Part shown: positions 1 through 62,871 of the stretch, piece by piece | Layout: every line of letters begins with the position of its first letter | How positions within the stretch are numbered: the stretch's first letter is position 1 | From: an uncultured Thermoprotei archaeon | Lineage (GTDB): Archaea > Thermoproteota > Thermoprotei > Thermofilales > B15-G2 | Assembly (NCBI GenBank): GCA_965367815.1 | Contig: CBDUKN010000017.1 | Coordinates: 1-62,871 of the forward strand | Direction: 5' to 3' | Length of the DNA: 62,871 nucleotides | Notes under the pieces: model-generated | Told to the model about the DNA's origin: nothing | The model's database searches: none | What the model saw: the letters and a program-made list of their open reading frames with translations, nothing else | Position numbers and translations under genes: made by a program

Positions 1-68
1 TGATACGGCGACCACCGAGATCTACACCGTCTAATTCGTCGGCAGCGTCAGATGTGTATAAGAGACAG
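1..68 (+). other. Illumina P5 + i5 index (CGTCTAAT) + Nextera read-1 adapter/mosaic end; library artefact
   Basis: TGATACGGCGACCACCGAGATCTACAC-[8 nt]-TCGTCGGCAGCGTC-AGATGTGTATAAGAGACAG matches the known adapter layout. Confidence 0.99.
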
Positions 69-88
69 ATCCATGCTTACGTAGCCAA

Positions 89-1785
89 ATTAACAATCAA
101 AAGATAATAGAAAGCGCTGGTATATTAGACACGATGAAAAAAATAGAGAAGCCGAGATTAACAATCAAAAGATAATAGAAAGCCTAGCCAGATTCGTTTA
201 AAATTTTCTCTACTGATATCTTTATTAACAATCAAAAGATAATAGAAAGGTATTTTCTCGCCGCCGAGCTCCGCGACGATTGGCATCGCCTATTAACAAT
301 CAAAAGATAATAGAAAGGTATCAAGGGAACACCTTATTCAGTTAATTAGACAAAAATTAACAATCAAAAGATAATAGAAAGCTCGGCCCGAGCACCAAGA
401 GAGATGCATACTATATTAGCGACATTAACAATCAAAAGATAATAGAAAGGAAGCCCAGAAAGCATACCTCGAGGCCGCGCTCCTCGACGAGCTATTAACA
501 ATCAAAAGATAATAGAAAGCCTTCACGCCCACATCCCACATGACCACGTCCACGTCCGCTCATTAACAATCAAAAGATAATAGAAAGACGATAGAGAGTA
601 TTACTACGACTGTAACCATGCCTAACAATTAACAATCAAAAGATAATAGAAAGCTTTGTCTCCTTTCACATAGAGTAGAATTCTCTCATAGTGTATTAAC
701 AATCAAAAGATAATAGAAAGCCTAGCTACAGCAGCACTCATAGAACTCTACTACAGCAAAATTAACAATCAAAAGATAATAGAAAGGCCCGAGCCACCGA
801 CGATGTTCACGTCTATTCTCTCAGCTGATTAACAATCAAAAGATAATAGAAAGTGGACGTGAATATTGCGAGCGCAGAGAGGCTGGACAATTAACAATCA
901 AAAGATAATAGAAAGGTGATAACTGATATTGCATCCTGTATTGCTGACTGTATTTATTAACAATCAAAAGATAATAGAAAGAAAATAGGGGACGTCCTCA
1001 AGATAGAAGACTGGGTCTTCAATTAACAATCAAAAGATAATAGAAAGGCAGGTGTATGGTCTTTATGCCCAGCTTGGCTAAGATTTTATTAACAATCAAA
1101 AGATAATAGAAAGCTCGGGCAGGGGGCGCACGCCCCCACCTCAGCCCTGCCATTAACAATCAAAAGATAATAGAAAGCAAGCCTCGCCGCCAGAATCGTG
1201 GAGCGGGTGGCGCCGATTAACAATCAAAAGATAATAGAAAGGTCATTGTTTCCTGGTCGCCGAAGACCTCTTGGAAGAACTTCAATTAACAATCAAAAGA
1301 TAATAGAAAGAGAGAGGAGAGTGGGACGTAGACTTCCTCGTAATCGACATGATTAACAATCAAAAGATAATAGAAAGGTTTAACTATATTCTGTACTGCT
1401 TCTTGAACCGGCCTCAAAATTAACAATCAAAAGATAATAGAAAGGAAGAGAACGCTGCGCATAAAGAAGAGCCTCAATAGCTCTCTTATTAACAATCAAA
1501 AGATAATAGAAAGATACAGTATCGTTAAATAAAGATCATCATTACGTGCCGCAATTAACAATCAAAAGATAATAGAAAGTTCATCACATACCCAGAGGAC
1601 ATTATCAAAGCCACTAAAGACTTCATAATTAACAATCAAAAGATAATAGAAAGACCCGCATCTCCCGGAGCTCACCGAGGCCCTCGCGTCAGCATTAACA
1701 ATCAAAAGATAATAGAAAGTCTTCCCCACCAGCTCAGCCCTCTTCCTCTCGACCGCCGCTATTAACAATCAAAAGATAATAAAAG
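89..1785 (+). CRISPR. CRISPR array 1: 26 repeats ATTAACAATCAAAAGATAATAGAAAG (26 bp), 25 spacers of 36-48 bp; leader end cut off by contig start
   Basis: Repeats counted directly; last copy (1761-1785) is degenerate, marking the trailer end; 3' GAAAG supports + orientation. Confidence 0.98.
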
Positions 1786-1884
1786 TTTTATTTGACATTA
1801 TTGATTGGAAGTTTCCAATATTTTCTCGAAGTTTTTATTTATTTATATTTGAAAGAAGATACGCGAAAGTGGTGTCTAGGAAAA

Positions 1885-2127
1885 TTATCTTTCTTTTAGA
1901 CACTCTATTACTTCTTTTCTGTTTTCTTTAATTTTCTTGATAGATATTGGTGGAGTTAAGTAAGGCTTTTTCAGTAAGTTTAGTGCTGATGGCTTTGGTG
2001 ATAAATTTGCTGAAGTACTGCTGTAATTAATTCTTCCTTTAAGCTCGATGTTTACTAGTTTTCTGGGTTCGGCTGGGGTGCTTGTTTCTTCTCTACTGAT
2101 TTTTAGAGTGAATTTCTTTTTGGTCAC
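1885..2127 (-). CDS. Hypothetical protein (doubtful)
   Basis: 80-aa ORF with no recognisable motif. Confidence 0.25.
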   Translation of the reverse strand: MTKKKFTLKISREETSTPAEPRKLVNIELKGRINYSSTSANLSPKPSALNLLKKPYLTPPISIKKIKENRKEVIECLKER

Positions 2128-2355
2128 TAGATATTTTTGGTTTATCGGGTATTTGTATCTAGTTGGAGAGTTTTATGTAAGTGGAGTTGAAGTAGCTTTG
2201 CTCAGTGGTTAATGGTCGACGAAGTATTTGTTTGACTGTGTAGTGTTTTCTGTTTACGTGAATAGTAGTTTGTTTTAGAGAGAGTTAGGGTAGTTTATTG
2301 AGGTTTTTTATTGTTTGAGGTTAGCTATATAAGGGGAGTTTAGGTAGGCTTAAGC

Positions 2356-3134
2356 GTGGACGATAGAGTTAAGGCTGTTTTAGAAGTGCTCGTTGCTGAG
2401 GCTGTTTTCTTTGTTTTGGCGTGGTATTTTGAGTACTTGTTTGGCGGGGGTTATGGGTGGTTTTCTAAAACTGTGATGATTTTGCTCGGGTTTATAGGAA
2501 TATTTCTTCACAGAAAGCCTCGTGAATATGGTTTGGTTCCTCGGAGCCTTAAGTTCAGTCTGAAGTGGTGTTTTTATGTTGTTCTTATTTTTTCTTTAGC
2601 TTCGGTTGCCGCTGTAGTGGCTTCTATTTTTCTCGGGAGTTTTGAGGCTGTTGGCTTCTATGTTTTGTTTGTTGATTTAGTGTGGTTTATGGTGTTTGTA
2701 GGTTTTGCTGAGGAACTATTTTTTAGAGGTTATGTGCAGTCTAGGCTTAATGAAGCGTTTAGTAGGAAGTTTAGTAAGTTTCTTGGAGTTAAGTATGAGT
2801 GGAGTGAGGGGACTTTGGTTACAGGTGTTGTTTTCTTCGGGCTTCCTCATTTACTTACAGGAGTTAATCCGTTTACTGGGCGTGTGCTTTTTCTCCTCTT
2901 GTGCTTATTGTGACTATTTTTGCGTGTTTTCTTGGAGTTGTTTTCGGGGTTATTAGGGAGAAAACGGGATGTATTTTATTGTCTTCAGTAATTCATGGTT
3001 TAGTAGACTTCACGACATTTTGTTTAGGGAAAATTACTGGACTAATGATTTCTAGTATTGCTTCAATGATAAGTCTTTTTATTTTCTTTTACTTAATGTT
3101 CGAGAAAATGCTTTCAGAGACTGTTTCTAGCTAA
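2356..3134 (+). pseudogene. CPBP/Abi (CAAX-protease-like) intramembrane metalloprotease, frameshifted near 2890
   Basis: EELFFRG and FGLPH in ORF 2356-2913; HGLVD motif in overlapping ORF 2901-3134. Confidence 0.8.
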
Positions 3135-3194
3135 CTAGTTTTATTAAACACTTTAAGTTAATTTAATATACTTTTTAATTTACTATAGTTTGAG

Positions 3195-4697
3195 TCAATA
3201 GTTTTGTTTTTTAAGTGGCTCAGAGATCCTTTTGGCTAAAGCTAGTGATACAAGAAAACTTCCTGCTATTGCTAGTATTGTGTTTACGTGTGAGTCGGGT
3301 AAAGTACCGTAATTCACTATTAGTAGTGGCGTATATGTTATGTGTATTTCGTTTTTACTGCACTTAATGTACATTATTGTTGATTCTCCGTAGTGTTGTC
3401 TATCTTTAAATGGCTCGAAGAATAAGTCGAATTTAATGTATGAAGTATCTACTCGTATTTCTGTAGTTTTGCTATAGTTCAATAGAACTCTCCATATTAT
3501 ATATGCGCTGTAAGCGCCGCTCATACTTTTTGCACAGAGTGCCCGTCCTGCAAAAATAAATCTACTGTTATTTTTAACGTATGGGTTTACGTAGACGTTA
3601 ATGCTGTATGGGTAACTGTTAGAAATAAAGTAGCATGCTTCAATAGCAAGGGTACTGTTAATATTTCGGGTTTTAAAGTAGCTGACATTTGATGGAGGAA
3701 TAAATTCTTCGTCAATATATAGTCCTTTAATTAAAATTAATGCATAGCTTAGCCTACAAATACCTACTCTTAATGTAAACGATAGCACTACTAATACTAT
3801 TCCTGCTACTATTGCAGCTATTATCCAGTATTTTAATACTATTTTTCTGGTTTCACTATAGATTAAGTAAATTATCGTCAATATTATGGAAAATGCTAAA
3901 ATATAGTTGAAATATGTTTTCATATATTTTATGAAATAAAAGTTAGGTATATTTAATCTTAACTTAGCTATGTGAGGTTTATAGGAATATACTTCGGCTT
4001 CTATCAGTTTAGATTTATTATAAGTTATCTTTATGTCATACATTGGTATTTTGTGTGAATAAACATATACTCTATAAGGATGTATTATGTATACTAGTGC
4101 ATTATAGCTTATTGTTACATTGAATTCTCCTTTATTTAACCCTGTAATGTTACGAAATACTGATATTAAGTAGCTGCTATTAACGCTTGTTGACTTGAAT
4201 TTAATTTGAGAAGGTATTAAGTCTTCGGGTTTAATAAGGTATTCAGCTGTTTCTAGCATTAATTTTTCTTGTATAGGAACTACTATAGATCCACTATAGT
4301 ATTTTTTATAGTAGTTTCTACTTGATGCAACTATATCAAAGTATTGCTGGTAAATTACTTTACTATTGTACTTAATTTCTATTATTGAGCAGAGAATATA
4401 AAGCACAGTTACTGGCAAACTTGCTGACTCGCCGTTATTTTTTAAGAGAAGTACATGGTGTCCGCAAGTGCTAGTGATTTCTAGTACTGATGTTTTTAAA
4501 ACTAGTTTTTCTCCTCCAGGAAGCGTTATTCCATTCCACTTTCCTTCTTCAAGCCAAGTTACTAGGTACTTTAGGTCTATGATCAAGTTGCATTCAATGG
4601 TAGTTGTAAAGTTTAGTAAAGTGAGGGGTATTGTAAAGTTAAGTGTAAGGACTATAAGCAATATTAGCCATAAGGCTGCTGGCTTACTGAGAAACAC
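3195..4697 (-). CDS. Hypothetical membrane protein
   Basis: 500-aa ORF with N-terminal, central and C-terminal hydrophobic segments. Confidence 0.7.
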   Translation of the reverse strand: MFLSKPAALWLILLIVLTLNFTIPLTLLNFTTTIECNLIIDLKYLVTWLEEGKWNGITLPGGEKLVLKTSVLEITSTCGHHVLLLKNNGESASLPVTVLYILCSIIEIKYNSKVIYQQYFDIVASSRNYYKKYYSGSIVVPIQEKLMLETAEYLIKPEDLIPSQIKFKSTSVNSSYLISVFRNITGLNKGEFNVTISYNALVYIIHPYRVYVYSHKIPMYDIKITYNKSKLIEAEVYSYKPHIAKLRLNIPNFYFIKYMKTYFNYILAFSIILTIIYLIYSETRKIVLKYWIIAAIVAGIVLVVLSFTLRVGICRLSYALILIKGLYIDEEFIPPSNVSYFKTRNINSTLAIEACYFISNSYPYSINVYVNPYVKNNSRFIFAGRALCAKSMSGAYSAYIIWRVLLNYSKTTEIRVDTSYIKFDLFFEPFKDRQHYGESTIMYIKCSKNEIHITYTPLLIVNYGTLPDSHVNTILAIAGSFLVSLALAKRISEPLKKQNY

Positions 4698-4939
4698 AAT
4701 GACACCTCTGGTATATGTGGTTTAGCGGCCTGTATATAAGCTTTCAGCAATAAAGTCTTATTATACAATAATAGATTTCTAGTGAATTCATTGTAGTGAT
4801 TTTACTCTACTGCAGTTAGCGCGTCAGGAGTGTTTTAGATTAGTATATTGTGCTTACGGGCTTGAGAAACTGATTAGTGTTTTAAAGTATTTTATTGCGT
4901 TATTACTAGTGTATCTGCGTGAATTACTGCGTAAGTAAT

Positions 4940-5473
4940 GTTGATGAAGCTGTTAGAGAAATTTTGCGCCAGCATGACTTGATGCACGAGGTTGCTCCTG
5001 TTGAGTGAGAACAGGGTATTCCTTTAGGTAACGTGTTTTGTGTGGTTATCTGGGTGATAGTTATCTGCTTAAGTTTTCTTTAGGTAGGGCCGATACTTGG
5101 GAGAGAGGGTATGTTGACTGGTTTAGTGATCTTAAGTTTAACTACGGGACTTTGAGAAGGCTTTGAGAGAAGAGTAGGTTTAGTGAAGGTTAAGTATATG
5201 TTTATTGTTAGCGAGAAAGGCGGAGAATATAGAGTTAAGAATCCGTTTAAGGGCATGAGAGTAGTGCTCCCCGATGTCGACGAAAATAAAGAAAAGTTAA
5301 TTGAAGGAGAAATCTTAGTGTTTGAAACTAGGCCCGGCGCCTGCTATCTTCTTTACGCTGAAGGAGAAAAGCCTCAGCCCGGTGACTTAAATATACCCGT
5401 TCCTTCGAGGAAGCCTAGTGAAACTAACTGGTTTGGCGTAAAGCTTCACAGAAAACTATTCTATGAACTTTAG
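4940..5473 (+). pseudogene. Remnant of a GH95-like glycoside hydrolase (N- and C-terminal fragments only)
   Basis: Interrupted GIPLGN..WG-like N-terminus and SEKGG..VKNPF..FETRPG C-terminus; middle missing. Confidence 0.4.
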
Positions 5474-5841
5474 TTTAAGCTTGGGCTCTACTTCAGCTAT
5501 TTTCTGGTAGTCGGTGTCTTTTGTGTATAGTTCTAAGTCGTATGCTAGCGCTGTTGCTGCAATGTATATGTCGTTTTCGCTTACAGGTGTTCCTTTTTCT
5601 TTAAGCTTAGTAAAAATCTCTGCTGCTTTTTCTAATATATTGTTGTCTAATTGTAGTACTGTAAATGCTTGCTCTAGTTTTGTTTTATAGAATTTTTTAT
5701 CCTTTTTATACCTTATGTATTCGTATATAGAGATTACTGATAAATATACTTCTTCTGCTTGGATAAGCTCTAGGTATTTTCTCGGTCAAGTATTTCTATT
5801 AGTATGCTTGTGTCTAATAGAATTCTCTGGAGGCGCCCCAT
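5456..5841 (-). pseudogene. vapC: VapC PIN-domain toxin, frameshifted near 5780
   Basis: Manual translation: MGRLQRILLDTSILIE, frameshift, then KGTPVSENDIYIAATALAYDLELYTKDTDY. Confidence 0.8.
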
Positions 5842-6056
5842 TTTCTTCTATCCTCTAAGAATTCTTTTAAATCTATTTTTCTTTCAGTCTTATTTTTTTC
5901 TATTATTTCAAGTACTGCTATAACTCTTTTGAGCTTTCGGTATTCTTTGAGTATTTTTTCTATTGTTTCTCCCATGGTTTTTGCTTTAAGTCGCTGTTTT
6001 TCGAGGAGGAGTTCTTGGTAGAGTTCTTTGGAAACTGCTATTGTTGTTCTGCTCAT
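5814..6056 (-). CDS. VapB-type antitoxin (RHH-like)
   Basis: MSRTTIAVSKELYQEL N-terminus; overlaps the vapC start. Confidence 0.75.
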   Translation of the reverse strand: MSRTTIAVSKELYQELLLEKQRLKAKTMGETIEKILKEYRKLKRVIAVLEIIEKNKTERKIDLKEFLEDRRKWGASREFY

Positions 6057-6130
6057 ATACTGTTATAAGTGTATACTGTTATAAATGTTTAAAGGTTATC
6101 TTCTTATGTTAGCTTAGATAATAGTTACGG

Positions 6131-7726
6131 ATGAAGGCTCTTATTGTAGCGCCTTTAGGGGACTTTGAGAGAGCTAGTAGTGTTTCTTATTTAGTTGAAG
6201 TGCCTAGTGACGGGTTTAAGGAAACTCGTTTCTCGGAGTACTGTGCTAGATTGAGTACTGCTGCTCTCTACTCTGCTTTAACAGAGGATTTGGGCTGGAG
6301 CTGTGAGTGCTTGTTTCTTGTTCCCTCTACACTAGCTATTAGAAGCATTTATTTCTATGGAGAGTTTCCGGAAAGTTTTGCTGATTTAGAGAAACTTGCA
6401 CTAAAGTATATTGAGGAGAATTTATGTCGTGGCGATGTTTTTCCGGAGAAGTATTCTGTGAAAGTGCTTCCTAGTATAGGTTCTTTTGTTTGTCCTTCTG
6501 GTAAAAGCCTTGTTGAAGTGTATTTTAAGGGCAGTATGAGAGTATTCTATGCCAATGTCTACTTACATGTTTTGAAAGTGTTGGCTAAAGGAGATTACGA
6601 TGTAGTTGTTCTTGATTTGAGTCACAGTGTTAACTTTATGCCTTTTGCTACTAAAAGTGCTTTAGAGTACGCGTCTTACGCCTATATGGCTTCGAGTACT
6701 GATGAGAAGAAGAGACTCTACTTGCTTACTTACTGTGCTGTCCCTGTTATTTGTCCTAGGAAAGAGCCTTTAAAGAGTCTTGTAGCGCCTGTTCACTTAC
6801 TTGAAACAATTAGACTTGAGCCTAAGTCTGCTTTCAAGATTCTCTGCGACGAGATTTATAGGCTTATTCACTACCGTGACGAGGGGTATAGGACTTTTAG
6901 AAAAGAGCGCTTAATTAATATTACAGATAAGTCTAGAGCTAAAGCTATTTTAAGCGAGTATAAGAGAGCACTAGCGTCTAGTAAAATAGATGTGCTTTTA
7001 GATGATTTGTGGAAGCTTACAGGACACTTAGTAGACTCTATTGAAAACGGCTTAGTGCTGAAATTAGCTACAGTGCTCGATAAGCTTTCTGAAGACTATG
7101 TTAAAGCACTAGAGACAATCATTGTGAAGTACTCTACTGACCCGGGTGCTCTAGTTAAGCATGTGAGTACTAAAGATAAGTCTACGGTAATTGAGTACGA
7201 GTATGCTATTGAGCCTAGAAAAAGGCTCATTAAACTGCATGCTTTACTCTATGCAGTTGTTTCTAAGAAAATGAAGCTCGGCTCTATAAGCGACGATGGG
7301 TGGTTTTCTATAGATGTTTTGAAGAAAATTAAAGAAGAGTTTATAGTAGATCCTGTTAAGGAAATAATTATTGATAATGAGCTCAGCGATTTTAAGAAAA
7401 GAATACTTGGTTTATTTAACTTAACTGATATTCCTGAAAATCCCCTAGCGAGTAGAGAAGGAGTTCCTTATGCAGCAGTACACGCATTAACTAGTGAAGC
7501 TAGAGCAGTAAGGCTAATCGATATATTTAGGAAGAGCAGGCCTTTTACAAGGCACTTAGTTAAAGAGCTAGAAGAAAAGGCGGAGAAAGTTCCTGTTAAA
7601 TGCCATGAAAGAGATTTTTACGCACACGCTGGTCTTGAACAGAATATTGTGCAGGTAAAAGTAAGTAAAGGCTCTATCTGCCTGAAGTACCGAGTGAATA
7701 TTCTTGAGGAAAAACAGCTACTCTAG
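6131..7726 (+). CDS. csx1: CRISPR-associated CARF-HEPN ribonuclease Csx1
   Basis: CARF motif LDLSHSVNFMP; C-terminal HEPN R-X4-H motif RDFYAHAG; 531 aa. Confidence 0.88.
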   Translation: MKALIVAPLGDFERASSVSYLVEVPSDGFKETRFSEYCARLSTAALYSALTEDLGWSCECLFLVPSTLAIRSIYFYGEFPESFADLEKLALKYIEENLCRGDVFPEKYSVKVLPSIGSFVCPSGKSLVEVYFKGSMRVFYANVYLHVLKVLAKGDYDVVVLDLSHSVNFMPFATKSALEYASYAYMASSTDEKKRLYLLTYCAVPVICPRKEPLKSLVAPVHLLETIRLEPKSAFKILCDEIYRLIHYRDEGYRTFRKERLINITDKSRAKAILSEYKRALASSKIDVLLDDLWKLTGHLVDSIENGLVLKLATVLDKLSEDYVKALETIIVKYSTDPGALVKHVSTKDKSTVIEYEYAIEPRKRLIKLHALLYAVVSKKMKLGSISDDGWFSIDVLKKIKEEFIVDPVKEIIIDNELSDFKKRILGLFNLTDIPENPLASREGVPYAAVHALTSEARAVRLIDIFRKSRPFTRHLVKELEEKAEKVPVKCHERDFYAHAGLEQNIVQVKVSKGSICLKYRVNILEEKQLL

Positions 7727-7838
7727 TAGTTCAACCGCGACCATAAAGTAGTTACATAGCTTTCTATTAATAAGACTAGGTTTGAGGCTCCATAAAATAT
7801 AAGGCTTTACTTCAATAAAATACTAGGGTGCTCGAAAG

Positions 7839-8768
7839 ATGTCTATAATCAAAAAATACGTATCTAGATTTTTTGGTCCTAGGGTAAAGCAGTTTGAGTG
7901 GAGTATTTGGACTTCATGGTTCATAGAACTTCCGGTCGAACAGGCTTTAAAGAAAATATGTGAAGTAGGCTTCAAGTATATTGAGCTTTCAGCTGAACAT
8001 ATGAATGAAATTCTTGCACGAAACCGTGAAATATATCTTGATTCTAATTCCCGAGACCGTGCACTGAGTATCGATGAACCCTGTCCTTTAAATAAACTCT
8101 CCTCTCTTCTAGAATCACTGGGTCTTAAAGCAATTCACGTACATGGACCCTTCGATCTCGTAGACTTTACTTCGAAGAGTATTTATGAGAGAATAAAAGA
8201 GGCTGAAAAATGGATAGAGTATGCTCACAAGTTAGGCTTGCCTACTATTGTCTGCCATCCGTTTACTTTAAGAGAACTTAGCCCAAGTAAGTGTAAGGAA
8301 ATGAACCTTAAGTTTTATGGAGAAGTAGTGAAGTTTTGTAGGGAATATGGTGTAAAAATAGCTTTAGAAAATATTGATAGTAAATGCAAGTATGGAGCAA
8401 AAATAAGCAACTTAATCGAAATAATTGAAGCGCTTTCAGACGAGTACCTTGGAATATGCTTAGATACAAGTCACGCCAATTTATCTGCTTACCCGAATAA
8501 AGTCGAAGAAGCAGTCTTAGAGGCAGGACAGTACGTAATAGCCACTCACTTAAGCGATAATTTAGGCGAGAAAGATGATCACTTAATGCTCGGTAGAGGA
8601 AAAATTGACTGGAGTAAAGTTTTAGAAGCTTTTAGAGAAATAGGTTACAGTAAACCCCTTAATCTGGAAATACCTGGTGAAATACAGAATCTGTCTACTG
8701 AAGAGAAATTTAGTAAACTTAAAAATATCTTAATAGAATTGAATAAATTCAATGCAATATCCGAGTAG
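7839..8768 (+). CDS. Sugar phosphate isomerase/epimerase (AP endonuclease 2 TIM barrel)
   Basis: ALEN, CLDTSH, HLSDN..DDHL and LEI metal-binding motifs. Confidence 0.88.
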   Translation: MSIIKKYVSRFFGPRVKQFEWSIWTSWFIELPVEQALKKICEVGFKYIELSAEHMNEILARNREIYLDSNSRDRALSIDEPCPLNKLSSLLESLGLKAIHVHGPFDLVDFTSKSIYERIKEAEKWIEYAHKLGLPTIVCHPFTLRELSPSKCKEMNLKFYGEVVKFCREYGVKIALENIDSKCKYGAKISNLIEIIEALSDEYLGICLDTSHANLSAYPNKVEEAVLEAGQYVIATHLSDNLGEKDDHLMLGRGKIDWSKVLEAFREIGYSKPLNLEIPGEIQNLSTEEKFSKLKNILIELNKFNAISE

Positions 8769-8819
8769 CTGCGACTTAACGTTCATAAAGAATATAGCTG
8801 CCGGAGTCTCCGAAGAAAA

Positions 8820-11441
8820 GTGTTTAGGAAGATAGCTGTCTTTACTCTTTTAATTATTTCAATTACGTGCTATTTCACATACTCGCAGCCTAAAGTATAT
8901 TTGAGTATAGGTAAGAGGGGCGTCTTGGATCTATCTGTATTAGGCGAGAAAATAGAGCTCGTGAATACTGGTATTCTCTGGGTGCGCGAGTATACTAGAG
9001 TTTTAGGTGGAGTAAACTTGCTTAAATTTTCTCCTAAATTAGTTAAAGGTAAATGTTTCCTGAAAATTAGTGGGACTTCAGTGAATATTAGTTTAAGTGA
9101 GTCTAGTAAAGCTGTAGTTAAGCTAGGTGAGTGCAGTGTGGAGGGAGAACTACTTTATGTTTTTACAGCGCTTTCCTCTGGATGGAACGGCTTTATTGAT
9201 GCTGGTGGTGGGCCTTTAGCTGAAGTATGGTGTGTATGGACTTTGAGTAGTGGTAAGAAAGTCTATGAGAGGCTTCTCGTTCCTTCGGGAAGTACTCCTG
9301 TTCCGCGTAGATACTCTAATTTTACTGAAGCTCCTGTGGACGCTGTTAAAGCTGAAGTATACTTAGTTGCTGTTTCGCCTAAAACTCTTAGAGCATCTAC
9401 ATGGATCTATGTTGAGTCCCCGGCTTTAATTAAGGCTCCTCTTGAAGCCTACTGGCGTCCAGTTATGTTTACTCAATTTATTGATGAAGATGGCTGGAAA
9501 GTGCTTATAGGAGAACTCGATGAAGTAGTTTACTGGCTTAGAGTAAGGAACTTGGGGGAATATGCTTTAATTGAAGTAGTTCTCGAAAATAAGGCTTCGT
9601 ATAGTAGAGCACTGGATGTAGGAGTTTTTATTCCACTTAAGCCGGAGAACTGGGTTATGTGGATTGATCCTAGGACTGCTGTTCCACTGATCCAGAAGAC
9701 TTATGGCCGGTTAGTGAACTCTCTTGTCTCAGGAGGATATCTGCCTATTTCTCTCTACCCTGTTTCAGCTGTATCATCAGAGTCTGTGTGCTTAGGTTTA
9801 GGTATTCCGCTAACACATCCTGAGCACTATGTTTTCGCATATTTCCCTGGAATAGGATACGGCGTGTTTTTTGAAGTAGCTCTCACAGAGAGAAATACGA
9901 AGCACTCTAAGGCCGTTTTAAAGCTTGAGCTCTACGGTACTTCAGGTGGACTGCGAGAAATTATTGCCGATTACTATAGTCTCCACTTAGAGTGGTTTAC
10001 TCCGAGTATAAACATTACTTTAAGCAAGTGCAACTATAGTGAAGGACTACAGGGTTTTGCTCAGGGATGGTTTGAGTCGCCGTCGCTGGCACGCAAGTAT
10101 AGAGAATTGACAGAGGAAGGAGCCTATTTAGCTGAATATATTTTGCCTTGGGAATACGAGCCAGTTACACGCATTGCTGTCTCTAGTCCTCCGCCGAGCT
10201 ACTGGTATTCAGTGAAGCTTATGGAGAAGCCTCTTATTGAGCAAGGCAGAAGAATTCTTAAAGCTAAAGTAGCGCTCGCTACTTGTCCACGTGACGAGAA
10301 CGGGTACCCGCTGGTAGTTAAGGTAGTAAGAGGCCCCAACTACAGGCCAAGTGAATGGGTTCCTAAAATACCGATGAACCCTGACCCTGATTTGCCCGGC
10401 TATAATGTGTGGAACTATACTGTAGACGTTGTTTCTGCAGCCATTAGAACCGTAAAAGAGTACGGCTACAGTCTCAGTGGAGTAGAGTTAGACAACTTTA
10501 TGGCTAGATCAGGGTGCCTCGACTTCAGAAAAGAGGCTATAGAGGCATGTAACTACAATCTCGTATACGACCCTAATACCTTTAAGCCAGCAGTCCACTT
10601 GTCCTATACTGCCGTAGAGTATTTGGCTCGCTTAAAGAAATGGATTAAAGAAAATATTCCAGGTGGAGGACTTACTGGAAACTTTGTTGCCGAAGGCTAC
10701 GCTAACTTCGGGCTCCCTTACTTAGATGCACTGCCATTTGAGTGCTCGCCGCGCTTTAACTGGGGTGACGTAGAGCTACTTTATCGCCGATTTGCTGCCG
10801 GATATAAGCCAGTACTAGGTTTTCTAGCCTACCGAGGAAATAAAAGCGAAGTCCTTGAAGAGTACGTTGAGACACTGATCTTCTACGGCATTATGCCTTC
10901 ACTCAAAGACCAAGACAGACAGCTGTTAATAGAAAACGCAGCTTTATTCGAGAAACTATTTCAAGTATATAAAGCGCTACAGAAAGCGAGCTGGCGGCCA
11001 GTAACATTAGCTAAAGTAAATAGTCCTTTAATAGTAGAGCAGTTTGGCGAGTGGCCTCAACTATATTTCACGGTACACAATCCCTCAAATACTTCAGCTC
11101 CACTAGTACTCGAAGTAGATTTGAAAACACTAAACAATAATACAAAGGTCGATGTTAAAGTAATATGGGGTGAAGTAAGTGTTAAAGTATTTGTTAAAGA
11201 AGATAAGCTCGTACTCGAGGCAAGTGAACTGAAGCCTAAGAAAACAGCAGTATTTTTGCTAACTAAAGCTACTGGCGAAGAAGCATTGACTAAAGCACAG
11301 GGAGCTCGAAGTAGTTTCGAAGAAAAGTCTTTTAGTAGAGTTTACTGGAGTAAGGCTGCAGTGTTATCGGGTTTAATAGTCTTGATTTTGGCTACAGTGT
11401 ACTTCTTTTTAAAGAGAAAAGTCCTTAAGAAGTACTCGTAG
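8820..11441 (+). CDS. Secreted, C-terminally membrane-anchored protein, possibly carbohydrate-active
   Basis: Signal peptide, C-terminal TM plus basic tail, GVELDN TIM-barrel-like motif. Confidence 0.6.
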   Translation: MFRKIAVFTLLIISITCYFTYSQPKVYLSIGKRGVLDLSVLGEKIELVNTGILWVREYTRVLGGVNLLKFSPKLVKGKCFLKISGTSVNISLSESSKAVVKLGECSVEGELLYVFTALSSGWNGFIDAGGGPLAEVWCVWTLSSGKKVYERLLVPSGSTPVPRRYSNFTEAPVDAVKAEVYLVAVSPKTLRASTWIYVESPALIKAPLEAYWRPVMFTQFIDEDGWKVLIGELDEVVYWLRVRNLGEYALIEVVLENKASYSRALDVGVFIPLKPENWVMWIDPRTAVPLIQKTYGRLVNSLVSGGYLPISLYPVSAVSSESVCLGLGIPLTHPEHYVFAYFPGIGYGVFFEVALTERNTKHSKAVLKLELYGTSGGLREIIADYYSLHLEWFTPSINITLSKCNYSEGLQGFAQGWFESPSLARKYRELTEEGAYLAEYILPWEYEPVTRIAVSSPPPSYWYSVKLMEKPLIEQGRRILKAKVALATCPRDENGYPLVVKVVRGPNYRPSEWVPKIPMNPDPDLPGYNVWNYTVDVVSAAIRTVKEYGYSLSGVELDNFMARSGCLDFRKEAIEACNYNLVYDPNTFKPAVHLSYTAVEYLARLKKWIKENIPGGGLTGNFVAEGYANFGLPYLDALPFECSPRFNWGDVELLYRRFAAGYKPVLGFLAYRGNKSEVLEEYVETLIFYGIMPSLKDQDRQLLIENAALFEKLFQVYKALQKASWRPVTLAKVNSPLIVEQFGEWPQLYFTVHNPSNTSAPLVLEVDLKTLNNNTKVDVKVIWGEVSVKVFVKEDKLVLEASELKPKKTAVFLLTKATGEEALTKAQGARSSFEEKSFSRVYWSKAAVLSGLIVLILATVYFFLKRKVLKKYS

Positions 11442-11508
11442 TATTTTAATTTCTTGGACTATGTGACACTGTAATAAGTTTTATTAATTTTTTTGTGAAG
11501 GATTTTCT

Positions 11509-12513
11509 GTGTCGAAACTCTTGCTTAAGAAGATTTCTTGCCCTAAGTGCAAAATTATTTTTAAGTTAATTTAAGTAAAGTTAGTCGTGATACTTTAGAG
11601 AGATATAGTATAGGCTCTCTTGCATTTAATCATGGAGACCATGTTGTAGTTGTCTATATTGATTCTAGTAGAGAAATAAGAGGAGGAGAAACTTTTCCTG
11701 TAGTTGAAGCTAAGGTCCCTTAATACTCGGTACTCTCACTATAGTCCCTGTTCCACGAGAGAAAAAAGAAATGCCTCCGCTTAACAAGCTCGAAAGAGAA
11801 GAACTGGCTGTACTGGTGCAGTGTGATGGTAAGAGAAGTGTCCACGAAATAGCCGATATGCTTGGAATGAGTATTGGTAAGTTGTTGAGTAAAATACAGA
11901 AGCATACTTCGCCTACTATAGCTGCTATAAGCGGCCGTCTTCTCTTGACAGCACTTATAGCTGAAATCAGGATAAGGTTCCCTACTCGAGAAGACGCTGT
12001 AAAGAGACTGTTTGAGTGGGGAGTATTTTGTGGAGGAATATGGATGGCTGAGTCTGCTAAGCCAGATGTATTGAAGAAACTTTGGCCTAAAGACGAAAAC
12101 CCTGATAAAATATGTAGCTTTATTGAAACTATAGGCCAGGTAGCCTGGTATCTTCAAGCAGGCTATGTGCCTAAAGTAGAGACGAAAGTCGTTGACTTCA
12201 AGGAGGGATTTGCTGTTAAAGCAGTTATTATAGACGATAATCCTCAAAGCACAATGAATATTGATGTACCTTACCCACACGCAATAGCTGCTGGAGGCTA
12301 TGAAGGCGTAAATAACTCTGCGTACAATTTCATAGAAATATTGGATAAATGGTATGCGCTTTGAAGACCTCTGTACAGAAACAGTACTAGAGTTTTAGTA
12401 GGGTATACTGTTCAGAGAAAAATACCTCTCGACCTGTAGTTAAAGTTATTGAAGCCGATGAGCCAGAGTTCTTTAAAATTATTTCACTCGAAGACTCAGA
12501 TAGCTTCCTGTGA
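11509..12513 (+). pseudogene. Hypothetical protein with HTH-like segment, probably frameshifted
   Basis: Core ORF 11771-12364 (DGKRSVHEIA); coding-like sequence continues on both sides in other frames. Confidence 0.4.
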
Positions 12514-12629
12514 AAATATATTGGAGTAAGTATTTTCAGGTAATTTCTCCTGTTTTATCAGTGTCTAGTAAATAGTACAGTTTGTACACATGCATAGATT
12601 TATTGCTCTATTAACTGCTCTTTTTCTGG

Positions 12630-14120
12630 GTGAAAAATTTGAGAAAATATTTGAGGTATAAAATGGGGCTACTAGTAGCTCTCACGACTTTACTGTACCT
12701 AGCGCTCTTTGCTTCAGCTTGCTTTAGTCCAGCCGACAATTACGCTGTAGAAGCAGTATTGAATAAGCCGGGTGTAGTTTACGATGTCTCTAAATTAGAG
12801 AAAATTGAAGGAGTGCAGAAAGTGCATTACGGGTACTGGGCGAAAATAGCTTATGCTTATAAGAGTCACTATAATCCTAATCTAATTGTAGTGGTATCTA
12901 TTCAAGGACTAAAATACGCTAATATAGGCTCTAAACCGGCTTTAAGTATATCTATAAGAAACTACAGTGTATCGATTGTAGAAATAGTGTCTAAAATTAA
13001 GGAATCTTCCTTAAATTGGAGAAAAGACCTTAAGGTATACGACTCTGTCGCTGTATGTATTTTCTCTAAGAAAATAGGAGTGTGTGAAGTGAGAACGGAA
13101 ATTAAAGTAAAAGCTTCTGCTGCAAATACATCTGATATAGATTTCACGCTATGGATTATTGAGCTTAATAAACCTGAGCCTACTCTCGCCAAAGAAATTA
13201 AAAGTGAAGTAGATTCTCTGCTGAAAACAATAGGTTTGAGCGCTTTACGTAATTTTATTAAAGATAAAGCTATTGAAAATGCTTTAACGGGAGAAGCTTC
13301 TGTTCAAAAAGAATACATAGCTATTAGAATACAGATACCAGTTAAGGCTTTAGTTGAAGTAGTGACTGTATACTCTTATGGCACTACATATTCTTCAGAA
13401 AAACTTAATGTAAGTAAACTGAATGTAGATAAGGTTAAAGACCTTGGCTGGAAAATACTAGCTGAGAGAGCTGGTAAAAACTACATTGCGTTCATTTTAG
13501 TAAAAGAGCTAGAGAAAGTTAGAATTTCTTTGAGTGGTAAAGGCTTTAATAATACTGTTGTCCTCGAGTTTAAGGTTGTTGGCTCAAACAATTTAACTGA
13601 AAGCATTTTAAATGAATTCAGAAAAGTTCTTAGTGTAATAGGGCTTGACTCTAAGCTAGTTAATGGAAGCTGTTTCGAGAAATACTCTGAGTCTACTGGA
13701 TGCCGTTTTGTGCCTGCAGTGAACATGAGTGAGAGTGACTTGAAGAAGGCTCTTGAAGTAGAGTTGAAGTGGCTTATTGAAAATAAAGTTGTTTTAGGTT
13801 TAGGCGAAAAAGATGTAGAGGAAATAGCTGCGTCTGCGAAAATGGGGTATGCTGGCTGGAATAGTAGACTAGTGTGGTATAACGGCAAGTGGATACCCTA
13901 CTTTAAGATACCTAACGCGGCTCTAGTAAGATGTCTTAGTTCTCCGCCAGCAATATTTACTCAAGTAGAGTACGGCGAAAGCCCGCCAACTGGACAGCAG
14001 GGAGAAAAGGTTTCAGAAAAGCCTTTGGGCTTCTGGTATGTGCACTTACTTATCTTAGCTACGGCTGTAGTCGCTGCGATTATCGCGTACTATATTGCTA
14101 GAAAAAAGCTTTCTCTGTAG
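12630..14120 (+). CDS. Secreted, membrane-anchored surface protein
   Basis: Signal peptide, ACFSPAD..VLNKPG N-terminus, C-terminal TM plus RKK. Confidence 0.7.
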   Translation: MKNLRKYLRYKMGLLVALTTLLYLALFASACFSPADNYAVEAVLNKPGVVYDVSKLEKIEGVQKVHYGYWAKIAYAYKSHYNPNLIVVVSIQGLKYANIGSKPALSISIRNYSVSIVEIVSKIKESSLNWRKDLKVYDSVAVCIFSKKIGVCEVRTEIKVKASAANTSDIDFTLWIIELNKPEPTLAKEIKSEVDSLLKTIGLSALRNFIKDKAIENALTGEASVQKEYIAIRIQIPVKALVEVVTVYSYGTTYSSEKLNVSKLNVDKVKDLGWKILAERAGKNYIAFILVKELEKVRISLSGKGFNNTVVLEFKVVGSNNLTESILNEFRKVLSVIGLDSKLVNGSCFEKYSESTGCRFVPAVNMSESDLKKALEVELKWLIENKVVLGLGEKDVEEIAASAKMGYAGWNSRLVWYNGKWIPYFKIPNAALVRCLSSPPAIFTQVEYGESPPTGQQGEKVSEKPLGFWYVHLLILATAVVAAIIAYYIARKKLSL

Positions 14121-14121
14121 T

Positions 14122-15162
14122 CTATTTAGGTGTTTTCTTGAGTGAGTCTAGTACCTTATCTATTTCTGCGGCAAAGAAGCCTATTGCATAGTCGCTTACT
14201 CCTCCAACCCAAATAAGCCACTCTTTGTACTTAATTAAGCCGTCACCGAATATAACTAGTGGTCTATCGCCGTATTCTTCTGCTAGGCCTTTGGGTGCAA
14301 GAATGTAGTTGGATACTGCTTCTAACTCGCCGTCGGAGTTTACTAAAGCTACTCCGTTTCGATAAGAGTAATCGGATCTTACTACTGCGTGCCATCCTAC
14401 TAAATACTCGTTGCTCGATATTTTAACAGCATTAGTTGACCAGCCTACTTTTGCTTCCCACTCTTCGTTTACCAGAATAGGCTCGAGGCTAGTTAAGTGA
14501 ATCGACAATTCGTCTAAGTCGGCTAGAGACTTCCAGGCTACTTTTATTCCCCTGATATCCGGCCTTACTAATAGAACACTTTCTTTCCTATGGTCTAGTA
14601 GAGCACTGTCTTTCATTGATTTAGGTAAGTATTTTTCGTCGCCATGGATTATAGAGAAGTAGCCTCTTTTAAGCAACGTTAACTGTTTATCGAAGACAGC
14701 AAATCCTAGGAAATCTTTTCTCTCGAGTACTTCTGGAGCTTTTTCATAGTAGCCTTTACCAGTGTATAGGATAAAGTACTTGTCCTCGCTGAAGCTCGCT
14801 CTAGCGTCTTCGCATCCAAGAAATTCCCAAAGACTTTTAGGCCACAGTACTATTTTAGCTTCAATTTTCTCAGGCTTACTGCCTTCAAGTAAATCATCTA
14901 TATTTAGCTCAAAGTACCCTATACTCGACACGTACTTATAGTAGTCGAAAATAACTCTGGGAAAAACACGTACTTTGTCTCCTACAACAACAGCCCCTGG
15001 ATTAAAGAACGATACAGGCTTTCTCCTGTAGTTGACTATAGTTACGTCTTCAGGACCTATGTACAGCAGTCGTTTAAAAAGATCTGTTGTCTCAGGCTTC
15101 CTTAAACCTCTTTTAGCTGAGAGAGACTTTTTGGCTTTCTCAAACAAGCAGTCTTCGATCAC
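14122..15162 (-). CDS. GH130-family glycosidase/mannoside phosphorylase (DUF377)
   Basis: FNPGA, GCEDAR, KD, GWH and VIFGDG..GGVSD motifs. Confidence 0.85.
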   Translation of the reverse strand: MIEDCLFEKAKKSLSAKRGLRKPETTDLFKRLLYIGPEDVTIVNYRRKPVSFFNPGAVVVGDKVRVFPRVIFDYYKYVSSIGYFELNIDDLLEGSKPEKIEAKIVLWPKSLWEFLGCEDARASFSEDKYFILYTGKGYYEKAPEVLERKDFLGFAVFDKQLTLLKRGYFSIIHGDEKYLPKSMKDSALLDHRKESVLLVRPDIRGIKVAWKSLADLDELSIHLTSLEPILVNEEWEAKVGWSTNAVKISSNEYLVGWHAVVRSDYSYRNGVALVNSDGELEAVSNYILAPKGLAEEYGDRPLVIFGDGLIKYKEWLIWVGGVSDYAIGFFAAEIDKVLDSLKKTPK

Positions 15163-15231
15163 AGTCCCGCGCCCTCTCCTATTTACTTCACTGTGAACAC
15201 GGTTTAAATAACTGACTACATTAAGTCTTCT

Positions 15232-15810
15232 TTAAACATAGAATATTAGAATAACTACTACAGCTACTGGAGCAATAATATTATGTAGAATAACATAATA
15301 TGCTAAAAACATCGATAAAGTTATAAAACATATAAAATTATTCAACGCCATTGCAGCCAGTATTAAAGACAGAGAAAACAGCAACACTAGTATACAGTTT
15401 ACTGCAAGAGTTCTTAGCCAACAGTAGTCGTGTACTTTAACCTCAATATCTATTTTCTCCAGAAGACTCGAGAACAGCGGAACTGTAAAGAAAATAGTGC
15501 CTGATGAAGCTAAAACACCTGTAATAAATCTAGTCCAGTTATTTCTCCAGCCTAGTCCATAGAGCTGTAGAACACCGTCAATAGCTAAAGGAGCTGTGAA
15601 CAAAATAGTGTCGAGTACTCCAATAGTCTTTTTACTACACTTAAAAATAAAGGGTAGTACTAAATAGGCGAAGAAGGCACCTACGTACACTCCAGTACAC
15701 CTGGAACATACAGGAAGCTTAAATCCAGCAATATAGAAGCTTCTTTCAGGGAGCTGGTGGCAGAAAAAGCTACAAATATAGTAAAGAAAAGAAATTATCC
15801 AATTAATCAC
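15232..15810 (-). CDS. DUF2085 family membrane protein
   Basis: CHQLPERSF and PVCSRCTGVY motifs. Confidence 0.9.
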   Translation of the reverse strand: MINWIISFLYYICSFFCHQLPERSFYIAGFKLPVCSRCTGVYVGAFFAYLVLPFIFKCSKKTIGVLDTILFTAPLAIDGVLQLYGLGWRNNWTRFITGVLASSGTIFFTVPLFSSLLEKIDIEVKVHDYCWLRTLAVNCILVLLFSLSLILAAMALNNFICFITLSMFLAYYVILHNIIAPVAVVVILIFYV

Positions 15811-15812
15811 TC

Positions 15813-16082
15813 TTAGCTAGGTGGCGGTGGTGGAGGCGGAGGCGGCTGCTCTTCTTTGCGCTCACCTTTCCTCACAATCAAGTAGACTATGAGGCCTATA
15901 ATACCTGTTAACAGTACTACTAGTAACCATAAGACAGCGTTTTCTCCTCGCTTTTTAGCGTCTTTGTAAACCCATACTGCTAAGACGATCCAGACAATGA
16001 ATATTATGGCGTAGACAACGAAGCATACGCCTAGTGCTAGCCACTCGCCGTTTCTGAACAAGGGCATTAGATCTAAGACCAT
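15813..16082 (-). CDS. Small membrane protein (PLDc_N-like) with poly-Pro tail
   Basis: WVYKDAKKRG..LW..GLIVYLIVR. Confidence 0.75.
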   Translation of the reverse strand: MVLDLMPLFRNGEWLALGVCFVVYAIIFIVWIVLAVWVYKDAKKRGENAVLWLLVVLLTGIIGLIVYLIVRKGERKEEQPPPPPPPPPS

Positions 16083-16318
16083 GTTTTCACCTTACCTACC
16101 ACTATACCAGAAAATATATAAAGATTTCTCTAGCATAGGCAAAGTAATCAAATACAACTTATCTACCATAAACAATCTTAAAGAAACTAAAATATTGGCC
16201 ATAAAACTCGCTAAAATACTTCAAGATAACACATAAAAACTCTCTACTCAAGTACTTCTTTTGCTATAAAGCAGACTTAACTTAAATAACGGGAAACATC
16301 CAATAGAAAAACTTATAT

Positions 16319-17659
16319 TTGAGTAATTTAGGGTTACGTAAAATGAATTACGTAATATATCGCACAGAAGTCCTAGACATATCTAAAATACCTGGCTGGA
16401 TACTTATTTACGGCAGAAGAAAAGTAGGAAAAACATTTCTCGTCAAAAACTTTATTCCACACGACGAATATTTTCTCGTCAGACGAGACCTCACAATAGT
16501 ATCTAGTAAAGGCGAAAAACTGAGATACAGCGAGTTCCTTAAAAAGTCTGTAGACTTCTAAAAGAAGAACACACAGTTGTAGTCGACGAGTTCCAGCTCT
16601 GTTTCTCCGGTTTTTGGGTGGGGTTTTCTTTGAGAGAGGTCTGGTTTCATTCCCCTCTCTTCATTGAAAACGCCCACCCGCATCCCGGAGGCTGGGGGTT
16701 TCGTCACGGGAGTCGGGTCAGTTCTGACTAGATAGCGTCTCTCCTAGGGACTAGTATCGACGTATAGACTAGAGCCGGTGAAGCCAGCAGACATACTAGT
16801 CTATTTCAGCAAAAAAGTAGATCCAGTACACGCAGTTGAACTAGCTCCAATTATGAGAGAACCATGGCTACTCAAATACCTAACCATATATAAAGGCGAC
16901 ACAGTAAGCTTACTCTATGAAATCATTAAGCTAAATATATACACTATAAAAAGCTTGATAGGGGAAATATTCACTGAAGAAGAAAGAGAACTCTCAGCCA
17001 AATACGAAGCAATACTAACTGCAGTAGCTTCAGGCAACTGGAGCACTAAGCAAATAACATCAATTCTCTTCAACAAAGGACTAGTAGACAGGCCAGACAC
17101 AGGCCTAGTAAGACAATACATTATAAACTTAATAGAAATGAATCTACTAGAAAGCACACCAATACTAAACAAAAGAGAAAAATATATTAAAATAGCTTCA
17201 CCAATAATAGACCTCTACTACTACCTCAACGATAAATACAATTTAGAAGAAGAAAACATGCCGCCTTTAAGCGAAATAAGAGACCTACTTAAAACAAAAC
17301 TATCGCTATACATACAAGACTATATAGCACAACTACTTTCACAAATCTACGAAGCCAAAATAAACTACTACATCACACCTTCACTAGAAATAGACTTCAT
17401 ATTAACTAAAAAGAGAAAAGTATTAGCGGTAGGCGAAGTAAAGTGGAGAACAAAACTACTACTGAAAATAATTAAAGAATTCCTTGAAAAAACATCGAAA
17501 ATACCAGCAGAAAAAAGAATACTAATAACAAAAACACAGCCCTACAAGAAACCAGAAAATATCAAGGTATACTCGCCCACAGACCTAGTAAAAGAAGCAG
17601 AAAAATGGATACTAAAAACATATGGGCAAGTACCTCTACATAAGCTACAAGCAACATAG
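16319..17659 (+). pseudogene. Archaeal ATPase (ATPase_2) with C-terminal PD-(D/E)XK-like domain, disrupted; paralog of 28911-30191
   Basis: GRRKVGKT Walker A, VVDEF in a shifted frame, ~130 bp foreign segment, C-terminal EIDF..GEVKW. Confidence 0.85.
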
Positions 17660-17671
17660 ACTACTGCACAC

Positions 17672-18166
17672 TCATTTAGCACTAGAAGGCTCATAGAGAA
17701 CTACTAGCGAGTACTTATGTCTAGGAATAAGCGGGTAAAGCCAATTAAAATACTTCTCGTCCCTCAAATGAACATATATTACCTTGCAGCCAGCCTCAAT
17801 ACCAGCCTTATAGCAAGCAATACTCATAGTCTTTCTCCCACCAGTAACATCAACTAAAACCTCTTCACCAGACTCCTTCTCTCTCAAAATACGCCCCTTA
17901 ACAAGATTCACAGCTCTCTCAATATCTACTTCAGGAACCCTCAAGTGGTCAACAGAGTCTACACTAAGATCTTCTCCAATAATAGTTTTTACTAAAGAAA
18001 GCTTACTTTGAGGAATAGTCTCGCTAGTAACTACAACAACTTTACTTAAAGCAATACCCCTATCCAGTAAAATCCAGACAGTATTTACTGGAACAACTTC
18101 AGATAAACCGAGAACAGTAAACAACACCGCCACTTCAACCACCCAGCCTACACGAAATTTTCTCAA
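17672..18166 (-). CDS. Stand-alone CARF-domain protein (Csx14/ring-nuclease-like)
   Basis: N-terminal LGLS strand-loop and DVTGGRKTMS CARF motif. Confidence 0.8.
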   Translation of the reverse strand: MRKFRVGWVVEVAVLFTVLGLSEVVPVNTVWILLDRGIALSKVVVVTSETIPQSKLSLVKTIIGEDLSVDSVDHLRVPEVDIERAVNLVKGRILREKESGEEVLVDVTGGRKTMSIACYKAGIEAGCKVIYVHLRDEKYFNWLYPLIPRHKYSLVVLYEPSSAK

Positions 18167-19187
18167 GAATCCTTAACTTCTCTTCAACTTTCACGGAAAC
18201 ATCTTCACTACACTCTACTTCAAGCTCATCAATATTCTTACACGGCTCTAAAACAAACTCTTCTCTACCTTCTTCACAGTCGACGACAATACTACAGCAG
18301 CCCGCAAAAAGAGTAAGCACGTAGACAAGCTCAACAAAATCACAGAAATCTACTTTAAGTTCGCCGGGAACACTAGAAGGAACTTCAATTAACGCAGCTC
18401 TACCTAAACCATAGCTCAAAGCATAATTATATGTATGATTATCCATAGTCAAGAAAAACATGAAACCATTATACTTTTTCTCGAAGTCAGCCAGTGACGC
18501 AACGATATACTTGTCTCCAGTACCGCAGGCCTCGGCTTTGTAGACACGGTACTTCTGCTTAAGGTAACTATACTCGCTAATAGCTAAAGAGGCCCTATAG
18601 GCATTACAAGTAGCCTTACCTTTCTTAAAAACTCTTTTTACAGAACCCCAGTCGACAAACACTCTAGCATAGCAAGGCAGAGATTTAGCAAAGCGCTCAA
18701 CCTCATTACCCTTATATTCTTTAGTAAACTTCTCCCTAATTTCTTCTAAAGACGCCTCTGAAACAACAATAGGCAAGTATTTAAGCCTATCACCTATACG
18801 TCTCTCCATGTACCTACTAACAATCCTATTATATAGAATATTAGTATCGACACCGAGCAAAAGCTGTTTACCATACCCTAATGGATTCTCCCTCCTCTTC
18901 TCAATTTCGGAAACAAGCTCGTCCAAGACTTCACTTAAGCCGCAAAGCTCAAGTAAACCAGAAGCAAGAAAAGCGTCAACAACACTACGGTAACCAAGCC
19001 TACTATCTACTTTACTCAAAGCCCTTAAAACAGGATGACCAAGATTCCTTACAAAAAGCCTCTCCTCTAAAACATCGTAGACAAAGACTTCTACACCAAA
19101 AACTCTAACCGAGCAAATAGCTGCGCCAATAACATTAAAAAATAAAGACAAGTACTCGCGCCTCACACGCACAATAAATAAACACAC
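18135..19187 (-). CDS. Large PIN-domain protein, overlapping the CARF gene
   Basis: GVDTNILY, EE, GDKYI and TMD acidic PIN motifs. Confidence 0.75.
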   Translation of the reverse strand: MCLFIVRVRREYLSLFFNVIGAAICSVRVFGVEVFVYDVLEERLFVRNLGHPVLRALSKVDSRLGYRSVVDAFLASGLLELCGLSEVLDELVSEIEKRRENPLGYGKQLLLGVDTNILYNRIVSRYMERRIGDRLKYLPIVVSEASLEEIREKFTKEYKGNEVERFAKSLPCYARVFVDWGSVKRVFKKGKATCNAYRASLAISEYSYLKQKYRVYKAEACGTGDKYIVASLADFEKKYNGFMFFLTMDNHTYNYALSYGLGRAALIEVPSSVPGELKVDFCDFVELVYVLTLFAGCCSIVVDCEEGREEFVLEPCKNIDELEVECSEDVSVKVEEKLRILEKISCRLGG

Positions 19188-19249
19188 CAGAAAATATAAC
19201 CCTTAAATCCCTAACAAAGATATTAAGGCTCCCACACACATATAACATA

Positions 19250-19768
19250 ATGGTTGAAAATAAGAAACTCTACTTAATAAACTTAAACAGAAAAGAATAC
19301 ATTGAGCTAACTTTTCTACCCAAAATAAGCTCACTTGCAGTACTCTACTGGTTAATCGCAGATATCAAGGACGCAGAAGAGTATAAAACACCAGGTACAT
19401 GGAAAAACAATAAAATAGTGATTCTAGCACAAGAAAATAACACACTACTAATCCAGTACACAGTATTCTATTCATCACAGAAAAAAGAAATAATTGTAGG
19501 AGACTACAGTGAAGAATACTGGCAGCTCCTCAAACATATTAAATACTACAAAAACATAACAAACCAGACTCTCAAAGAAATCAAAAAATACATTAAAAGA
19601 AAAGGCCTCCCACTAGATACGCTCAGCCCACTCAAAGTACCAGGCTTCCAGGACATAAACCTTTGGCCGGGAAAAGACAACAAATATTATGCTACAAGCG
19701 GAGTATTCATAAACCTAGAATACCTAGAGAAAATATTTCCTCCCAAAACGAGTAAGCAGCCCACTTAA
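19250..19768 (+). CDS. Hypothetical protein
   Basis: 172-aa ORF; YLINLNRKEYI N-terminus. Confidence 0.6.
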   Translation: MVENKKLYLINLNRKEYIELTFLPKISSLAVLYWLIADIKDAEEYKTPGTWKNNKIVILAQENNTLLIQYTVFYSSQKKEIIVGDYSEEYWQLLKHIKYYKNITNQTLKEIKKYIKRKGLPLDTLSPLKVPGFQDINLWPGKDNKYYATSGVFINLEYLEKIFPPKTSKQPT

Positions 19769-19829
19769 ACACTAAACCTCCAGAATCCCTACTTACCAGA
19801 ATAAAGCATACATCCTCTATTCAAAGTTC

Positions 19830-20640
19830 AAGATAAAGCTACTGCACCATAGGAGCTATATAGAGAAATTCAAAGGCAGGAAGTGGTACGAGGTAACCGT
19901 AAGTATCGACAAACATGGAAGAATATGGGTAAGTATACCGTTTAGATGGGAGTACAATCCATTCAAGCCTAAGAAAATAGTCTCACTTGACATAAACCTT
20001 AAGAAAATAGTAGTCTATAATGGCAGAAGTATTAGAAGAATAGATACTAGGTTTACAGAAGCCTTGTATCTCAAGCACCTCGCCGAGAATATTCAGAAAA
20101 AACACAGATATGCGTGGAGGAGAAACGAAAAGTGGCTGAGCATTATTAGAGCGCTCCATAGGAGGAGCAGGAATATAGTAGTTGACTTGTCTCGTAAATT
20201 CGCTAAATACATCGTGTTAAAAGCTAGGAAGACAAAAAGCGCTATAGTATTAGAAGACCTCGATAAGCTATGGTTTAGTGCTTCACAGAAATCCTCTAGC
20301 CTAGCAGACAAACTCTCAAGATTTGCCTATAGGAAGCTACAGCTAGCGATAGTAGCTAAAGCGATAGAGTATAACGTACCAATAGTCTTCGTGAATCCTA
20401 GAGGGACATCAACTATATGTCCTAGATGCGGAGCTAAGTTAACTTATAACCACAGACTAGCGATTTGCAGAAACTGCGGCTTCGTAGCTGATAGAGACAC
20501 AGTTGGAGCAATAAACATCTACTTTAAAGCAATAGAATATTTAGCCCCATGCCTCGGGTCATGGGGCATCCACTCGATGACGAATGAAACCTGACTGAAG
20601 AGTGAGCTACCTAAAAATGAACCGATGACCAAACATATAA
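19830..20640 (+). mobile_element. tnpB: 5'-truncated IS200/IS605-type element: partial tnpB (frame open from ~19830 to 20594) plus putative right end
   Basis: RuvC motifs SLDIN, VLEDL and DRDTVGAINI; CPRCG/CRNCG zinc ribbon; N-terminus missing. Confidence 0.85.
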
Positions 20641-20732
20641 AGAGGCGAACCCTCATAACCACTATTCACTAACGCGACTACATCTAACTCTACTCCCTCC
20701 CTCTTTATCCTCAGCCTCACTCTCACAACCAC
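20607..20732 (-). pseudogene. 5' fragment of an aspartic-protease-like archaeal gene, truncated by the tnpB element end
   Basis: GGTGA SD plus GTG start; MVVRVRLRIKREGVELDVVALVNSGYEG then runs into the IS sequence. Confidence 0.5.
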
Positions 20733-20886
20733 GTCCCTTCACCCTACCCACTATACGCCCAACACGAACCCTCTTACCATAAATACGTCCAACACGAACT
20801 ACAATCATCCCACATATACCACTACACTAACACTATATAAACCTTATAGACCCTACTAAAATACAACCAAGCCTCAACAAAACAAT

Positions 20887-21001
20887 TTTTTCCATTCTCT
20901 ATAAGAAATTACAAAATTATTGCGCCGAAATAGCAAGTAAATATTTTCTTAAACAGTGGCACTTATCTTTCTATTCTCTTTTAGAGATTTTTAGATTAAT
21001 T
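20887..21001 (-). CRISPR. Mini-array on the minus strand (repeat, ~45-bp spacer, degenerate repeat), 35-bp family
   Basis: Reverse complement of 20967-21001 = AATTAATCTAAAAATCTCTAAAAGAGAATAGAAAG; degenerate copy at 20887-20921. Confidence 0.75.
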
Positions 21002-21260
21002 TTAGACTAAGATGTTATTTATGGACCTTGGTTCAATAGTTCGAGTATATTAATTGCTGTTAAGTATATTATTTTATAGTTTATTTTACTTGAGTTTTGC
21101 AAATAAAGTATTTAAATAGAATTTTAAAGTAATAGTGTGTAGATATATGTTTTCTACAGTCTCTATTTATTTGAAAACTTATTTCTCGTGAAATATTTTT
21201 GCTGTATTTAATGACTTGTTTTCGCTTAGATTTAATACTGGGTTTAAAATATAGTTTAGT

Positions 21261-21518
21261 GTGAGAGTTATTGTTGTGTTTGATGTTCCGGTAGGCTATG
21301 ATTGGCTCCGCGACCGTTTAAGAGAAAAACTCAAAGACTTTGGAGGAACTTTTCTTCAGCGAAGTGTCTATGAAATTGACTGTGACTGGAAGACATTTAA
21401 TAAACTTTATAAAGTAGTTGATAGCGTTTTAAGAAAAGGTGCTGGCCGAGTAGACTTTATTTTCCCTTGCGCCAAGTGCTACAAGAACATAAGAATTATA
21501 GGCGGTGAACTTGATTAG
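21261..21518 (+). CDS. cas2: CRISPR-associated endoribonuclease Cas2
   Basis: VIVVFDV..LKDFG..LQRSVYE; 85 aa; C-terminal CxxC. Confidence 0.9.
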   Translation: MRVIVVFDVPVGYDWLRDRLREKLKDFGGTFLQRSVYEIDCDWKTFNKLYKVVDSVLRKGAGRVDFIFPCAKCYKNIRIIGGELD

Positions 21519-22182
21519 AGGCTATTCTCTCCAACTAAAATACAGTTTTTTCACAGTCACAGTATCTGAAGTAGTCTCTTATCTCTACTGCCCGCGCAAA
21601 CTACTCCTCATACGTACACTAGGCCTAAAAGACAAGCCGCTTGAAGAAACACTAGAGGGAGTACAGGCACACATCATATACGAGAAACTAACACTATTCT
21701 ACATGAAAACAAAAGAGAGCAAAGACTACTGGAAACTAGTTAGCGAACTCGAAGAAAAAGAAAATTTCCCCGAAATAAGAAAACTAGCAGAATTCAGATA
21801 CAGCAACCCCTTCACCTCAGCCCAAGTAGAAGTACCGGTCGAAATACAGGGAATAAAAGGAAGAATAGATATAATTGAAGACAAAACACCAATTGAAATA
21901 AAGTACAGAAATAAACTACTCGAAAGAGACGTAGTACAAGTAACATGGTATACACTACTAGCAGAAGCAGCCTTAAACAAAAACATAGACTACGCTTACA
22001 TAGACCTCCTCAAAATCCCAAAAAGAATAAAAATACACATAGACAACGAAAAAAGAATAAAAGCACTAAAAACTAGAGAAAAATGCATAAAAACAATAAT
22101 ACAAAACAACTACACATTAAAAAGAAAAAACTGCAGAAAATGCCCACTTCGGAAAGAATGCAAACTACTAAACCTAACCTAA
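21505..22182 (+). CDS. cas4: CRISPR-associated Cas4 nuclease
   Basis: YCPR, GRIDII..EIK, QVTWY and C-terminal CxxCxxxxxC Fe-S motif. Confidence 0.9.
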   Translation: MNLIRGYSLQLKYSFFTVTVSEVVSYLYCPRKLLLIRTLGLKDKPLEETLEGVQAHIIYEKLTLFYMKTKESKDYWKLVSELEEKENFPEIRKLAEFRYSNPFTSAQVEVPVEIQGIKGRIDIIEDKTPIEIKYRNKLLERDVVQVTWYTLLAEAALNKNIDYAYIDLLKIPKRIKIHIDNEKRIKALKTREKCIKTIIQNNYTLKRKNCRKCPLRKECKLLNLT

Positions 22183-22307
22183 TAAACTAAAATACCCAAA
22201 CAAACCTAAAAACATAAGCAAAAATAAAACATAAAAACAATACCACCAAAGAATTTTTACTATTCGAGTTTCCAAACAGCACCGTAAATAATCATTAGGC
22301 TGTAAAC

Positions 22308-22485
22308 AAAACTTATTTATTTTTATTTGAATATTATAGTTAAGTTTATATATTTGTTTTTTACTCCCTTATAAAGGGGTTTATAAATATTATATAGGTA
22401 TGAAATAGTGGGGGCGTTAGAAATATATTATGTTGAAGAGCTAGAATAACTGAAAAGAAAACAAACAACACTGTACCAAAACCCA
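22308..22485 (+). promoter_or_regulatory. CRISPR leader copy with imperfect palindrome (22363-22380) and TATA-like boxes
   Basis: Homologous to the sequences at 24059, 32086, 36529, 35413 and 39697; directly precedes a repeat. Confidence 0.8.
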
Positions 22486-22761
22486 CAATAATTTAAAAAT
22501 CTCTTAAAGAGAATAGAAAGTAATATAGAGCTCAAAGTATACTTAGAGCTTGAGAAAATCCTAGCAATAATTTAAAAATCTCTTAAAGAGAATAGAAAGA
22601 AAAATGTGCTATCGAATTTTATTTCTTCATTAAGAAACGGTACCAATAATTTAAAAATCTCTAGAAAAGAACAAGAAAATTAGTAGTGCTCCCATTCTAA
22701 CAGCGAAGCCTCTAAGCCCGTTCTTTCAGTGTTAATTTAAATCTCTAAAGGAGAATAGAAG
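22486..22761 (+). CRISPR. Short array: 2 intact repeats CAATAATTTAAAAATCTCTTAAAGAGAATAGAAAG plus 2 degenerate
   Basis: Repeats at 22486, 22565, 22644 and ~22733; first two spacers are 44 bp. Confidence 0.9.
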
Positions 22762-23075
22762 AAAAGGCTGATAGAGTATAAAGTAGTGTGTTTTATTACT
22801 GTTTTTTATTCTTTTTTGTTTTATTAGAGGATTCTTCTTCGTTTTCTTTTAGAAGTTCTCCTATGATTATGCTTTCTTGAACAGATAGTCCTGCGGTTAG
22901 GCCTGCTAGGAATCCTACTTTAAAGTCTCTTTTGTATTTTTTTGTCTGGCATAGGTGTCTCGTGTATATTTATTTACTTGGAAAGTATATTGTTGTCGTA
23001 TATTGAGATAAATGTGGATTTAGTGGGGCTGAGTTTGTTTTGGTTTGATGTTGCATTAAGTTTATGAAGTAGTCT

Positions 23076-23354
23076 ATGTTAGTGTATAGTAGGAGTATGG
23101 CTAAGACTATAGTTATTGAGATTCCTGATGAAGTGCTTTTAGGTATGAAGATTCCTGAGAAAGATTTGGAGAAAGTTGTTAAAGTAGAGTTAGCTATATT
23201 ATTTTATGAGAAAGGTTATTTGACTTTTGGTCAGGCTAGGAAATTATCTGGTTTATCGAAATGGGAGTTTATTGAGGAGCTGGCTAAGCGTGGAGTAAAA
23301 AGACATTATAGTGAGGAGGATTTGGAAGATGACTTACGGTTTAGTAGTGAGTAA
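23076..23354 (+). CDS. UPF0175 family antitoxin
   Basis: LAILFYEKGYLTFGQARKLSGLSKWEF...EDLEDDL. Confidence 0.9.
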   Translation: MLVYSRSMAKTIVIEIPDEVLLGMKIPEKDLEKVVKVELAILFYEKGYLTFGQARKLSGLSKWEFIEELAKRGVKRHYSEEDLEDDLRFSSE

Positions 23355-23823
23355 TTCTTCTGTTTTAATACATTTAACTAAAATAAGTAGACTTGATTTA
23401 CTTTATAAACTTTTTAAGCGAGTAGTTATTCCTTTAGCTGTTTATAGAGAATGTACAGTTGACGGGAAACCTGGATCTGAGTCTATAAAGAAAGCTTCGT
23501 GGATTAATGTCTTGAGTATTAAGAATACTGCTTTAAAGCAGAGTTTAATGTATTTTCTTGACGAAGGAGAATCTGAAGTAATTGTTCTTGCACTTGAAAT
23601 AAATGCTGACCTCGTTCTACTAGATGAAAGTGAAGCTAGGAGAATAGCTAAAAATTTTGGTCTAAATGTTACTGGAACTATAGGCATTCTGCTCAAGGCT
23701 AAGAAGAAAGGCTATATAGAAAACTTATCTAAGGAATTAAATAAGCTAAAAGCTTCAGGCTTCTGGATAGACAATAAACTTATTGAAAAAATTCTAAAGG
23801 AAACAAAAGAATCTTATAATTAA
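23311..23823 (+). CDS. DUF3368 PIN-domain (VapC-like) toxin
   Basis: VVSNSSVLI, LDEGESE, LLDE..AR and GTIGILL. Confidence 0.9.
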   Translation: MRRIWKMTYGLVVSNSSVLIHLTKISRLDLLYKLFKRVVIPLAVYRECTVDGKPGSESIKKASWINVLSIKNTALKQSLMYFLDEGESEVIVLALEINADLVLLDESEARRIAKNFGLNVTGTIGILLKAKKKGYIENLSKELNKLKASGFWIDNKLIEKILKETKESYN

Positions 23824-24058
23824 TCAAAATAAATTAAGCATAAAAACAACACATACAATAAGATAAATATATACAACCTCAATAACTGCATCTAGCTTCT
23901 TCATCTCAAGCAACTTTAGCTCCTCTTAACTTATTAATCACTATTTACCTATATAAAACTAAAGTAATCAGTAAATAGCAAACAAATAATTAACTGAAAC
24001 AAACTTTTACAAAAAACACAGTACTATCCCTCCTAAAATCACATTAAAGTAAAAAACG

Positions 24059-24267
24059 AAACTTATTTATTTTTATTTGAATATTATAGTTAAGTTTATA
24101 TATTTGTTTTTTACTCCCTTATAAAGGAGTTTAAAAATATTTAACAGATATAACAATAATTTAAAAATCTCTTAAAGGGAATAGAAAGTTTTAAAATCTA
24201 TGTTTAGATGTCTTGCTGCAAAGTTTCTTAATTTTCTTTATTAAATTAAAATCTTTAAAGGGAGATT
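24059..24267 (+). CRISPR. Internally deleted leader, repeat (24154-24188), spacer and degenerate repeat
   Basis: 24059-24128 is identical to 22309-22378; repeat CAATAATTTAAAAATCTCTTAAAGGGAATAGAAAG. Confidence 0.8.
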
Positions 24268-24507
24268 TATATGATTGCTTCGATTATTTTGTGTTTTAAG
24301 GTGTTTCAGTTAAAGGGTTTTGCTAGTTGTTTGAGAAAAGTTTAAATTTCTTTGTGTGAAGTTAGAGAGGAGTTTTAGTATACTATGTGGAGGAGGGTGT
24401 GGAGTTTTGTTTTATTTTTGAGAGATAGTTTGGGGTGTTTTACGGGTTTGTTGAGAAAAATTTTTAGTGCTTTTTGGTTTAATTTGTTTAGGGTTTGTGT
24501 CAAGTTT

Positions 24508-24777
24508 ATGGGTTTTGTTGAGGCTAGAGCTGTAGTGGAGGAGATTTTGCGTAGTGATTATGGACGTAGGTGCTTATTTTATGCTGGTTATGATTATTTT
24601 AGGGAAGTTCTTGTGGGGAAGGGTGCTAGGGTGGTGTATGTTGAGGAGAGTAATGGGGAGGATGATTATCCGAGCGAGTTTTGTGTTTTATTGTTTAGAG
24701 ATAGGAGGGTGGAGTTGTTTTGGAAGTTTAAGGTAGTGGAGTTGACTGAGGTTTCTTGGATAAAGGTTTCTAGGTGA
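24508..24777 (+). CDS. Hypothetical protein (likely start ATG 24508 rather than 24385)
   Basis: Open frame; upstream extension is low-complexity G/T sequence. Confidence 0.5.
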   Translation: MGFVEARAVVEEILRSDYGRRCLFYAGYDYFREVLVGKGARVVYVEESNGEDDYPSEFCVLLFRDRRVELFWKFKVVELTEVSWIKVSR

Positions 24778-24783
24778 TCTAGA

Positions 24784-25149
24784 GTGAGATACGTACATAA
24801 TATGAGGTTTATAGGGAGGGAGGTGAGGAGGCTTGAGTCTGGTGAGGAAGTTGAGTTTGGTGTCTTGGAGTATAGTGATTTTCGTGGACGTAGGTGCCGT
24901 GTTTTAGTTACGAGAGTGTGGTTTGAGAATAGTTTAATTTACCTTGAGTTCTTTTCGTGTAATAAGAGGCTTCTTGTTAAGGCTGTGAAGTATTTTGGGG
25001 AGTTTTTTGGAGCATTTTTCTTTATGAAGAAAAAGCTCGTGCAATATAGTGGGGGCTATGTGTACGCGTTTTACAATACGCAGGTTGTTTTAGAGAGAGC
25101 GCTTGAAGTATTTGAAGGAGATAGAGTGCGGCTGCTGAACTGTGGTTAA
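24784..25149 (+). CDS. Hypothetical protein
   Basis: 121-aa ORF preceded by AGGTGA SD. Confidence 0.6.
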   Translation: MRYVHNMRFIGREVRRLESGEEVEFGVLEYSDFRGRRCRVLVTRVWFENSLIYLEFFSCNKRLLVKAVKYFGEFFGAFFFMKKKLVQYSGGYVYAFYNTQVVLERALEVFEGDRVRLLNCG

Positions 25150-25243
25150 TTATTTTGTTGAGTCAGCTTTTGGGAGGAAAATTTTATAGCTTACTGCAAA
25201 AGATGGTTAAATATATTGGAAAGGATTTATATACTATTGAGTC

Positions 25244-25381
25244 ATGTTATTTAATGTAAAGGTGACTGTTAGAGTAGTTTTGGATAAAAAGCTTGTGGAT
25301 AGGATTAGAGAAATTAGTAAAGGGAGGCTTTTTGATGAAGTAGTGGCTGAGCTTTTATCGAAGGCTTTAGAGAGCGTGTAA
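25244..25381 (+). CDS. Small ribbon-helix-helix-like protein (45 aa; not in ORF track)
   Basis: MLFNVKVTVRVVLDKKLVDRIREISKGRLFDEVVAELLSKALESV; TTTATATA box upstream. Confidence 0.55.
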   Translation: MLFNVKVTVRVVLDKKLVDRIREISKGRLFDEVVAELLSKALESV

Positions 25382-26398
25382 TTTGTTGCTGGCTGTGAGC
25401 TGAAGTATTTTTGTTGATAGTTTTTGTTTGAATATTTTTGTGTTTAGTAGTGTTTTGCATGTTTTGTCTGCGTACTCTATTAGTAGTGGGAAGCCTTTTG
25501 CCGAGAGTTGCGAGTCAGCTATTATTGTCGCCATTGCCTTTTCTAGTCTATCTTCGTGGCATTCTGCTAGGTAAGGTGATTGGTGTGTTTTGTATACGCA
25601 GAGGACTATTTCTTCTCCATGGGTTTTTAGGAATTCTTCTACTATTGGGCGGTCTCTGCGCGGGAGTCCTCTTGGCTTTATTAGTTTGGATAGTGGTCCT
25701 AATACTATGTATTCTCCTGGCTCTAGTAGTAGTCCTAGGCTTATTGCTCTGAGTCTCGATGTTCTCGTGATTACTGATGAGAGTTTCTTTGACTCTACTA
25801 TTTTCTGTGATAGTTCTAGGCATTTTTCTAGTAGTCCTGGTGTTTTTAGGCGTAGACGGAATTCAAGTGGTAGTAGTGGTCCGTGTACCAGTGCTTCTTG
25901 GTGTGGTGTCTGTAGAGCGAAGTGTCTTTCGTAGTAGAGCATTATTGTTTTATAGAGTAGTCTTGTCTGTGCTCTAGTTTCTTCTATTTTCTTTAAGTAC
26001 TCTGCTATGTTTTCTGCTTCTCCTTCAATAAAGTCTTGGTCTGCTACGTATGTTGTGTAAGTGACTGCTGTCTGAGTGTAGGATATTATTACTACTCCTA
26101 TTCGGCAGCGCGCGCCTGTTGGTGTAGGGTATATTGATAGTGTTCCGTCTACTCCACATACTTTTCCTTCGACTAGTCTTTTTAATGCTTCTTTTAGTTC
26201 TTTTTCTGAAGGCTTTTTAAGCCTGTTTTCTAGTAGCCTTTTTTCTTCAACATATTTTCTTAGTTTTCTTTTTAGCTCTACGTAGTGTTTTGCTGCTTCT
26301 TCTGTTAGCTTATTTTCTATTTTCATGTACTCGTGGTATTGCATCCACTTAATCGACTTTACTACTTCTCTGAAGTCTTTGAGCAGTACTTCTTCCAC
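25367..26398 (-). CDS. nurA: NurA-family nuclease
   Basis: CGVDGT, HGPL and GFPLLIEYAD motifs; adjacent to herA. Confidence 0.85.
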   Translation of the reverse strand: MEEVLLKDFREVVKSIKWMQYHEYMKIENKLTEEAAKHYVELKRKLRKYVEEKRLLENRLKKPSEKELKEALKRLVEGKVCGVDGTLSIYPTPTGARCRIGVVIISYTQTAVTYTTYVADQDFIEGEAENIAEYLKKIEETRAQTRLLYKTIMLYYERHFALQTPHQEALVHGPLLPLEFRLRLKTPGLLEKCLELSQKIVESKKLSSVITRTSRLRAISLGLLLEPGEYIVLGPLSKLIKPRGLPRRDRPIVEEFLKTHGEEIVLCVYKTHQSPYLAECHEDRLEKAMATIIADSQLSAKGFPLLIEYADKTCKTLLNTKIFKQKLSTKILQLTASNKLHAL

Positions 26399-26448
26399 AA
26401 ATAGAATACGCAGTAGTGCTTAATTAGCTTAATTTACTATCTATTAAT

Positions 26449-28071
26449 GTGGAAGAGAAAGTAGTAGGTTTCACGGCATTTGATAAGAGGAGAGACTCTT
26501 CTAACAGTATTCTAGCCTATGTGCCTGAAGAAAAAGCCGATGCTCTGGCTCGAGGAAAATATGTTAAAATAGTTTCAGACTACGGAGGTAGTACTAGGGT
26601 TTTTGTAGGCAGAGTGACTGGAGGTCCTTTTTACGAGACCGAGGGTGTTGACGTGGCTTCGGCTGAAGTAGACGTGATGGTGTCTCATCCTCTTATTGAA
26701 CGTGTGCCCCAGTACCGTGCTGTATATGAGGTAGAGGTTTTAGGAGAAGTAGAGGATGCTGTGAAAATGGTTTTGAAGTCTTCTTATACTAGACCTAGGC
26801 CTAAGTCAAAAGTTTTTCTCTTGTCGCCTCTAGAGCTCTCGAAGTACTTTAGGTTCGAGTCTCGTGGAATGCTTCTTGGCCACCTTATGCACTATAAAGG
26901 CGTTAAAGTCTACTTAGATCCCGGCGACATTAATGTTCTTCCGAGGAACTTGGGTATATTTGGTACTGTTGGGAGCGGTAAGACTAATACTGCTCAAGTT
27001 CTTATAGAAGAGGCTTCTAGGTGTGGGTGGGCTGTCGTAGTAATTGATGTTGAGGGCGAGTACGTGTACATGGATCAGCCTAACGACAGTGATAAAATGA
27101 TCCGTATTCTCGAGAGCGAATATAAGCTTGAGCCTGAGGGTCTCAGAGACTTCGGGGTGTATGTGCCTGAGCCCTCGGAGTACTGTGTTAGGAGAGACGC
27201 AGATAGTTTTTCGCTCTCTTTCTACGACTTAACTCTTCCTCTTGTCTTAGAGATTATTAGGGCTAATGAGCCTCAGGAAAGAAGGCTTAGCCGTGTCTGG
27301 AGAAAGCTTGAGGAAAGTGTTTTGAAAGAAGAAGAGCCAGCTGATGCTTTCGAGGAATTTATTGGCGCTAGAACTGAGGCTAAGAAAGGATTTACTCTCA
27401 GAGAGCTTATTGAGCGCGTAGAGCAGCTGGCTGAGCAAGCTAAAGTTAGGAGACAGACCTACGACGCTACGAGCTATGAGGCGATAGCGAGTAAGCTTGA
27501 GCGCCTTGAGGCGACAGGGCTCTTTGATAAAGACCGCATTTTGTCTGTGGATGAGCTTCTTGTTCCAGGTAGAGTTTCTGTAATAGATGTGAGCGATGCA
27601 AGCGATACTGTCAAGAATATTGTTATTAGCTGGCTTTTGCTCAAAATATTTTCAGCTAAATTGAGGAATCCCAGGGCTCCTAAAACACTATTTATTATAG
27701 AAGAGGCTCATACTTTTGTCTCGAAGGAGAAAGCTGAAGCTATGCGCACTACACTCGACATGCTTAAAACTATAGCTAGGAGAGGTAGGAAAAGGTGGCT
27801 TTCGCTCTGCTTTATATCACAGCAACCAGGCCACTTGCCTACCGAGATCTTTGAGCTCTGCAATACTAGGATAGTGCACCGCCTTATGAGCGAGTATAAT
27901 TTAAGGGCTCTTAGAGAAACTACGACAGGTGTTGCTAGAGAAGTCTGGAGGACTGTGCCGGGGTTCCATGTAGGCGAGGCTTTATTGGCGTCGCCTCAGC
28001 TGCCTCACCCAGTTTTAATGAAAGTGAGACCTGCTAAAACAATGAGAGCTCGCTTAACAGAGCTACGCTAG
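26449..28071 (+). CDS. herA: HerA-family ATPase/helicase
   Basis: HAS-barrel-like N-terminus, GTVGSGKT, DVEGEY, IEEAH, ARRGRK, SQQP. Confidence 0.92.
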   Translation: MEEKVVGFTAFDKRRDSSNSILAYVPEEKADALARGKYVKIVSDYGGSTRVFVGRVTGGPFYETEGVDVASAEVDVMVSHPLIERVPQYRAVYEVEVLGEVEDAVKMVLKSSYTRPRPKSKVFLLSPLELSKYFRFESRGMLLGHLMHYKGVKVYLDPGDINVLPRNLGIFGTVGSGKTNTAQVLIEEASRCGWAVVVIDVEGEYVYMDQPNDSDKMIRILESEYKLEPEGLRDFGVYVPEPSEYCVRRDADSFSLSFYDLTLPLVLEIIRANEPQERRLSRVWRKLEESVLKEEEPADAFEEFIGARTEAKKGFTLRELIERVEQLAEQAKVRRQTYDATSYEAIASKLERLEATGLFDKDRILSVDELLVPGRVSVIDVSDASDTVKNIVISWLLLKIFSAKLRNPRAPKTLFIIEEAHTFVSKEKAEAMRTTLDMLKTIARRGRKRWLSLCFISQQPGHLPTEIFELCNTRIVHRLMSEYNLRALRETTTGVAREVWRTVPGFHVGEALLASPQLPHPVLMKVRPAKTMRARLTELR

Positions 28072-28886
28072 CTCTCTATGTAGGGTAAAAGTATTTTAAT
28101 CCACTTCTTCAGTTTTACTTTCTTTTGGTCTTCTATTGTAACTAGTCTTCTTTCAGAAAGCTCTTTGAGGACGTTTTCTTCTATTTCGTCTGCAGGAAGG
28201 AATCCGTGTAGTTTTTCTCGCTCATATATTTTCTTGAGTTCATTTAAGTATACTGCTTTAACTGTGAGGGGGATTGAGGGTAATTCGACGTGTTCTCTGA
28301 AGTTTTCGTGAATGTAGTAGACTGAGTCTACATTGAGGAGGAAAGCAGCTATTATTAGGAAAGAGGTTTCGGGCTTGAATCCTGCTGTAGCGCAGACATA
28401 TACTTTGTGGCCTGCTTTCTTGTACTCGCTTATAAGCTTACAGGCTGTGTCAAGGAGACTCATTAAGCCTTCTTCGAATACCACGCCAAAGCCTTTAACT
28501 ACTTTGACTTCAGTGTCTATACCTGCTTTTTCCGACAAGTACTTCTTGACTATGGATGAGCAGAAATAGCCTACTCCTGTGTCTGTTGAAAGAAGTAGTA
28601 CTTTGTCTACAAGCCCATTTTCTAGGAAGTATTTGAGTGAGTTTAGTTCAGCGCTCATAGTATATGGGTCTTTAACTACCATAGTGTAGACTTCGTTAAA
28701 TACTCTCGATGTTATAGAGACGTGCTCTTTCAGTTCAAGGTCTTCAGGGGACCCGGGTGTAGCTAACTTAGCTTTAATTAAAGTGTTTTTAATATCTTCG
28801 GATATATCTTTTTTCAGAGCGTTCGCTACAATAGATGTGCCTGTAGTGACTAAGTGTACGTGCATAGTTACTTTATGCTCTAGCAC
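28068..28886 (-). CDS. APE2256/SSO1393-family CARF + wHTH protein (Crn1-type ring nuclease candidate)
   Basis: TTGTS, SAELNSL, STDT, ATAGFKPE and YIHE motifs. Confidence 0.85.
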   Translation of the reverse strand: MLEHKVTMHVHLVTTGTSIVANALKKDISEDIKNTLIKAKLATPGSPEDLELKEHVSITSRVFNEVYTMVVKDPYTMSAELNSLKYFLENGLVDKVLLLSTDTGVGYFCSSIVKKYLSEKAGIDTEVKVVKGFGVVFEEGLMSLLDTACKLISEYKKAGHKVYVCATAGFKPETSFLIIAAFLLNVDSVYYIHENFREHVELPSIPLTVKAVYLNELKKIYEREKLHGFLPADEIEENVLKELSERRLVTIEDQKKVKLKKWIKILLPYIES

Positions 28887-28910
28887 TTAAAATATTTTGT
28901 GAAAACCTGG

Positions 28911-30191
28911 TTACTGGGCACTGTTTTCGAAAAACAGGCTTTTTCTACTTTTCTCTAAAATCTTTTCGACATCCCAGACTTCTATGTCTTCTGGCTCTTT
29001 TTCGAGAACACTTGTCTCAGGAACTATTAGTATTTTTTGAATGTTTTTGAATTTACCGAGTTTCTCTTCGACTGTTTTTACTTCTTTTCGCGGTACATAG
29101 TTTTTCCATTTAACTTCACCAACTAATTTAAGTCTCTTAAACTCTAAGAGAGCTATATCTACTTCAAGCTCTCTTTCTTCAATTATTTGATACTGTAAAC
29201 CAAGGATCTTCGATAAAAGATTTCTAAAAAACTGTTCTACGTGTCTGGGAAGCTTCTCGTTTACTACTCTTCTTATAAATTTTTTCGGTATATCTAGCTC
29301 TGTATAAGAGTACTTGCTTTCAAGATAGTAGTGTAAATCTAGTAGAGGCGACTTGTGGAAATACCTGTACTTTTTCTTATTGAATACTTTTATTTTCTCT
29401 AAAATACCCATTTCCGTTAAAATATTTAAGTATTTTTGTAGAATACCTGGATTATCTTTAGCTAAAAGTCCTCTAGAGAAAAGCAGAGAAGATATTTCCG
29501 TACTAATGTTTTTTCCATCTGCTACAGCTTTTAAAACGCCCTCGTAAATATTTGTAAGTTCTCTTTCTTCTTCTCTAAACACTTCTCCTACGAGCTCTTT
29601 TAGTATTAGCTTGCCGTCGTAGAGAAAGTCTGCAAGAAAGTCTCTAATGTTTCCTCCTCTGTAAAAGGGAATAAGCATTACTTCTCTGAGGTACACTGAG
29701 CTCTCAACTAGCTCTTTCCCCTGGAAATCTTTCGACAACTCTACTAGAATTTCTCTCTCGTCGACTAAATCTATTTTAACGGGCTTTACTAGTCCTAAGA
29801 GAGGCTGACCTCTACCTATTATTTTCTTCGCTAGCCAGAGAGTCGACGTTATCAGAATTAAATTACCTTTAATTCCTAATGCGTGTAGAAAATCTAGGAA
29901 ACTTTCGGGAAGTCTATGAAACTCGTCTACAACTATTGTTTTATCTTCAATAATTTCTCTAAGTATTTTAATAAATTCTCTATATGTATAGAATTCTCCC
30001 GACTCTTTATCTAAAACTGTTCCATCTCTATTGACGAAGAAAAACTTATCGTAGGGAATAAAGTTTTCTACTAAAAAGGTTTTCCCAGTTTTCCTTCTAC
30101 CATAGACCATTACCCAAGGCAAACTCCTTCTAATCCTCGAGATTTCTATTCTTCTGGGAATTATTCTCACGGGAATAATGAATATGAACAT
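28911..30191 (-). CDS. Archaeal ATPase (ATPase_2) with wHTH and C-terminal PD-(D/E)XK-like domain
   Basis: GRRKTGKT, VVDEFH, EVDI..GEVKW. Confidence 0.88.
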   Translation of the reverse strand: MFIFIIPVRIIPRRIEISRIRRSLPWVMVYGRRKTGKTFLVENFIPYDKFFFVNRDGTVLDKESGEFYTYREFIKILREIIEDKTIVVDEFHRLPESFLDFLHALGIKGNLILITSTLWLAKKIIGRGQPLLGLVKPVKIDLVDEREILVELSKDFQGKELVESSVYLREVMLIPFYRGGNIRDFLADFLYDGKLILKELVGEVFREEERELTNIYEGVLKAVADGKNISTEISSLLFSRGLLAKDNPGILQKYLNILTEMGILEKIKVFNKKKYRYFHKSPLLDLHYYLESKYSYTELDIPKKFIRRVVNEKLPRHVEQFFRNLLSKILGLQYQIIEERELEVDIALLEFKRLKLVGEVKWKNYVPRKEVKTVEEKLGKFKNIQKILIVPETSVLEKEPEDIEVWDVEKILEKSRKSLFFENSAQ

Positions 30192-30276
30192 AATATATAA
30201 CTGCTTCTCTCTTTAGCAAACTGAGCTCTGGTTATTCGGGGGAAAGTTTAATGAAGTAAAATGCTGTATAGAAAAT

Positions 30277-30786
30277 GTGGAGAATATTTTGAGTATGCTT
30301 ATTGAAAGAAAATGCATACCTTTAAGTGAACTAGATGAGAAGACTGTAAGAAAACTGACTAGAAGCGGTTTTGCTAAAGTAGGTGGAGGCTTTCTTTACC
30401 CTACAGAAGCTCTTCTCGAAGCTTTTTCTAATGAGAAAATATATGGAAAAAAAGGATTAGTGCTCCTAAGCCCTAATGGAGCCTTTTTCACTAAAAGTAA
30501 ATTCGGTAAAAGTTTTCTCCGCAAATACTTTATTGTAGTAGAAGGCTGGCTTGAAGGAGAGTCTCCTACACTACTTCCTCCAGCATCCGCTCTTGTACTC
30601 GAAGCAGAAGAATCTTTTCTCAAAGGAAACTATGGACTAGCTAGAGCTAAGCTCCTCCAGGCAGCAGAACTAGCTAGAAATAAAGCACTTAAAGAGAAAG
30701 TAGAGAAAACACTGTCTTCAAGTGACCTCAAAGAAGTTTTAGAAGAATTTAAAAAGAGGCTGGGACTACGAGAGGAACAATTCTAA
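30277..30786 (+). CDS. Unknown protein with wHTH-like N-terminus and helical C-terminus; candidate Argonaute partner
   Basis: 169-aa ORF overlapping the start of the Ago reading frame. Confidence 0.65.
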   Translation: MENILSMLIERKCIPLSELDEKTVRKLTRSGFAKVGGGFLYPTEALLEAFSNEKIYGKKGLVLLSPNGAFFTKSKFGKSFLRKYFIVVEGWLEGESPTLLPPASALVLEAEESFLKGNYGLARAKLLQAAELARNKALKEKVEKTLSSSDLKEVLEEFKKRLGLREEQF

Positions 30787-31973
30787 GAAAACCTGTACTA
30801 AAGTTCCGTGAAGGCACTGCCCTAACTCCACTAGAAGGATTCCGCTTAGGTTTCAAGCCATGGAGCGGGCCAAGCCAAGTAACACTAACAGTCGTAGCCC
30901 TCAGAAAAGTATCTACTGAAGCAAAAAAACTAGTCGAGAGAACAGTCTACGGCTACAAATGGTTCAAAGGACTAGAAGAGTGGTTCGACATAGAAGTACC
31001 CGAAATAAACTTCATAGAAGTCTCTAGCACTAAAGAGTACTTCGAGAAAATAGAAGAAATACCCTACACTACAGTAGTGCTCACAGTAATACCTGACGAA
31101 ATGAGCGTAGACTACGACGAAGACCCCTACATGCCTCTCAAACAAGAGTACGCGAGCAGAGGAATACCGAGCCAAATGATAAACTTCTCTACATGCAGAA
31201 ACTTGAGAGAAAGCCCAGTAGTACTCTATAACATCGCCTTAAATATCTATGCTAAAGCAGGAGGAATACCCTGGATATTAGCAGAACCTCTCCAAACAGA
31301 CGCAGCAATAGGACTAGATACAGGCGGAGGAGCAGCAGCTGCAACACTCCTCTACAACTGGACAAACCTAAATTTCACTTGGGAAACAGAAGCAAATCCA
31401 TCAGTAAGAGAAGTACTCTCCCTAGAAACTCTACTAAACAAACTAATAGAGAAAATAGCTGAAGAAAACAAGCCCCCATCAAACATAGTATTCCACAAAG
31501 AAGGACTATTCCACCCAAAAGAAATACAGCTCTTACGGAAACTAGTAGAAGACTGGAAAACCCAAGGACTAGTAGAAGAAAACTTCCAGTACACTGTAGT
31601 AGAGGTCAAGAAAAAATGCGTACCAAGAATACTCCGAGAACAAGGACCCCGCTACTACAACCCAGTCAAAGGAACATGCCTAATACTAGACAAATACAAA
31701 GCACTAGTAACTACAACAGGCTACCCAGACAAAATACTCCACACAGCCCCAGTAAAACCACTAATAGTCGAAATAGCAGACACAAGCAACTGGGACACAG
31801 CAAACATACTACAGTATGCAAAACAAGTCTACTGGCTATCAGAACTACACTGGGGATCAGGAATATTCACCTCAAAATACCCCATAACAACACTATACGC
31901 ACACAGAATAATAGCATTCTGGACCCAAGGAATACACCCAGCAGAACAAGAAAACACACTATGGTTCCTATAA
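30753..31973 (+). CDS. ago: Prokaryotic Argonaute, MID-PIWI only (~400 aa); start codon unresolved
   Basis: Frame open from 30753. ILRKPVLKF..PLEG N-terminus; MID Y-K-Q-K (YMPLK, SQMI, YAKAGG); PIWI GLD, HKEG, YPITTLYAH; C-terminal LWFL. Confidence 0.92.
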   Translation, partial: KEAGTTRGTILRKPVLKFREGTALTPLEGFRLGFKPWSGPSQVTLTVVALRKVSTEAKKLVERTVYGYKWFKGLEEWFDIEVPEINFIEVSSTKEYFEKIEEIPYTTVVLTVIPDEMSVDYDEDPYMPLKQEYASRGIPSQMINFSTCRNLRESPVVLYNIALNIYAKAGGIPWILAEPLQTDAAIGLDTGGGAAAATLLYNWTNLNFTWETEANPSVREVLSLETLLNKLIEKIAEENKPPSNIVFHKEGLFHPKEIQLLRKLVEDWKTQGLVEENFQYTVVEVKKKCVPRILREQGPRYYNPVKGTCLILDKYKALVTTTGYPDKILHTAPVKPLIVEIADTSNWDTANILQYAKQVYWLSELHWGSGIFTSKYPITTLYAHRIIAFWTQGIHPAEQENTLWFL

Positions 31974-32085
31974 ACCACAAAACAGTCAAAGAAAACAGTA
32001 AAAACAAACAAAACCAGTAAATATAATTAAAAGTCACCAAACCCTCCTCACAATACCCCATAAAACAATCCAAACCAAAAAAACT

Positions 32086-32263
32086 AAAACTTATTTAATC
32101 TTATTTAAATACTACAGTTAAACTTATATATTTGTTTTTTACTCCTTTATAAAGGAGTTTAAAAATATTTAACAGACATAAAATAATGAAAACACTAAAA
32201 ATATATTACACTAAAGATACAGAATAAGTGAAAAGAGAACAATCTAACCCAACCAACGATCCT
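32086..32263 (+). promoter_or_regulatory. CRISPR leader with perfect 18-bp palindrome ACTCCTTTATAAAGGAGT (32141-32158)
   Basis: Homologous to the other leader copies; precedes the array. Confidence 0.85.
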
Positions 32264-32880
32264 CAATTAATTAAAAATCTCTTAAAGAGAATAGAAAGTA
32301 GGCTTAAGTATGAGTGCTCTTATGTTACTGTGGGAGATATTAAATACAATTAATTAAATCTCAAAAAGAGAATAGAAAGTCCACGCTCCCCATTTCCTCT
32401 ACCCTCTCTTTCACCCAGTCGACTTAATTAATTAAATCTCAAAAAGAGAATAGAAAGGACTAGGAAGATGCACTGTTATCAGATACATAACACTCTTCCT
32501 ACCATTCTTACGCCTTAATTAATTAAATCTCAAAAAGAGAATAGAAAGAGAATTTTGTTCCAAGTATACAAGTGCCATCAGGCTTTGGCCAAATAACTTA
32601 ATTAATTAAATCTCAAAAAGAGAATAGAAAGAAAAGAAATTATCACTAGAAAGTCGCTGGGAGAAACACATATATCTTCTTAATTAATTAAATCTCAAAA
32701 AGAGAATAGAAAGTTGGAATAAAGTATGTTGGAGGAAGTTCTCTGAAAAACACTGTGAGCCTAGGCTTTCTCTTAATTAATTAAATCTCAAAAAGAGAAT
32801 AGAAAGTACGCCCAGTTCTTGAATATCTTCATCGGTTTCAATACTGCATCTTAATTAATTAAATCTCAAAAGAGAATGAC
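32264..32880 (+). CRISPR. CRISPR array: 8 repeats (consensus CTTAATTAATTAAATCTCAAAAAGAGAATAGAAAG), 7 spacers of 43-58 bp
   Basis: Repeats at 32264, 32347, 32423, 32514, 32597, 32679, 32772 and 32850 (degenerate). Confidence 0.96.
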
Positions 32881-33127
32881 GAGAACTTAGTTTATGCAGA
32901 GGTTTGCAAGATAGTTTTAATGGAGATGCTGTATAGTTTCAATACGGTGAAAAATAGGAGGAGAGAAGTGTTGTTTTTTATGTGTTTAGTTTTATGGATT
33001 GTTTAGTTAATTTATTTGAAGGAAGCAGAGTGTTTTAGATATTTTTTAGATTGTTTTGTATAATCTAGTAGGTTTTCTTCAGGTGATTTAATTGAGTGTG
33101 TAGTGTCGGTTGTTTAGGAGATGTTAT

Positions 33128-33256
33128 TTATCTTTCTTTGCGGGATTCTTTTACTGTTTTGATCCATTCGTCTATGGTGATGTTCATTGATTTTAGTCCT
33201 TCGTTTATTATTTTCTTTAATTTCTTTTTTAATTCTCTTTCAGGTGTTGCAGGCAT
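33128..33256 (-). CDS. Small orphan antitoxin-like peptide (42 aa)
   Basis: MPATPERELKKKLKKIINEGLKSMNITIDEWIKTVKESRKER; ends like VapB antitoxins. Confidence 0.4.
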   Translation of the reverse strand: MPATPERELKKKLKKIINEGLKSMNITIDEWIKTVKESRKER

Positions 33257-33299
33257 AGTTGTGTATATTTGGTCTTGAATATGTATATAGTTGTTTTGT

Positions 33300-33632
33300 T
33301 TATTGTTTTGGATTGAGGGCTGTTTTCTTTAGTTTTGTGTGTAGTTGTGTTAGTGCTTCTAGGTGTTGGTGTAGTTTTGTTATTCCTTGTTTTGTTGGTT
33401 TTATTAGGGTTCTGGGTCTGTCTTCTCCTATGACTTTTTGTTTCTTTATGTAGCCTGCTTTTTCTAGTTTGTTGAAGTGTGTGGCTAGTTTTCCCCAGCT
33501 TGTTTTCAAGAGTTTGCTAGGTCTGCTTCATACATTGGTCCTATTATGTATAGTGATGCGAGTATGAGTAGTCTTGTGGTGTTTGATAACAGGGGGTCTA
33601 TTTTGTTAGCTGTTTCTATTATTTCTGACAAG
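33300..33632 (-). pseudogene. wHTH (HTH_34/MarR-like) transcriptional regulator, frameshifted
   Basis: DPLLSNTTRLLILASL, frameshift, then WGKLATHFNKLEKAGYI..PRT. Confidence 0.7.
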
Positions 33633-34280
33633 CCAATCTACCTCGGCTACTTTAGAAGCATAGGTTATGAAAGATAGTACTGTTGAAAGGATTAGTGTGA
33701 AGCACATTAGGCCGTGGAATGTCCAGTACCATTCACTTGACTCTAAGGGGTAGAGGAGTGTTGCGGCTATAAGTGATACTGTGAAGGAGGCTGCTGTGAG
33801 TACTCCTATTTGAAGTTATATTCTTTGAGGCAAATAGCCTTTCTCTACTTCTTTGCTTTCGGCGAATACTCCTACGAGTATCCATGAAGCCGCGAGCGCA
33901 GGTATCCAGGCTATAGACAATACTATTTTCGTAGGAAAACCTACTACAGCAGCTATTCCTGCCAACAAGTACGCTGAAGCAAAGCATGTGCCGAATATTT
34001 TCCCTCTAAGCCTACCGGTCTCTGAAAGAACAGGGTCTACTTCAGCCCTCAGCCCTAGTTTCCTGTAAGCAGAAATCACTGAAACAATCACTAAAATTGC
34101 TATAGGAATTCACGTTAGCCAAGCATAAGGGGCCAGCGGGCCCCCGAAGAGAGCTAGAGTAGAGTAGAGAGCATACCAGCCCCCATAAAGCGCTACTGTA
34201 GCAAGCCACGCATACAAGTAGCCTACACCATGCTTAAACCTCACCATACGCTCAATAAACACAGCAACCTCACCCATACA
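33630..34280 (-). pseudogene. Multi-pass membrane protein, frameshifted
   Basis: Hydrophobic ORF fragments 34110-34301 and 33816-34091 in different frames, continuing toward the HTH gene. Confidence 0.55.
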
Positions 34281-34541
34281 TCTCACCAAAAGAAAACTCA
34301 CATAAAACTATTTAAACAATCATTAAACTTTTAAAAACAAAGCTCTCGCAACAATACATATAATTCAACAAAATATCTAAAACATCTTCAATATGAGATG
34401 AAAAATAAACGGAAAATACTAACATTTTACTATGGAAAACCACAGCAAATAAGAACACATGAACAAAAGCCACTAAGTACTTAGAGAATATTGTTTTGCG
34501 GTATTATTTATATTTTTGTTTGATATTTAGTTGTTGGGGTT

Positions 34542-34973
34542 ATGTTATTTGTTTTTGATGAGAGAGAGTTTGAGAGATGGATTAGGAGTGCTTGGGCTAC
34601 TTTAAAGTCTGCTAGGAGTGATATTGAGGGCGGGTTTTTTAATTGGGCTTGTTTTAAGGCTCATCAAGTTGCTGAGAAAGCTTTGAAAGCTGTTTTATGG
34701 GGTGTTGGTAGGCCTCGTCTGGGTCATTCTCTTGTGGTTCTTCTTAGGGAAGTTGAGGAGCTTGGTGTGAGTGTTCCAGGTGATGTGAGGGAGTATTGTT
34801 TTCTTTTGAGTAAGTACTATATGATTACTAGGTATCCTGATACATGGGATACAGGTATTCCTGAAGAATATTTTACTAAGAGGGAGGCTGAGGAAGCTGT
34901 TAAAGCTGCTAGGAGGATTTTAGAGTGGGTTGAGGGTGTATGGAGAGAATTGCGGAGGAGAGAAGGGAGATGA
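34542..34973 (+). CDS. HEPN-domain protein
   Basis: ACFKAHQVAEKALKA, GHSL, YMITRYPD. Confidence 0.92.
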   Translation: MLFVFDEREFERWIRSAWATLKSARSDIEGGFFNWACFKAHQVAEKALKAVLWGVGRPRLGHSLVVLLREVEELGVSVPGDVREYCFLLSKYYMITRYPDTWDTGIPEEYFTKREAEEAVKAARRILEWVEGVWRELRRREGR

Positions 34974-35383
34974 GGGAAAGGGTTATTAGGGAAGTTAAGG
35001 TTTTTGCTAAGTCTTTAAGAGAGGTTTTAGGTTCTATTACTGTTGTTTTAGTAGGGTCTTATGCTAGAGGAGATTTTAATGAATGGAGTGATATTGATTT
35101 ACTTATTATTGTAGCTGAAGCTGATCCTAATCCCTTAAAAAGATATGATAAGATCCTCGATCTTTTAGTAAAATATAGTCTTCCTATTGAACCTATTATA
35201 GTTACTAAAGGAGAGTTTTTAAAAGGATTAAAGAAGAAAAACCCTTTATTCATGGAAGCCATCAAATTAGGCGTTATTTTGTGTGATGACCTAAAACTTT
35301 TAACAACAGACCACAGTAGAATGCTATACACAAATGGAACTAATACATGTCACAAACGTTCAGTCTACTACAATGAACAATAA
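34940..35383 (+). CDS. Minimal nucleotidyltransferase (MNT)
   Basis: GSYARGD..WSDIDL. Confidence 0.92.
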   Translation: MERIAEERREMRERVIREVKVFAKSLREVLGSITVVLVGSYARGDFNEWSDIDLLIIVAEADPNPLKRYDKILDLLVKYSLPIEPIIVTKGEFLKGLKKKNPLFMEAIKLGVILCDDLKLLTTDHSRMLYTNGTNTCHKRSVYYNEQ

Positions 35384-35412
35384 TACTAAGTAAAATAAAT
35401 ATAAATTCATGT

Positions 35413-35631
35413 AAAATCTATTTAATTTATTCAAACACCATAGTTGGTTTATTCGATTGTTTCTTTATAAATATTATATAGACATAAAATAATTGAAAAG
35501 AGAAAAATTCAATATAACTCATACTATAATTAATTGAAAATCTCTAGAGAAAAATAAAGGAATAGGAACTGCACTCTGAATCTCTTGGCTACGTAATTAA
35601 TTTAAAAATTTATTAAAAAGAGAATAGAGAG
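35413..35631 (+). CRISPR. Decayed leader plus two degenerate repeats (35528-35559, 35595-35631) around one spacer
   Basis: Leader fragments TTTATAAATATTATATAGACATAAAATAATTGAA; repeat-like AATTAATT.AAAATCTCT and AAAGAGAATAGAGAG. Confidence 0.65.
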
Positions 35632-35751
35632 TTTAGCTATTTGTATATAATTTTATGTAGAAGAGGGTTCTCTAAGGGTTATTGCGTTGCTGTGTTTTTA
35701 GTTAATTGCTTGTGTTACGTTAGTTATAAATATTGTGCTATGTATATATGA

Positions 35752-35991
35752 TTGGTGTGTTATGTGAATAGTGTTACGATTAGTGTTAGGATTCCGCGGG
35801 AGCTTAAGGAGAAGATTGATAGGTATGGTGTTAGAGTTAGCGAGGTTGTTAGGAGGGCTTTAGAGGAGGAGGTTAAGAGGAAGGAGTTTGAAGAAGCTGT
35901 TAGGGCTGCTGAGGAGCTTGGTGAGCTTTTTTCCAGGATACCTGATGAAGAGATTGTGCGTATTATTAGGGAGGGTAGGAGGACGAGATAG
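35752..35991 (+). CDS. VapB-type RHH antitoxin
   Basis: ISVRIPRELKEKI..SEVVRRALEEEV. Confidence 0.85.
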   Translation: MVCYVNSVTISVRIPRELKEKIDRYGVRVSEVVRRALEEEVKRKEFEEAVRAAEELGELFSRIPDEEIVRIIREGRRTR

Positions 35992-36410
35992 TGTATTTGC
36001 TTGATTCTAGTGCAATAGCAGTTCTTTTAAAGAGACTTGGTGGGAGTGCCGTAAAGTATTTTGCTGGAGTGTATACACTTGACTTAGCTTACTATGAACT
36101 AGGTAATATTTTATGGAAAGAATGTGCTTTAATGAAATTAATAAATGAGAAAGAAGCTGTAAATAAAGTTAAGTATATAGCTAAACTTCTAAAAACCATG
36201 AATATTGAAAGTATTAAATCGGAAAAAGACTTAGAGGGAACGATGGCGCTTGCAGTAAAACTTAAACTAACTTTCTATGACGCATCATACCTCTATGTAG
36301 CTAAAAAGAAAAACCTCATACTCGTAACCGAAGACCATGAACTCAGAGAAAAATCAGTAAAAGAAAATATTGAAGCCATAACCGTAGATGAGTACATAAA
36401 ACAAAAGTAA
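35991..36410 (+). CDS. vapC: VapC PIN toxin
   Basis: LLDSSA, YELGN, TFYDASY, TED. Confidence 0.9.
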   Translation: MYLLDSSAIAVLLKRLGGSAVKYFAGVYTLDLAYYELGNILWKECALMKLINEKEAVNKVKYIAKLLKTMNIESIKSEKDLEGTMALAVKLKLTFYDASYLYVAKKKNLILVTEDHELREKSVKENIEAITVDEYIKQK

Positions 36411-36528
36411 ATAAATCACATAAAATTAATGCAAAGAATAAATTAAATGAAACTTGGATCAATAAATAATTAACCTTTTACTATAAGCAATACAGAAAAG
36501 CCGGCCTAAAATACATAATTCACCAAAG

Positions 36529-36817
36529 AAAACTTATTTAATTTTATTTAAAGACTACAGTAAAGTTTATATATTTGTTTTTTACTCCTTTATAAACAGG
36601 TTTATAAATATTACATAGACATAAAATAATTGAAGCGACAAAATATATTAATACTAAAAACACAGAATATTCGAAAAGAGCATAAACAATGCCAATTCAC
36701 GACCCAAATTAATTTAAAAATCTCTTAAAGAGAATAGAAAGGGTCGCATACTTCTTCATAGCAGAGAACCACCTTGCCTTCTAATTAATTTAAAAATCTC
36801 TTAAAGAGAATAGAAAG
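36529..36817 (+). CRISPR. Leader (36529-36706) plus mini-array: two identical repeats AATTAATTTAAAAATCTCTTAAAGAGAATAGAAAG around a 41-bp spacer
   Basis: Repeats at 36707-36741 and 36783-36817. Confidence 0.9.
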
Positions 36818-36832
36818 TTAATATAATATTCT

Positions 36833-37240
36833 TTGCTGAAAATACAGGTATATAAGGTAATTCCTGGAGCTCCTCCGAGCAGAGAGGAGAAAGCCGAAGT
36901 CTCTATTACATCGAATCCTCGGGGAGCAAGAGTCTACGTAGTCAACAAGTACGTGGGCACTACTCCTCTTAAATTAAAGCTTGCTCCCGGTACATATACT
37001 ATTAAAATTGCTAAAGAAGGCTATAGAGAGTATGTTACGACTATTAAAGTCTCAGCAGGTGAAACTAAGAGCGTGTCTACTCAGCTAGAGAAAAAGCCGA
37101 GTGAAGTAGGTGGCGGACTTCTAGGTAATTTAACTATTATTGCTGTCGTCGTAATTATAGCAATTGTAGTGGTTGCTGTAGTATTCTTTGCTTTGAGGAA
37201 GCGTAGACCGCCTCCCCTCTCCACAGTAATTCTACTTTAA
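36833..37240 (+). pseudogene. C-terminal fragment of a PEGA-domain surface protein
   Basis: ITSNPRGARVYV..GTTP..PGTYTIKIAKEGY plus TM; no signal peptide; abuts the array. Confidence 0.7.
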
Positions 37241-37338
37241 TTTTTCAATGTGTTTAGTGTTAGTTAGAGTTTAGGGTATTTGAGTAGTTTTAAGTAGCTT
37301 TGAGTAGTGTTTTATAGTGCTGTTTTGAGGAGTTTAAC

Positions 37339-38802
37339 GTGGATAGTGTAGGAGACGGTATTTCTAGGTATTTGAGCTGGATTAGTTCTTGGAAGCAGGG
37401 TAAAGGTATTTATGGCGGTCTCCACGTCCATTCTTGCTGGAAAGTCTCTAGTGTTCTTGAGAAAAAGTATCAGGGAGTTACTGTTTCAGAGTACTTTGGT
37501 CTTATTAGAGGCTTCCTCAACTTATACAGTAAAACGGGCTACGAGTATTTTCTACTAGAAGCTAAAGCTATGTGTGATGCCCTATGTAGTCTTTTAGGCT
37601 CTGATGGCTGTTTTGAGCACAGTGTATATGAATTTGAGCCTGGTAGAGGAGGCTGTATACATAATGCTTTAGCCGACCTTGCTCTCCTCTCTTTCGCCGA
37701 AGCTCTAGTAGATGAGAACAAAGACCCTGATCCCTACTTGAAGACTGTTGAAAAGAACTTTGAGTGGTTTATGAGCTACTGGTGGAAGAGAGGTAATGCT
37801 TGGCTGAAGAATCCTAGTTTTCCTTGCTGGTGCGGTGTAACTAATCAGGATCTTGCTGTATGTTGGGCTATGGCCCTCTACGGCGAGCTCAAAGACAGGA
37901 AGTACTGGGAAGAGTATGGTTCGCGTGTCGCCTACTGGTATCTCGAGAACTATTTTCTGCCAGAATACAGGTGTTTTCTTAGAGGCGATGAACCCGAGTT
38001 CCCCGAACCCGCTCCCTACCACGGGCTTATTTCCTATGAGCTAGTCGAGCTCTATAAGCTTACAGGAGACTCGCTATTTCTTAAAAGAGCACTCGATGTC
38101 ATAGAATACTTGTATGAAAACTCCTGGATCGACAAGTATGGCTTAAGGAGAATTCACCACAATATAGACTTGAAGACAGGAAGAGTTTCATTAAAGCCTT
38201 CTCTCGTTACTCAAGGCTCGCTTATCTGCGCACTTGAGGAACTAGAAGATTTAGGTGTAGATAGGTTTAAGGAGTTTAAAGAAGAGCTGGTAAAGACTCT
38301 GCTTTTCTATCAGTCTGGTAGAGGCTACTTCCGTAACTCAACTGACTTCAATAACTTCTTTGATATTGTTTCGAGGATGTGTCCAGGCGAATTTGAAGCG
38401 CTGACCACTATATGGAGGGGAGGAAGTCTTCAACTTGAATCAGAGTATGCTTTGAGTATAGATTTTTCAGGAAAATACATTTGGTTTGACTCTGACTGCT
38501 GTTGGGAGCTCCGCGGAGACAATAGAGCAGTATATGGGCTTAAGCATATGAGTAACGGTATTTTCTCAGGAAGTATTTTCGGGAACAAAGTTCAGGTCTC
38601 TATGAAAAACAACTTTATTGTGCTTGAGCTAGACTTGCCTAAATACTCTTCTGTGTGCTTAGACCATGTCGTCGATCAGAACGTGTTGCTGAGAGTCAAG
38701 TTAACTAGTCCACTGAAGCTAGGAATTAAGCTGTGGGATGGGCGGAGACTGTGCCTTGATTTAAGTAAAGGTGTACACGAAATTTCTTCCAGTAGCTTGT
38801 AG
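37339..38802 (+). CDS. (alpha/alpha)6-barrel protein (glycoside hydrolase/epimerase-like)
   Basis: Repeated helical LY..TG...L..A motifs; aromatic-rich. Confidence 0.55.
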   Translation: MDSVGDGISRYLSWISSWKQGKGIYGGLHVHSCWKVSSVLEKKYQGVTVSEYFGLIRGFLNLYSKTGYEYFLLEAKAMCDALCSLLGSDGCFEHSVYEFEPGRGGCIHNALADLALLSFAEALVDENKDPDPYLKTVEKNFEWFMSYWWKRGNAWLKNPSFPCWCGVTNQDLAVCWAMALYGELKDRKYWEEYGSRVAYWYLENYFLPEYRCFLRGDEPEFPEPAPYHGLISYELVELYKLTGDSLFLKRALDVIEYLYENSWIDKYGLRRIHHNIDLKTGRVSLKPSLVTQGSLICALEELEDLGVDRFKEFKEELVKTLLFYQSGRGYFRNSTDFNNFFDIVSRMCPGEFEALTTIWRGGSLQLESEYALSIDFSGKYIWFDSDCCWELRGDNRAVYGLKHMSNGIFSGSIFGNKVQVSMKNNFIVLELDLPKYSSVCLDHVVDQNVLLRVKLTSPLKLGIKLWDGRRLCLDLSKGVHEISSSSL

Positions 38803-38835
38803 GAATGCTTATGTTTCGTTTAGAGGCTATTTACT

Positions 38836-39663
38836 GTGTCGAGTATTGTCGAATACAATCTTAGTTTTATTGTAGACACGAAAGTTCCTTTAACTGCTTT
38901 CTCAGGCGTATTCGTTTACAGAATGTTTCTTACACTTATTTCTTCAATAGACTCTATTTTAGCAGAAGAACTCCACGGCTCAAAGAAATTTAAGCCTATT
39001 TCATGCTACCCAGTCTACATCAACAACCGATTAATTAAACACGGAGTCCTTGTACCAAATAGAGTCTACTCAACTAAAGTCATTATACTGTCAGAAGATG
39101 TTAACTTGAAGTTCGCTAGAGCACTACTCGACACCTGCGTAGAATCAATAGATTTACCTGCTTGCCGCGTTAAAGTCAAAAATATTTCACTTAAAATAAC
39201 TTCATTTGACCAAATACTAGAAGAAGCCTCTAAAACCGAGATAAATGATGAATTCACAATAGTCTTTCAAACACCATGCCAGTTAGGCAAATTAACTAAG
39301 TCTAAAAAGAAGCCCATATTCAGGCTATTCCCAGACTCCTACTACTTACTCCGAAACATCTACAACTACTGGAACGCATACTCAAACACAGTCTTCACAG
39401 AAGACTTCCTAGAATGGGTCAACGAAAACATATTCGAGAAAAAATACAAACTATCAACAGAGCCAGTATACCTAGGAGAGGGAAGAATAACAGTAGGCTT
39501 CACAGGAAAATGCACATACAGCATAGCAGACAGTAACAAAGAATACCTAAAAAAGCTAACAGCACTCCTAAACTTCGCACAACACGTAGGCATAGGAAAA
39601 CACCGCAGCATAGGCATGGGAAGAATTAGATGGAGTTTTCTGGAAAATAAAAATCAATCGTAA
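38836..39663 (+). CDS. cas6: CRISPR endoribonuclease Cas6
   Basis: LH..KP, FQTP, GFTG and C-terminal G-loop GIGKHRSIGMG. Confidence 0.92.
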   Translation: MSSIVEYNLSFIVDTKVPLTAFSGVFVYRMFLTLISSIDSILAEELHGSKKFKPISCYPVYINNRLIKHGVLVPNRVYSTKVIILSEDVNLKFARALLDTCVESIDLPACRVKVKNISLKITSFDQILEEASKTEINDEFTIVFQTPCQLGKLTKSKKKPIFRLFPDSYYLLRNIYNYWNAYSNTVFTEDFLEWVNENIFEKKYKLSTEPVYLGEGRITVGFTGKCTYSIADSNKEYLKKLTALLNFAQHVGIGKHRSIGMGRIRWSFLENKNQS

Positions 39664-39696
39664 GCTACGCTCAAAACATACAATTAATTTCAGCAT

Positions 39697-39870
39697 AAAA
39701 CTTACTTAATTTAAAGATCATAAATAAGAGTATTGTTTACTTTACTCCCTTATAAAAGAGTTAAAACTTGACAAATATAAAGTAATGAAAATTACTAAAA
39801 ATATATAAAAGCTCAATCTATAAAAGAAAATAAATAATACTACTCTCTTTGCAGATTAATTTAAATAATA
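39697..39870 (+). repeat. Degenerate leader copy with only a repeat stub
   Basis: AAAACTTACTTAATTT..ACTCCCTTATAAAAGAGT (39744-39761)..ATTAATTTAAAAT. Confidence 0.6.
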
Positions 39871-39921
39871 AAATAATTAACTATTATTCATTTATTAGAA
39901 AATGAATAATAGTTAATTGCA

Positions 39922-41133
39922 TTAAATTTTATGATAATTTACTTCACTATATTGCTTGTTTTGGTATAGTTTTATTAAGAAAAATGGTATTTCTTCATAT
40001 TCTAGTACTATTGTGCCTTTAGGATATTTGCGGTGTGGTTTTCCTGCTTTTACTTCTACTTTGAGGTTTCCGGCTATACAGTCTATTTCATAGCTATTTT
40101 TATAGTAGTATATTTCGCTGTATTTGCGGTAGAGGTGTTCTTGTACTATGTTTTCGAGTAATGCTGCTTCAAGATATTTTGTTCTCGACCACTCTGAGAA
40201 TAGTTGCAGTAGGAGTGGATCCCGGAAGAATATTTTCTTCTCTTTTCTATAGTATACTTTTTTCCCCTGCTTTAAGTAAGCGTATTCTAGAATGTAAAGG
40301 TTTTTAAAGAATTCTAGGTATTCTTGTACCGTTTTATAGGAGTACCCTGAAGTATCTTTCGCTATTGTTCGGAAGCTTAGTGGTGAAGGTATTTTTGAAA
40401 TTAGTGATGCGAATACCTCCTTAGCTATCTCTAGGCTTTTATTAAATCTTATGAAATCTCCTATAAATGCTTTTAGTATTTCTGTACTTGGATTCTTGTT
40501 TATTGTTAAAGGGAATCCTCCTGTAGTGAGGTATTGTTCGAAGAGATCTAGTACTCTGTCTTGTTGTAGCTTGTAGTCACTTATGCCGAAGACTTTGAGG
40601 TATTCTGGGAAACTTAACGGGAGCACTTCTATAATTTTGCCTTCGCCCATTCTTCCAGGAAAAAGCTCTATGTCTCTTTTAACTTTAAGCGAACTTGAAC
40701 CCGTAACTACTATAACGCTATTTAGGGCTTTGCCTGAGTCTATTAAGACTTTTACTGCTTTCCACCAGTTTTCAAGAGATGTCGCCTCATCTAGTATTAT
40801 TAGAAGATTTTGTCTGTTTTCAAGAAAATATAGAAGAGAGTCTCTTAGTTGAATAAAATCTGGAAATATTTCACAGCTTAAGTAAACTATCTTGCGAGGA
40901 TTATATCCGCTGTCGATGAGTTTTTTAATTAATAGCTTTAATCCAGTAGTCTTTCCTGCTTGTCTTGGTCCGATAACAAAGTTTAGTGAAAAAGGTTTAA
41001 GAGATATATCTTTTATCCACTCTGGTATCCACCGAATGGGCTGATTTTTCCATAAAATTAAGTCTTTGTCATAATTTTCCCAATCTTTGTGCTCCCACCA
41101 AGGATTAAAATCTCTCAGTACTCTAAAGTGCAT
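39922..41133 (-). CDS. AAA+ ATPase (AAA_14 + DUF4143)
   Basis: FNPWW, GPRQAGKTT, LDEA, TGSS, GGFP, LEN, EID. Confidence 0.9.
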   Translation of the reverse strand: MHFRVLRDFNPWWEHKDWENYDKDLILWKNQPIRWIPEWIKDISLKPFSLNFVIGPRQAGKTTGLKLLIKKLIDSGYNPRKIVYLSCEIFPDFIQLRDSLLYFLENRQNLLIILDEATSLENWWKAVKVLIDSGKALNSVIVVTGSSSLKVKRDIELFPGRMGEGKIIEVLPLSFPEYLKVFGISDYKLQQDRVLDLFEQYLTTGGFPLTINKNPSTEILKAFIGDFIRFNKSLEIAKEVFASLISKIPSPLSFRTIAKDTSGYSYKTVQEYLEFFKNLYILEYAYLKQGKKVYYRKEKKIFFRDPLLLQLFSEWSRTKYLEAALLENIVQEHLYRKYSEIYYYKNSYEIDCIAGNLKVEVKAGKPHRKYPKGTIVLEYEEIPFFLIKLYQNKQYSEVNYHKI

Positions 41134-41349
41134 GAGAAAAGAGAATTCTCAGAGGTATATAAATATTGAGAAGTAAGAGTTCTCACATTAGCTACAGAGG
41201 TAAGGAATACTACTGTATACTTGTTTACTTAGGAATATTCTGCAGTATGGTTTGCGGAAGTTCTGAAGTTTTGCATAGAGAAGACTTTGTATGTTTTATT
41301 GATACAAGGAATTCTTCTAGACTGCTTTCTAGTTTAAGGAAGTATAATT

Positions 41350-42198
41350 ATGGTTTTCGTAGAGAAAGCTAGGTTCATGAATATAGTTAGCGTGTAGCTG
41401 CTAGTGGAGAAAAGTATTCTGCTAAAGTCTTAGACTATGATGGGTGTTCTGTGAGTAAGGATTTTGATTGTTTAGGTGCTATTTGCGTGTTGCTTATAGG
41501 TGGGTAGGAGATATTGATATATGCCTGGAGTTTCAGCTTTATGAAGACTCATATGTTTTTCGTAATTAGTGTTAATGGAATTTGTCGAGGAGAGTTTATT
41601 GAAGTAGATTTTCCTAGATTTAGTAACATTAATGACAATTTATGGCTTGATGTAGCTAAAAGGTTTAAGAAGTGGAGCATTATTTGGGTTAAAACAGATA
41701 ATTTAACAGACAATTTATGTAATATTTTGGGAAGAAGGGCGGCTTAGAGGAAATAGGTGCTAAGGAAAAATGGCTGCTCGATATATTTGATGCTTTCAGT
41801 AAATATGGTACTCTCGTGCAGCTATGTATGACTCCTAGCGTAGTTTACCCGGTTGCCTTGAAGTCTAAGGGAGCTTGCTTTGCGAGAACAGAGATTATTT
41901 TAGACGTTACCCTGATCACATTAAGCTATATCAAGGCTTCTATAACTCGGCTTTAGCGTGGGCTTTTGGAATATATCCTTGCTTCGGTGTATTCTATGCT
42001 AGCGATAAGTCCTATATCGAGACAGATAAACTGACTGCCGTGGACTGGGGATTTCCTAAAGTAAGCTATATTACTGTAAAAGATACGAACAAGGAGTTCC
42101 AGCTATTAGGTCACGCGCTCAGCTGCGGCGTAGTCTATATAGGAACTTGTATTCTATTTAACTTGTTTGGCATGCTCCGACTTAAGCCACTCTATTAG
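41350..42198 (+). pseudogene. Degraded unknown gene (fragments)
   Basis: Successive short coding-like frames (41514-41747, 41875-42198). Confidence 0.3.
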
Positions 42199-42717
42199 CT
42201 TCATGAACGCCCTATAGCGGTGACTAATTTTCTTTTTCAACTCATAGTTCTCAGCAAATGTCTGACTATAGCCTTCGGGAATAAATATTGGGTCAAAGCC
42301 AAAACCGCTTTCTCCTCTCTTCTCGTAGGCTATTCTACCGTAGACTCTGCCTTCAAAAAGCTTTAATATACGACCATCATAGTAGCCTACAACAGCCTTA
42401 AAGTAAGCACTCCTATTCTCAACCCCTTCCATTAGCTTAAGAATACCCTCGTTGCCAATAGTCTCAAGCACGTATCTAGAGTAGGGGCCTGGAAAACCAT
42501 TTAAGGCTTCAATAAATAGTCCAGCATCTTCTACAACAACAGGCTTTTTAACTAAACCATAGGCTTGTTTAAGCTTATATTCTGCAACAAACTCGAGATC
42601 TCCTTGAGGCTCAACTAGCTTCACAGTGAGCTGTTTTAAACTAACACCTATTTCTCTGAAAAGCTTCTCAACTTCAAGAAACTTATGCTTGTTTCCTGTG
42701 ACGAAATATACTTCCAC
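42154..42717 (-). CDS. rdgB: Non-canonical purine NTP pyrophosphatase (RdgB/HAM1)
   Basis: TGNKHK, EDAGL..LNGFPGPY, GFGFDPIF, SHR. Confidence 0.96.
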   Translation of the reverse strand: MEVYFVTGNKHKFLEVEKLFREIGVSLKQLTVKLVEPQGDLEFVAEYKLKQAYGLVKKPVVVEDAGLFIEALNGFPGPYSRYVLETIGNEGILKLMEGVENRSAYFKAVVGYYDGRILKLFEGRVYGRIAYEKRGESGFGFDPIFIPEGYSQTFAENYELKKKISHRYRAFMKLIEWLKSEHAKQVK

Positions 42718-42905
42718 AAATAAACCAAAACACTCAACTAATAAATTTTACAACTATAAGCTACAGCTAACTAAACTAGTACCTTAGCTTTCATTAAACA
42801 TACTCTCTCATACTTCATACCCTCCGTTTAAGCTTTTCATTCAGCTTGGAGAATAATGCTTGAGTTAGAAATTTTTAGAATTATAAAAAAGAATAATTGT
42901 TGAAT

Positions 42906-45143
42906 TTATTTTTTAGCTTTTCTTCTTTTATATAACAGTATTGAAGCTATTGCTATCAATGCTACCAGTCCTAGAATAGTGATAATGACTAAAGAAGAGT
43001 ACTCCTTTTTCCACGCGGCCCTAATAGTCATTGGCTTGCCGACAGTAAATGAGAAACTCGGCTGCTTCGATAGGATTTCTCCATTTTCATCTACCCATCC
43101 TGTGAATACGTATCTAGCTATGCTCGTCTCTACAACCGTGTTGCTTACCGATATTTTTGCCTCAGAACCTTCGTCATACCATCCTGAACCTTCTACTGTT
43201 ACTCCAAGATTTTTCAATTCGTCTGGTAAAACTACATTGATGTAGTACTGGGTCTTCCATCTTGCTTCAATTGAGAGAGGTTCTGTTACTTCTAGTTCTA
43301 TTTCAGGTTCCGCACTTAACATTGTACCGTTGTGGAAATACCATCCGAGAAACTTGACTCTCGTAGTGCTATTTTGAGGAAGGTATATGACTTCGTTTTC
43401 TTCACTATATATTCCTAGTGTTAAAGTAAGTTTAGTTCCGTAGATATATCTACCTGATTTTACAGGTATTGGTATTTCGCTTTCAATAGAGACTGGTATA
43501 GAGTTTTTCCAGATAATGCTTAGAGCCGTTAATGTAAATAAATCGGCGCCTTCAAGCACTAAGAAGCCTCGAGGCAGTAATCGAGAAACAATTAATGGAT
43601 CAGGTTTAATTCCCAGAGCTCTACAAATCCATAGATATAAAGCGAGTCCCCATTCATCTGCGTACATTCCTGATATAATCATTTCTTCGACTTCGCTTAA
43701 CAAGCCATATACGTCGTTTTTGTCATAACTGCCCATCATAAGCTTTACTAGAACAGCCATTAACGTTGCAACCACGCTTGGTTCTTCCTCGTATAGATAA
43801 TACCTATAGGCTTTACCTATTCTGAATTTTTCAAGCTGATTTAGTATATCGTTTTTGTCTATGTTATTTACCAGATTAGATTCATTTAAACCCCAGACTA
43901 GGAAGAATAAGTCTTCGGTGAATTCAGGCGTATATTTTAGGGTCTTTAAGGCTTTTAGTGCTTTGTTCACATCCATTGTTTCCTCTTCGCCAATAGCTAT
44001 TAGTGTGCCTAAGCTTAGGGCCGTTGATACAGTGTCGAAATCTCTATCTTTGAGAGAAATAAGTCCATATTCGTCTTGAACATATAGTTTAGAAAGTTTT
44101 TCGATATTTAAGCTATCAATTTTATTTAAAAGTTTAAGAGAATATACAGCTAAAAATGTTCCTAGTACACTCGATGGAGTGTTAAAACCTCCATTTCGAT
44201 ATAGCGGTTTTAATAAAGATACAATCTTCTCTTTAGCTTCTGCATCCATAGCTTCAAGCTCGCCTAGAGTCCTAGCACAGTAGTAGAGGTCGACCATGTC
44301 CCAAGGTTCTCTGAGAGAAGTAGTCCACCTGTACCTTAATTCATCTTTTATAAATTTCACAATAGAGCTCTTAGATATAGTGAAATTAAGCACTTTAGCA
44401 ATGTAGACTCCCTTAAAGTTGGACACACAGCTATAATCACTTCTGGGAGACTCTAAAAATAGATTATTTACGTATAGTCTTTGCAGCTTCTCTCTTACAG
44501 TACTTAAATTCAGTTTCTCAAGAGCTCCTAGCGCTTGAGCAATTACAATAACAGCATAGAGGCTGTGTATGTCGTCTTTCTGCTCAAGAGCTTCTCCGAT
44601 AGTCTTAAGGATCTCGCCTTTTTCTTCATCAGAGAATTCATAACCAAGTATAAACAGTGCTGTAGCCAGTTCAGCAGCGTCCCTAAGGTATACAGAATCT
44701 TCTGATGACCTATATTCTTTTAGATTACTTAGAAATTCTTCTTTTATATTTTCTATTAACAGTTCTTTATTTGGAATATCTTCTAGTTTTCCAGTTAAGT
44801 TTAGAAGCTGTACTGCGTAATAATAGTTGAACGATAACCAGTAACCTTGTCTATAAGTAAAGTGTCCTTCTTCACATGAATAATGTTTGAACACAAAATC
44901 GCTTATTTCCCTTAATTCTTTTTCGCTTAAGGAATTAGCATAATATAGAGCCATGGCACCATAGAACGTAGTCTCTAAGTTTCTCCTTAATCCGAAGCCT
45001 CCATCTGAATTCATGTGCATCATAATAGCCTCGGCAATATCCTCTGCTGTAAAAGCAAGAGAATTATTGTAAGGAGCTGAAGAAGCAAGCAGCGAAGCTG
45101 TTAAAAGCACAGTGAAAAGGCACGGCAGAATAGATCTATTCAT
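42906..45143 (-). CDS. Secreted prenyltransferase/squalene-cyclase-repeat protein with C-terminal beta domains and membrane anchor
   Basis: NSDGGFG/NGGF repeats, GSGWYDEG motif, signal peptide, C-terminal TM. Confidence 0.7.
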   Translation of the reverse strand: MNRSILPCLFTVLLTASLLASSAPYNNSLAFTAEDIAEAIMMHMNSDGGFGLRRNLETTFYGAMALYYANSLSEKELREISDFVFKHYSCEEGHFTYRQGYWLSFNYYYAVQLLNLTGKLEDIPNKELLIENIKEEFLSNLKEYRSSEDSVYLRDAAELATALFILGYEFSDEEKGEILKTIGEALEQKDDIHSLYAVIVIAQALGALEKLNLSTVREKLQRLYVNNLFLESPRSDYSCVSNFKGVYIAKVLNFTISKSSIVKFIKDELRYRWTTSLREPWDMVDLYYCARTLGELEAMDAEAKEKIVSLLKPLYRNGGFNTPSSVLGTFLAVYSLKLLNKIDSLNIEKLSKLYVQDEYGLISLKDRDFDTVSTALSLGTLIAIGEEETMDVNKALKALKTLKYTPEFTEDLFFLVWGLNESNLVNNIDKNDILNQLEKFRIGKAYRYYLYEEEPSVVATLMAVLVKLMMGSYDKNDVYGLLSEVEEMIISGMYADEWGLALYLWICRALGIKPDPLIVSRLLPRGFLVLEGADLFTLTALSIIWKNSIPVSIESEIPIPVKSGRYIYGTKLTLTLGIYSEENEVIYLPQNSTTRVKFLGWYFHNGTMLSAEPEIELEVTEPLSIEARWKTQYYINVVLPDELKNLGVTVEGSGWYDEGSEAKISVSNTVVETSIARYVFTGWVDENGEILSKQPSFSFTVGKPMTIRAAWKKEYSSLVIITILGLVALIAIASILLYKRRKAKK

Positions 45144-45282
45144 GCCTTCTCACCAGTACCTGTACTATTGAAAAATCTATTTATGACTTTCGTTTCCATA
45201 TTTATCTTAACCGTATACTTTTGAATCTTAACGATATCATTAGAGTTAAAGCCTAGCCTCACCGTTTACCCCTAGATGAGAA

Positions 45283-46052
45283 CTAGTAGGGCCCAAACTT
45301 CTTCTCAATCTTGTCCAGCTTCTCCGTTAGTTTGCCTCCAACTCTCTCGAAGGTCTCGCTGATGTCTCTGTACTGGACTAGATGTAGGAGTGTCTTCCAC
45401 GCCTGCTCGGGATTATCCACTTGATACAGCGAGTTGGTTAACGTCGGGTAGAGCGGGACACGCACAGGTGCTACACCGGACGCGACCCTTAATCCGAACG
45501 CTTCCATGTCAATCATGGTCGGTATGACCGTTCCGTAGCCGAAGAGTCTCCCAATGAGCCCCTGCTTAATACTCACATCGCTCAATTTGCTGTATATCCT
45601 TGCCTTGCCCTCTCGGCTTATCCACTTATCTTCTATCAAGAGCTTCTTATCGGTTACAACGTACTTCACGGATTTCACTCTCGCTATGAAGAGCGGTATT
45701 GTTACCGCCGTTATCAGGATATAGAGGACGTAGTAAGCTCTGCCGAAGACTAGGGGGCGACTATGAAGGTAGCCCTCATAGAGCTTGAGGCATATGAGCC
45801 CAGACACGCCCGCTGGGATTAGTAGCGCGAAGAATCGCACGAAGAGGAAGTGGAGCACTCCGTATTTGTAGAATGGTACCTTGGGGTCGGGTAGCAGGTA
45901 CTTGTCGATGAACACGGACACTAGGATGGTCAGTAGGGTGCATAGCGCTATGCCGACGCTCTGGACGGCGATCCACTTCCTGCTGACTTTGAACTCTGCC
46001 AGAGTTCTCTCTTCTACTGGGTACCTGCCGCCACATACTCTGGGATCGCCAT
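45283..46052 (-). CDS. Bacterial-PH (bPH_2) domain membrane protein; 5' part appears frameshifted
   Basis: YVVTDKKL, VSIKQGLIGRLFGYGTV; frame continues upstream of 45921 toward an ATG near 46050. Confidence 0.7.
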
Positions 46053-46266
46053 ATCTATATCCCCTATCGTAATACTATGATATAACTATATAAACCTAAA
46101 TAAACTTAATAAGAGAACGCTTGTTTTATTTGATGTTCATGATGTATGCTAGTACTGTTTTTGTGCTAGGTTACTGCGCTAATGGTGTAGTTAATGGTGT
46201 TCTTTGCGAGCTCTATTCTGCTTCTTAACGATTACTTTTATTAAGTTTTCTGGACTAGTCAGTTAA

Positions 46267-47337
46267 GTGGAGTTTAGAAAAGGTACTTGGATACACATAC
46301 CGAAGACTTTTAGTGAGGCAGACTTCGAGAAAGCAGCTAAGGACTTGGCGGACATAGGGTTTAATGAAGTCTACCTTATTGTGTCTGGGGGTCACGGTAC
46401 TCTTTATCCGAGTGAAGTTAGGCCTCAGCCACCTAACCTTAAGGGTAAGGACTTAGTTTCGCCTTTCGTAAGAGAACTGAAGAAGGCTGGGCTTAAAGTT
46501 CATGCATGGATTATCTCACTTAATTTGCCTAACGAAGAATTTGTTCAGAAACATAGGGACTGGTATGTTGTAAATAAAGAGGGGGTCAGTTGCGTTGACT
46601 CTCCTCCTTACGTTCAGTACTATAAGTGGCTCTGTCCTACGAGAGAAGAAGTTAGAGAAAATTTGAAGAGCCTCTTTTTAGAAATAGCTGAGAAATTTGA
46701 TGTAGATGGCTTACACTTTGACTACATTAGGTTACCCGATATACTGCTTCCTAAGGCTCTGAGAAGAAGATACGAGGGTGTGCCAGAAGAAGATGTTCTT
46801 CAGCCGCGCTTCGATTACTGTTACTGTAAAGTATGTAGAGGGAAGTTTATGGACGAGTATGGTGTAGACCCTATTGAACTCAAGTATATTGAGCCTCTTT
46901 ACGGCAAGTGGTTTAAGTGGAGATCTGATAGAATAACTTCGCTTGTTAAGGAAATATGTAGGGCAGTTAAGAACTATGATAGTAGTCTTGAAGTTTCTGC
47001 AGCTGTTTTCGCTACACCTAAGCTTGCATACGAGTATGTTTTCCAGAACTGGACTATGTGGGGAATAGACCACTATAACCCTATGATCTACCATGAGATG
47101 TACGGAGAGCCATCAACGTGGATAGGTGAAGCTGTTCGTGAAGCTGCCTTAAAGGGAGTTAATGTGTGTGCAGGCATACTCGTAAACTTCATGAAAAGCA
47201 GAGAAGAAACGATACGGGCGTTTAAGCTTGCTAAAGAAAACGGGGGAATCGGAGTAACTGTGTTCGTGTATCCCTTTCCTCGACCTGAGCTAAGGGGCTG
47301 GGTTAAAGCCGCCTTAAAGGAGCTTGACTCAGAGTAA
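46267..47337 (+). CDS. GHL10 (DUF187) glycoside hydrolase-like protein
   Basis: KVHAW, WLCP, DGLHFDYIR, QNW, PMIY. Confidence 0.85.
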   Translation: MEFRKGTWIHIPKTFSEADFEKAAKDLADIGFNEVYLIVSGGHGTLYPSEVRPQPPNLKGKDLVSPFVRELKKAGLKVHAWIISLNLPNEEFVQKHRDWYVVNKEGVSCVDSPPYVQYYKWLCPTREEVRENLKSLFLEIAEKFDVDGLHFDYIRLPDILLPKALRRRYEGVPEEDVLQPRFDYCYCKVCRGKFMDEYGVDPIELKYIEPLYGKWFKWRSDRITSLVKEICRAVKNYDSSLEVSAAVFATPKLAYEYVFQNWTMWGIDHYNPMIYHEMYGEPSTWIGEAVREAALKGVNVCAGILVNFMKSREETIRAFKLAKENGGIGVTVFVYPFPRPELRGWVKAALKELDSE

Positions 47338-47373
47338 ACTTCAATTAAGTTTAGCATTGTAGCTGTAACTCAA

Positions 47374-47802
47374 TTAAAGGAGAAGTAGAAATGGTAAGAT
47401 CAGTATTCTAGCTAAAGTTATTAGAAACATTCTTTTAGGAGTTACCTTGACTTGAGCAATACCTAGTCTAGCGTACCAAAGTACTTTGTTGCTAAATGGA
47501 TTAAAGTAGAATTTAATCCACTTCAGCCAGTCCGAAGGCCTTACTGCCCAGAAGTGCCAAGTAGTATCGTTTAGAATCCACACTATCCAGGCAAGCTTAA
47601 ATGCTTCTACTAGTCCTAGAGGGACAAAGGGTGCTATGTAGAGTAAAGCCAATAGAATATGATACATGTCCTTAGGTATTTTCCTCGCATCAAACTTAAA
47701 TGGTGCTCTAAGAGACCACAGCCCTCTTGTCCAGAGAAGTACTTCCATAACGTTTATGAACTGAGCGTAAGTAGTAGCGAAAACTAACGCTATGGGTAGC
47801 AT
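47374..47802 (-). CDS. Hypothetical membrane protein
   Basis: Hydrophobic 142-aa ORF. Confidence 0.65.
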   Translation of the reverse strand: MLPIALVFATTYAQFINVMEVLLWTRGLWSLRAPFKFDARKIPKDMYHILLALLYIAPFVPLGLVEAFKLAWIVWILNDTTWHFWAVRPSDWLKWIKFYFNPFSNKVLWYARLGIAQVKVTPKRMFLITLARILILPFLLLL

Positions 47803-47841
47803 TACAAGTTAGCTATTCTCTGCGCAGTGTTTTAAATATTT

Positions 47842-48975
47842 CTAAGTGCACTTAGCTTTCTCTTCAACTATTTCGGAGACCTTTTTCACTCTAGTGATGT
47901 CGCCGTCGGGTGGAACTTGGTCGGCTACACCTATTATGAACTTGTAGTCGCTTCGATAGAGCTCTATTAGCTTGAGAAGAGTTTCCACAAGGAGATCTTC
48001 GCGGTATTTTTCGCTGAAATATACGCCGGGAAGGCCTCCCCACAATATGACGATGGGGCCTGCTTCTTCTCTGAATTTCTCTAAGGGCATATCGCCTACT
48101 GGAGCCGGTGTAAGTGACTGAACACAGTCTACGCCTGTTTTTGGAACAAGATTTAGTAGTCCTCGTAGCCTTCCATCTATATGTACATAGATCTTCTTTT
48201 TAGCTGCATGAAGCTGCTCTACTCTCTTTTTATAGTAGTCGAAGCAATATTTCTTGAAGAGCCTTGGGCTAACAATATCGCTTGAAAGATTTTCGCCGAA
48301 GTAAACGTACTCTGCTGGAGCTCCTCGAATAGCTTCGTAGATAGGGTCGTCGACTTTCATCATTGTTTCGAGGACTTCTTCGAAAAGTTCTTTTGACTTG
48401 ACCATAAGCTTATAAGTATTCATGACGCCGGCCCACTCGATTATTATTCTGAGTAAAGGTGTTCTTGGAGGCAGGCTACTTACAATGCCCCAGCCGCGCC
48501 ACATTTCCATTAGCTTTAACTGTCTCTCGTAGGCTGCGTGATCTGGCTTGACTACCATGTCTTCGTAAATATACTTGAGTACTTTGAGGTCTCTGTCCGA
48601 CTCTACAGGATACTTTACTATAGCAGAGCTATAGGATACAGGCGAGTATTTCCTTACTTTAGTTAGAGTTCCTAGAGGAGTCTCGAATACTGTTTTCTCT
48701 AGCCGACTTCCGCTCTCTAGTTTCTCGACGAAAGTTCTTATTTTAATGGTCTTGTAGGATATTTTGACTACTGGTCCGTAGAGTTCTTCGTGTGCTCCAC
48801 ATCCCAGTTCCTTATAGAGTCTTAATCTGCCTTCATCCCCTCGATACTTTTCAGGCAAATCTCCTTTAGTTAAGTGAGCATGATACCAGTAAGTCAAGTC
48901 AGCAAACCACGGCATGACGTCAGGTTTTTCGCCTCTAAAAACAGCATTAATTCGTTCTTCGGGAAGCACATTCAC
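47842..48975 (-). CDS. Uroporphyrinogen decarboxylase-like (URO-D/MtbA-fold) protein
   Basis: ERINAVFRGEKPD, SPRLF, HIDG, LWGGLP. Confidence 0.8.
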   Translation of the reverse strand: MNVLPEERINAVFRGEKPDVMPWFADLTYWYHAHLTKGDLPEKYRGDEGRLRLYKELGCGAHEELYGPVVKISYKTIKIRTFVEKLESGSRLEKTVFETPLGTLTKVRKYSPVSYSSAIVKYPVESDRDLKVLKYIYEDMVVKPDHAAYERQLKLMEMWRGWGIVSSLPPRTPLLRIIIEWAGVMNTYKLMVKSKELFEEVLETMMKVDDPIYEAIRGAPAEYVYFGENLSSDIVSPRLFKKYCFDYYKKRVEQLHAAKKKIYVHIDGRLRGLLNLVPKTGVDCVQSLTPAPVGDMPLEKFREEAGPIVILWGGLPGVYFSEKYREDLLVETLLKLIELYRSDYKFIIGVADQVPPDGDITRVKKVSEIVEEKAKCT

Positions 48976-49069
48976 TACTTCTATGTAAAACTAAATAATA
49001 CTACTGACCTCGCTTCTGCTAGTAGCTTTCCGTAATTAAGGCTAAATATTGATTTAAAGCAAAAATAGT

Positions 49070-49830
49070 ATGCCTAAGCTTCTCGATGTCATAGTTATAG
49101 GCGCGGGTTCTGCTGGGCTTTCTGCAGCTTCTCAGCTGCAGAAAAGGATTTTTAGAGTAGTTGTTCTCGAGAAAGGAGAAAGCCTAACTATGAGAAACTT
49201 TGCGGCGGCTATATACCAGCTCCTGTTTTTGAGGCTTTCAGTACTCCGAAGACTATTGCCAACTACTCTGTTAAAGGGATAAAAATAGTTGCTAAGGAAA
49301 ATGAGTGGGTCGTAGAGTTCGACGAAGTCGTAGGATATAATGTTGATAGAACAAAATTTGCTGAATACCTGGCTAGTAGAGTTAAGAAAAGGGGAGGAGA
49401 GATCTTAACTGATACTATTGCATTAAAAGTTTATTAAAGCGAAAATAATGTCACCCTGATACGCAAAGATAGACACTTTGAGGCGAGAATAGCTGTGGCT
49501 GCTGATAGAGTATGCTCGCGTGTAGGAGGAGAAATTAGAGAAGAATTCAAGCTCGAGGACCTTGGGTTAGCTATTCAAGTAAAATGTTCTTTAAGTAAAA
49601 GTTTTGAGGAATCTTCACGAAGCCTCAACGTCACACTTCTAGGTAGAGAATTTTCTCCACTAAGCTATGCTTACGCTAAAGATGTTTGTGAAAAGAAAAT
49701 ATCATCGGCTAAAATGCTTAATGATTCTATTATGAGAAGAGCTGTAGCAGAACTTTACACTGATAGAAGAGAACTTCATAAACTAGTTTTAGCTAGCCTC
49801 CTTAGAGTCCCAGTAATTCTTTTTAGGTGA
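49070..49830 (+). pseudogene. Geranylgeranyl reductase family FAD oxidoreductase, degraded
   Basis: VIGAGSAG, VLEK, DR..F and AAD fragments across frames. Confidence 0.75.
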
Positions 49831-50008
49831 TTACATCTAATTACTATAATTAATTATTTAAGATTAATTTTTCATAGAAATTACAGAGCTAAACTTATAC
49901 TTAATTTAATCTATTTTGAAAATATGTTTTAGGCATTTAACTTTAATTTAAAAACTTTCAGAATAAAATATTTATCTGAATCTATGTAGAATAAATGGGA
50001 AATATTAA

Positions 50009-50248
50009 ATGAAAGTTAGAGTTGGTAAACGTGGTGTTATAGTTATTCCTAAAGAAGTAAGAGATAAAATGAATATTAGGGAAGGTATGGTGCTAGATCT
50101 TCAAGTCGAGGCTGATAAAATTATCTTAAGAGTTAAAGATCTATGGAGCGAGCTTAGAAAAAGAGGTCGATTACTAAAAGTAAATGTTGATGAAGCTGAA
50201 AAAGAGCTTGATGAAGCTGATGAACTATGGTTAAAAAGACTAGAATAA
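50009..50248 (+). CDS. AbrB/MazE-family antitoxin
   Basis: VGKRGVIVIPKEVR..IREG. Confidence 0.9.
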   Translation: MKVRVGKRGVIVIPKEVRDKMNIREGMVLDLQVEADKIILRVKDLWSELRKRGRLLKVNVDEAEKELDEADELWLKRLE

Positions 50249-50682
50249 TCGTAGTAGATACTTATGCGATAATAGCTGACTTAACAGGTACTATTACTAA
50301 GCGGGCTTTAGATGTAATCGAGTCTATTAGGCTTGGTGAAACTGAGGGCCTACTACATTATCTTATAATATGTGAGCTTGCCTATCACTGGAGAAAAGGT
50401 AGGTTACCTTTCATAAGTGAAGAAGAATTTTTAGAATTCATTGACCTGTATTTTAAGGTAGTCGACCTCGATCCTCATTTAGCTTTAGAAGCCTCTCGTG
50501 TCAAAATCGAGGGAAACATATTTTTGAAAAAAGCATCAGATCAGAGGCTTAGAAAAAGAACTCTTTCTTTAGCCGACGCTACTACGATAGCATTAGCTTT
50601 AAAATATAATGCACCAGTGCTCACAGGTGACATAGATTTATCTTATGTAGCTGAGCGCCTAGGAGTAGAAGTCATATGGTAA
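50227..50682 (+). CDS. vapC: VapC PIN toxin
   Basis: VVDTYA, EL, SLAD, TGD. Confidence 0.9.
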   Translation: MVKKTRIIVVDTYAIIADLTGTITKRALDVIESIRLGETEGLLHYLIICELAYHWRKGRLPFISEEEFLEFIDLYFKVVDLDPHLALEASRVKIEGNIFLKKASDQRLRKRTLSLADATTIALALKYNAPVLTGDIDLSYVAERLGVEVIW

Positions 50683-50720
50683 ACTAGTGTTCAAGGCTAA
50701 GTAAACAATTTATTGTAGTC

Positions 50721-51119
50721 TTGTTAGTGTGCTGTGTGAAAACAGTTGTTAAAGAACTCGTTGTAGAAACTGAAGGTACATATTATGCTGTAGATTTAAC
50801 GTCTACTGTAGCTGAAGAAGTAAAGAAAGCGGGCATTAAAAACGGTACCGTGACAGTATTCTCCGAGGATCCTCTCTGCCCCATCTTCACTATAGAGTAT
50901 GAACCCAAACTTATGTCAGATCTAGTTACATACGTTAAGAAACTTTCAAGCGATGAAACCAAGGCCCGGCTTTTAGCGGCAACAGTTCTAGGAACAAGTC
51001 TGACAGTACCAGTGGTCGACGGAACTCCTGTTACAGCTACTTTTCAGCAAATAGTTTTACTTGAACTTAATAAAGAGGGGGGCTCGAGGAAAATCTACTT
51101 GGTGATTCAAGGTGAGTAA
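50721..51119 (+). CDS. YjbQ/UPF0047 family protein (divergent copy)
   Basis: DLT..GIKNG..E..PVVDG..FQQIVLLE. Confidence 0.8.
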   Translation: MLVCCVKTVVKELVVETEGTYYAVDLTSTVAEEVKKAGIKNGTVTVFSEDPLCPIFTIEYEPKLMSDLVTYVKKLSSDETKARLLAATVLGTSLTVPVVDGTPVTATFQQIVLLELNKEGGSRKIYLVIQGE

Positions 51120-51510
51120 AGTCTACGTGAAAACATTCATTATTAAGACATATGGCCCTAACAAGCTCTTCGATATAACTGATAGAGTAGAGAAGATAGT
51201 TGAAGAAAGTCCAGTAGAAAACGGCGTAGTAACAGTATTTAGCCACGGGTCTACAGGAGCATTAGTTAGACTCAAGCCCGAGCAAGTAGAAGACTACAGT
51301 TACGCTTTATGGGACCTCGTACCTATTAAAGGCTGGCAGCACCCAGGGAATGCTTACGCTCACCTTAGATCAACACTTATCTCAACTAAACTCACTCTAC
51401 CAGTAATCAACAGCAAAGTAGTCTTAGGCCCAGCTAGAGTATATTTTGTTGAAAACCAGTGCTACATCGCGAGAGAACGTCATATAACAGTAGTTGTTGA
51501 AGGAGAATAG
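51112..51510 (+). CDS. YjbQ/UPF0047 family protein
   Basis: DIT, HGSTGA, H..NAYAHLRS. Confidence 0.85.
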   Translation: MSKVYVKTFIIKTYGPNKLFDITDRVEKIVEESPVENGVVTVFSHGSTGALVRLKPEQVEDYSYALWDLVPIKGWQHPGNAYAHLRSTLISTKLTLPVINSKVVLGPARVYFVENQCYIARERHITVVVEGE

Positions 51511-52004
51511 ACAATACTATTCATTTACAGGAAGCCTGCCTCTCTTAAGAGTTTATCAAGAAACTCACTTTATCTGCAGTAGGGGGAGTACTGTAGTGTA
51601 TGGTAACTATTTCCGCTTTAATGAATGCAGCACACTCGATCCATAGTTTCCAGTTGTGGTCCAGGACTGATGTACAGAAATATGTTTAAAGTCTTTTAGA
51701 GCCTCTATGCGCCTCTTCAACTCATCTTCTGTAGCGCTTATGTAACCGAAAGTAGCGAAAGGACCTAAACTATGTTTCGCTCTACCATCATAGAGCATAA
51801 CCATGATGGCTTGAAAACCTAATTTCTTATTTTTCGCAGCTTTCAAGAAACTGTATCTTAGGAGACTTGAAATAAATAAACCTATTTTATCGCTAAACAT
51901 GTTCGCTAAGTACACTACCGAAATTAACTAAACTTCCTCGAAATATGTGTTTTACTGCACTAATTATTTTACCACTATTTTTAAATATTCCATAACTACT
52001 ATAT

Positions 52005-52235
52005 ATGGTGAATATGCAAATTCTGGTTAAGATGGACCGCCAAGGAAGAATACTGATACCATCTAGTATTAGACAAAAACTAGATACATCAATATTTCTG
52101 CTAGAGTACTCTGAAAACGAAATAAGACTTAAGCCTATCAAGACAATTAGCTTAAAAGAATTCTTTGATTCAATAGAAGTAGAAGTGGATGACTTTACTG
52201 ACACACATGCTCTGAGAAAATCATTGAGAAAATGA
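52005..52235 (+). CDS. AbrB-family antitoxin
   Basis: MDRQGRILIPSSIR. Confidence 0.88.
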   Translation: MVNMQILVKMDRQGRILIPSSIRQKLDTSIFLLEYSENEIRLKPIKTISLKEFFDSIEVEVDDFTDTHALRKSLRK

Positions 52236-52651
52236 GATTCCTAGATTCATCTGTCTTCATACACGCATTCCTTAAACCTAAAAGAAAATTGAGCAATAAA
52301 GAAAAATTAATTAAAAATAAAGCTAAGAAAATAATATCCCGTGTAGATAATGGCGAAGAAGTAGCAACAACAGTAATTCACTTAAGCGAAATACTAAACA
52401 TTATTGAATCTAGGCTAGGTCTAGTTAAAAGTATTCAATTTCTTTTACGAGTGCTCTCATTATCAAACATAAAGATACTTGATGTAGCTAAAGAAGATTA
52501 TGAAGCAGCACTACTAATAGCTCAACGCTATAGCATCAGTCCAAACGATGCTTTAGCATATATTAAGATGAAACAGCATGGAATAAAAGAAATATATACT
52601 TTTGATAAACATTTCAAAAATATACCAGATATAGCAATTATCCAAAACTAG
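52232..52651 (+). CDS. vapC: VapC PIN toxin
   Basis: FLDSSV, HLSE, PNDA, TFDKHF. Confidence 0.92.
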   Translation: MRFLDSSVFIHAFLKPKRKLSNKEKLIKNKAKKIISRVDNGEEVATTVIHLSEILNIIESRLGLVKSIQFLLRVLSLSNIKILDVAKEDYEAALLIAQRYSISPNDALAYIKMKQHGIKEIYTFDKHFKNIPDIAIIQN

Positions 52652-53136
52652 TATCACTTAATGTTAATTAGCAGACTTACAGAATATTATTTTAACAATT
52701 AATTCTGTAGTAGTTAAAATATTTAGAAGAGAAAATAGAAGCCAGCATTCTGTTCTACCATAACTCATATAAAGGCACACTGATGTTTCTGCAAACTACT
52801 TAAACCACACTATAGAACAATATTGCTCAATAGTAGAGAACTTGAATTCTAGAGTAGAAGAGAACTTGCAAAAAGAATGGGCTATCGACACCGTTTTTAC
52901 TGAAGACACAAATTATAGAGAGAATCTACGAAATTAAGGTAGAAGTGTTACAAAACAGGAGAAGACTACCTATAGTTGTTTCCACTGCATCCCGATTCTT
53001 GCTAAGATCTTTTACTTCGCAAATATTATTTTTACAATTATCTAGATTTTAGTTAAACGAATTTCTATGAGAATCTTTGCACTATAAATAGTTTCTGCAA
53101 GACTAAGGATATTTATTTGCTGTTTTAAGCAATTTT

Positions 53137-53607
53137 ATGACTAAAGGTCCCCGAATAGAGAAGTTTAAGTATATTTTCTCGGTGGACGCCCATAATGAGG
53201 AAAAATATGTTACTTTTATTGAGACTTGTAGTGGACACAAGATTATAGTTGATGAACCCGTTAAGTGTGGTGGCGAAGGTAAGGGCCCTAATCCTATTGA
53301 ATTATTTTTGGCTTCTCTTGCTTCATGCTTTATTATTTCCGTCAAAATGCATGCAATGAGACTAAAGGTTCCCGTAGACAGTATTGATGTTTATGTCGAA
53401 GGCTGCTTTGATATTAGAGGTTTCTTAGCGATTAAGGGCTTTAAGCCTGGCTTTGAGAAAATTGTTTTAAAAGCTAAAGTTAAGAGTAGCGCTGATAGAG
53501 CTACTGTCGAGAAAATTGTTGAGAAGGCTCTACGAGGCTGGGTTACTGGGTCTACTGTACAGAAAGGATTTCCTATAGACATTAGAGTGGAAGTAGAGTC
53601 TACTTGA
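53137..53607 (+). CDS. OsmC/Ohr family protein
   Basis: DEP..GG..GPNPIELFLASLASC. Confidence 0.88.
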   Translation: MTKGPRIEKFKYIFSVDAHNEEKYVTFIETCSGHKIIVDEPVKCGGEGKGPNPIELFLASLASCFIISVKMHAMRLKVPVDSIDVYVEGCFDIRGFLAIKGFKPGFEKIVLKAKVKSSADRATVEKIVEKALRGWVTGSTVQKGFPIDIRVEVEST

Positions 53608-53644
53608 CTAACTTTTATATTTTCGGCTATTCCAAGTATACTGT

Positions 53645-53857
53645 ATGCAGTCTACTACTATACGTATTTCAAAAAATACTTTAGAGTTGCTTGAAGCATA
53701 TAAGAGAAAAGTAGGCGCCCGTAGCTTTGATGAAGCTATTCGCAGACTTTTACTCGAGTACCGTAGGTCGCTGGTAAACAAGTACTTTGGTATCGATAAA
53801 GGAAAAATAAGTAAGTTTACAGAGGAGGATAGACTTGAAGACAGGTCAATACATTAA
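53645..53857 (+). CDS. VapB-type antitoxin
   Basis: TTIRISK..SFDEAIRRLL; upstream of vapC. Confidence 0.85.
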   Translation: MQSTTIRISKNTLELLEAYKRKVGARSFDEAIRRLLLEYRRSLVNKYFGIDKGKISKFTEEDRLEDRSIH

Positions 53858-54263
53858 CGTCGTTATAGATACATATGCTTGGATCGAGTACTTTAATGGT
53901 ACTACTGAAGGCATTAAAGTGAAAGACATTATTATTGAAGCAGAATACGTCTACACACCATCGATAGTTTTAGCTGAATTAGCGAGAAAGTATTTTCGCA
54001 GCGGTGTAGACTATAAGACTATTGAAAAGCGTTTGAAAATTATTGAAGAGCTCTCGATAATTGTTGGAATAGATTCTACGCTTGCATTAAAAGCTGCTGA
54101 AGCATACTTTGATTTAATTTCACATACTAGAAAACTTGGATTAAAGTCTAAACCTGGCTTGGGAGATACTTTAATTTTGGCTACGGCTAGGCTTCTTAAA
54201 GCCAAGGTAGTTACAGGTGACCAACACTTTAAAGGACTTAAAGAGACTATTTGGATAGGATGA
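53835..54263 (+). CDS. vapC: VapC PIN toxin
   Basis: IDTYAWIEYF, LAE, GD, TGDQHF. Confidence 0.92.
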   Translation: MKTGQYINVVIDTYAWIEYFNGTTEGIKVKDIIIEAEYVYTPSIVLAELARKYFRSGVDYKTIEKRLKIIEELSIIVGIDSTLALKAAEAYFDLISHTRKLGLKSKPGLGDTLILATARLLKAKVVTGDQHFKGLKETIWIG

Positions 54264-54268
54264 AAGTG

Positions 54269-54841
54269 CTATAGTACTATTATTTTATCCATGAATTTTA
54301 TTAGCTCTTCTAAGAGCTGTTTCTCTCTAGTTGATATTTCTGTACCTTTGTCGTCTGCTAGCTTTTCTCCATAGTAAGCGTTTGCTATGAATGTTTCTGC
54401 TTTATTTATGCACTCGACTATGTCTTCTAAGGGTCCTTGGTGGAGATATATTGTGAGGTCGTTTATTACTAGTATTTTGGTCGGGTTCTTTGAGTATTCT
54501 TTGAGAAGTGGTTTTAGTGCTTCTGCATTTGCTTTAGCTTTACTTAATATTTCTTCGGGTGTTTTGCCTGTAGTTCGGGGAGCATAAATTTTCTCGGGCT
54601 TCAGGTATCTTATCGCCTTCAAGGCTTCTTCGCTTAAGTACTCCTTTAGTAAGCCACCTATTTTTCCTATTTTAGGTGGAGCCATATCTATTACTGTTAT
54701 TTCGCTTGCATAGTTTCTTAAAGCAAGTTCTTCGACTATTCTAGCTGTAAGGAGCGTTTTGCCGCTGCCTACTTCACCTACTATTAGAGTTTTCTTTCCT
54801 AGCAGGCTTTCTACTTCTAGAGGTATTTTACTCGAAGACAT
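54269..54841 (-). CDS. Small P-loop NTPase
   Basis: GEVGSGKT, IDMAP, INDL. Confidence 0.75.
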   Translation of the reverse strand: MSSSKIPLEVESLLGKKTLIVGEVGSGKTLLTARIVEELALRNYASEITVIDMAPPKIGKIGGLLKEYLSEEALKAIRYLKPEKIYAPRTTGKTPEEILSKAKANAEALKPLLKEYSKNPTKILVINDLTIYLHQGPLEDIVECINKAETFIANAYYGEKLADDKGTEISTREKQLLEELIKFMDKIIVL

Positions 54842-55379
54842 CGCTTGTTATCCCTATTTTCTTCAATATTTTCACTGTAATAAAGCCCATTATTGAGCCG
54901 GGTACTGAGCTGAAAGCCCATCCTATCCAGAGCGCTATGAGAGCGGATAGAGCTCCTTCCTGGAGCTTAGAAAGCATTCTTATGTCATGTAGTGCTGGCG
55001 CGAAGACTAGTAGTGCTAGTGTGCCTCCTATCAGTACTGTGCCTATGGGCTCGAAAAGTCCTGCTACTTCAGCCTTGTTCCTGAATTTTGTTTTCTTGAG
55101 GAATCTGTGGACAAGGCCTACTACTAGTGCTCCCGGTATTCCTCCAGGTATACTATAGATAGTTCCTATACCGAGGCTCATTCTTATTACTCCTATGAAA
55201 AGAGCTACTAGTGCGGCCCACCAGGGGCCTAATAGTACTCCGGCGACAACGTTTATGAGGTGTTGGCCCGGGTAAGCTTTGCTTCCGAGGACAGGGAACC
55301 AGAGGAAAGGTGCTAGCACTACTCCTAAGGCAGTCAGTATAGCTGCTGCTACTATTTTGAGAGACTGCTTGTTAGGCAT
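54828..55379 (-). CDS. thiW: ECF transporter S component ThiW
   Basis: YPGQHLINV..LLGPW, GT..PG, EPIGT; next to thiD. Confidence 0.9.
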   Translation of the reverse strand: MPNKQSLKIVAAAILTALGVVLAPFLWFPVLGSKAYPGQHLINVVAGVLLGPWWAALVALFIGVIRMSLGIGTIYSIPGGIPGALVVGLVHRFLKKTKFRNKAEVAGLFEPIGTVLIGGTLALLVFAPALHDIRMLSKLQEGALSALIALWIGWAFSSVPGSIMGFITVKILKKIGITSDVFE

Positions 55380-55381
55380 AC

Positions 55382-56797
55382 TTATTTCCCGTAAACTTTC
55401 TCGGCTAGTTTTAGTACCTTTTTAGCGCAGTCTACTGCTGTTTCGCCGAAAACTACTATCATGGGTTCTTTGCCCCAGTCTCCTTCGTGGTAAATTATGT
55501 CAGGTACTTTTCCTTCAGCATTCTTAATTGCCTCTGAGACACCCCAAGGTATTGTCGCTCCTTCTTTGGCTTTTACTTCGGGAGGCTCTTTTCTCCTATC
55601 GTAGTACGATACTATTAGTCCTTCTTTCTCAGCTACCTCGAGTATCTTTTTATCGAACCGTATGTTTATTGCAGCTCTCTTACGAGGATCATGCTTCATT
55701 ATATTCAGTATGTAGCGTGCTAAGTGACTTGAAGCACCGAAGTCCGGTGCATGTAGGCAGGTGACTCTGTTTACTGTTTTCCTCAGTCTGCCAGGTACTG
55801 CTGCTACGTCTTCTATTGAGTCAGCGTAAGGTAGAGCCATAGCTATGTTCATTCCCACTTCGGGAACAAGGTTTACTGATAGAGAAGAATTCTCTATTAG
55901 GAGCACGGCTTCCATAACGTTTTTAAGCACATTATAGCGTTCTGAGTCTTTGTAGAGTAGAGCCAAGGGATTTACTGGGCCGTGTCCTCTACCTACAGGC
56001 ACTCCGTAGCGAATAGCAGCTGTTATAAGCTTCTTCGCAACAGAAACTGCTTCAACTATACTCTTCTCTTTAGCCAACTCAGCTGCTATAGCGGCTGAAA
56101 AAGAGCAACCCGTGCCGTGAGTGTTCCTAGACTCTATTCTCTCGGCTTCATAAAAATAGTACTCTCCCTCGTAGTAGAGAACATCTACAGACTTCTCGGT
56201 GTAAAGATGACCTCCTTTAACTACTACTGCTTTTGGCCCTAGCTCAGCTATCTTCTTAGCTGCTTTCTTCTGGTCTTCTAGACTACTTATTTTAAAGCCG
56301 CAGAGAACTTCAGCTTCTCTAGCATTCGGCGTAAGCACTGTAGCTAAAGGCAAAAGCTCCTCTACAAGAGTCTTAACGGCTTCTTGTTTCAGTAACGGAG
56401 CTCCGCTTTTAGCTATCATTACAGGGTCTACGACTAAAGGAAAGCCATACTCCTTTACTTTCTTAGCTACCACTCTAATGATTTCGCTTGTGTGCAGCAT
56501 TCCTGTTTTAGCTGCATCTACTCCAATATCTGAGAACACTGCATCTATTTGCTTCTCAATAATCTCTAACTCAACATCCTGTACACCAGTCACTGCCGTA
56601 GTATTCTGCGCAGTAATAGCAGTCAACACTACAGTACCGTGAACCCCGAGCGCAGCAAAAGTCTTTAAATCTGCCTCAATACCTGCTCCTCCACCACTAT
56701 CGCTACCCGCAATAGTCATTGCTACAGGAACCTTACCATAAATATCGATCCAAACCATACGTAGACTACTGTGCTTAATGCAATAAATGTTTATCAT
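55382..56797 (-). CDS. thiD: HMP/HMP-P kinase fused to ThiN thiamine-phosphate synthase (ThiDN)
   Basis: IAGSDSGGGAGIEADLK, HGTGC; C-terminal PEVG, GASSH, GKEPMI. Confidence 0.95.
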   Translation of the reverse strand: MINIYCIKHSSLRMVWIDIYGKVPVAMTIAGSDSGGGAGIEADLKTFAALGVHGTVVLTAITAQNTTAVTGVQDVELEIIEKQIDAVFSDIGVDAAKTGMLHTSEIIRVVAKKVKEYGFPLVVDPVMIAKSGAPLLKQEAVKTLVEELLPLATVLTPNAREAEVLCGFKISSLEDQKKAAKKIAELGPKAVVVKGGHLYTEKSVDVLYYEGEYYFYEAERIESRNTHGTGCSFSAAIAAELAKEKSIVEAVSVAKKLITAAIRYGVPVGRGHGPVNPLALLYKDSERYNVLKNVMEAVLLIENSSLSVNLVPEVGMNIAMALPYADSIEDVAAVPGRLRKTVNRVTCLHAPDFGASSHLARYILNIMKHDPRKRAAINIRFDKKILEVAEKEGLIVSYYDRRKEPPEVKAKEGATIPWGVSEAIKNAEGKVPDIIYHEGDWGKEPMIVVFGETAVDCAKKVLKLAEKVYGK

Positions 56798-56952
56798 TAT
56801 TCAATGAAAAATCTCCGCTGATTTAGGGAAATATCTCAAGGACACAAGTAAAAATATGCAAAATATTCTTGTAGACAAAACAGAGCCCCTAGACATCAAC
56901 TCTACTTAAGCAATTACTTATTGTTTTATACAGTAAACAAGCATTACGATAC

Positions 56953-58014
56953 ATGAACTCAGCTAATGGAGTATACTGGCTTGCTTCAGTAAAAAACATT
57001 AAGTTTGAAGAAAATGAGCTGAGAAGAATTTACCGCGAATTAGCTTTAAAGGGGATAAACATCGTTAACGTAATATCATATAAGTGCATAAGAGACTTGG
57101 GTGGCGCACCGGACATAGAATACGCGCTCTTTTCTCTAAGCAGTGTTCTTACCGTAGCAGATGAAGCCAAAGACATAGATCTGCTTAAACTGCAAGTAGA
57201 AATAGCTCACGAAGAAGACTTACTGACTAGAACTTACTTAAATGCCCATTGGTACGGCTATGGCTTCTACTCAAAGCACAGAGACTAGACTCAAGTAAAA
57301 GCCGACGGAAAACCCGTAGACAATCTCTACGGCCACGATTACTCAATGTGCGTCAACACTGGTACCGTGACCGAATGATTAACCTCGCGGCTGAAGTTGC
57401 CTCAAGAGGAGTAGACATAATTTTCTTCGACAGCCCAGCCTACTATCCTGGAGCATGTTGCTGTAAAAAGCTGCTTAAAGAAATTTAGAGAAATATATGG
57501 TAAAGATATTCCTCGTAAAGAAGACTGGAAGAGTCTTAGTTGGAGGAGATTTATTCTCTTCCGCTAAGAGTCCCTTAGAGACTTTCTAATAGATGTTCGT
57601 AGAGCTTTGAGAAACCGCGGCTTGAAGACTTTGATTTACAGTAATACTAGTGGGGCAGTATTGGAACTACGAATTCCTCGACTACATAAAATTGTTCAAA
57701 AACGCTTTAAACTGGGCTGATCTGAAAGAGTATTCACTCGAACTAAAGGGACCGGAATTTATTGAGGCCACTTTGTGGAGAGGAGAAAACTGGTACTTGA
57801 TATTCTTGGCTAACTACAATTACTCGATTAGAAGACCTTTTGAGGAAGTTATTGAGGCTAAAAGACATTAAAGTGAGAATAAGGGCAGAAGAACCTAAGA
57901 GAGTTTTGTCTCTAGTATATTTAACTGAATATGAGTATTGCGTGGAGCAAGACAGAATATTAGTACATGTACCTGGGATTAAAGACTACGATATAATCTT
58001 AGTGGAGTACTAAG
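56953..58014 (+). pseudogene. Degraded glycoside-hydrolase-like gene
   Basis: Fragments including GVDIIFFD..CC and a C-terminal beta domain across frames with stops. Confidence 0.5.
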
Positions 58015-58015
58015 T

Positions 58016-59341
58016 TTACTTAAGTACGTAACGCGTTTTCGCTCCTCTGCCCCTTCTTTCAACTAAGCCTATTTTTTCTAGACGCTCTAGACGAGCTACT
58101 ACTGCTGTTTTAGATAATCCTACTCTTTCTGCTATTTCACTACTTCGGGCTTCTCCCAGTACTTTAATGACTTCTAGTATTTCTCTATCTTTTTCGTCGA
58201 GTAGTTCTCTCACTTCACTTACTTTCTCGAACACTACTTCGGTGTAGTAAGGCTGTATATTGAACTTAAGGTCTACTAGAGGATGTTCGCTGCAAGCTTT
58301 CTTCATTCTATAAATTCCAGTTCCCCATTTTTCTATATAGCCTATGTCGTAGAGATATTGACACAGTAGAGGATTTCTAGGCACATGACGTGGATTTTCG
58401 GGCGAAACTCCTGGCGGGAAACTTCCAGGATTTTTCACTACTATCTTTTTGGGAAATATGAAAACCTGTGTCTCAGACGGTATTAGATAATTTCTATGAG
58501 CCAGTGCGTTTGTTACAGCTTCTCTAAGTGCATCTAATGGGTACTCATAAAGCTCTATTCTACGCCACTTTGCTTCACGAATAGGTATTTTCATGAGATT
58601 TGCTTTGAAAAATTCTTCTAGCTCGTTTATTATTTTCCATACAGGGCCTTCTATAAACCTATAGTAAGCCACTCTAGTCATATCTTCGTCGAGAAACTTT
58701 ACTAACTGGACACGTGCCCAGGGTACGTATTTGACCGGATTTTGTGTAAAAAACAGTACTCCTGCTCCACTTAGAGATTTTTCACTATTTCTGGAAACTA
58801 TGATATTGAGCTTTTCTGCAATTTCCATAAGGTCTCCGTAACTCTTAACATTTCTTACTTTTTCCCTAGTTTCAAGAAACCATTTAAGTATATTTAAATC
58901 TATCTCGGTGGCCGGCACTCCGCTAGGAGCTCTATCAAAGAAGTAAAGCACTGCTTCGGCTGCTCTCTCAAGTAATTCGTTTAAAGCTAAAGGCTTTACG
59001 TTTTTTCCTACTCTAATATAGGCAATGTATCTAAAAGTATGTATTTTAGTACTTTTGGGGACTCTTATTAAGTATATACTTTTATTTTCAATAGAAATTT
59101 TGTCAACTTTAACTCTCAGAGGAGGTGTAATATTCAATAAAATATCTGAAAGCTTTTGTAGGATATCCTCCTTTACTCCAATAATATTGCCTTCGTCATC
59201 TACGCCTACAAGTATTACTCCGCCTTCAGTATTTGCGAAAGCTACTATATCTTTCCCTATATCTGAAGTAAGCTTTCTCTTAAACTCTATAGTATCGCTC
59301 TCACCAGACTTAATTAACTCAAGTACTTCGAGTATACTCAC
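58016..59341 (-). CDS. AlbA_2 (Schlafen-like) + HATPase_c_4 + HTH protein
   Basis: GESDTIEFK, AFANTEGG, REAVTNALAHRNY, RNP, GTG. Confidence 0.9.
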   Translation of the reverse strand: MSILEVLELIKSGESDTIEFKRKLTSDIGKDIVAFANTEGGVILVGVDDEGNIIGVKEDILQKLSDILLNITPPLRVKVDKISIENKSIYLIRVPKSTKIHTFRYIAYIRVGKNVKPLALNELLERAAEAVLYFFDRAPSGVPATEIDLNILKWFLETREKVRNVKSYGDLMEIAEKLNIIVSRNSEKSLSGAGVLFFTQNPVKYVPWARVQLVKFLDEDMTRVAYYRFIEGPVWKIINELEEFFKANLMKIPIREAKWRRIELYEYPLDALREAVTNALAHRNYLIPSETQVFIFPKKIVVKNPGSFPPGVSPENPRHVPRNPLLCQYLYDIGYIEKWGTGIYRMKKACSEHPLVDLKFNIQPYYTEVVFEKVSEVRELLDEKDREILEVIKVLGEARSSEIAERVGLSKTAVVARLERLEKIGLVERRGRGAKTRYVLK

Positions 59342-59553
59342 TCTTTCACCGTTAAGTAGTGTTAAACCTATTTTACTTAACGATAAACATCTATATGTGT
59401 TTTTTTAATAAAAATAAGAAAGAATAATTACGTTTCCCGACTTCCCTCGCGACTTGGATTATACCGTTAAGCACAGCTTACTTAACACTACTTAACGATA
59501 TCAAAGTAAATTCTGCAACTCTTAAAAGTAATTATTTACATGAAACCAATAAG

Positions 59554-60273
59554 CTATAGTCTTAGCATTCTCAGAGTATTTTCTCTTAAAACTAGCCTCA
59601 GATCTTCTTCACTGATACCCGATACTTTTACTTTCAGTATTTCGTATGCAGGGTGACCGAAAGGCATGTCAGATCCATATAGTACCCGGTCTGCTCCAAG
59701 TACTTCAACCGCCTCCTTTATTTTACTATGCATAGGCATGCCTGACGTCTCTAAGTATATGTTGTCGTGTTTTTTCGCTACATCGATAGCTCCATTGATA
59801 TAGACTATGTGTCCGTGCCCCATGTGCCCGAGAATTATTGTTACATCAGGGAATCTATCAGCTAGCGAAGAGAAGTGCCATGGAAGAGACCAAGGCGGGT
59901 GCCCGCAGTGGAAGAGCACAGGTATTCTATATTTTCGCGCTCTCTCCATTACTGGGTAAACTATATCTTGGTCCGGCAAGTAAGCGTCGAGTAGCGGGTG
60001 CATTTTAATACCCTTAAATCCCCATTCGAGTACCGCTTGATCAATCTGCTCTAGCGCTTTTTCTCCTTGATGAGGATTAATCCAAATAAAACCAATAAGC
60101 CTCTCTGGGTACTTCTTGACTGCTTTTAGCGTAAGCTCATTTGGCAGAGAGAATACTACCGCTTTTTCAATACCGTATTCATTCATAATTTTGATCATGG
60201 ACTCTGCGTTTAGTCCGACATTGAATAAAGGGAAATCTCCTAGATGTGTGTGAGCATCTACTATATTCTTCAT
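59554..60273 (-). CDS. Amidohydrolase-2 family protein
   Basis: DAHTH, GIKMHP, FHCG, GHMG, YGSDMP. Confidence 0.9.
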   Translation of the reverse strand: MKNIVDAHTHLGDFPLFNVGLNAESMIKIMNEYGIEKAVVFSLPNELTLKAVKKYPERLIGFIWINPHQGEKALEQIDQAVLEWGFKGIKMHPLLDAYLPDQDIVYPVMERARKYRIPVLFHCGHPPWSLPWHFSSLADRFPDVTIILGHMGHGHIVYINGAIDVAKKHDNIYLETSGMPMHSKIKEAVEVLGADRVLYGSDMPFGHPAYEILKVKVSGISEEDLRLVLRENTLRMLRL

Positions 60274-60282
60274 TTTCTCACC

Positions 60283-60804
60283 TCATATGAAATACTCTAT
60301 TCTAAGAGACTTTCTGAGAGCCATTAACACCAAGAAAGCAGCTACAATATCAACTACACTAAGAGGAAAGAATGTTATCAAGTCTAGGTAGGCTACAGGC
60401 CCGAAAAGCCAATAGTCGTAGAAAAAGTAAGCGAAATTTTTCCACACATGGCTCACAGCCATCGCTAAGACTTCAGAAATCCGTGGCTTACTTGGAATAA
60501 TTCTTCTAAGTTTTCCTATAATATAGCCCATTGCTCCGCGTATAACTAGTGTTGCTGGAGCCCACTGTATGAAAGTACTTTGATAAAGCGGGTTCCATAT
60601 ATCGAAAAGCATTGCTCCCACGCCGCAGGCGAAAGCTCCCACTTTAGGCCCAAACATTATTGCCGCAACAAAAGATGCCACGTCACCTAGATGCCACACG
60701 CCAAGAGGTTTAGGCATAGGAACAGCAATACATGTCATAATGTAGACTAGCGCAGTCATTATAGCTGTATATGCTACAAACAGAGTACGTGAGGCTTTAG
60801 ACAC
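60283..60804 (-). CDS. ECF transporter S component
   Basis: AIMTALV, HLGD, FGP..G, WAPAT. Confidence 0.85.
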   Translation of the reverse strand: MSKASRTLFVAYTAIMTALVYIMTCIAVPMPKPLGVWHLGDVASFVAAIMFGPKVGAFACGVGAMLFDIWNPLYQSTFIQWAPATLVIRGAMGYIIGKLRRIIPSKPRISEVLAMAVSHVWKNFAYFFYDYWLFGPVAYLDLITFFPLSVVDIVAAFLVLMALRKSLRIEYFI

Positions 60805-60966
60805 ATTTAGGGAAGCTAGCGCTAGCTTATATTATGATATTAATTCTTATATATTAGTGCTAGAGTATAGACTCTTACATATATTTCCTACTAATTAAAT
60901 TTACTTGTTTGCAATAGAAAATAGTGCTGAGTAAACTTAAATATATAAGACTAAACTTTAATATTA

Positions 60967-62409
60967 ATGAAGTACTTTAAGTCACTGAAGTGCACTAAAT
61001 GCGGCTTAGAATATAGCCCGAGTACTGTAGCAGGTTACTGCAATAAGTGCAGAAGCCCTCTTACAGTAGTCTACGACTACAGTAAACTGAGAGAAGTAGT
61101 TTCTAAGGAGCTCTTCGAAAAGAGAACAGACGGAATATGGAAATATGTTGAGCTCCTCCCCTGCTCAAAAGAAAATGCCGTTACTTTAGGCGAAGGCGAC
61201 ACTGCGCTAATTAAATGCAGTAAGCTAAGCAGAAAACTCGGCGCTAAGAACTTATATGTTAAAGACGAAACAAAGAATCCTACAGGCTCGTTCCTAGATA
61301 GAGGCTCCTCAGTCTTAATAACAAGACTTCTTGAAGCAGGCTTTAAGGGAGTCTACGGAGTATTTAAAGGCAATTTAGGAGCCTCTCTATCTGCTTACTC
61401 AGCTAAAGCTGGTTTGAAATGTATTGCCTTTATTTCTGGCAAAATCGAGGCTAGTAAACTTTACCAGATGATAGCCTATGGTGCAACAATATATTCTTTA
61501 AATAAGTTCAAGGAACTAGTTCTCGGCGACGACTACTTTTTCGCCGACAATGCGGACCCATTTTTAGTTGAAGGAGAGAAAACTATAGGCTTCGAACTCT
61601 TCGAAAATATGGGCTTCCAGCTTCCTGACTTCATTATAGTCCCAATGGGAAGCGGAGGTCTTATCTCAGCAATATGGAAAAGTCTCAAAGAGCTCTACTA
61701 CGTTGGGTTAATTGATCAAATAGACTGTAAGCTTATCGGCGTTCAGGCAGAATACTGTTCACCTATTGTAGACATGTTTTATTCAAATAAAGAAGGAAAA
61801 GATTATAGAGATACCATTGCCATTGACCTTGCTTTTGAGAAACCTAGCAGAGGAGCTGAAGCAGTTAAGGCTTTAAAAGAAAGCCGCGGCTGTGCTTTCA
61901 AGGTCTCTGATGAAGAAATGCTTTCAGCTTCAATAGAGCTTGCGAGAAACGAAGGTATTTTCGCAGAGCCTGCAGCCGCCTCAACTATAGCGTGCGTAAA
62001 GAAAATGCTTGACACAGGAATTCTAGACCCCTCCGACACAGTTGTCTGCATTATAACTGGCTCGGGTCTCAAAGACCCTCTTGCAGCGCTCAAAGAACTA
62101 GAGAAAAACATGGCTTTAGAGAAATTCATTAAACATAAAGTTAAAGTAAAGCCTAGGCTCGGTGTAGGCAGCACAAAAATACTTATTTTAAGAATACTTA
62201 GCAAGGAGAGTCTTCATGGATACGAAATATGGAGAAAATTAGAAGAAGCTGGGCGCAGTACTTCAATTCCAGCTGTATACCAGCATTTAAAAGAACTAGA
62301 ACGCATGAAGCTTATTTCAAGAGATAAGACTGAAGTAGTTGGAGGAAAAGTGAGGACATACTACAGGATAACGAGCAAGGGACTAGAATTTCTTAAGGCT
62401 CTCTCCTAA
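60967..62409 (+). CDS. thrC: Threonine synthase-like protein fused to a C-terminal PadR-type wHTH
   Basis: TLGEGDT, NPTGSF(L)DRG, EPAAA, TGSGLK; then LHGYEI..VYQHLKELE..YYRIT.KG. Confidence 0.82.
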   Translation: MKYFKSLKCTKCGLEYSPSTVAGYCNKCRSPLTVVYDYSKLREVVSKELFEKRTDGIWKYVELLPCSKENAVTLGEGDTALIKCSKLSRKLGAKNLYVKDETKNPTGSFLDRGSSVLITRLLEAGFKGVYGVFKGNLGASLSAYSAKAGLKCIAFISGKIEASKLYQMIAYGATIYSLNKFKELVLGDDYFFADNADPFLVEGEKTIGFELFENMGFQLPDFIIVPMGSGGLISAIWKSLKELYYVGLIDQIDCKLIGVQAEYCSPIVDMFYSNKEGKDYRDTIAIDLAFEKPSRGAEAVKALKESRGCAFKVSDEEMLSASIELARNEGIFAEPAAASTIACVKKMLDTGILDPSDTVVCIITGSGLKDPLAALKELEKNMALEKFIKHKVKVKPRLGVGSTKILILRILSKESLHGYEIWRKLEEAGRSTSIPAVYQHLKELERMKLISRDKTEVVGGKVRTYYRITSKGLEFLKALS

Positions 62410-62533
62410 TTGCTAAAAATGTGTCCATTGACTTAAACTGTATACCCTACTGTAGTCTAGTGAACAAAATAAAGAGATATCTATTAGATTGACATTAAAA
62501 TAATCTGCGCAGACTTAAGCTTAATTGGTGAAG

Positions 62534-62871
62534 CTACTGTTTTTTACATAGTTCTTTTAGTAAAGCTATGGCTGATAGTGCTGCGAGGTAGCTTGTGCGT
62601 GGATTCTGGGGATGTGGCATGTTCTTGACAACTATTTTTATTTCCGAGACTTCTGACTCTACGTGTATTTCATGTATATTGTTTCTTAAATTGGGGTCTG
62701 CTATTATTTTGACCCATACTGGTGCATCAGAATACAGAGCTAATGCTGCCGCCACATTAACACTTCTCGGGAAAAGTTTCACAGCTTCTTCTGCAGGTCC
62801 CTCGTATACTAGTGTAGGTTTTTGTATCTTTTTGTTGGTTAAGTATTGAGAATACTTTAGTGCTTTGGGAG
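62534..62871 (-). CDS. nadX: L-aspartate dehydrogenase, C-terminal part (cut by window end)
   Basis: EG.A.EAVKLFP..NVAA, IADP..N.HEI, NPRTSYLAALS. Confidence 0.88.
   Translation of the reverse strand, partial: PKALKYSQYLTNKKIQKPTLVYEGPAEEAVKLFPRSVNVAAALALYSDAPVWVKIIADPNLRNNIHEIHVESEVSEIKIVVKNMPHPQNPRTSYLAALSAIALLKELCKKQ

Follow-up and report, generated by a model that had tools for sequence, protein, structure and literature searches.

Dispersed CRISPR leader/repeat units as probable homology for the rearrangement of a decaying type III locus in an uncultured Thermoprotei archaeon

Introduction

The stretch of 62,871 nucleotides analysed here (the window; contig C17 of the source genome, G000) carries seven CRISPR leader/repeat units, U1-U7, scattered over 20.9-39.9 kb among blocks of defence genes. 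The question raised by this locus is whether such units are spacer memory only, or whether they also act as sites at which the blocks between them are captured, lost and shuffled, as a first-pass annotation of the DNA had proposed on the model of integrons. An integron combines an IntI integrase and attI/attC sites with a row of accessory-gene cassettes. Loci consisting of a leader and a few repeats are numerous in Methanocaldococcus jannaschii.

Results

Leader/repeat units and the genes between them

The alternation of dispersed units with defence-gene blocks was confirmed by repeat finding, a leader profile search and Pfam/PADLOC annotation (Table 1). One CRISPR leader occurs six times in the region, which also contains a repeat pair lacking a leader and another leader remnant; each unit has 0-7 spacers, and between the units lie toxin-antitoxin (TA) pairs, CARF, HerA and short-pAgo genes and leftover cas2, cas4 and cas6. 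Repeat finding recovered a 213-nt family at 22308, 24058, 32086 and 36529 (61-100% identity), together with a CRISPR repeat of ~35 nt that occurs 13 times with the period of a CRISPR array (75-93 nt). Arrays of 2-8 repeats are present in U1, U2, U4, U5 and U6, U4 being a hybrid of two repeat types, while U3 has one repeat and U7 none. A conserved AT-rich leader upstream of the first repeat was found for the six window copies, and U1 is without one.

Table 1. Features of the window. The nhmmer profile used for the leader matches combines the leader of G001, a genome of the same genus, with three copies from the window (22308, 32086, 36529), so that the matches at 22308, 32087 and 36530 are expected by construction.
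Feature	Position	Strand	Leader match (E)	Spacers	Remarks
Separate array	89-1787	+			26 repeats of another repeat family; cut by contig end
U1	20887-21003	-		1	two CRISPR repeats, the distal one degenerate; no homologous leader
cas2	21261-21518	+			Pfam, PADLOC; without adjoining cas1
cas4	21505-22182	+			Pfam, PADLOC; without adjoining cas1
U2	22308-22763	+	22308-22484 (5e-46)	3	full leader 22308-22485; 4 repeats, 2 degenerate
UPF0175/DUF3368 TA-like pair	23076-23823	+			Pfam; PADLOC candidate system PDC-S70
U3	24059-24188	+	24059-24154 (4e-21)	0-1	short leader (positions 2-97 only) joined directly to one repeat
Block 3	24189-32085	mixed			begins with two orphan ORFs
343-aa ORF	25367-26398	-			block 3; label nurA unsupported
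herA	26449-28071	+			block 3
CARF	28068-28886	-			block 3
AAA_14	28911-30191	-			block 3
Short pAgo	30753-31973	+			block 3; open frame
U4	32086-32880	+	32087-32262 (4e-42)	7	full leader; one A-type repeat, 7 B-type repeats, the last degenerate
Probable eighth unit	~34420-34530	+			leader remnant read by eye: upstream TTTTACTAT motif and degenerate 5' core, no repeat
HEPN	34542-34973	+			Pfam
MNT nucleotidyltransferase	34940-35383	+			Pfam
U5	35413-35635	+	35414-35510 (5e-5), degenerate	1	degenerate leader without palindrome; two degenerate repeats
VapB-like RHH protein and PIN-domain VapC	35752-36410	+			Pfam; VapB-like match weak
U6	36529-36823	+	36530-36705 (1e-43)	1	full leader; 2 repeats (3 in strain contig L018)
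PEGA-domain protein	within 36833-39663	+			C-terminal 135 aa, truncated at last U6 repeat
487-aa ORF	37339-38802, within 36833-39663	+			no family; labelled GH
cas6	38836-39663	+			Pfam, PADLOC
U7	39697-39870	+	39699-39787 (1e-3), degenerate	0	degenerate leader; no clear repeat

The leader family spans ~180-270 nt and has a 100-nt core that is nearly invariant across 19 copies (those of the window and of 10 loci); this core contains a TTATAAAG-centred palindrome (13-18 nt) and a TTTATAAATA TATA-like box. The clustering of leader and repeat copies on one contig far exceeds chance: of 19 leader DNA matches in the 2.45-Mb assembly as a whole, 17 fall on the source contig, as do 15 of the 22 matches to a 24-nt repeat core (up to 5 mismatches), the other seven being solitary. 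Viral contigs scanned for the leader and repeat patterns gave 0 matches. At a place apparently equivalent to that of the probable eighth unit, metagenome contig L019 has a 63-nt leader fragment, ~1.1 kb beyond the end of the shared stretch, and in G001 synteny ends directly behind cas6.

Pfam and PADLOC back the labels originally given to cas2, cas4, UPF0175/DUF3368, HerA, CARF (APE2256), the AAA_14 ATPase, Piwi/short pAgo, HEPN-MNT, RHH-like/PIN, the PEGA fragment and cas6. Two labels remained without backing: neither the supposed nurA nor the supposed glycoside hydrolase gene (GH) matches a family in Pfam, PADLOC or NCBIfam. For the former, a search of 5.8 billion clusters found three proteins, including that of the window itself, and the AlphaFold model, at pLDDT 37.5, is of too low quality for a fold search. 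In L019 the PEGA-domain ortholog has a length of 635 aa or more. A TnpB fragment is also present according to Pfam.

Effector and adaptation genes

The source genome is 99.4% complete, and it contains no match to the Cas10 of a sister strain and none to the RAMP family PF03787, so that a complete type III system, with Cas10 and a RAMP effector, is absent from it; sister contigs L018 and L020 carry genes of both kinds. At the locus itself the cas1-cas2 adaptation pair is reduced to cas2 with cas4. The sole cas1 of the genome lies on contig C8, next to the other repeat family, the one that also forms the separate array at the contig end.

Strain and species comparisons

Same-species metagenome contigs are 98-100% identical to the window inside the blocks and unrelated in the leader 3' parts and arrays. 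Block gain, loss and reordering in relatives, with breakpoints in leaders or repeats, had been predicted and was indeed seen: three of the four large same-species structural differences lie at units. With 100 nt on each side, the units make up ~3.7 of 27 kb (roughly 14% of the region, an arithmetic estimate). The share of breakpoints near units is inflated by the fetching of metagenome loci by leader pattern, which makes them leader-centred. At U4, a sister strain carries a ~16-kb type III/cas1/cas2 module. Oriented like the window, its contig Ga0190367_1000445 has, after pAgo, leader 4 and an array of 21 repeats; these are followed by GATase, cas2, a gene resembling pAgo-N, two cas1 genes side by side (309 and 266 aa), csx1, Cas10 together with 6 RAMP genes, another leader, an array of 9 B-type repeats and block 4. 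In the window, by contrast, leader 4 with one A-type repeat and the B-type repeats replaces these ~16 kb. At leader 4, a ParE TA cassette is found inside a duplicated leader, and at U1 contig L023 has an extra 5.5-kb rSAM/ABC block at the distal end, plus a degenerate U1 copy. The fourth difference, a 0.8-kb TnpB-fragment indel, is not at a unit.

A leader also stands directly beside the type III module in the more distant contig L020, which argues that this adjacency is ancestral; gain was told from loss by one outgroup contig only. The arrays differ in length as well, with 2-4 repeats in the window against 21-27 in sister strains and roughly 27-30 (about 27 by repeat matches) at U2 in L023. 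The arrays were thus real spacer memory as well, and the short ones look like the product of erosion, in a genome deprived of its effector and of the cas1 of the locus, more than like specialised cassette sites.

Further relatives (~70-85% and ~75% identical) have the same blocks with different neighbours, or an inverted leader. In G001-like contigs the same leader and block 4 are joined to Ham1 or to csx1/AAA_21, with identity beginning at the leader edge. The start of block 3 (24290-25744) is 96-98% identical in the other species, which is otherwise ~70-85% identical. The short-leader/repeat junction of U3 recurs behind the pAgo gene in L024. In L022, an IS1595 transposase lies beside an array.

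Crossover positions

In L024, a DUF7557/ParE/UPF0175 cassette separates two leader copies, a and b, that resemble leader 4 of the window in opposite parts. Copy a matches it upstream (80/80) and in the core (55/55 and 44/46), with 26/71 in the variable part; copy b matches at 32/78 upstream, 48/54 and 49/50 in the core and 70/70 in the variable part. Judged from these alignments, the duplicated leaders are chimeras with a cleanly marked crossover in the conserved 100-nt core, with the proviso that a metagenome contig as short as L024 (2.5 kb) could itself be chimeric at that core. The leader of L025 diverges from the window leader at the same core/variable border.

The expected confinement of breakpoints to leaders and repeats held in part. 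Some fall at units, and several others lie outside them, at 25744/27883 (a herA deletion in G001), 19825/20651 and 42745; an illegitimate, non-homologous junction truncates the PEGA gene. The circular-junction contigs suggested as a check, like recombination intermediates, were not found among the Logan contigs, which break at units. The arrays of U4 and U6 have no spacers in common with the sister contig, so that the hybrid array of U4 did not arise from the sister arrangement in one simple step.

Strand composition at the units

At every unit the strand composition changes abruptly, from A+C-rich on the left to G+T-rich on the right. This jump is far larger than the shifts at ordinary gene boundaries, is carried by third codon positions and tracks position, not gene strand. 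In other genomes from this order, 12 of the 13 arrays that could be measured show the same upward jump; no paper describing a composition jump at CRISPR arrays was found. The leader remnant at 34420-34530 sits at the strongest composition jump of the genome.

Discussion

The locus is probably a decaying, recombination-scrambled type III CRISPR-Cas locus whose units have provided homology for the deletion, insertion and reordering of blocks. The 6-7 leader copies and the ~35-nt repeats supply dispersed direct homology, and ordinary homologous recombination, core-to-core or repeat-to-repeat, may excise, insert or reorder what lies between them, namely TA pairs, CARF/HerA/pAgo genes and cas modules. 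General recombination is the presumed enzyme system, and excised blocks might re-enter as circles. In the source lineage the direction was presumably loss, with ~16 kb comprising the type III effector, csx1, two cas1 genes and one cas2 removed, and the orphan mini-arrays, cas2-cas4 and cas6 would be the remainder. Of the initial proposal, the role of leaders and repeats as recombination sites for block shuffling thus finds support, and the integron-like capture mechanism finds none.

If this were an ordinary CRISPR locus with several arrays, placed in a variable defence island, its units plain memory without any particular part in the rearrangements and its blocks brought in by IS/TnpB activity, TA mobility or illegitimate recombination, the breakpoints outside units would be explained, and the TnpB fragment and the transposase beside the L022 array agree with this view. 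Archaeal multi-arrays with conserved leaders (PMC13748974) and TA genes in cas regions (PMC4390879) are, in the parts of these papers that bear on them, known. This explanation is nevertheless unlikely, as most large same-species differences lie at units and as the reciprocal chimeric leaders around the ParE cassette are predicted by leader-leader crossover, not by transposition. Quite improbable is a regulatory function, in which the degenerate mini-arrays would be RNAs of the CreA/CreR/crlRNA type controlling downstream TA or cas genes, with leader, repeat and TA genes expressed together as a single unit from the leader promoters. All five small cassettes (UPF0175/DUF3368, HEPN-MNT, VapBC, PEGA-cas6 and the ParE cassette of L024) do have a leader or leader remnant upstream of them in the same orientation, several repeats are degenerate, and mini-arrays of this kind are published, as part of a preprint describes (bioRxiv 10.1101/2023.03.03.530964). 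Yet a blastn-short comparison of 14 spacers with the genome found no partial non-self match on the source contig, and hence none to a promoter or gene of the locus; genome-wide matches were at chance level (E 0.02 or worse) except for one of 19 nt on contig C7. Moreover, the source genome has no remaining effector complex for such RNAs, and sister strains carry long normal arrays at these units.

Active site-specific capture at the leader-repeat junction by a Cas1-family integrase, in a casposase- or integron-like manner with blocks as giant spacers, could account for the junctions lying exactly at the repeat edge (24153 and 36823/36833), and the sister module does hold two adjacent cas1 genes. 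Such capture is highly improbable at a locus without cas1, where blocks are flanked by a repeat at one end and by a leader at the opposite end, with no duplicated repeats, where crossovers lie inside the leader core ~75-125 nt upstream of the junction, and where Pfam finds no integrase or tyrosine/serine recombinase family, and no IntI-type enzyme beside the cassette row, among the 77 window ORFs (35 + 42). Misassembly of repeated sequence, the objection foreseen at the outset, is scarcely credible: Logan contigs of 4 runs break at units and the contig starts with what we take to be adapter-like sequence, but leader copies are only 61-82% identical overall, spacers are unique and the A and B repeats have common runs of only ~15 nt, too short for a false join. 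Independent JGI metagenome contigs, furthermore, span U2, U3, U5 and U6 and show U2-TA-U3 and block4-U5-VapBC-U6-PEGA in the same order, with 98-100% identity, which makes misassembly of these joins unlikely.

A recombination-scrambled locus could be one aspect of a broader picture that is tentative and, on balance, doubtful. Leader, repeat and cargo might form self-contained cassettes moving by leader-core crossover within and between co-occurring Thermoprotei species, and movement between species is supported by the raised identity of the first 1.5 kb of block 3. Arrays might at the same time be hubs of a strand-asymmetric process that reaches 2-4 kb to both sides and, through cytosine loss on the exposed strand, rewrites synonymous positions in the genes nearby; candidates for that process are divergent transcription accompanied by R-loops and replication starts that depend on recombination. 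Provided that the composition effect is real, CRISPR arrays in these archaea would generally bear this signature, and if the sawtooth reflects transcription- or replication-linked damage, it would offer a readable footprint of array activity in unculturable genomes.

Read as a scrambled type III locus, the window would be a natural case, with sister comparisons at 98-100% identity, in which leaders and repeats serve both as immune memory and as homology for rebuilding a defence island, from the loss of a CRISPR effector to the gain and loss of TA cassettes. It bears on the natural loss and exchange of CRISPR-Cas systems and on the persistence of orphan mini-arrays.

Like integrons, the locus is a row of small, mostly same-strand blocks split by a recurring element and varying in content between close strains; unlike them, it has no IntI and probably no attI/attC, its element carries a promoter-like box and its recombination appears homologous. 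With CreTA/crlRNA mini-arrays, as far as the relevant part of the preprint describes them (bioRxiv 10.1101/2023.03.03.530964), it has in common short, partly degenerate repeat pairs in cas/TA surroundings, but no spacer-to-promoter complementarity was found here and sister units carry long normal arrays. Among 542 Thermococcales and Methanococcales leaders, long conserved motifs are reported upstream of many arrays per genome (PMC13748974, in part); the copies described here, in contrast to that portion of the account, lie within 19 kb, alternate with blocks and form crossover chimeras with one another. Sulfolobales cas cassettes are modular and interspersed with vapBC pairs (Garrett et al. 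2015, PMC4390879), and the variable TA-rich regions, separate adaptation and interference cassettes and recombination between similar elements are alike, although the recombining elements named in the relevant section of that work are transposable elements, whereas here they are CRISPR leaders and repeats, each small block having its own leader copy. The E. coli I-F system, in the part of its description concerned, has the arrangement CRISPR4.1 - cas-F - CRISPR4.2, and in strains without cas-F the two arrays are merged into one, CRISPR4.1-2 (Almendros et al. 2014, PMC3903273). As in that system, cas genes lie here between two arrays of the same repeat type, cas-less strains keep one array, and modules are exchanged at arrays or leaders; the present locus differs from what is described there in having 7-8 units instead of 2, homology that includes a 100-nt leader core, TA and other defence cargo, a type III module and a Thermoprotei host.

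Leader/repeat units and the genes between them

The locus lies on a contig taken up entirely by the window, within a 2.45-Mb genome assembly (G000) of 37 contigs and 99.4% completeness, and its sequence, whole or partial, occurs in 20 of the 22 public runs listed, the labelled ones among them being hydrothermal-vent, marine or sediment metagenomes. Repeat finding together with a leader profile bore out the dispersed CRISPR leader/repeat units that the first-pass annotation had placed between 20.9 and 39.9 kb (U1 to U7 in the table). Repeat finding returned a four-copy family of 213 nt and 13 occurrences of a ~35-nt repeat. The profile, built from the leaders of U2, U4 and U6 and that of a second species of the genus (G001), matched six window copies: those three in full length and by construction (E 1e-42 to 1e-46), a short one at U3 and degenerate ones at U5 and U7.

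Real copies of this leader and repeat are confined to the window contig in a search of the whole genome. Among 120 genomes of the class only G000 and G001 gave strong leader matches, with two weak short matches besides, and a separate search found the leader in 3 of 61 relatives. A second repeat family forms an array elsewhere in the window and also adjoins the sole cas1 of the genome, on another contig (C8). A scan of the window against Rfam returned no family at its gathering score. Viral contigs yielded no match to the leader core or to the repeat pattern and so gave no support to the idea that the units came from a virus or plasmid. The contig opens with what we take to be Illumina/Nextera adapter-like sequence, probably untrimmed read sequence and not genome.

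Coordinates of features, in the window unless another locus is named
Feature	Position	Description
U1	20887-21003 (minus)	Two repeats, without homologous leader
U2	22308	213-nt family; full-length leader
U3	24059	213-nt family (from 24058); leader positions 2-97 only
U4	32086	213-nt family; full-length leader (match from 32087)
U5	35413	Degenerate leader (match at 35414, E 5e-5)
U6	36529	213-nt family; full-length leader (match from 36530)
U7	39697	Degenerate leader (match at 39699, E 1e-3)
Further leader remnant (probable)	34420-34530	
Second repeat family	89-1787	26-repeat array
Adapter-like start	1-67	
Type III signalling leftovers	6131-7726; 17672-19187	A Csx1 (CARF + HEPN); CARF fragment then CARF_PIN-like ORF
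TnpB/Cas12f-like fragment	20064-20594	C-terminal, TNB domain
Conserved C-rich, G-poor stretch	20651-20851	200 nt
Start of block 3	24290-25744	Two orphan ORFs and the 3' part of a 343-aa ORF
Orphan ORF	24385-24777	130 aa
Short pAgo	30753-31973	Open frame, in the stretch 30217-31973; first ATG/GTG/TTG only at 31077
PEGA gene	36833-37240	C-terminal 135 aa only
PEGA-domain surface protein, L019	9815-11719	At least 635 aa
Extra 5.5-kb block, L023	3347-8274	Distal end of U1
Two cas1 side by side, L025	2522-4248	309 aa; shorter copy 266 aa
pAgo-N-like protein, L025	4245-5438	397 aa

Pfam and PADLOC confirmed, between the units, cas2, cas4, the UPF0175/DUF3368 genes, HerA, a CARF protein, an AAA_14 ATPase, a short pAgo, HEPN-MNT, a PIN protein with a weak RHH protein, a PEGA fragment and cas6. 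Two earlier labels found no support: family scans for 'nurA' were empty and its AlphaFold model was too poor for a fold search, and no family was found for 'GH'. The 130-aa orphan had no usable Atlas match. Outside the span of the units lie two type III signalling leftovers, a Csx1 and a CARF/CARF_PIN-like pair, both without an effector complex in this genome.

An alignment of 19 leader copies, from the window and ten related loci, resolves an upstream part with a TTTTAC(A/T)AT motif followed by about 40 variable bases, and then a nearly invariant core of ~100 nt. The core ends in TTTTTTACTCC(C/T)TTATAAAGG(G/A)GTTTA(T/A)AAATATT, a palindrome followed by a TATA-like box, and is separated from the first repeat by a ~75-nt part that differs from copy to copy. 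Among distant relatives the core retains roughly 80-87% identity, against roughly 75% for the flanking genes. In the short leader form, which occurs at U3 and, in another setting, in the same-species locus L024, core position ~97 is fused straight onto a repeat at a common AATAAT microhomology.

Differences between strains at the units

Scanning metagenome contigs for the leader-core pattern gave nine loci on eight contigs. Within the blocks, i.e., the gene groups between units, contigs from a single metagenome match the window at 98-100% identity, and it is at the units that they differ from it, a comparison in which leader neighbourhoods are over-sampled because the loci were retrieved via the leader. 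Repeat numbers vary (four at U2 in the window versus roughly 27-30 in contig _1000579; two at U6 versus three in Ga0190367_1000445), and the U4 and U6 arrays have no spacers in common with the sister contig.

The largest rearrangement concerns U4, which in the window consists of its leader, one A-type repeat and seven B-type repeats. In Ga0190367_1000445 the same leader heads an array of 21 repeats, and behind this lie GATase, cas2, a gene resembling pAgo-N, two successive cas1 genes, csx1, a Cas10 (HD) and six RAMP genes, after which come a second leader, nine B-type repeats and block 4, the genes right of U4. This 16-kb module is missing from U4 of the window, and G000 as a whole contains neither a match to its Cas10 nor any RAMP family match. 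As the leader of a more distant contig (L020) also abuts a type III module, loss in the window lineage is a simpler reading than gain. Within the module the two cas1 genes lie side by side, and directly upstream of cas1 is a protein like the N-terminal half of a long pAgo/PIWI; the idea of a split pAgo gene was dropped, this protein having no similarity to the 169-aa ORF upstream of the window Piwi.

Locus L024 (contig _1016014) reads pAgo, short leader and repeat, DUF7557/ParE/UPF0175 genes, and full leader of U4. Compared with the U4 leader of the window, its first leader copy is identical or nearly so over the upstream flank (80/80) and the core (55/55, 44/46) but shows no relation beyond (26/71). 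The second copy does the opposite, showing no relation upstream (32/78) and identity from the core onward (49/50, 70/70). Such reciprocity is what would be expected if the chromosome had recombined once, within the leader core, with a cassette that carries a leader, or if the reverse deletion had taken place, bearing in mind that short contigs may be chimeras joined at the leader core. At the distal end of U1, contig _1000579 carries an extra block, absent from the window, with radical-SAM/SPASM, two ABC ATPase and two ABC-2 permease genes, resembling a peptide-maturation/export cluster. Beyond these, the same-species contigs differ on a large scale only in 0.8 kb around the TnpB fragment, an indel whose sequence L023 lacks.

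Logan contigs of four runs end at the units, and the circular junctions that the first-pass annotation had proposed to look for did not appear among them. Of the joints observed, the backward one 36822>32263, whose two sides are 36 letters apart, proved to be no more than a repeat-spacer-repeat piece of a sister-strain array. The joint 32208>36784, 31 nt long on one side, fits a repeat, and 20851>21114 in X2 fits an L023-type variant.

Breakpoints in other species

The second species, represented by G001 and look-alike contigs, is about 70-85% identical to the window. Two of its contigs have the same leader with block 4 next to Ham1, a third has it next to AAA_21/csx1, and in these joins identity begins at the leader edge or stops at the leader-repeat border. 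In this species cas2 is inverted beside a different block, synteny is lost directly behind cas6, and cas2-cas4, U2 and the TA blocks are absent between 20846 and 24153. In a third relative (L026) the leader is inverted and adjoins block 3. Other breakpoints fall away from units (25744/27883, 19825/20651 and 42745). The 200-nt C-rich, G-poor stretch is 88-95% conserved beside units in L019 and L023, in differing surroundings.

Over the first 1.5 kb of block 3, adjoining a unit, identity with the second species (G001 contig C173 and L019) rises to 96-98%, compared with 70-85% for other shared segments, which suggests a recent interspecies exchange. The PEGA-domain surface protein of L019 is represented in the window only by its C-terminal part, starting at the last U6 repeat; arrays therefore also serve as ends of illegitimate deletions.

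Strand-composition sawtooth

The part of the locus most deserving of follow-up is its base composition. Keto skew, (G+T)-(A+C), describes a sawtooth between 16800 and 42000, being strongly negative directly left of every unit and strongly positive directly right, and fading over about 2-4 kb; upward jumps were recorded also on C8 (1-15000) and among loci L018, L025 and L039-L048. Cytosine falls to 4-7% right of units and guanine to 4-10% left. Skews beyond |0.3| are rare in G000 at large, at 1.6% of 200-nt windows, and 8 of the 17 largest upward jumps in G000 lie on the window contig, which makes up 2.6% of the genome. Every one of the 19 unit borders that could be measured in the window, on C8 and in related loci jumps upward, by 0.23-0.98 (0.27-0.86 at the seven window units), which places them no lower than the 98th percentile of random positions, although many are orthologous copies and hence not independent. 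Elsewhere in the order, 12 of 13 measurable arrays (ten cas1 neighbourhoods, eight genomes) show an upward jump, and eight of the 13 exceed the pooled 95th percentile; six more arrays lacked a flank. We found no description of composition jumps at CRISPR arrays in a non-exhaustive literature search.

Several causes can be set aside. The signal resides in third codon positions (cas4 -0.68, pAgo -0.71, vapB +0.78, HEPN +0.64), which rules out amino-acid composition, and the sign in a gene depends, whichever its strand, on which side of the nearest unit it lies, which rules out the genes' own strand. An ordinary gene-boundary effect is likewise ruled out: among 1416 boundaries elsewhere in G000, 33 reach 0.27, two reach 0.47 and none reaches 0.75. 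Genes in general drift weakly in the same direction from 5' to 3' (mean 0.055, 1212 ORFs). Resection from breaks at units with deamination of the 3' overhang would, by reasoning only, produce the opposite sign. The observed sign is consistent with the plus strand being exposed right of a unit and the minus strand left of it, a state that would result from divergent transcription or from forks moving away from the unit.

Probable homologous recombination and the integron analogy

The best-supported reading, which we consider probable, is that leader cores and repeats, dispersed as they are, undergo homologous recombination with one another, in a type III locus now decaying in this lineage. The first-pass annotation had envisaged leader/repeat homology capturing and shuffling defence cargo in the manner of an integron; the sister-strain comparisons uphold the recombination in this proposal, and the analogy holds for the layout but not for the mechanism. 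Integron-like site-specific capture is left without positive evidence, no recombinase family having been found among the 77 window ORFs scanned, and the same applies to capture mediated by Cas1. Nor did positive evidence emerge for the units acting as regulatory mini-arrays, a role against which speaks the lack of any convincing self-match when the spacers were compared with G000.

Recombination between leader cores and repeats agrees with known cases. E. coli strains without cas-F genes are described as keeping a single merged array (PMC3903273), the cas regions of Sulfolobales as modular, TA-rich and variable (PMC4390879), and long conserved leader motifs as known in archaea (PMC13748974). 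What is unusual in the present locus is the density of leader copies, with one leader per block, and the crossover chimeras.

Follow-up and report, generated by a model that had tools for sequence, protein, structure and literature searches.

A putative split long-type Argonaute overlapping an orphan gene in a CRISPR locus of a Thermoprotei archaeon

The window, by which we mean the whole analysed stretch of 62,871 nucleotides from an uncultured Thermoprotei archaeon, encodes a MID-PIWI Argonaute (Ago; 30768..31973, + strand, 401 aa if read from an ACG codon; Piwi PF02171, E 4.6e-17) as the second gene of an overlapping pair whose first gene, p169 (30277..30786, + strand, 169 aa), is a lineage-specific orphan. 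The explanation we prefer, and to which we give about an even chance, is that the two genes are translationally coupled and form a cassette, a split long-type prokaryotic Argonaute (pAgo) in which p169 replaces the N-PAZ half and which is tied to CRISPR adaptation. The Ago belongs to a family linked to cas genes, both genes of the pair are under purifying selection, and a canonical start codon is missing from the beginning of the Ago frame. In hyperthermophilic archaea, genes of the split family regularly form part of the loci for CRISPR adaptation.

A split Argonaute family and its cas genes

Sequence matches place the Ago in a split long-type family, as its MID-PIWI half, and not among the classical short pAgos. 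Its best solved match in the PDB is the long-A protein CbAgo (6qzk, E 5.2e-27), compared with 4.9e-12 for AfAgo and 2e-4 to 0.01 for short-pAgo chains, and it matches the PADLOC pAgo model at 2.9e-62. An earlier sequence-only reading had called it a short Argonaute, which is right for the architecture but not for the type. The 5'-phosphate pocket, Y-K-Q-K (Y126, K130, Q141, K168), is invariant in 22/22 sequences. Because this is the canonical 5'-phosphate type of MID pocket, the proposal that guides derive from Cas6-cut crRNA is disfavoured; cas6 itself (38836..39663, + strand; CRISPR_Cas6, 2.5e-13) is a context gene. The catalytic columns are filled by D189, E250, and H384. Across the 22 sequences, the first column holds D (17), E (4), or S (1), the third E (12) or D (10), and the fourth H in 15. 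The activity of the window Ago is uncertain because its third catalytic residue is E instead of D and its glutamate-finger column holds R, with an E one position later. Its dN/dS is 0.26–0.28 over three lineages separated by a dS of 0.67.

In relatives, the upstream partner is a protein of about 420 aa whose profile matches TtAgo residues 88–214 (E 0.003). On the 666-position PADLOC PIWI model, this partner covers positions 6–285 and the Ago positions 292–655. The two halves (N-L1-PAZ-type, ~420 aa, and MID-PIWI, ~400 aa) are adjacent or flank cas1-cas2-cas1', the latter in the order NPAZ-Cas1-Cas2-Cas1'-Ago in L089, L091, L119, and L120; cas4, a CARF7 gene, cas6, an array, or a pair of HerA and NurA-like genes is frequently found alongside. 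A Cas4-family gene lies tail-to-tail with Ago in L002/L095, L092, L093, L096, and L104, and arrays adjoin Ago or N-PAZ in the window, L087–89, L002, L091, and L003. The wider family spans three archaeal phyla (Thermoproteota, Baldrarchaeota, and Jordarchaeales), and 26 of its 29 loci contain cas genes, counts that overstate independence because many loci are near-duplicates from a few vent metagenomes. The three exceptions are contigs of 1.7–2.9 kb, too small to hold more than the pair.

The N-PAZ half is present in 21/29 loci; the eight others are the three p169 loci and five loci cut at that side. It has no match in the window's genome, which is 99.4% complete, and has thus been lost from the whole genome in this lineage. 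The Agos paired with p169 form a single clade (95/99), which lies among clades that carry N-PAZ. The idea of a new short-pAgo system therefore survives as a conserved p169-Ago pair, but not as an isolated system: the pair looks like a reduced, derived member of a split family whose usual partner is N-PAZ.

The orphan partner and the start of the Argonaute

The gene of 169 aa was correctly read as unrecognisable, since it has no match in Pfam, PADLOC, NCBIfam, or PHROGs. Only two homologues were found in 5.8 billion clusters, and a profile search of 1.84 billion proteins returned a single one; among the 41 genomes of the order, p169 occurs in the window's own genome only. The homologues share 86% (L082) and 54% (L083) identity with it, dN/dS is 0.19 and 0.15, and the pair is kept in the three lineages down to 72% Ago identity. 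In these lineages, p169 occupies the place of N-PAZ, and its overlap with the beginning of Ago is an ancestral trait that has been retained. Its sequence reveals no APAZ, Aga1, or AfAgo-N homologue, no match to PDB chains, and no similarity to Ago partners in the PDB or PADLOC. The earlier concern that the partner is a known APAZ or Aga1 homologue is thus not borne out by sequence, but p169 could be a structural equivalent without sequence similarity. SiAga1, too, is described as having no such similarity (PMC11788926).

A possible but unlikely alternative is that p169 is a small DNA-binding regulator or an independent operon protein, and that Ago acts alone, e.g., as a homodimer like stand-alone AfAgo. 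It would fit a basic protein (pI 9.2, without a transmembrane segment) that resembles neither N-PAZ halves (hhalign probability 0.2%) nor known Ago partners, and a TrmB-like wHTH gene directly follows Ago in other family members. The length of p169 also counts against an N-lobe role: the protein leaves no room for a full N-L1-L2 and is shorter than the known N-lobe substitutes AfAgo-N (250 aa, PMC10954474) and SiAga1 (at least 237 residues, PMC11788926). However, p169 sits exactly at the N-PAZ position of the relatives with the stop/start overlap kept, it co-varies with Ago in all three lineages and is found nowhere else, and it is unrelated to the wHTH267 family.

The open Ago frame (30753–31973, 406 codons) directly follows a TAA (30750–30752) and contains no ATG, GTG, or TTG before codon 109 (GTG 31077). 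In the three p169 lineages, the first canonical start is not reached until codons 109, 53, and 142, and the start-less part evolves with a dN/dS of 0.26. The frame overlaps p169 by 34 nt (30753..30786, + strand), in the −1 frame relative to it. Within the last p169 codons lies a conserved ACG (30768) that aligns with the start codon of the relatives, where ATG, GTG, or TTG stands in each of 18 loci without p169; the Ago profile match in the window's genome also begins there. The ACG is preceded at 12 nt by a Shine-Dalgarno-like (SD) GAGG (30756..30759, + strand), and both are invariant across the three lineages. This distance suits the SD spacing of the genome: over 1486 of its long ORFs, GAGG is most frequent at −14 to −11 from the start codon, and GGTG shows a 4.9-fold enrichment. 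To our knowledge, ACG is not an established archaeal start codon. Contigs from four metagenome runs of four studies show no indel or change at the junction.

Programmed −1 frameshifting in the overlap, e.g., at AAA-AAG (30751–30756), would instead yield a p169-Ago fusion of about 565 aa next to free p169 as the main product, as in dnaX or the phage G/GT genes. We think this rather improbable. The position and openness of the Ago frame would suit it, the window and L082 have T AAA AAG, at which Lys-tRNA slippage is possible, and a 21-nt stretch of the overlap does not vary among the three lineages. Where residues are identical, the codon is identical too in 7/8 cases inside the overlap against 39/82 outside. 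The five codons before the ACG are invariant everywhere, including p169 third positions, which agrees with dual coding that sets in as soon as the overlap begins; this invariance rests on three sequences. Yet L083 has the non-slippery AAA AGG at the site, no stable RNA structure lies downstream in either of two lineages (z +1.2 and −1.0), no fused p169-Piwi protein appeared among the 1.84 billion proteins, and in the relatives the Ago start codon, preceded by an SD, falls exactly on the ACG position.

Neighbouring genes and the link to adaptation

Csx1, TnpB, HEPN-MNT, and PIN genes, together with several mini-arrays, make the window a dense island. As the sequence-only reading described, the block around the pair lies between two leader copies. 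The upstream, leader-like one (24058..24270, + strand) is 61% identical to the reference copy of this family (D1) and comes with a single CRISPR repeat (24154–24194; repeat copies form families D2–D4). The reference copy (32086..32298, + strand) begins about 110 nt past the Ago stop and is followed by an array (32348..32880, + strand) of seven full repeats (32348–32872) and a degenerate last copy, spaced by 78–93 nt. The nearest adaptation genes are cas2 (21261–21518, + strand; 5e-11) and cas4 (21505–22182, + strand; 4e-10), the latter 8.6 kb upstream of the Ago start; both belong to the same families (clusters 2 and 4) as the genes beside Ago in relatives. No cas1 was found in the window, and the only one of the genome is on another contig (C8), so the link to adaptation is weaker here than in the relatives.

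The HerA, CARF, ATPase, 169-aa, and Piwi frames were all found where that reading had placed them. Of the proposed divergent nurA/herA pair, HerA stands (26449..28071, + strand; DUF87 1.2e-25, HerA_C 1.3e-10, PADLOC HerA 4e-28, and "Type III coevolved" HerA 8e-24), but the 343-aa protein divergent from it (25367..26398, − strand) matches nothing in Pfam, PADLOC, or NCBIfam. Elsewhere in the genome the Pfam NurA model does give matches, but it misses this ORF even at E ≤ 10, and it touches only 1 of 27 family members (E 0.013). None of the 44 homologues has a name or a Pfam domain, and the family profile has no match in the PDB. We thus regard the protein as a member of a HerA-linked family and an unverified candidate NurA. 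The APE2256-type CARF protein was rightly named (CARF7; 28068..28886, − strand; PF09651 9.7e-35, PADLOC CARF7 5.6e-66). Its role may be that of a ring nuclease or of a CARF regulator; its match to a ring-nuclease model (6.9e-24) lies far below the model's cut-off. Its gene adjoins the pair in L083 and is near Ago in L002/L095, L093, and L084. The suggested link of Ago to cyclic oligoadenylate signalling had this adjacency as its sole basis, which we count against it. The supposed ATPase-nuclease (28911..30191, − strand, 426 aa) is an AAA_14 ATPase, but its nuclease part amounts to a weak DUF234-like C-terminus (E 0.072); it is a variable neighbour, beside p169 in the window/L081 and L082 and absent in L083. 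The absence of a membrane effector holds in terms of hydropathy: none of the eight block proteins has a clear transmembrane segment (19-aa maximum below 1.6 in seven and 1.61 in CARF7).

Chance clustering, with a stand-alone defence Ago in a CRISPR island and the HerA/NurA-like pair and CARF as ordinary type III accessories, seems very unlikely to us. Cas-HerA/Cas-NurA and CARF are indeed known as crenarchaeal CRISPR accessories without Ago (as described in PMC3973734 and PMC6546367), the island is dense, the gene order around Ago differs between lineages, and the ATPase is not conserved. Against it stand the cas linkage over three phyla and the Ago halves flanking cas1-cas2-cas1' in four lineages. 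The HerA/NurA-like pair adjoins the Ago family in four independent lineages (window, L002, L091, and L119), being co-directional with Ago across a 32-nt gap in L119. All four genomes of the order with a full-length NurA-like gene have Ago on the contig of that gene, at a distance of 32 nt to 9.3 kb, while Cas1 occurs in 26/41. Neighbourhood comparison thus largely favours conserved co-occurrence. That Ago is a decaying relic, no longer made, is hardly credible: the lost N-PAZ and start codon, the patchy family (6/41 genomes of the order), and the fragmented NurA-like and HerA genes of the sister genome G001 would fit, but the frame is open and constrained in three lineages, start-less part included, neither the pocket nor the acidic catalytic residues have been lost, the ACG and SD are invariant, and the junction is fixed in metagenomes.

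Under the preferred cassette reading, Ago would be translated from the ACG via the GAGG at −12, coupled to p169 translation. p169 would bind Ago and stand in for the missing N-lobe, or else serve as an accessory subunit. The pair would bind guides with a 5' phosphate and probably remains able to cut, its catalytic positions being D-E-E-H. It may work together with the HerA/NurA-like resection pair next to it and with Cas4/Cas1-Cas2, either by turning invader DNA that Ago has recognised into prespacers or by loading their degradation products as guides. Because its relatives are built into spacer-capturing genes, the family may permit testing whether Argonaute and CRISPR memory cooperate.

Comparison with known systems

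The Cas-HerA/Cas-NurA pair shares a HerA ATPase and a partner of about 350 aa inside cas loci; the words Argonaute and PIWI do not occur in the text of PMC3973734, nor Ago and PIWI in that of PMC6546367, and in the window the HerA partner does not match the NurA model. APACE1, a long-A pAgo with the Cas4-family nuclease ACE1 (PMC12094033), resembles the tail-to-tail Cas4 of the relatives, but the ACE clades are described as bacterial and not CRISPR-linked, whereas Cas4 here comes with Cas1/Cas2. SiAgo-Aga1-Aga2 of Sulfolobus islandicus likewise combines a MID-PIWI protein from an archaeon and a small partner, which is reported to lack sequence similarity to N-L1-L2 or APAZ; the catalytic tetrad is missing from SiAgo, which passes its signal to a membrane effector (PMC11788926), whereas the window Ago keeps acidic residues among neighbours without a clear transmembrane segment. 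CbAgo and other long-A DNA-guided nucleases share the 5'-phosphate pocket and RNase-H-type active site, but the window protein lacks N, L1, PAZ, and L2 and has E, not D, as third catalytic residue.

Among split pAgos, a concept for which several independent origins are described (PMC10954474), fAfAgo of Archaeoglobus fulgidus (AfAgo and AfAgo-N, split long-B) likewise has a MID-PIWI-only protein grouping with long pAgos and a small partner gene directly upstream with overlapping ORFs. It differs in a catalytically dead long-B Ago, an N-L1-L2 partner, and a downstream Aga2-like effector, with no cas linkage in that report. In contrast, the window Ago has acidic catalytic positions, its relatives have a ~420-aa partner with a region matching N to PAZ, and its own partner is an unrelated orphan. 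The MpAgo-type long-A pAgos share the location inside CRISPR-cas loci beside cas1/cas2, and an interplay with spacer acquisition has been proposed for them, though never shown according to the passages concerned (PMC6299218, PMC5995195). No MpAgo-sized chain was among the 34 PDB matches of the window Ago. MpAgo-like proteins are single-chain, with a MID-OH pocket and 5'-OH RNA guides, whereas the family described here is split and has the canonical Y-K-Q-K pocket.

The block and its CRISPR surroundings

The Argonaute frame (Ago; PF02171, 4.6e-17) ends at 31973, about 110 nt before a 213-nt leader copy (32086-32298) that is followed by an array of 7 repeats, and a second leader-like copy with a single repeat, 61% identical to the first, stands at 24058-24270, so that the block lies between leader copies. 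It covers 25.2-32.9 kb and comprises, from left to right, a 343-aa ORF without family match (25367-26398, minus strand; hereafter the NurA-like ORF), the gene of a HerA ATPase divergent from it (26449-28071; DUF87 1.2e-25, HerA_C 1.3e-10), the gene of a protein predicted to carry an APE2256-type CARF domain (CARF7; 28068-28886, minus strand; PF09651 9.7e-35, PADLOC CARF7 5.6e-66), an AAA_14 ATPase of 426 aa whose tail weakly resembles DUF234 (28911-30191, minus strand), and, on the plus strand, the 169-aa orphan ORF p169 (30277-30786), which has no match in Pfam, PADLOC, NCBIfam or PHROGs, followed by Ago. The sequence-only reading had described this block largely correctly: herA, the APE2256-type CARF gene, the 169-aa gene without known family, and a MID-PIWI Argonaute close to the leader and array are all present. 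Its "ATPase-nuclease" is an ATPase, and the nuclease part comes down to the weak DUF234-like tail. The CARF7 protein scores 84 bits against the NCBIfam ring-nuclease model, for which the cut-off is 600, and the suggested link of Ago to cOA signalling has the adjacent CARF gene as its sole basis.

The surrounding island is one of CRISPR and defence genes, with Csx1, a probable TnpB fragment (a 176-aa ORF at 20064-20594 that matches the Cas12f1-like/TnpB TNB domain only, 3.7e-17), cas2-cas4 (21261-22182), HEPN-MNT, PIN, and cas6 (at 38836). At the left end of the window stands a separate, large CRISPR array (89-1782) built on another repeat sequence, in 26 copies. Mini-arrays of 1-4 repeats each, with leader-like copies 61-79% identical, are scattered at 22308-22766, 24058-24194, 35528-35632, and 36529-36823 among toxin-antitoxin-like genes (DUF3368, HEPN-MNT, PIN). 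In L081, a locus whose Ago is 100% identical to that of the window, the leader is followed by at least 13 repeats (5483-7099) with a different repeat word, against 7 in the window (32348-32872), which indicates that array content varies between samples of one organism. The 487-aa protein encoded beside cas6 (37339-38802, plus strand) has no family match; a close homologue (L083:1-897, minus strand; 2.6e-145) adjoins a CARF7-p169-Ago group in the locus L083, and gene order is therefore rearranged between the two lineages.

A split Argonaute family among cas genes

The window's Ago aligns with residues 439-731 of CbAgo, beginning at the MID domain; it has about 400 aa and is without N and PAZ domains. 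Its Pfam match covers residues 14-279 of a 298-aa ORF, and the presence of both a PIWI (RNase H-like) domain and a MID pocket places the protein in the Argonaute/PIWI superfamily. The best solved match is the long-A nuclease CbAgo (6qzk, 5.2e-27), with AfAgo at 4.9e-12 and short-pAgo chains at 2e-4 to 0.01. Because of these E-values and of the split N-terminal half found in relatives, we assign it to the long type, and long pAgos are probably its closest full-length relatives.

The active site was read from an alignment of 22 family sequences. Catalytic column 1 holds D (17 sequences), E (4), or S (1). An acidic residue fills column 3 throughout, E in 12 sequences and D in 10, and column 4 has H in 15, the remaining 7 carrying N, S, D, or K. 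The window's protein has D189, E250 (instead of D), and H384, with R219 in the glutamate-finger column and E220 beside it. This site differs from the degenerate one of classical short pAgos, and the protein may be active. Searches of Pfam and PADLOC found no APAZ partner with a TIR, SIR2, or nuclease effector in p169 or the neighbouring genes, and the block's 8 proteins show no clear transmembrane segment, in agreement with the earlier statement that no TIR, SIR2, APAZ, or membrane effector is recognisable. The protein thus appears short-pAgo-like in its MID-PIWI-only architecture, and not in having a substituted catalytic site or an effector partner. Residues Y126, K130, Q141, and K168 are invariant in 22/22 sequences and aligned to the matching CbAgo segment; we take them to be those of the MID 5'-end pocket, in line with the assignment reported in Ryazansky 2018. 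The idea that guides come from Cas6-cut crRNA is disfavoured by this canonical 5'-phosphate pocket, since Cas6-cut crRNAs carry a 5'-OH.

We examined 29 loci of the family: 24 from metagenomes, 4 from genomes, and the window itself. Near-duplicates are numerous among them, and by our estimate the whole set represents about 19 distinct lineages. The named hosts are MAGs of Thermoproteota, Baldrarchaeota, and Jordarchaeales. A gene of about 420 aa is present in 21 loci, where it either immediately precedes Ago, with overlapping stop and start codons, or stands at a distance of a few genes. Of the 8 remaining loci, three carry p169 and five are truncated on that side. Its profile matches TtAgo residues 88-214 (E 0.003), and along the 666 positions of the PADLOC PIWI model it covers 6-285 (1.3e-18) and Ago 292-655. 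We conclude from both matches that this gene encodes the N-terminal half, from N to PAZ, of an Argonaute divided over two genes; it is hereafter called N-PAZ.

The family is tightly linked to cas genes, which occur in 26 of the 29 loci; the other three contigs, 1.7-2.9 kb long, are too short to hold further genes. The neighbours that recur include a canonical Cas1 (7e-50), a second Cas1 that is short and divergent (Cas1'; 5.5e-6), two Cas2, Cas6, a TrmB-like wHTH protein, Cas4 placed tail-to-tail with Ago, the window's CARF7 family, and type III Cas10 (L003, L096). Four loci (L089, L091, L119, L120) share the order Cas2 | N-PAZ, Cas1 | Cas2, Cas1' | Ago, and in L002/L095 and L093 the two Argonaute halves converge around Cas4-CARF7-Cas1-Cas2-Cas1'. 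Arrays adjoin Ago or N-PAZ in the window, L087-89, L002, L091, and L003. The adaptation modules linked to Ago in L089, L091, L119, L120, L002, and L093 hold two Cas1 paralogues and two Cas2 per locus (e.g., L119:2000-6413); Cas1' has 259-280 aa, and its match to the Cas1 model is confined to the first ~100 positions at the N-terminus. The family of a 350-aa protein of the window (18135-19187, minus strand; no Pfam match, PADLOC CARF_PIN-like 3.9e-11) recurs by Cas2-N-PAZ-Ago in L102 and L105.

HerA and the NurA-like protein form a further companion of the family. The same two families lie near Ago in four lineages (the window, L002, L091, and L119); in L119, the three genes point the same way in the order Ago, NurA-like, HerA, and 32 nt separate Ago from the next gene. 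Of the order's 41 genomes, 6 have the Ago family, 6 the NurA-like family, and 26 Cas1. Wherever the NurA-like gene is full-length (four genomes), its contig also carries Ago, at a distance of 32 nt, 1.2, 4.4, or 9.3 kb, and two more genomes have NurA-like fragments only, on short contigs. The four genomes span four different families, related genomes being non-independent samples, and the co-occurrence strongly suggests, without proving, a genuine association. The linkage of herA and its neighbour to Ago proposed by the sequence-only reading is accordingly real at the level of gene neighbourhoods; the identification of that neighbour as nurA was not confirmed. The ORF has no Pfam match, PF09376 being silent at E<=10 despite matching three other places in the genome; its 44 homologues are all unnamed and without Pfam domain; 1 of 27 members matches NurA, at E 0.013; and the family profile found nothing relevant in the PDB. 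Its invariant residues (D84-G85, E157, D295, D311) are compatible with a nuclease, no more. Passages of two papers describe a Cas-HerA/Cas-NurA accessory pair in crenarchaeal CRISPR loci (PMC3973734, PMC6546367), and text searches returned no mention of Argonaute/PIWI in the first or of Ago/PIWI in the second.

p169 and the start of the Argonaute frame

The window's genome (2.45 Mb, 99.4% complete) has one Ago. It holds no match to the N-PAZ half anywhere, no Cas1', and no wHTH267 (a winged-helix protein family encoded beside Ago in relatives), and its sole Cas1 is on another contig; near Ago there are only the array, cas2, cas4, cas6, and CARF genes. The p169-Ago pair is kept in L082 and L083, and the three loci are monophyletic (95/99) within an unresolved set of N-PAZ-bearing clades. 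Rather than the free-standing new short-pAgo system that had been proposed, the locus is a reduced, unusual member of a split Argonaute family linked to CRISPR adaptation, so that the interpretation first given to the block was right in part.

Homologues of p169 are few: a cluster search gave 2 matches (93% and 85% identity), an exhaustive profile search 1, and among the order's 41 genomes only the window's own encodes it. The protein is basic (pI 9.2) and soluble, and its dN/dS of 0.15-0.19 indicates purifying selection. It resembles neither N-PAZ (hhalign probability 0.2%) nor wHTH267 (0.5%). PDB chains gave no significant match; the p169 profile yields only 3toc_A (E 0.12, residues 5-76), a statistically insignificant match to a chain labelled "putative uncharacterized protein", presumably Csn2, a type II-A adaptation protein. 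TPR-like leads for the p169 homologue P0033 scored 0.79-0.83, within the range of shuffled proteins, and were rejected. No known APAZ or Aga1 homologue was thus recognised by sequence (Pfam, PADLOC, PDB). SiAga1, according to the part of PMC11788926 that concerns it, shares the fold of APAZ and N-L1-L2 although its sequence shows no similarity to theirs; since it is recognisable by fold alone, the orphan p169 may still be a structural equivalent. With 169 aa it is short for a full N-L1-L2; AfAgo-N is given as 250 aa in a passage of PMC10954474.

The Ago frame is open from 30753 to 31973 (406 codons). It starts inside the final 11 codons of p169, from which it is shifted by -1, and contains no ATG, GTG, or TTG before the GTG at 31077, codon 109. 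Homologues nevertheless have about 400 aa and span 97-99% of the 406 residues, and residues 13-141 have a dN/dS of 0.26, against 0.28 for the rest (window versus L083): the part without a start codon is clearly coding. In 18/18 loci outside the window's clade, an ATG, GTG, or TTG stands 8-11 codons upstream of a conserved P-V-L-K/R-F motif. The window has an ACG (30768) at this place, where the match of the own-genome profile also begins. The overlap, the ACG, and an upstream ORF of 169 or 167 aa recur in L082 (Ago 93% identical) and L083 (72%), which have no canonical Ago start before codons 53 and 142, respectively, and a 21-nt stretch at the junction is invariant in all three. The junction is found without indel or change in contigs from four runs of four studies. 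Among the sequencing runs listed as containing this DNA, none is recorded as RNA.

We favour initiation at the ACG, directed by a Shine-Dalgarno (SD) motif and coupled to the translation of p169, over a -1 frameshift within the overlap that would fuse p169 to Ago. A GAGG lies 12 nt upstream of the ACG. A search with two conserved motifs found no 16S rRNA 3' end in the 37-contig assembly, and SD spacing was taken from counts of upstream motifs in 1486 long ORFs of the genome instead of from the anti-SD sequence; in these, GAGG is most frequent 14 to 11 nt upstream of the start codon, and GGTG shows a 4.9-fold enrichment. This spacing and the starts of the relatives argue for the ACG. The less favoured fusion would account for the invariance of the five codons before the ACG as well, and for the 7/8 identical codons within the overlap against 39/82 elsewhere. 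However, its sole plausible slip site, AAA-AAG, reads AAA-AGG in L083, a profile search of 1.84 billion representatives found no fused p169-Piwi protein, and the RNA downstream of the junction shows no stable structure (z +1.2 for the window, -1.0 for L083). Slippage during transcription of the A-run was also considered and rejected, since the run counts just 5 residues in the window and 4 in L083.

The region around p169-Ago is evolving fast. In L083, CARF7 directly adjoins p169 and the ATPase that intervenes in the window is absent. The genome of a sister genus (G001, 85% complete) has one contig with N-PAZ-Cas1-Cas1' (L121, G001:C171) and another (L122, G001:C173) on which the window ORFs 24385-24777 and 24784-25149 have orthologues of 97-98% identity; past these two small ORFs only fragments of NurA-like and HerA follow, a sign that the region has recently decayed or been rearranged within the genus. 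The window's lineage holds a conserved, selected p169-Ago cassette that comes from a cas-embedded split Argonaute, has a pocket of the 5'-phosphate type, and lacks a canonical start.

Possible working and relation to known systems

The question at stake is whether Argonaute, an innate, guide-directed defence, and CRISPR adaptation, a memory, cooperate. We suggest the following working. An AT-rich element at 30243-30252 that we read as TATA-like lies some 25-30 nt upstream of the GTG of p169; p169 would be translated first, from that GTG, and ribosomes would then initiate Ago at the ACG, aided by the GAGG. As a putative subunit, p169 may bind the MID-PIWI protein as an accessory that replaces the lost N-lobe. 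The pair would bind 5'-phosphorylated small nucleic acids and recognise, perhaps cut, invader DNA, and HerA/NurA-like with Cas4 and Cas1-Cas2 would either turn the resulting ends into prespacers or supply guides. More ambitiously, the split Argonaute could belong, as a dedicated component, to an enlarged machinery of CRISPR adaptation (N-PAZ/MID-PIWI, Cas1, Cas1', two Cas2, and optionally Cas4 and HerA/NurA-like). In it, guided recognition or cutting of invader DNA would select what HerA/NurA-like and Cas4 trim and Cas1-Cas2 integrate, and new spacers would be gained by a priming-like route driven by Argonaute; p169 would, in the window's lineage, be a new small subunit in place of the N-lobe, and the ACG would keep Ago scarce and strictly coupled to p169. 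That this more ambitious reading holds as a whole seems to us rather unlikely.

We found no description of this split family in the literature, and supplementary tables (Ryazansky 2018 Table S3, Dataset 1 of the Asgard Ago paper) may include members. MpAgo was found between cas1 and cas2, and since then the question has stood; the relevant passage of a FEMS review (PMC5995195) still calls cooperation of Argonaute with adaptation undemonstrated. The family is a second, independent, and much tighter case than MpAgo, with halves interleaved with cas1-cas2-cas1' in three archaeal phyla, a canonical 5'-phosphate pocket, catalytic positions conserved as acidic, and HerA/NurA-like as its specific companion. 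A natural experiment is provided by the window, where N-PAZ is gone, the orphan p169 stands in its place, and the start is ACG; it can reveal the minimal accessory of a MID-PIWI module and how its dosage is set. Of interest are the tight interleaving with cas1/cas2, the specific association with HerA/NurA-like, an orphan in place of the usual partner, and the conservation of ACG as the start.

Among known systems, the SiAgo system has an Aga1 partner and the membrane effector Aga2; here, no clear transmembrane protein is found among the 8, and p169 is without a sequence match in the PDB. Split long pAgos have a separate gene for the N-terminal half, as do the relatives (21/29 loci) but not the window. 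With the MpAgo-like, CRISPR-associated pAgos the family shares, at family level, the cas1/cas2 setting; these have a MID-OH pocket, whereas the family has the canonical Y-K-Q-K (22/22). The Ago locus is a variation on both split pAgos (AfAgo) and CRISPR-linked pAgos (MpAgo).

What the first reader, a model, noticed from the sequence alone, without database searches (positions are those of the whole stretch)
30753..31973. Argonaute is PAZ-less but keeps a long-pAgo guide pocket and a nearly intact catalytic tetrad (D-E-E-H)
Seen: only L2-MID-PIWI is encoded. The MID pocket reads Y-K-Q-K and the C-terminus is LWFL. Tetrad positions by eye are GLD (D), REV (E), HKEG (E where RDG is canonical) and YAH (H, as in PfAgo). 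Known: canonical short pAgos have degenerate tetrads and often an HK pocket. Inference: an independently truncated long-A-like lineage with altered or lost slicing.
Basis: partly seen in the sequence, partly recalled or inferred. Interest (0 to 1): 0.75.

Follow-up and report, generated by a model that had tools for sequence, protein, structure and literature searches.

The report
Argonaute half without its partner gene
This archaeal gene encodes only the guide-binding and cutting half of an Argonaute whose relatives carry the other half as a separate upstream gene; here that partner gene and the normal start codon are missing and one cutting residue is changed, so it is an odd, probably weakened member of a little-studied Argonaute family that sits in CRISPR gene clusters.

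Summary
The open frame 30753-31973 (+) is a real MID-PIWI Argonaute: Pfam Piwi 9e-17, Y-K-Q-N-K 5'-phosphate pocket, LWFL end. By alignment to CbAgo/CpAgo its tetrad reads D189 / E220 / E250 / H384. Three things change the picture. (1) 30753 is only the first codon after a stop. There is no ATG/GTG/TTG before 31077; relatives start where the window has ACG (30768) or ATT (30780). (2) It belongs to a distinct clade of about 400-aa archaeal proteins (35 rows), of which 15 keep a full D-E-D-H/D tetrad. In 3 of 4 related genome loci a 420-430-aa gene that folds like the N-L1-PAZ-L2 half of long Argonautes lies directly upstream; in the fourth it lies 3.6 kb away. The family is therefore split, not truncated, and all four loci hold cas genes. 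(3) The window has no such N-half in 62.9 kb. An orphan 169-aa ORF, conserved in two close relatives, takes its place, and a CRISPR leader and array follow the gene. Asp-to-Glu at tetrad position 3 arose at least three times in the family and goes with loss of the glutamate finger, so slicing is probably impaired. Deep placement (long-A side or sister to inactive forms) is unresolved. Verdict: new variant of a known kind, moderate interest.

The parts
30753..31973 (+). Open frame of the MID-PIWI Argonaute subunit (406 codons plus TAA; protein P0001). The true start is unknown.
   Evidence: Translation without stops. Pfam Piwi 9e-17. 28 homologues found, full-length ones mostly 382-407 aa. It keeps 68 of 70 columns that are at least 90% conserved in the other 22 aligned rows.
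30768..30770 (+). ACG codon (codon 6) at the position where P0006, P0007 and P0024 have their start Met. A GAGG motif at 30756-59 lies 8 nt upstream.
   Evidence: Alignment A1; codon and motif listing.
30780..30782 (+). ATT codon (codon 10) at the position of the start Met of P0011, P0019, P0020 and P0021. GAGG lies at 30772-75. The stop of the upstream ORF (TAA 30784-86) begins one base after this codon, which resembles the ATGA/TTGA stop-start overlaps in relatives.
   Evidence: junctions of L001 and L003 printed.
31077..31079 (+). First canonical start codon in frame (GTG, codon 109). Starting here would remove 108 residues that are conserved in the family.
31128..31256 (+). MID 5'-phosphate pocket residues: Y126 (31128-30), K130 (31140-42), Q141 (31173-75), N160 (31230-32), K168 (31254-56).
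   Evidence: Alignment to CbAgo/CpAgo. All five are invariant in A1. YKQNK is present in 34 of 35 family rows.
31317..31319 (+). Tetrad position 1: D189 (GLD).
   Evidence: Aligned with CbAgo position 541 (Ala in the 6qzk mutant) and with Asp in CpAgo.
31410..31412 (+). Candidate glutamate finger E220 (SVREV). It lies one residue after the family's consensus Glu column, which here is R219.
   Evidence: The assignment is not resolved.
31500..31502 (+). Tetrad position 3: E250 (HKEG), where most relatives have HRDG.
   Evidence: Aligned with CbAgo position 611 (Ala in 6qzk) and with HRDG of CpAgo 9jh7. It is Glu in 13 and Asp in 22 of 35 family rows.
31902..31904 (+). Tetrad position 4: H384 (LYAHR).
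   Evidence: Aligned with CbAgo Asp 727. His is the commonest residue here in the family.
31959..31970 (+). C-terminal LWFL.
   Evidence: 33 of 35 family rows end in xWFL; the other two are cut short.
30277..30786 (+). Orphan 169-aa ORF (P0002) in the place where relatives have the N-half gene. It overlaps the Argonaute frame by 34 nt.
   Evidence: It has only two homologues (93% and 85% identity, 169 and 163 aa). No match in Pfam, PADLOC, NCBIfam or PDB. AF2 model pLDDT 59.5. Foldseek gave 0 hits with E up to 0.001.
32086..32884 (+). CRISPR leader-like repeat (32086-32298) and an array of 8 repeats (first at about 32264, last one degenerate at about 32851-32884). It starts 113 nt after the Argonaute stop.
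28911..30191 (-). Divergent neighbour: AAA_14-type ATPase.
   Evidence: Pfam AAA_14 1.2e-6.
28068..28886 (-). CARF protein (Cas_APE2256; ring-nuclease-like). It is 37% identical to the homologue next to the Argonaute gene of L002.
26449..28071 (+). HerA-type ATPase, 48% identical to the HerA of L002.
21261..22182 (+). Cas2 (21261-21515) and Cas4 (21505-22182), followed by another leader copy and a mini-array.

Best explanation
The frame encodes the MID-PIWI subunit of a two-gene ('split') Argonaute family of archaea. The family resembles catalytically active long-A pAgos and lives inside CRISPR-Cas and defence gene clusters. In relatives a 420-430-aa N-L1-PAZ-L2-like subunit is encoded directly upstream, with its stop overlapping the MID-PIWI start, so the two are presumably made together and assemble into a long-Argonaute-like heterodimer (inferred). 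Many members keep D-E-D-H. In the window's lineage three derived changes are seen. The N-half gene is gone and a lineage-specific 169-aa ORF takes its position. The ATG start is replaced by non-canonical codons (ACG or ATT). Tetrad Asp 3 is Glu, and the finger Glu is shifted by one residue. The most likely working model (inferred) has three parts. The protein is still made, by translation coupled to the upstream ORF from the ATT or ACG codon. It still binds 5'-phosphorylated guides through its intact Y-K-Q-N-K pocket and C-terminal end. It has weak or no slicing, so it acts as a guide-dependent binder or sensor in the CRISPR-linked island, not as a stand-alone nuclease.
For: Family identity. 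28 homologues were found among 6657 candidates. The family forms one clade of 35 rows (FastTree support 96; IQ-TREE SH-aLRT 98 with 27 rows).

Split nature. The upstream 422-429-aa genes in L001, L003 and L004 abut or overlap the MID-PIWI start. In L002 the N-half is in two pieces 3.6 kb away. The L003 N-half matches residues 97-187 of the nearest long pAgo, P0045 (E 2e-10). Its AF2 model (pLDDT 85, pTM 0.66) matches the N-terminal halves of TtAgo, CpAgo and CbAgo (Foldseek E about 1e-14, 320-350 aligned columns). Its profile is collinear with residues about 7-335 of roughly 750-aa D-x-D-D-type long pAgos (best E 1e-18). In the 666-position PADLOC model 'PprPIWI' the N-half covers positions 5-286 and P0001 covers 292-655.

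cas context. cas genes are present in 4 of 4 related loci. The window has arrays, Cas2, Cas4, Cas6 and CARF proteins.

Still under constraint. 68 of 70 conserved columns are kept, within the range of the other members (61-70 of 70-73). This includes eight of the nine conserved positions listed for residues 1-108, before the first canonical start. The 94%-identical relative P0003 is also intact. Its gene model starts at an internal codon. The P0002 homologue P0172 comes from a contig of the same length, 6524 nt.

Impaired slicing. Glu at position 3 occurs in 13 of 35 rows and needs at least 3 changes on the tree. The consensus finger Glu is kept in 1 of those 13 rows against 16 of 22 Asp rows, and positions 1 or 4 are also degenerate in several of them. 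The PDB holds a TtAgo 'E546 mutant' crystallised with an uncleaved target (title). From memory this is the same tetrad position and a cleavage-deficient mutant; I did not read the paper.
Against: No ATG/GTG/TTG start exists for the conserved N-terminal 108 residues, and use of ACG or ATT is not shown. No N-half was found in the 62.9-kb window by tblastn, by a 3-sequence and a 7-sequence profile on the six-frame translation, or by PADLOC on neighbours and unannotated ORFs. Without it, the duplex-binding cleft of long Argonautes would be missing. P0002 has no detectable fold or family, and nothing links it physically to the Argonaute. Glu can in principle still bind metal, so loss of activity is not shown. 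D189, E220, E250 and H384 are identical in the 94% and 75% relatives P0003 and P0004, which could mean the site is still used. The counts of Glu rows include near-identical sequences (P0016/17/19 and P0020/21).
Confidence: 0.5

Rival explanations
1. The gene is a decaying remnant that is no longer translated. It lost its start codon and its N-half partner, and its active site has begun to degenerate.
For: No canonical start before codon 109. No N-half in 62.9 kb. Asp-to-Glu at tetrad position 3 and a shifted finger.
Against: 406 codons are free of stops or frameshifts. 68 of 70 family-conserved columns are kept, as many as in members with intact genes, including the part before the first canonical start. 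The 94% relative P0003 and the 75% relative P0004 are open over everything that was recovered. The upstream ORF and its stop position are identical in three independent sequences.
Confidence: 0.2
2. It is still an active slicer. Glu250 replaces Asp as a metal ligand, E220 is the finger, and the protein works with an N-half encoded elsewhere in the genome (as in L002, where the halves are unlinked) or on its own.
For: D189, E220, E250 and H384 are conserved in P0003 and P0004. The pocket and C-terminus are intact. In L002 the N-half is not adjacent. The nearest long pAgo clade (P0045, P0066, P0073, P0086) also has Glu at this position.
Against: In the family, Glu at position 3 goes with loss of other tetrad residues. 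P0066, P0073 and P0086 also lack position 4 or position 1. The engineered TtAgo mutant at this position was used with an uncleaved target (PDB title; its inactivity is recalled from memory).
Confidence: 0.2
3. The 169-aa ORF and the Argonaute frame are joined into one polypeptide of about 565 aa by a programmed -1 frameshift at UUU-AAA-AAG (30748-56), which would give the Argonaute a new N-terminal domain.
For: The two frames overlap by 34 nt. The Argonaute frame is -1 relative to the ORF. An A-rich run sits exactly after the in-frame stop. This would also solve the start-codon problem.
Against: The heptamer is not of the X-XXY-YYZ type in register. The downstream RNA folds no better than shuffled sequence (z 0.19; 104 of 200 shuffles fold at least as well). 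No fused form appeared among the homologues of 223-711 aa.
Confidence: 0.04

Closest known systems
Long-A pAgos of the CbAgo/CpAgo type (Clostridium butyricum 6QZK, C. perfringens 9JH7)
   Same: They are the best solved relatives (profile E 7e-41 and 8e-37). They share the Y-K-Q-N-K pocket, the hydrophobic C-terminal end and collinear tetrad columns. In relatives the N-half model superposes on their N-terminal halves.
   Different: These are single chains of about 750 aa with D-E-D-D. Here only about 400 aa (MID-PIWI) are encoded, position 3 is Glu and position 4 is His. The family's halves are separate genes and the genes sit among cas genes.
Split long-B Argonaute fAfAgo (AfAgo plus AfAgo-N; Manakova et al. 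2024, PMC10954474; passages read)
   Same: The same gene logic is seen in the window's relatives: an upstream gene for the N-terminal part and a downstream MID-PIWI gene. AfAgo is the fourth-best solved match (1.4e-26).
   Different: AfAgo is catalytically inactive. Its partner is N-L1-L2 without PAZ, and a membrane or effector gene follows it. In this family 15 of 35 rows keep D-E-D-H/D, the N-half is as long as the PAZ-containing half of long pAgos, and the downstream neighbours are cas genes or arrays. The window itself lacks the N-half.
SiAgo-Aga1-Aga2 (Sulfolobus islandicus; 8ZNJ; PMC11788926; passages read)
   Same: An archaeal MID-PIWI protein that needs a separately encoded N-L1-L2-like partner.
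   Different: Sequence similarity is weak and partial (E 0.12 with the single sequence, 2.6e-8 with the profile, positions 67-196 only). SiAgo is inactive and signals to a membrane effector. No such effector gene follows here.
MpAgo-like pAgos inside CRISPR loci (Ryazansky et al. 2018, PMC6299218; passages read)
   Same: Argonaute genes embedded between cas1, cas2, cas6 and type III genes.
   Different: That group has the MID-OH pocket for 5'-hydroxyl guides and is single-chain. This family has the canonical 5'-phosphate pocket and is split. From memory MpAgo is about 640 aa; no chain of that length is among the 50 PDB sequences matched by the family profile.
Short pAgo systems (SPARTA, SPARSA, SPARDA)
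   Same: A MID-PIWI-only polypeptide with a separately encoded N-L1-L2 analogue.
   Different: According to Ryazansky et al. 2018 short pAgos have HK/RK pockets, dead tetrads and APAZ-effector partners. Here the pocket is YK, no APAZ or effector gene is adjacent, and similarity is much lower (about 1e-15 against 7e-41).
PADLOC-DB models PDLC02436 'pAgo' (460 positions) and PDLC02428 'PprPIWI' (666 positions)
   Same: P0001 matches both strongly (2.9e-62 and 1.5e-52). The relatives' N-half matches the first 286 positions of PprPIWI. Proteins of this general kind were therefore already in a 2023 defence-gene library.
   Different: PprPIWI is a single-chain model. I found no paper under that name, so what its members do is unknown to me.

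Membership tests
Argonaute/PIWI superfamily | PIWI (RNase H-like) domain | tested here: met
   Pfam PF02171, E 9e-17, 61.7 bits against a cut-off of 28.9; 22 PADLOC pAgo models matched.
Argonaute/PIWI superfamily | MID domain with a 5'-end binding pocket (Y/H/R-K-Q-N-K) | tested here: met
   Y126, K130, Q141, N160 and K168 align with the CbAgo/CpAgo pocket columns and are invariant in A1.
Long-A pAgo (Ryazansky et al. 2018) | Placement in the long-A clade on a MID-PIWI tree | tested here: inconclusive
   The family is its own clade (support 98), in a polytomy with D-x-D-D-type long pAgos that include a CpAgo anchor (P0101). Joining it to the inactive group is not rejected (AU p 0.448). Only one characterised anchor (CpAgo) was in the tree.
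Long-A pAgo (Ryazansky et al. 2018) | Complete DEDX catalytic tetrad | tested here: not met
   The window reads D189 / E220 (one column off the consensus) / E250 / H384, with Glu where Asp is required. 15 of 35 family rows do have D-E-D-H/D.
Long-A pAgo (Ryazansky et al. 2018) | N-L1-PAZ-L2 in the same polypeptide | tested here: not met
   It is absent from the frame and is a separate gene in relatives. Ryazansky et al. do list 'truncated' long pAgos without PAZ.
Split pAgo (fAfAgo type, Manakova et al. 2024) | Upstream gene encoding the N-terminal (N-L1-L2) part | tested here: not met
   Met in relatives (adjacent in 3 of 4 loci, 3.6 kb away in 1 of 4). Not met in the window: no N-half was found by tblastn, two profiles or PADLOC. 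The upstream ORF P0002 shows no similarity to it (hhalign probability 0.19%).
Split pAgo (fAfAgo type, Manakova et al. 2024) | Heterodimer of the two halves | not tested
   No complex prediction could be run. The tool never accepted the P0001/P0002 job, and no N-half/MID-PIWI pair of a relative was submitted.
Short pAgo (SPARTA/SPARSA/SPARDA) | HK or RK pocket, dead tetrad, APAZ-effector partner | tested here: not met
   YK pocket. No PADLOC, Pfam or NCBIfam match of the upstream ORF P0002 to any family, APAZ-effector models included; the other neighbours match ATPase, CARF and HerA families instead. Profile E about 1e-15 to solved short pAgos.
SiAgo-like | Close kinship to SiAgo and Aga1/Aga2 partners | tested here: not met
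   E 0.12 (single sequence) and 2.6e-8 (profile, partial) to 8ZNJ chain A. A CRISPR array lies downstream, not a membrane-effector gene.
MpAgo-like CRISPR-associated pAgo | MID-OH pocket; gene inside a CRISPR-cas locus | tested here: not met
   The locus criterion is met. The pocket is the canonical 5'-phosphate type.

The most novel reading that the evidence does not exclude
A slicer-type Argonaute family exists as two genes (an N-PAZ subunit and a MID-PIWI subunit) wired into CRISPR-Cas loci. In this lineage the N-PAZ subunit has been exchanged for an unrelated small protein (P0002) whose translation is coupled to a non-AUG start of the MID-PIWI subunit. That would make a new two-component Argonaute system with a Glu-for-Asp active site.
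Probability: 0.15. Interest if true: 0.7.

Novelty: new variant of a known kind. Interest (0 to 1): 0.5.

Why it matters
Split Argonautes have been described for inactive long-B proteins (AfAgo) and for short pAgos. Those cases fed a model in which loss of catalysis comes before loss of PAZ and splitting (Manakova et al. 2024; passages read). Here a family has separate halves and a PAZ-sized N-half, and 15 of 35 rows keep an intact D-E-D-H/D tetrad. If that holds up, splitting can happen in catalytically competent Argonautes, and it offers a natural two-piece slicer for study. The constant cas context (4 of 4 related loci plus the window) adds a second Argonaute group, after the MpAgo-like one, that is physically tied to CRISPR adaptation and type III genes. 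The window's copy shows a later stage, with the partner replaced, the start codon lost and the active site drifting. The recurrent Asp-to-Glu change gives a testable marker of how slicing is lost.

Tried and rejected
(1) Frameshift fusion of P0002 and the Argonaute. The slippery-like run is out of register, the downstream RNA is no better than shuffles, and no fused homologues were found.

(2) P0002 as a short relative of the winged-helix protein next to the Argonaute genes of L001 and L002. BLASTP E 8 and 0.23; hhalign probability 0.24%. Rejected as unsupported.

(3) P0002 as a remnant of the N-half's C-terminal part. hhalign probability 0.19%, E 0.31. Unsupported.

(4) Fold of P0002. The AF2 model is poor (pLDDT 59.5). 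Foldseek gave no hit with E up to 0.001. The ESM Atlas gave a score of 0.75, below any useful level.

(5) An N-half elsewhere in the window. tblastn, profiles and PADLOC on eight unannotated ORFs found nothing.

(6) Pfam PAZ models as a test for PAZ in the N-half. They miss PAZ even in the CpAgo-like protein P0101, so the test is uninformative. Length collinearity with long pAgos and Foldseek were used instead. The 3'-end pocket itself was not examined.

(7) Complex prediction of P0001 with P0002.

I therefore could not see whether other members of the closest cluster have a longer N-terminus or a canonical start.

(10) Literature on the TtAgo Asp546-to-Glu mutant. Two searches and one look-up gave nothing usable, so its inactivity is recalled from memory only.

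(11) NCBIfam gave nothing above cut-off for P0001. Rfam gave no match in the window.
Full report
**What is at the coordinates.** Translating 30753-31973 on the + strand gives 406 residues and a TAA, with no internal stop. Pfam finds a Piwi domain (E 9e-17, 61.7 bits, cut-off 28.9, residues 121-387). The mechanical ORF list shows only 31077-31973 (298 aa, GTG) in this frame. The codon before 30753 is TAA (30750-52). Between 30753 and 31076 the only near-cognate codons in frame are ACG (30768, codon 6), ATT (30780, codon 10) and five ATA codons (codons 80-103). The first ATG/GTG/TTG is GTG at codon 109.

A second ORF runs from 30277 to 30786 (169 aa, P0002). It lies in the frame one base ahead and overlaps the Argonaute frame by 34 nt.

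The best solved relative is CbAgo (6qzk, E 5.2e-27), followed by CpAgo. In those alignments three things hold.
- DPY-MPLK, PSQM, YNIAL and YAKAGG fall on the Y-K-Q-N-K pocket columns.
- GLD falls on 'GLAVG' of the 6qzk chain and on 'GLDVG' of CpAgo.
- HKEG falls on 'HRAG' (6qzk, and CpAgo mutant 9jh8) and on 'HRDG' (CpAgo 9jh7), and YAH falls on 'YAD'.

This gives D189, E250 and H384 at tetrad positions 1, 3 and 4. That these CbAgo positions are D541, D611 and D727 of its tetrad is recalled from memory. The position numbers follow from the alignment coordinates, and the Ala/Asp contrast between mutant and wild-type chains supports the assignment.

The finger is less certain. The family consensus is P-x-V-E-V, and the window has P-S-V-R-E-V, with Arg in the consensus column and Glu one residue later. 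In the profile alignments the CbAgo/CpAgo 'GEK' finger lies within 1-2 residues of that column, next to an indel. The C-terminus is LWFL.

**A defined family.**
- A word-indexed search found 28 proteins (E up to 1e-5) among 6657 candidates. The in-family hits are 34-94% identical, and most full-length ones are 382-407 aa and cover 92-99% of the query.
- An exhaustive profile search found 2619 proteins with E up to 0.001. There is a step from family members to the first long Argonaute, P0045 (762 aa, 8.7e-48).
- In an alignment of the 143 hits that cover at least 280 profile positions, the family is a clade of 35 rows (FastTree support 96). With 27 family rows among 101 rows in IQ-TREE it has SH-aLRT 98.
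- A group of 29 rows without the tetrad (420-460 aa and 700-1200 aa forms) is split off by a branch with support 99. The family sits in a polytomy with long pAgos that keep Asp at positions 1 and 3, among them P0101, which is CpAgo itself (1577 bits).
- The tree that holds the family and the inactive group together is only 2.36 log-likelihood units worse (AU p 0.448). The deep position is therefore open.
- I had only one characterised anchor in the tree.
- Profile E-values against solved structures run: CbAgo 7e-41, CpAgo 8e-37, AfAgo 1.4e-26, AaAgo 9e-23, short pAgos about 3e-15, RsAgo 2e-13, SiAgo (8ZNJ; identity of the entry from PMC11788926) 2.6e-8, PfAgo 4e-7, TtAgo 6e-7.

**Tetrad in the family.**
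- All 35 rows have the pocket, except one row that is cut before the Tyr.
- 15 rows read D-E-D-H or D-E-D-D. A 16th (P0025) has D-E-D and is garbled before position 4.
- 6 further rows have Asp at position 3 but no Glu in the finger column; three of these have an alignment gap there.
- 13 rows have Glu at position 3: P0001, P0003, P0009, P0010, P0011, P0015, P0016, P0017, P0019, P0020, P0021, P0024 and P0033.
- Among those 13, the finger column holds Glu in one (P0011). Position 1 is Asp in 7, Glu in 5 and Ser in 1. Position 4 is His in 8, Ser in 3 and Asn in 2.
- The Asp/Glu state needs at least three changes on the family tree.
- Several of the 13 are near-copies (P0016/17/19 and P0020/21), so the counts overstate independent events.
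- The nearest long clade (P0045, P0066, P0073, P0086) also has Glu at position 3.
- The PDB lists a TtAgo 'E546 mutant' crystallised with guide and target (rank 39). From memory this is tetrad position 3 and a cleavage-deficient form. I could not read the paper.

**The missing half exists in relatives.** 325 of them encode a relative, and the best 80 were kept. Four of those are family members: L001 (Baldrarchaeota), L002 (Thermoproteota), L003 (Thermoprotei) and L004 (Jordarchaeales).

In L001, L003 and L004 a gene of 429, 422 and about 425 aa ends at the start of the MID-PIWI gene. In L003 the two overlap as ATGA, and in L001 as TTGA. In L002 two ORF pieces of the same protein lie 3.6 kb away on the other strand.

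These proteins have no Pfam or PDB sequence match. Other evidence identifies them.
- The L003 protein aligns with residues 97-187 of P0045 (35% identity over 91 residues, E 2e-10). The L001 protein aligns more weakly (E 0.008).
- With five database homologues plus L001 and L004 (7 rows), AlphaFold2 gives pLDDT 85 and pTM 0.66.
- Foldseek puts the N-terminal halves of TtAgo, CpAgo and CbAgo on top (E about 1e-14, probability 1.00, 320-350 aligned columns of 422).
- The 7-row profile is collinear with residues about 7-335 of roughly 750-aa long pAgos, without a large gap (P0096 1e-18, P0080 4.5e-13, P0125 4.7e-12). A PAZ-sized segment is therefore retained.
- In PADLOC the N-half covers positions 5-286, and P0001 positions 292-655, of one 666-position model, 'PprPIWI'.

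The ancestral state of the family is thus a split long Argonaute. All four loci carry cas genes beside the pair: Cas2 in L001, L002 (twice) and L003; Cas1 in L001 and L002; Cas4, a CARF protein and HerA in L002; Csx1 in L003; and four RAMP/Cmr genes in L004.

**The window differs.** No N-half is detectable in 62.9 kb. P0002 stands in its place. It has two homologues only: 93% identity, 169 aa, from a contig of the same length as that of the 94%-identical Argonaute P0003; and 85% identity, 163 aa. Their last 13 residues are identical. P0002 matches nothing in Pfam, PADLOC, NCBIfam, PDB or the ESM Atlas, and it folds poorly.

The surroundings are a CRISPR and defence island.
- A leader-like 213-nt repeat and an 8-repeat array start 113 nt after the Argonaute stop.
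- Three more leader copies lie at 22308, 24058 and 36529, and a 26-repeat array lies at 89-1786.
- The island also holds Cas2-Cas4, Cas6, Csx1, two CARF proteins, HerA, AAA_14 ATPases, a HEPN/nucleotidyltransferase pair and a PIN protein.
- HerA and the CARF protein are 48% and 37% identical to those beside the L002 Argonaute gene.

**Is the gene alive?** P0001 keeps 68 of 70 columns that are at least 90% conserved in the other 22 aligned rows. The other members keep 61-70 of 70-73. The conserved positions L16, G21, T22, P26, P36, G67, G73 and F78 all lie before the first canonical start. ACG at 30768 aligns with the start Met of three relatives and ATT at 30780 with that of four. Each is preceded by GAGG, and the ATT lies next to the stop of P0002, as the ATG does in relatives. 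P0003's gene model begins at an internal codon. This suggests, but does not show, that its contig also lacks a canonical start.

I read all this as continued selection and coupled, non-canonical initiation. A recent pseudogene cannot be excluded.

**What is known.** Ryazansky et al. 2018 (passages read) list 31 long pAgos without PAZ, scattered over the tree, including long-A ones. They also describe the MID-OH group that sits in CRISPR loci. Manakova et al. [quoted passage not shown] Bastiaanssen et al. 2024 (passages read) report 15 Asgard Argonaute clades, some without N-PAZ.

Four searches and passages of the SPARDA preprint turned up no description of a split long-A-type or CRISPR-linked split family. 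I did not open supplementary data sets, which may list these sequences.

**Verdict.** The interpretation needs to change from 'truncated' to 'split family, partner lost here'. The gene is a new variant of a known kind.

Noticed in passing
window 89-1786: CRISPR array of 26 repeats (26-nt unit ending ...ATAGAAAG) at the window's start.
   Followed up: no
window 22308-22520, 24058-24270, 32086-32298, 36529-36741: Four copies of a 213-nt leader-like repeat (61-100% alike). Each is followed by 1-8 CRISPR repeats ending ...GAGAATAGAAAG, so there are several mini-arrays with duplicated leaders.
   Followed up: partly
window 21261-22182: Cas2 and Cas4 genes with no Cas1 detectable anywhere in the 62.9-kb window (Pfam on ORFs of 100 aa or more; tblastn with the relatives' Cas1).
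   Followed up: partly
window 20064-20594: A 176-aa ORF with only the C-terminal TNB domain of Cas12f/TnpB-like proteins, probably a fragment.
   Followed up: no
window 34542-35383 and 35991-36410: A HEPN/nucleotidyltransferase gene pair and a PIN-domain gene between the mini-arrays (toxin-antitoxin-like modules).
   Followed up: no
L002 12788-14037 (minus strand): The N-half gene of this relative is in two ORF pieces and is unlinked from its MID-PIWI gene (3.6 kb away, with cas4, a CARF gene, cas1 and cas2 between them), although that MID-PIWI protein has a full D-E-D-H tetrad.
   Followed up: partly
P0045, P0066, P0073, P0086 (nearest long pAgos): These single-chain relatives also carry Glu at tetrad position 3, so the Asp-to-Glu change recurs outside the family too.
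   Followed up: no
L001 2180-3469, L003 1988-3256, L004 about 1112-2386: The N-half proteins have about 100 extra N-terminal residues that are not covered by the long-pAgo alignments or by the PADLOC PprPIWI model. This may be an added domain of unknown role.
   Followed up: no
L001 4674-5477 and L002 14360-15061 (minus strand): A conserved winged-helix protein (26% identity, E 2e-8) accompanies the Argonaute pair in two relatives. No counterpart was found in the window.
   Followed up: partly
window 8820-11441, 12630-14120, 3195-4697, 37339-38802: Four large ORFs (873, 496, 500 and 487 aa) without any Pfam or PADLOC match inside the defence island.
   Followed up: partly
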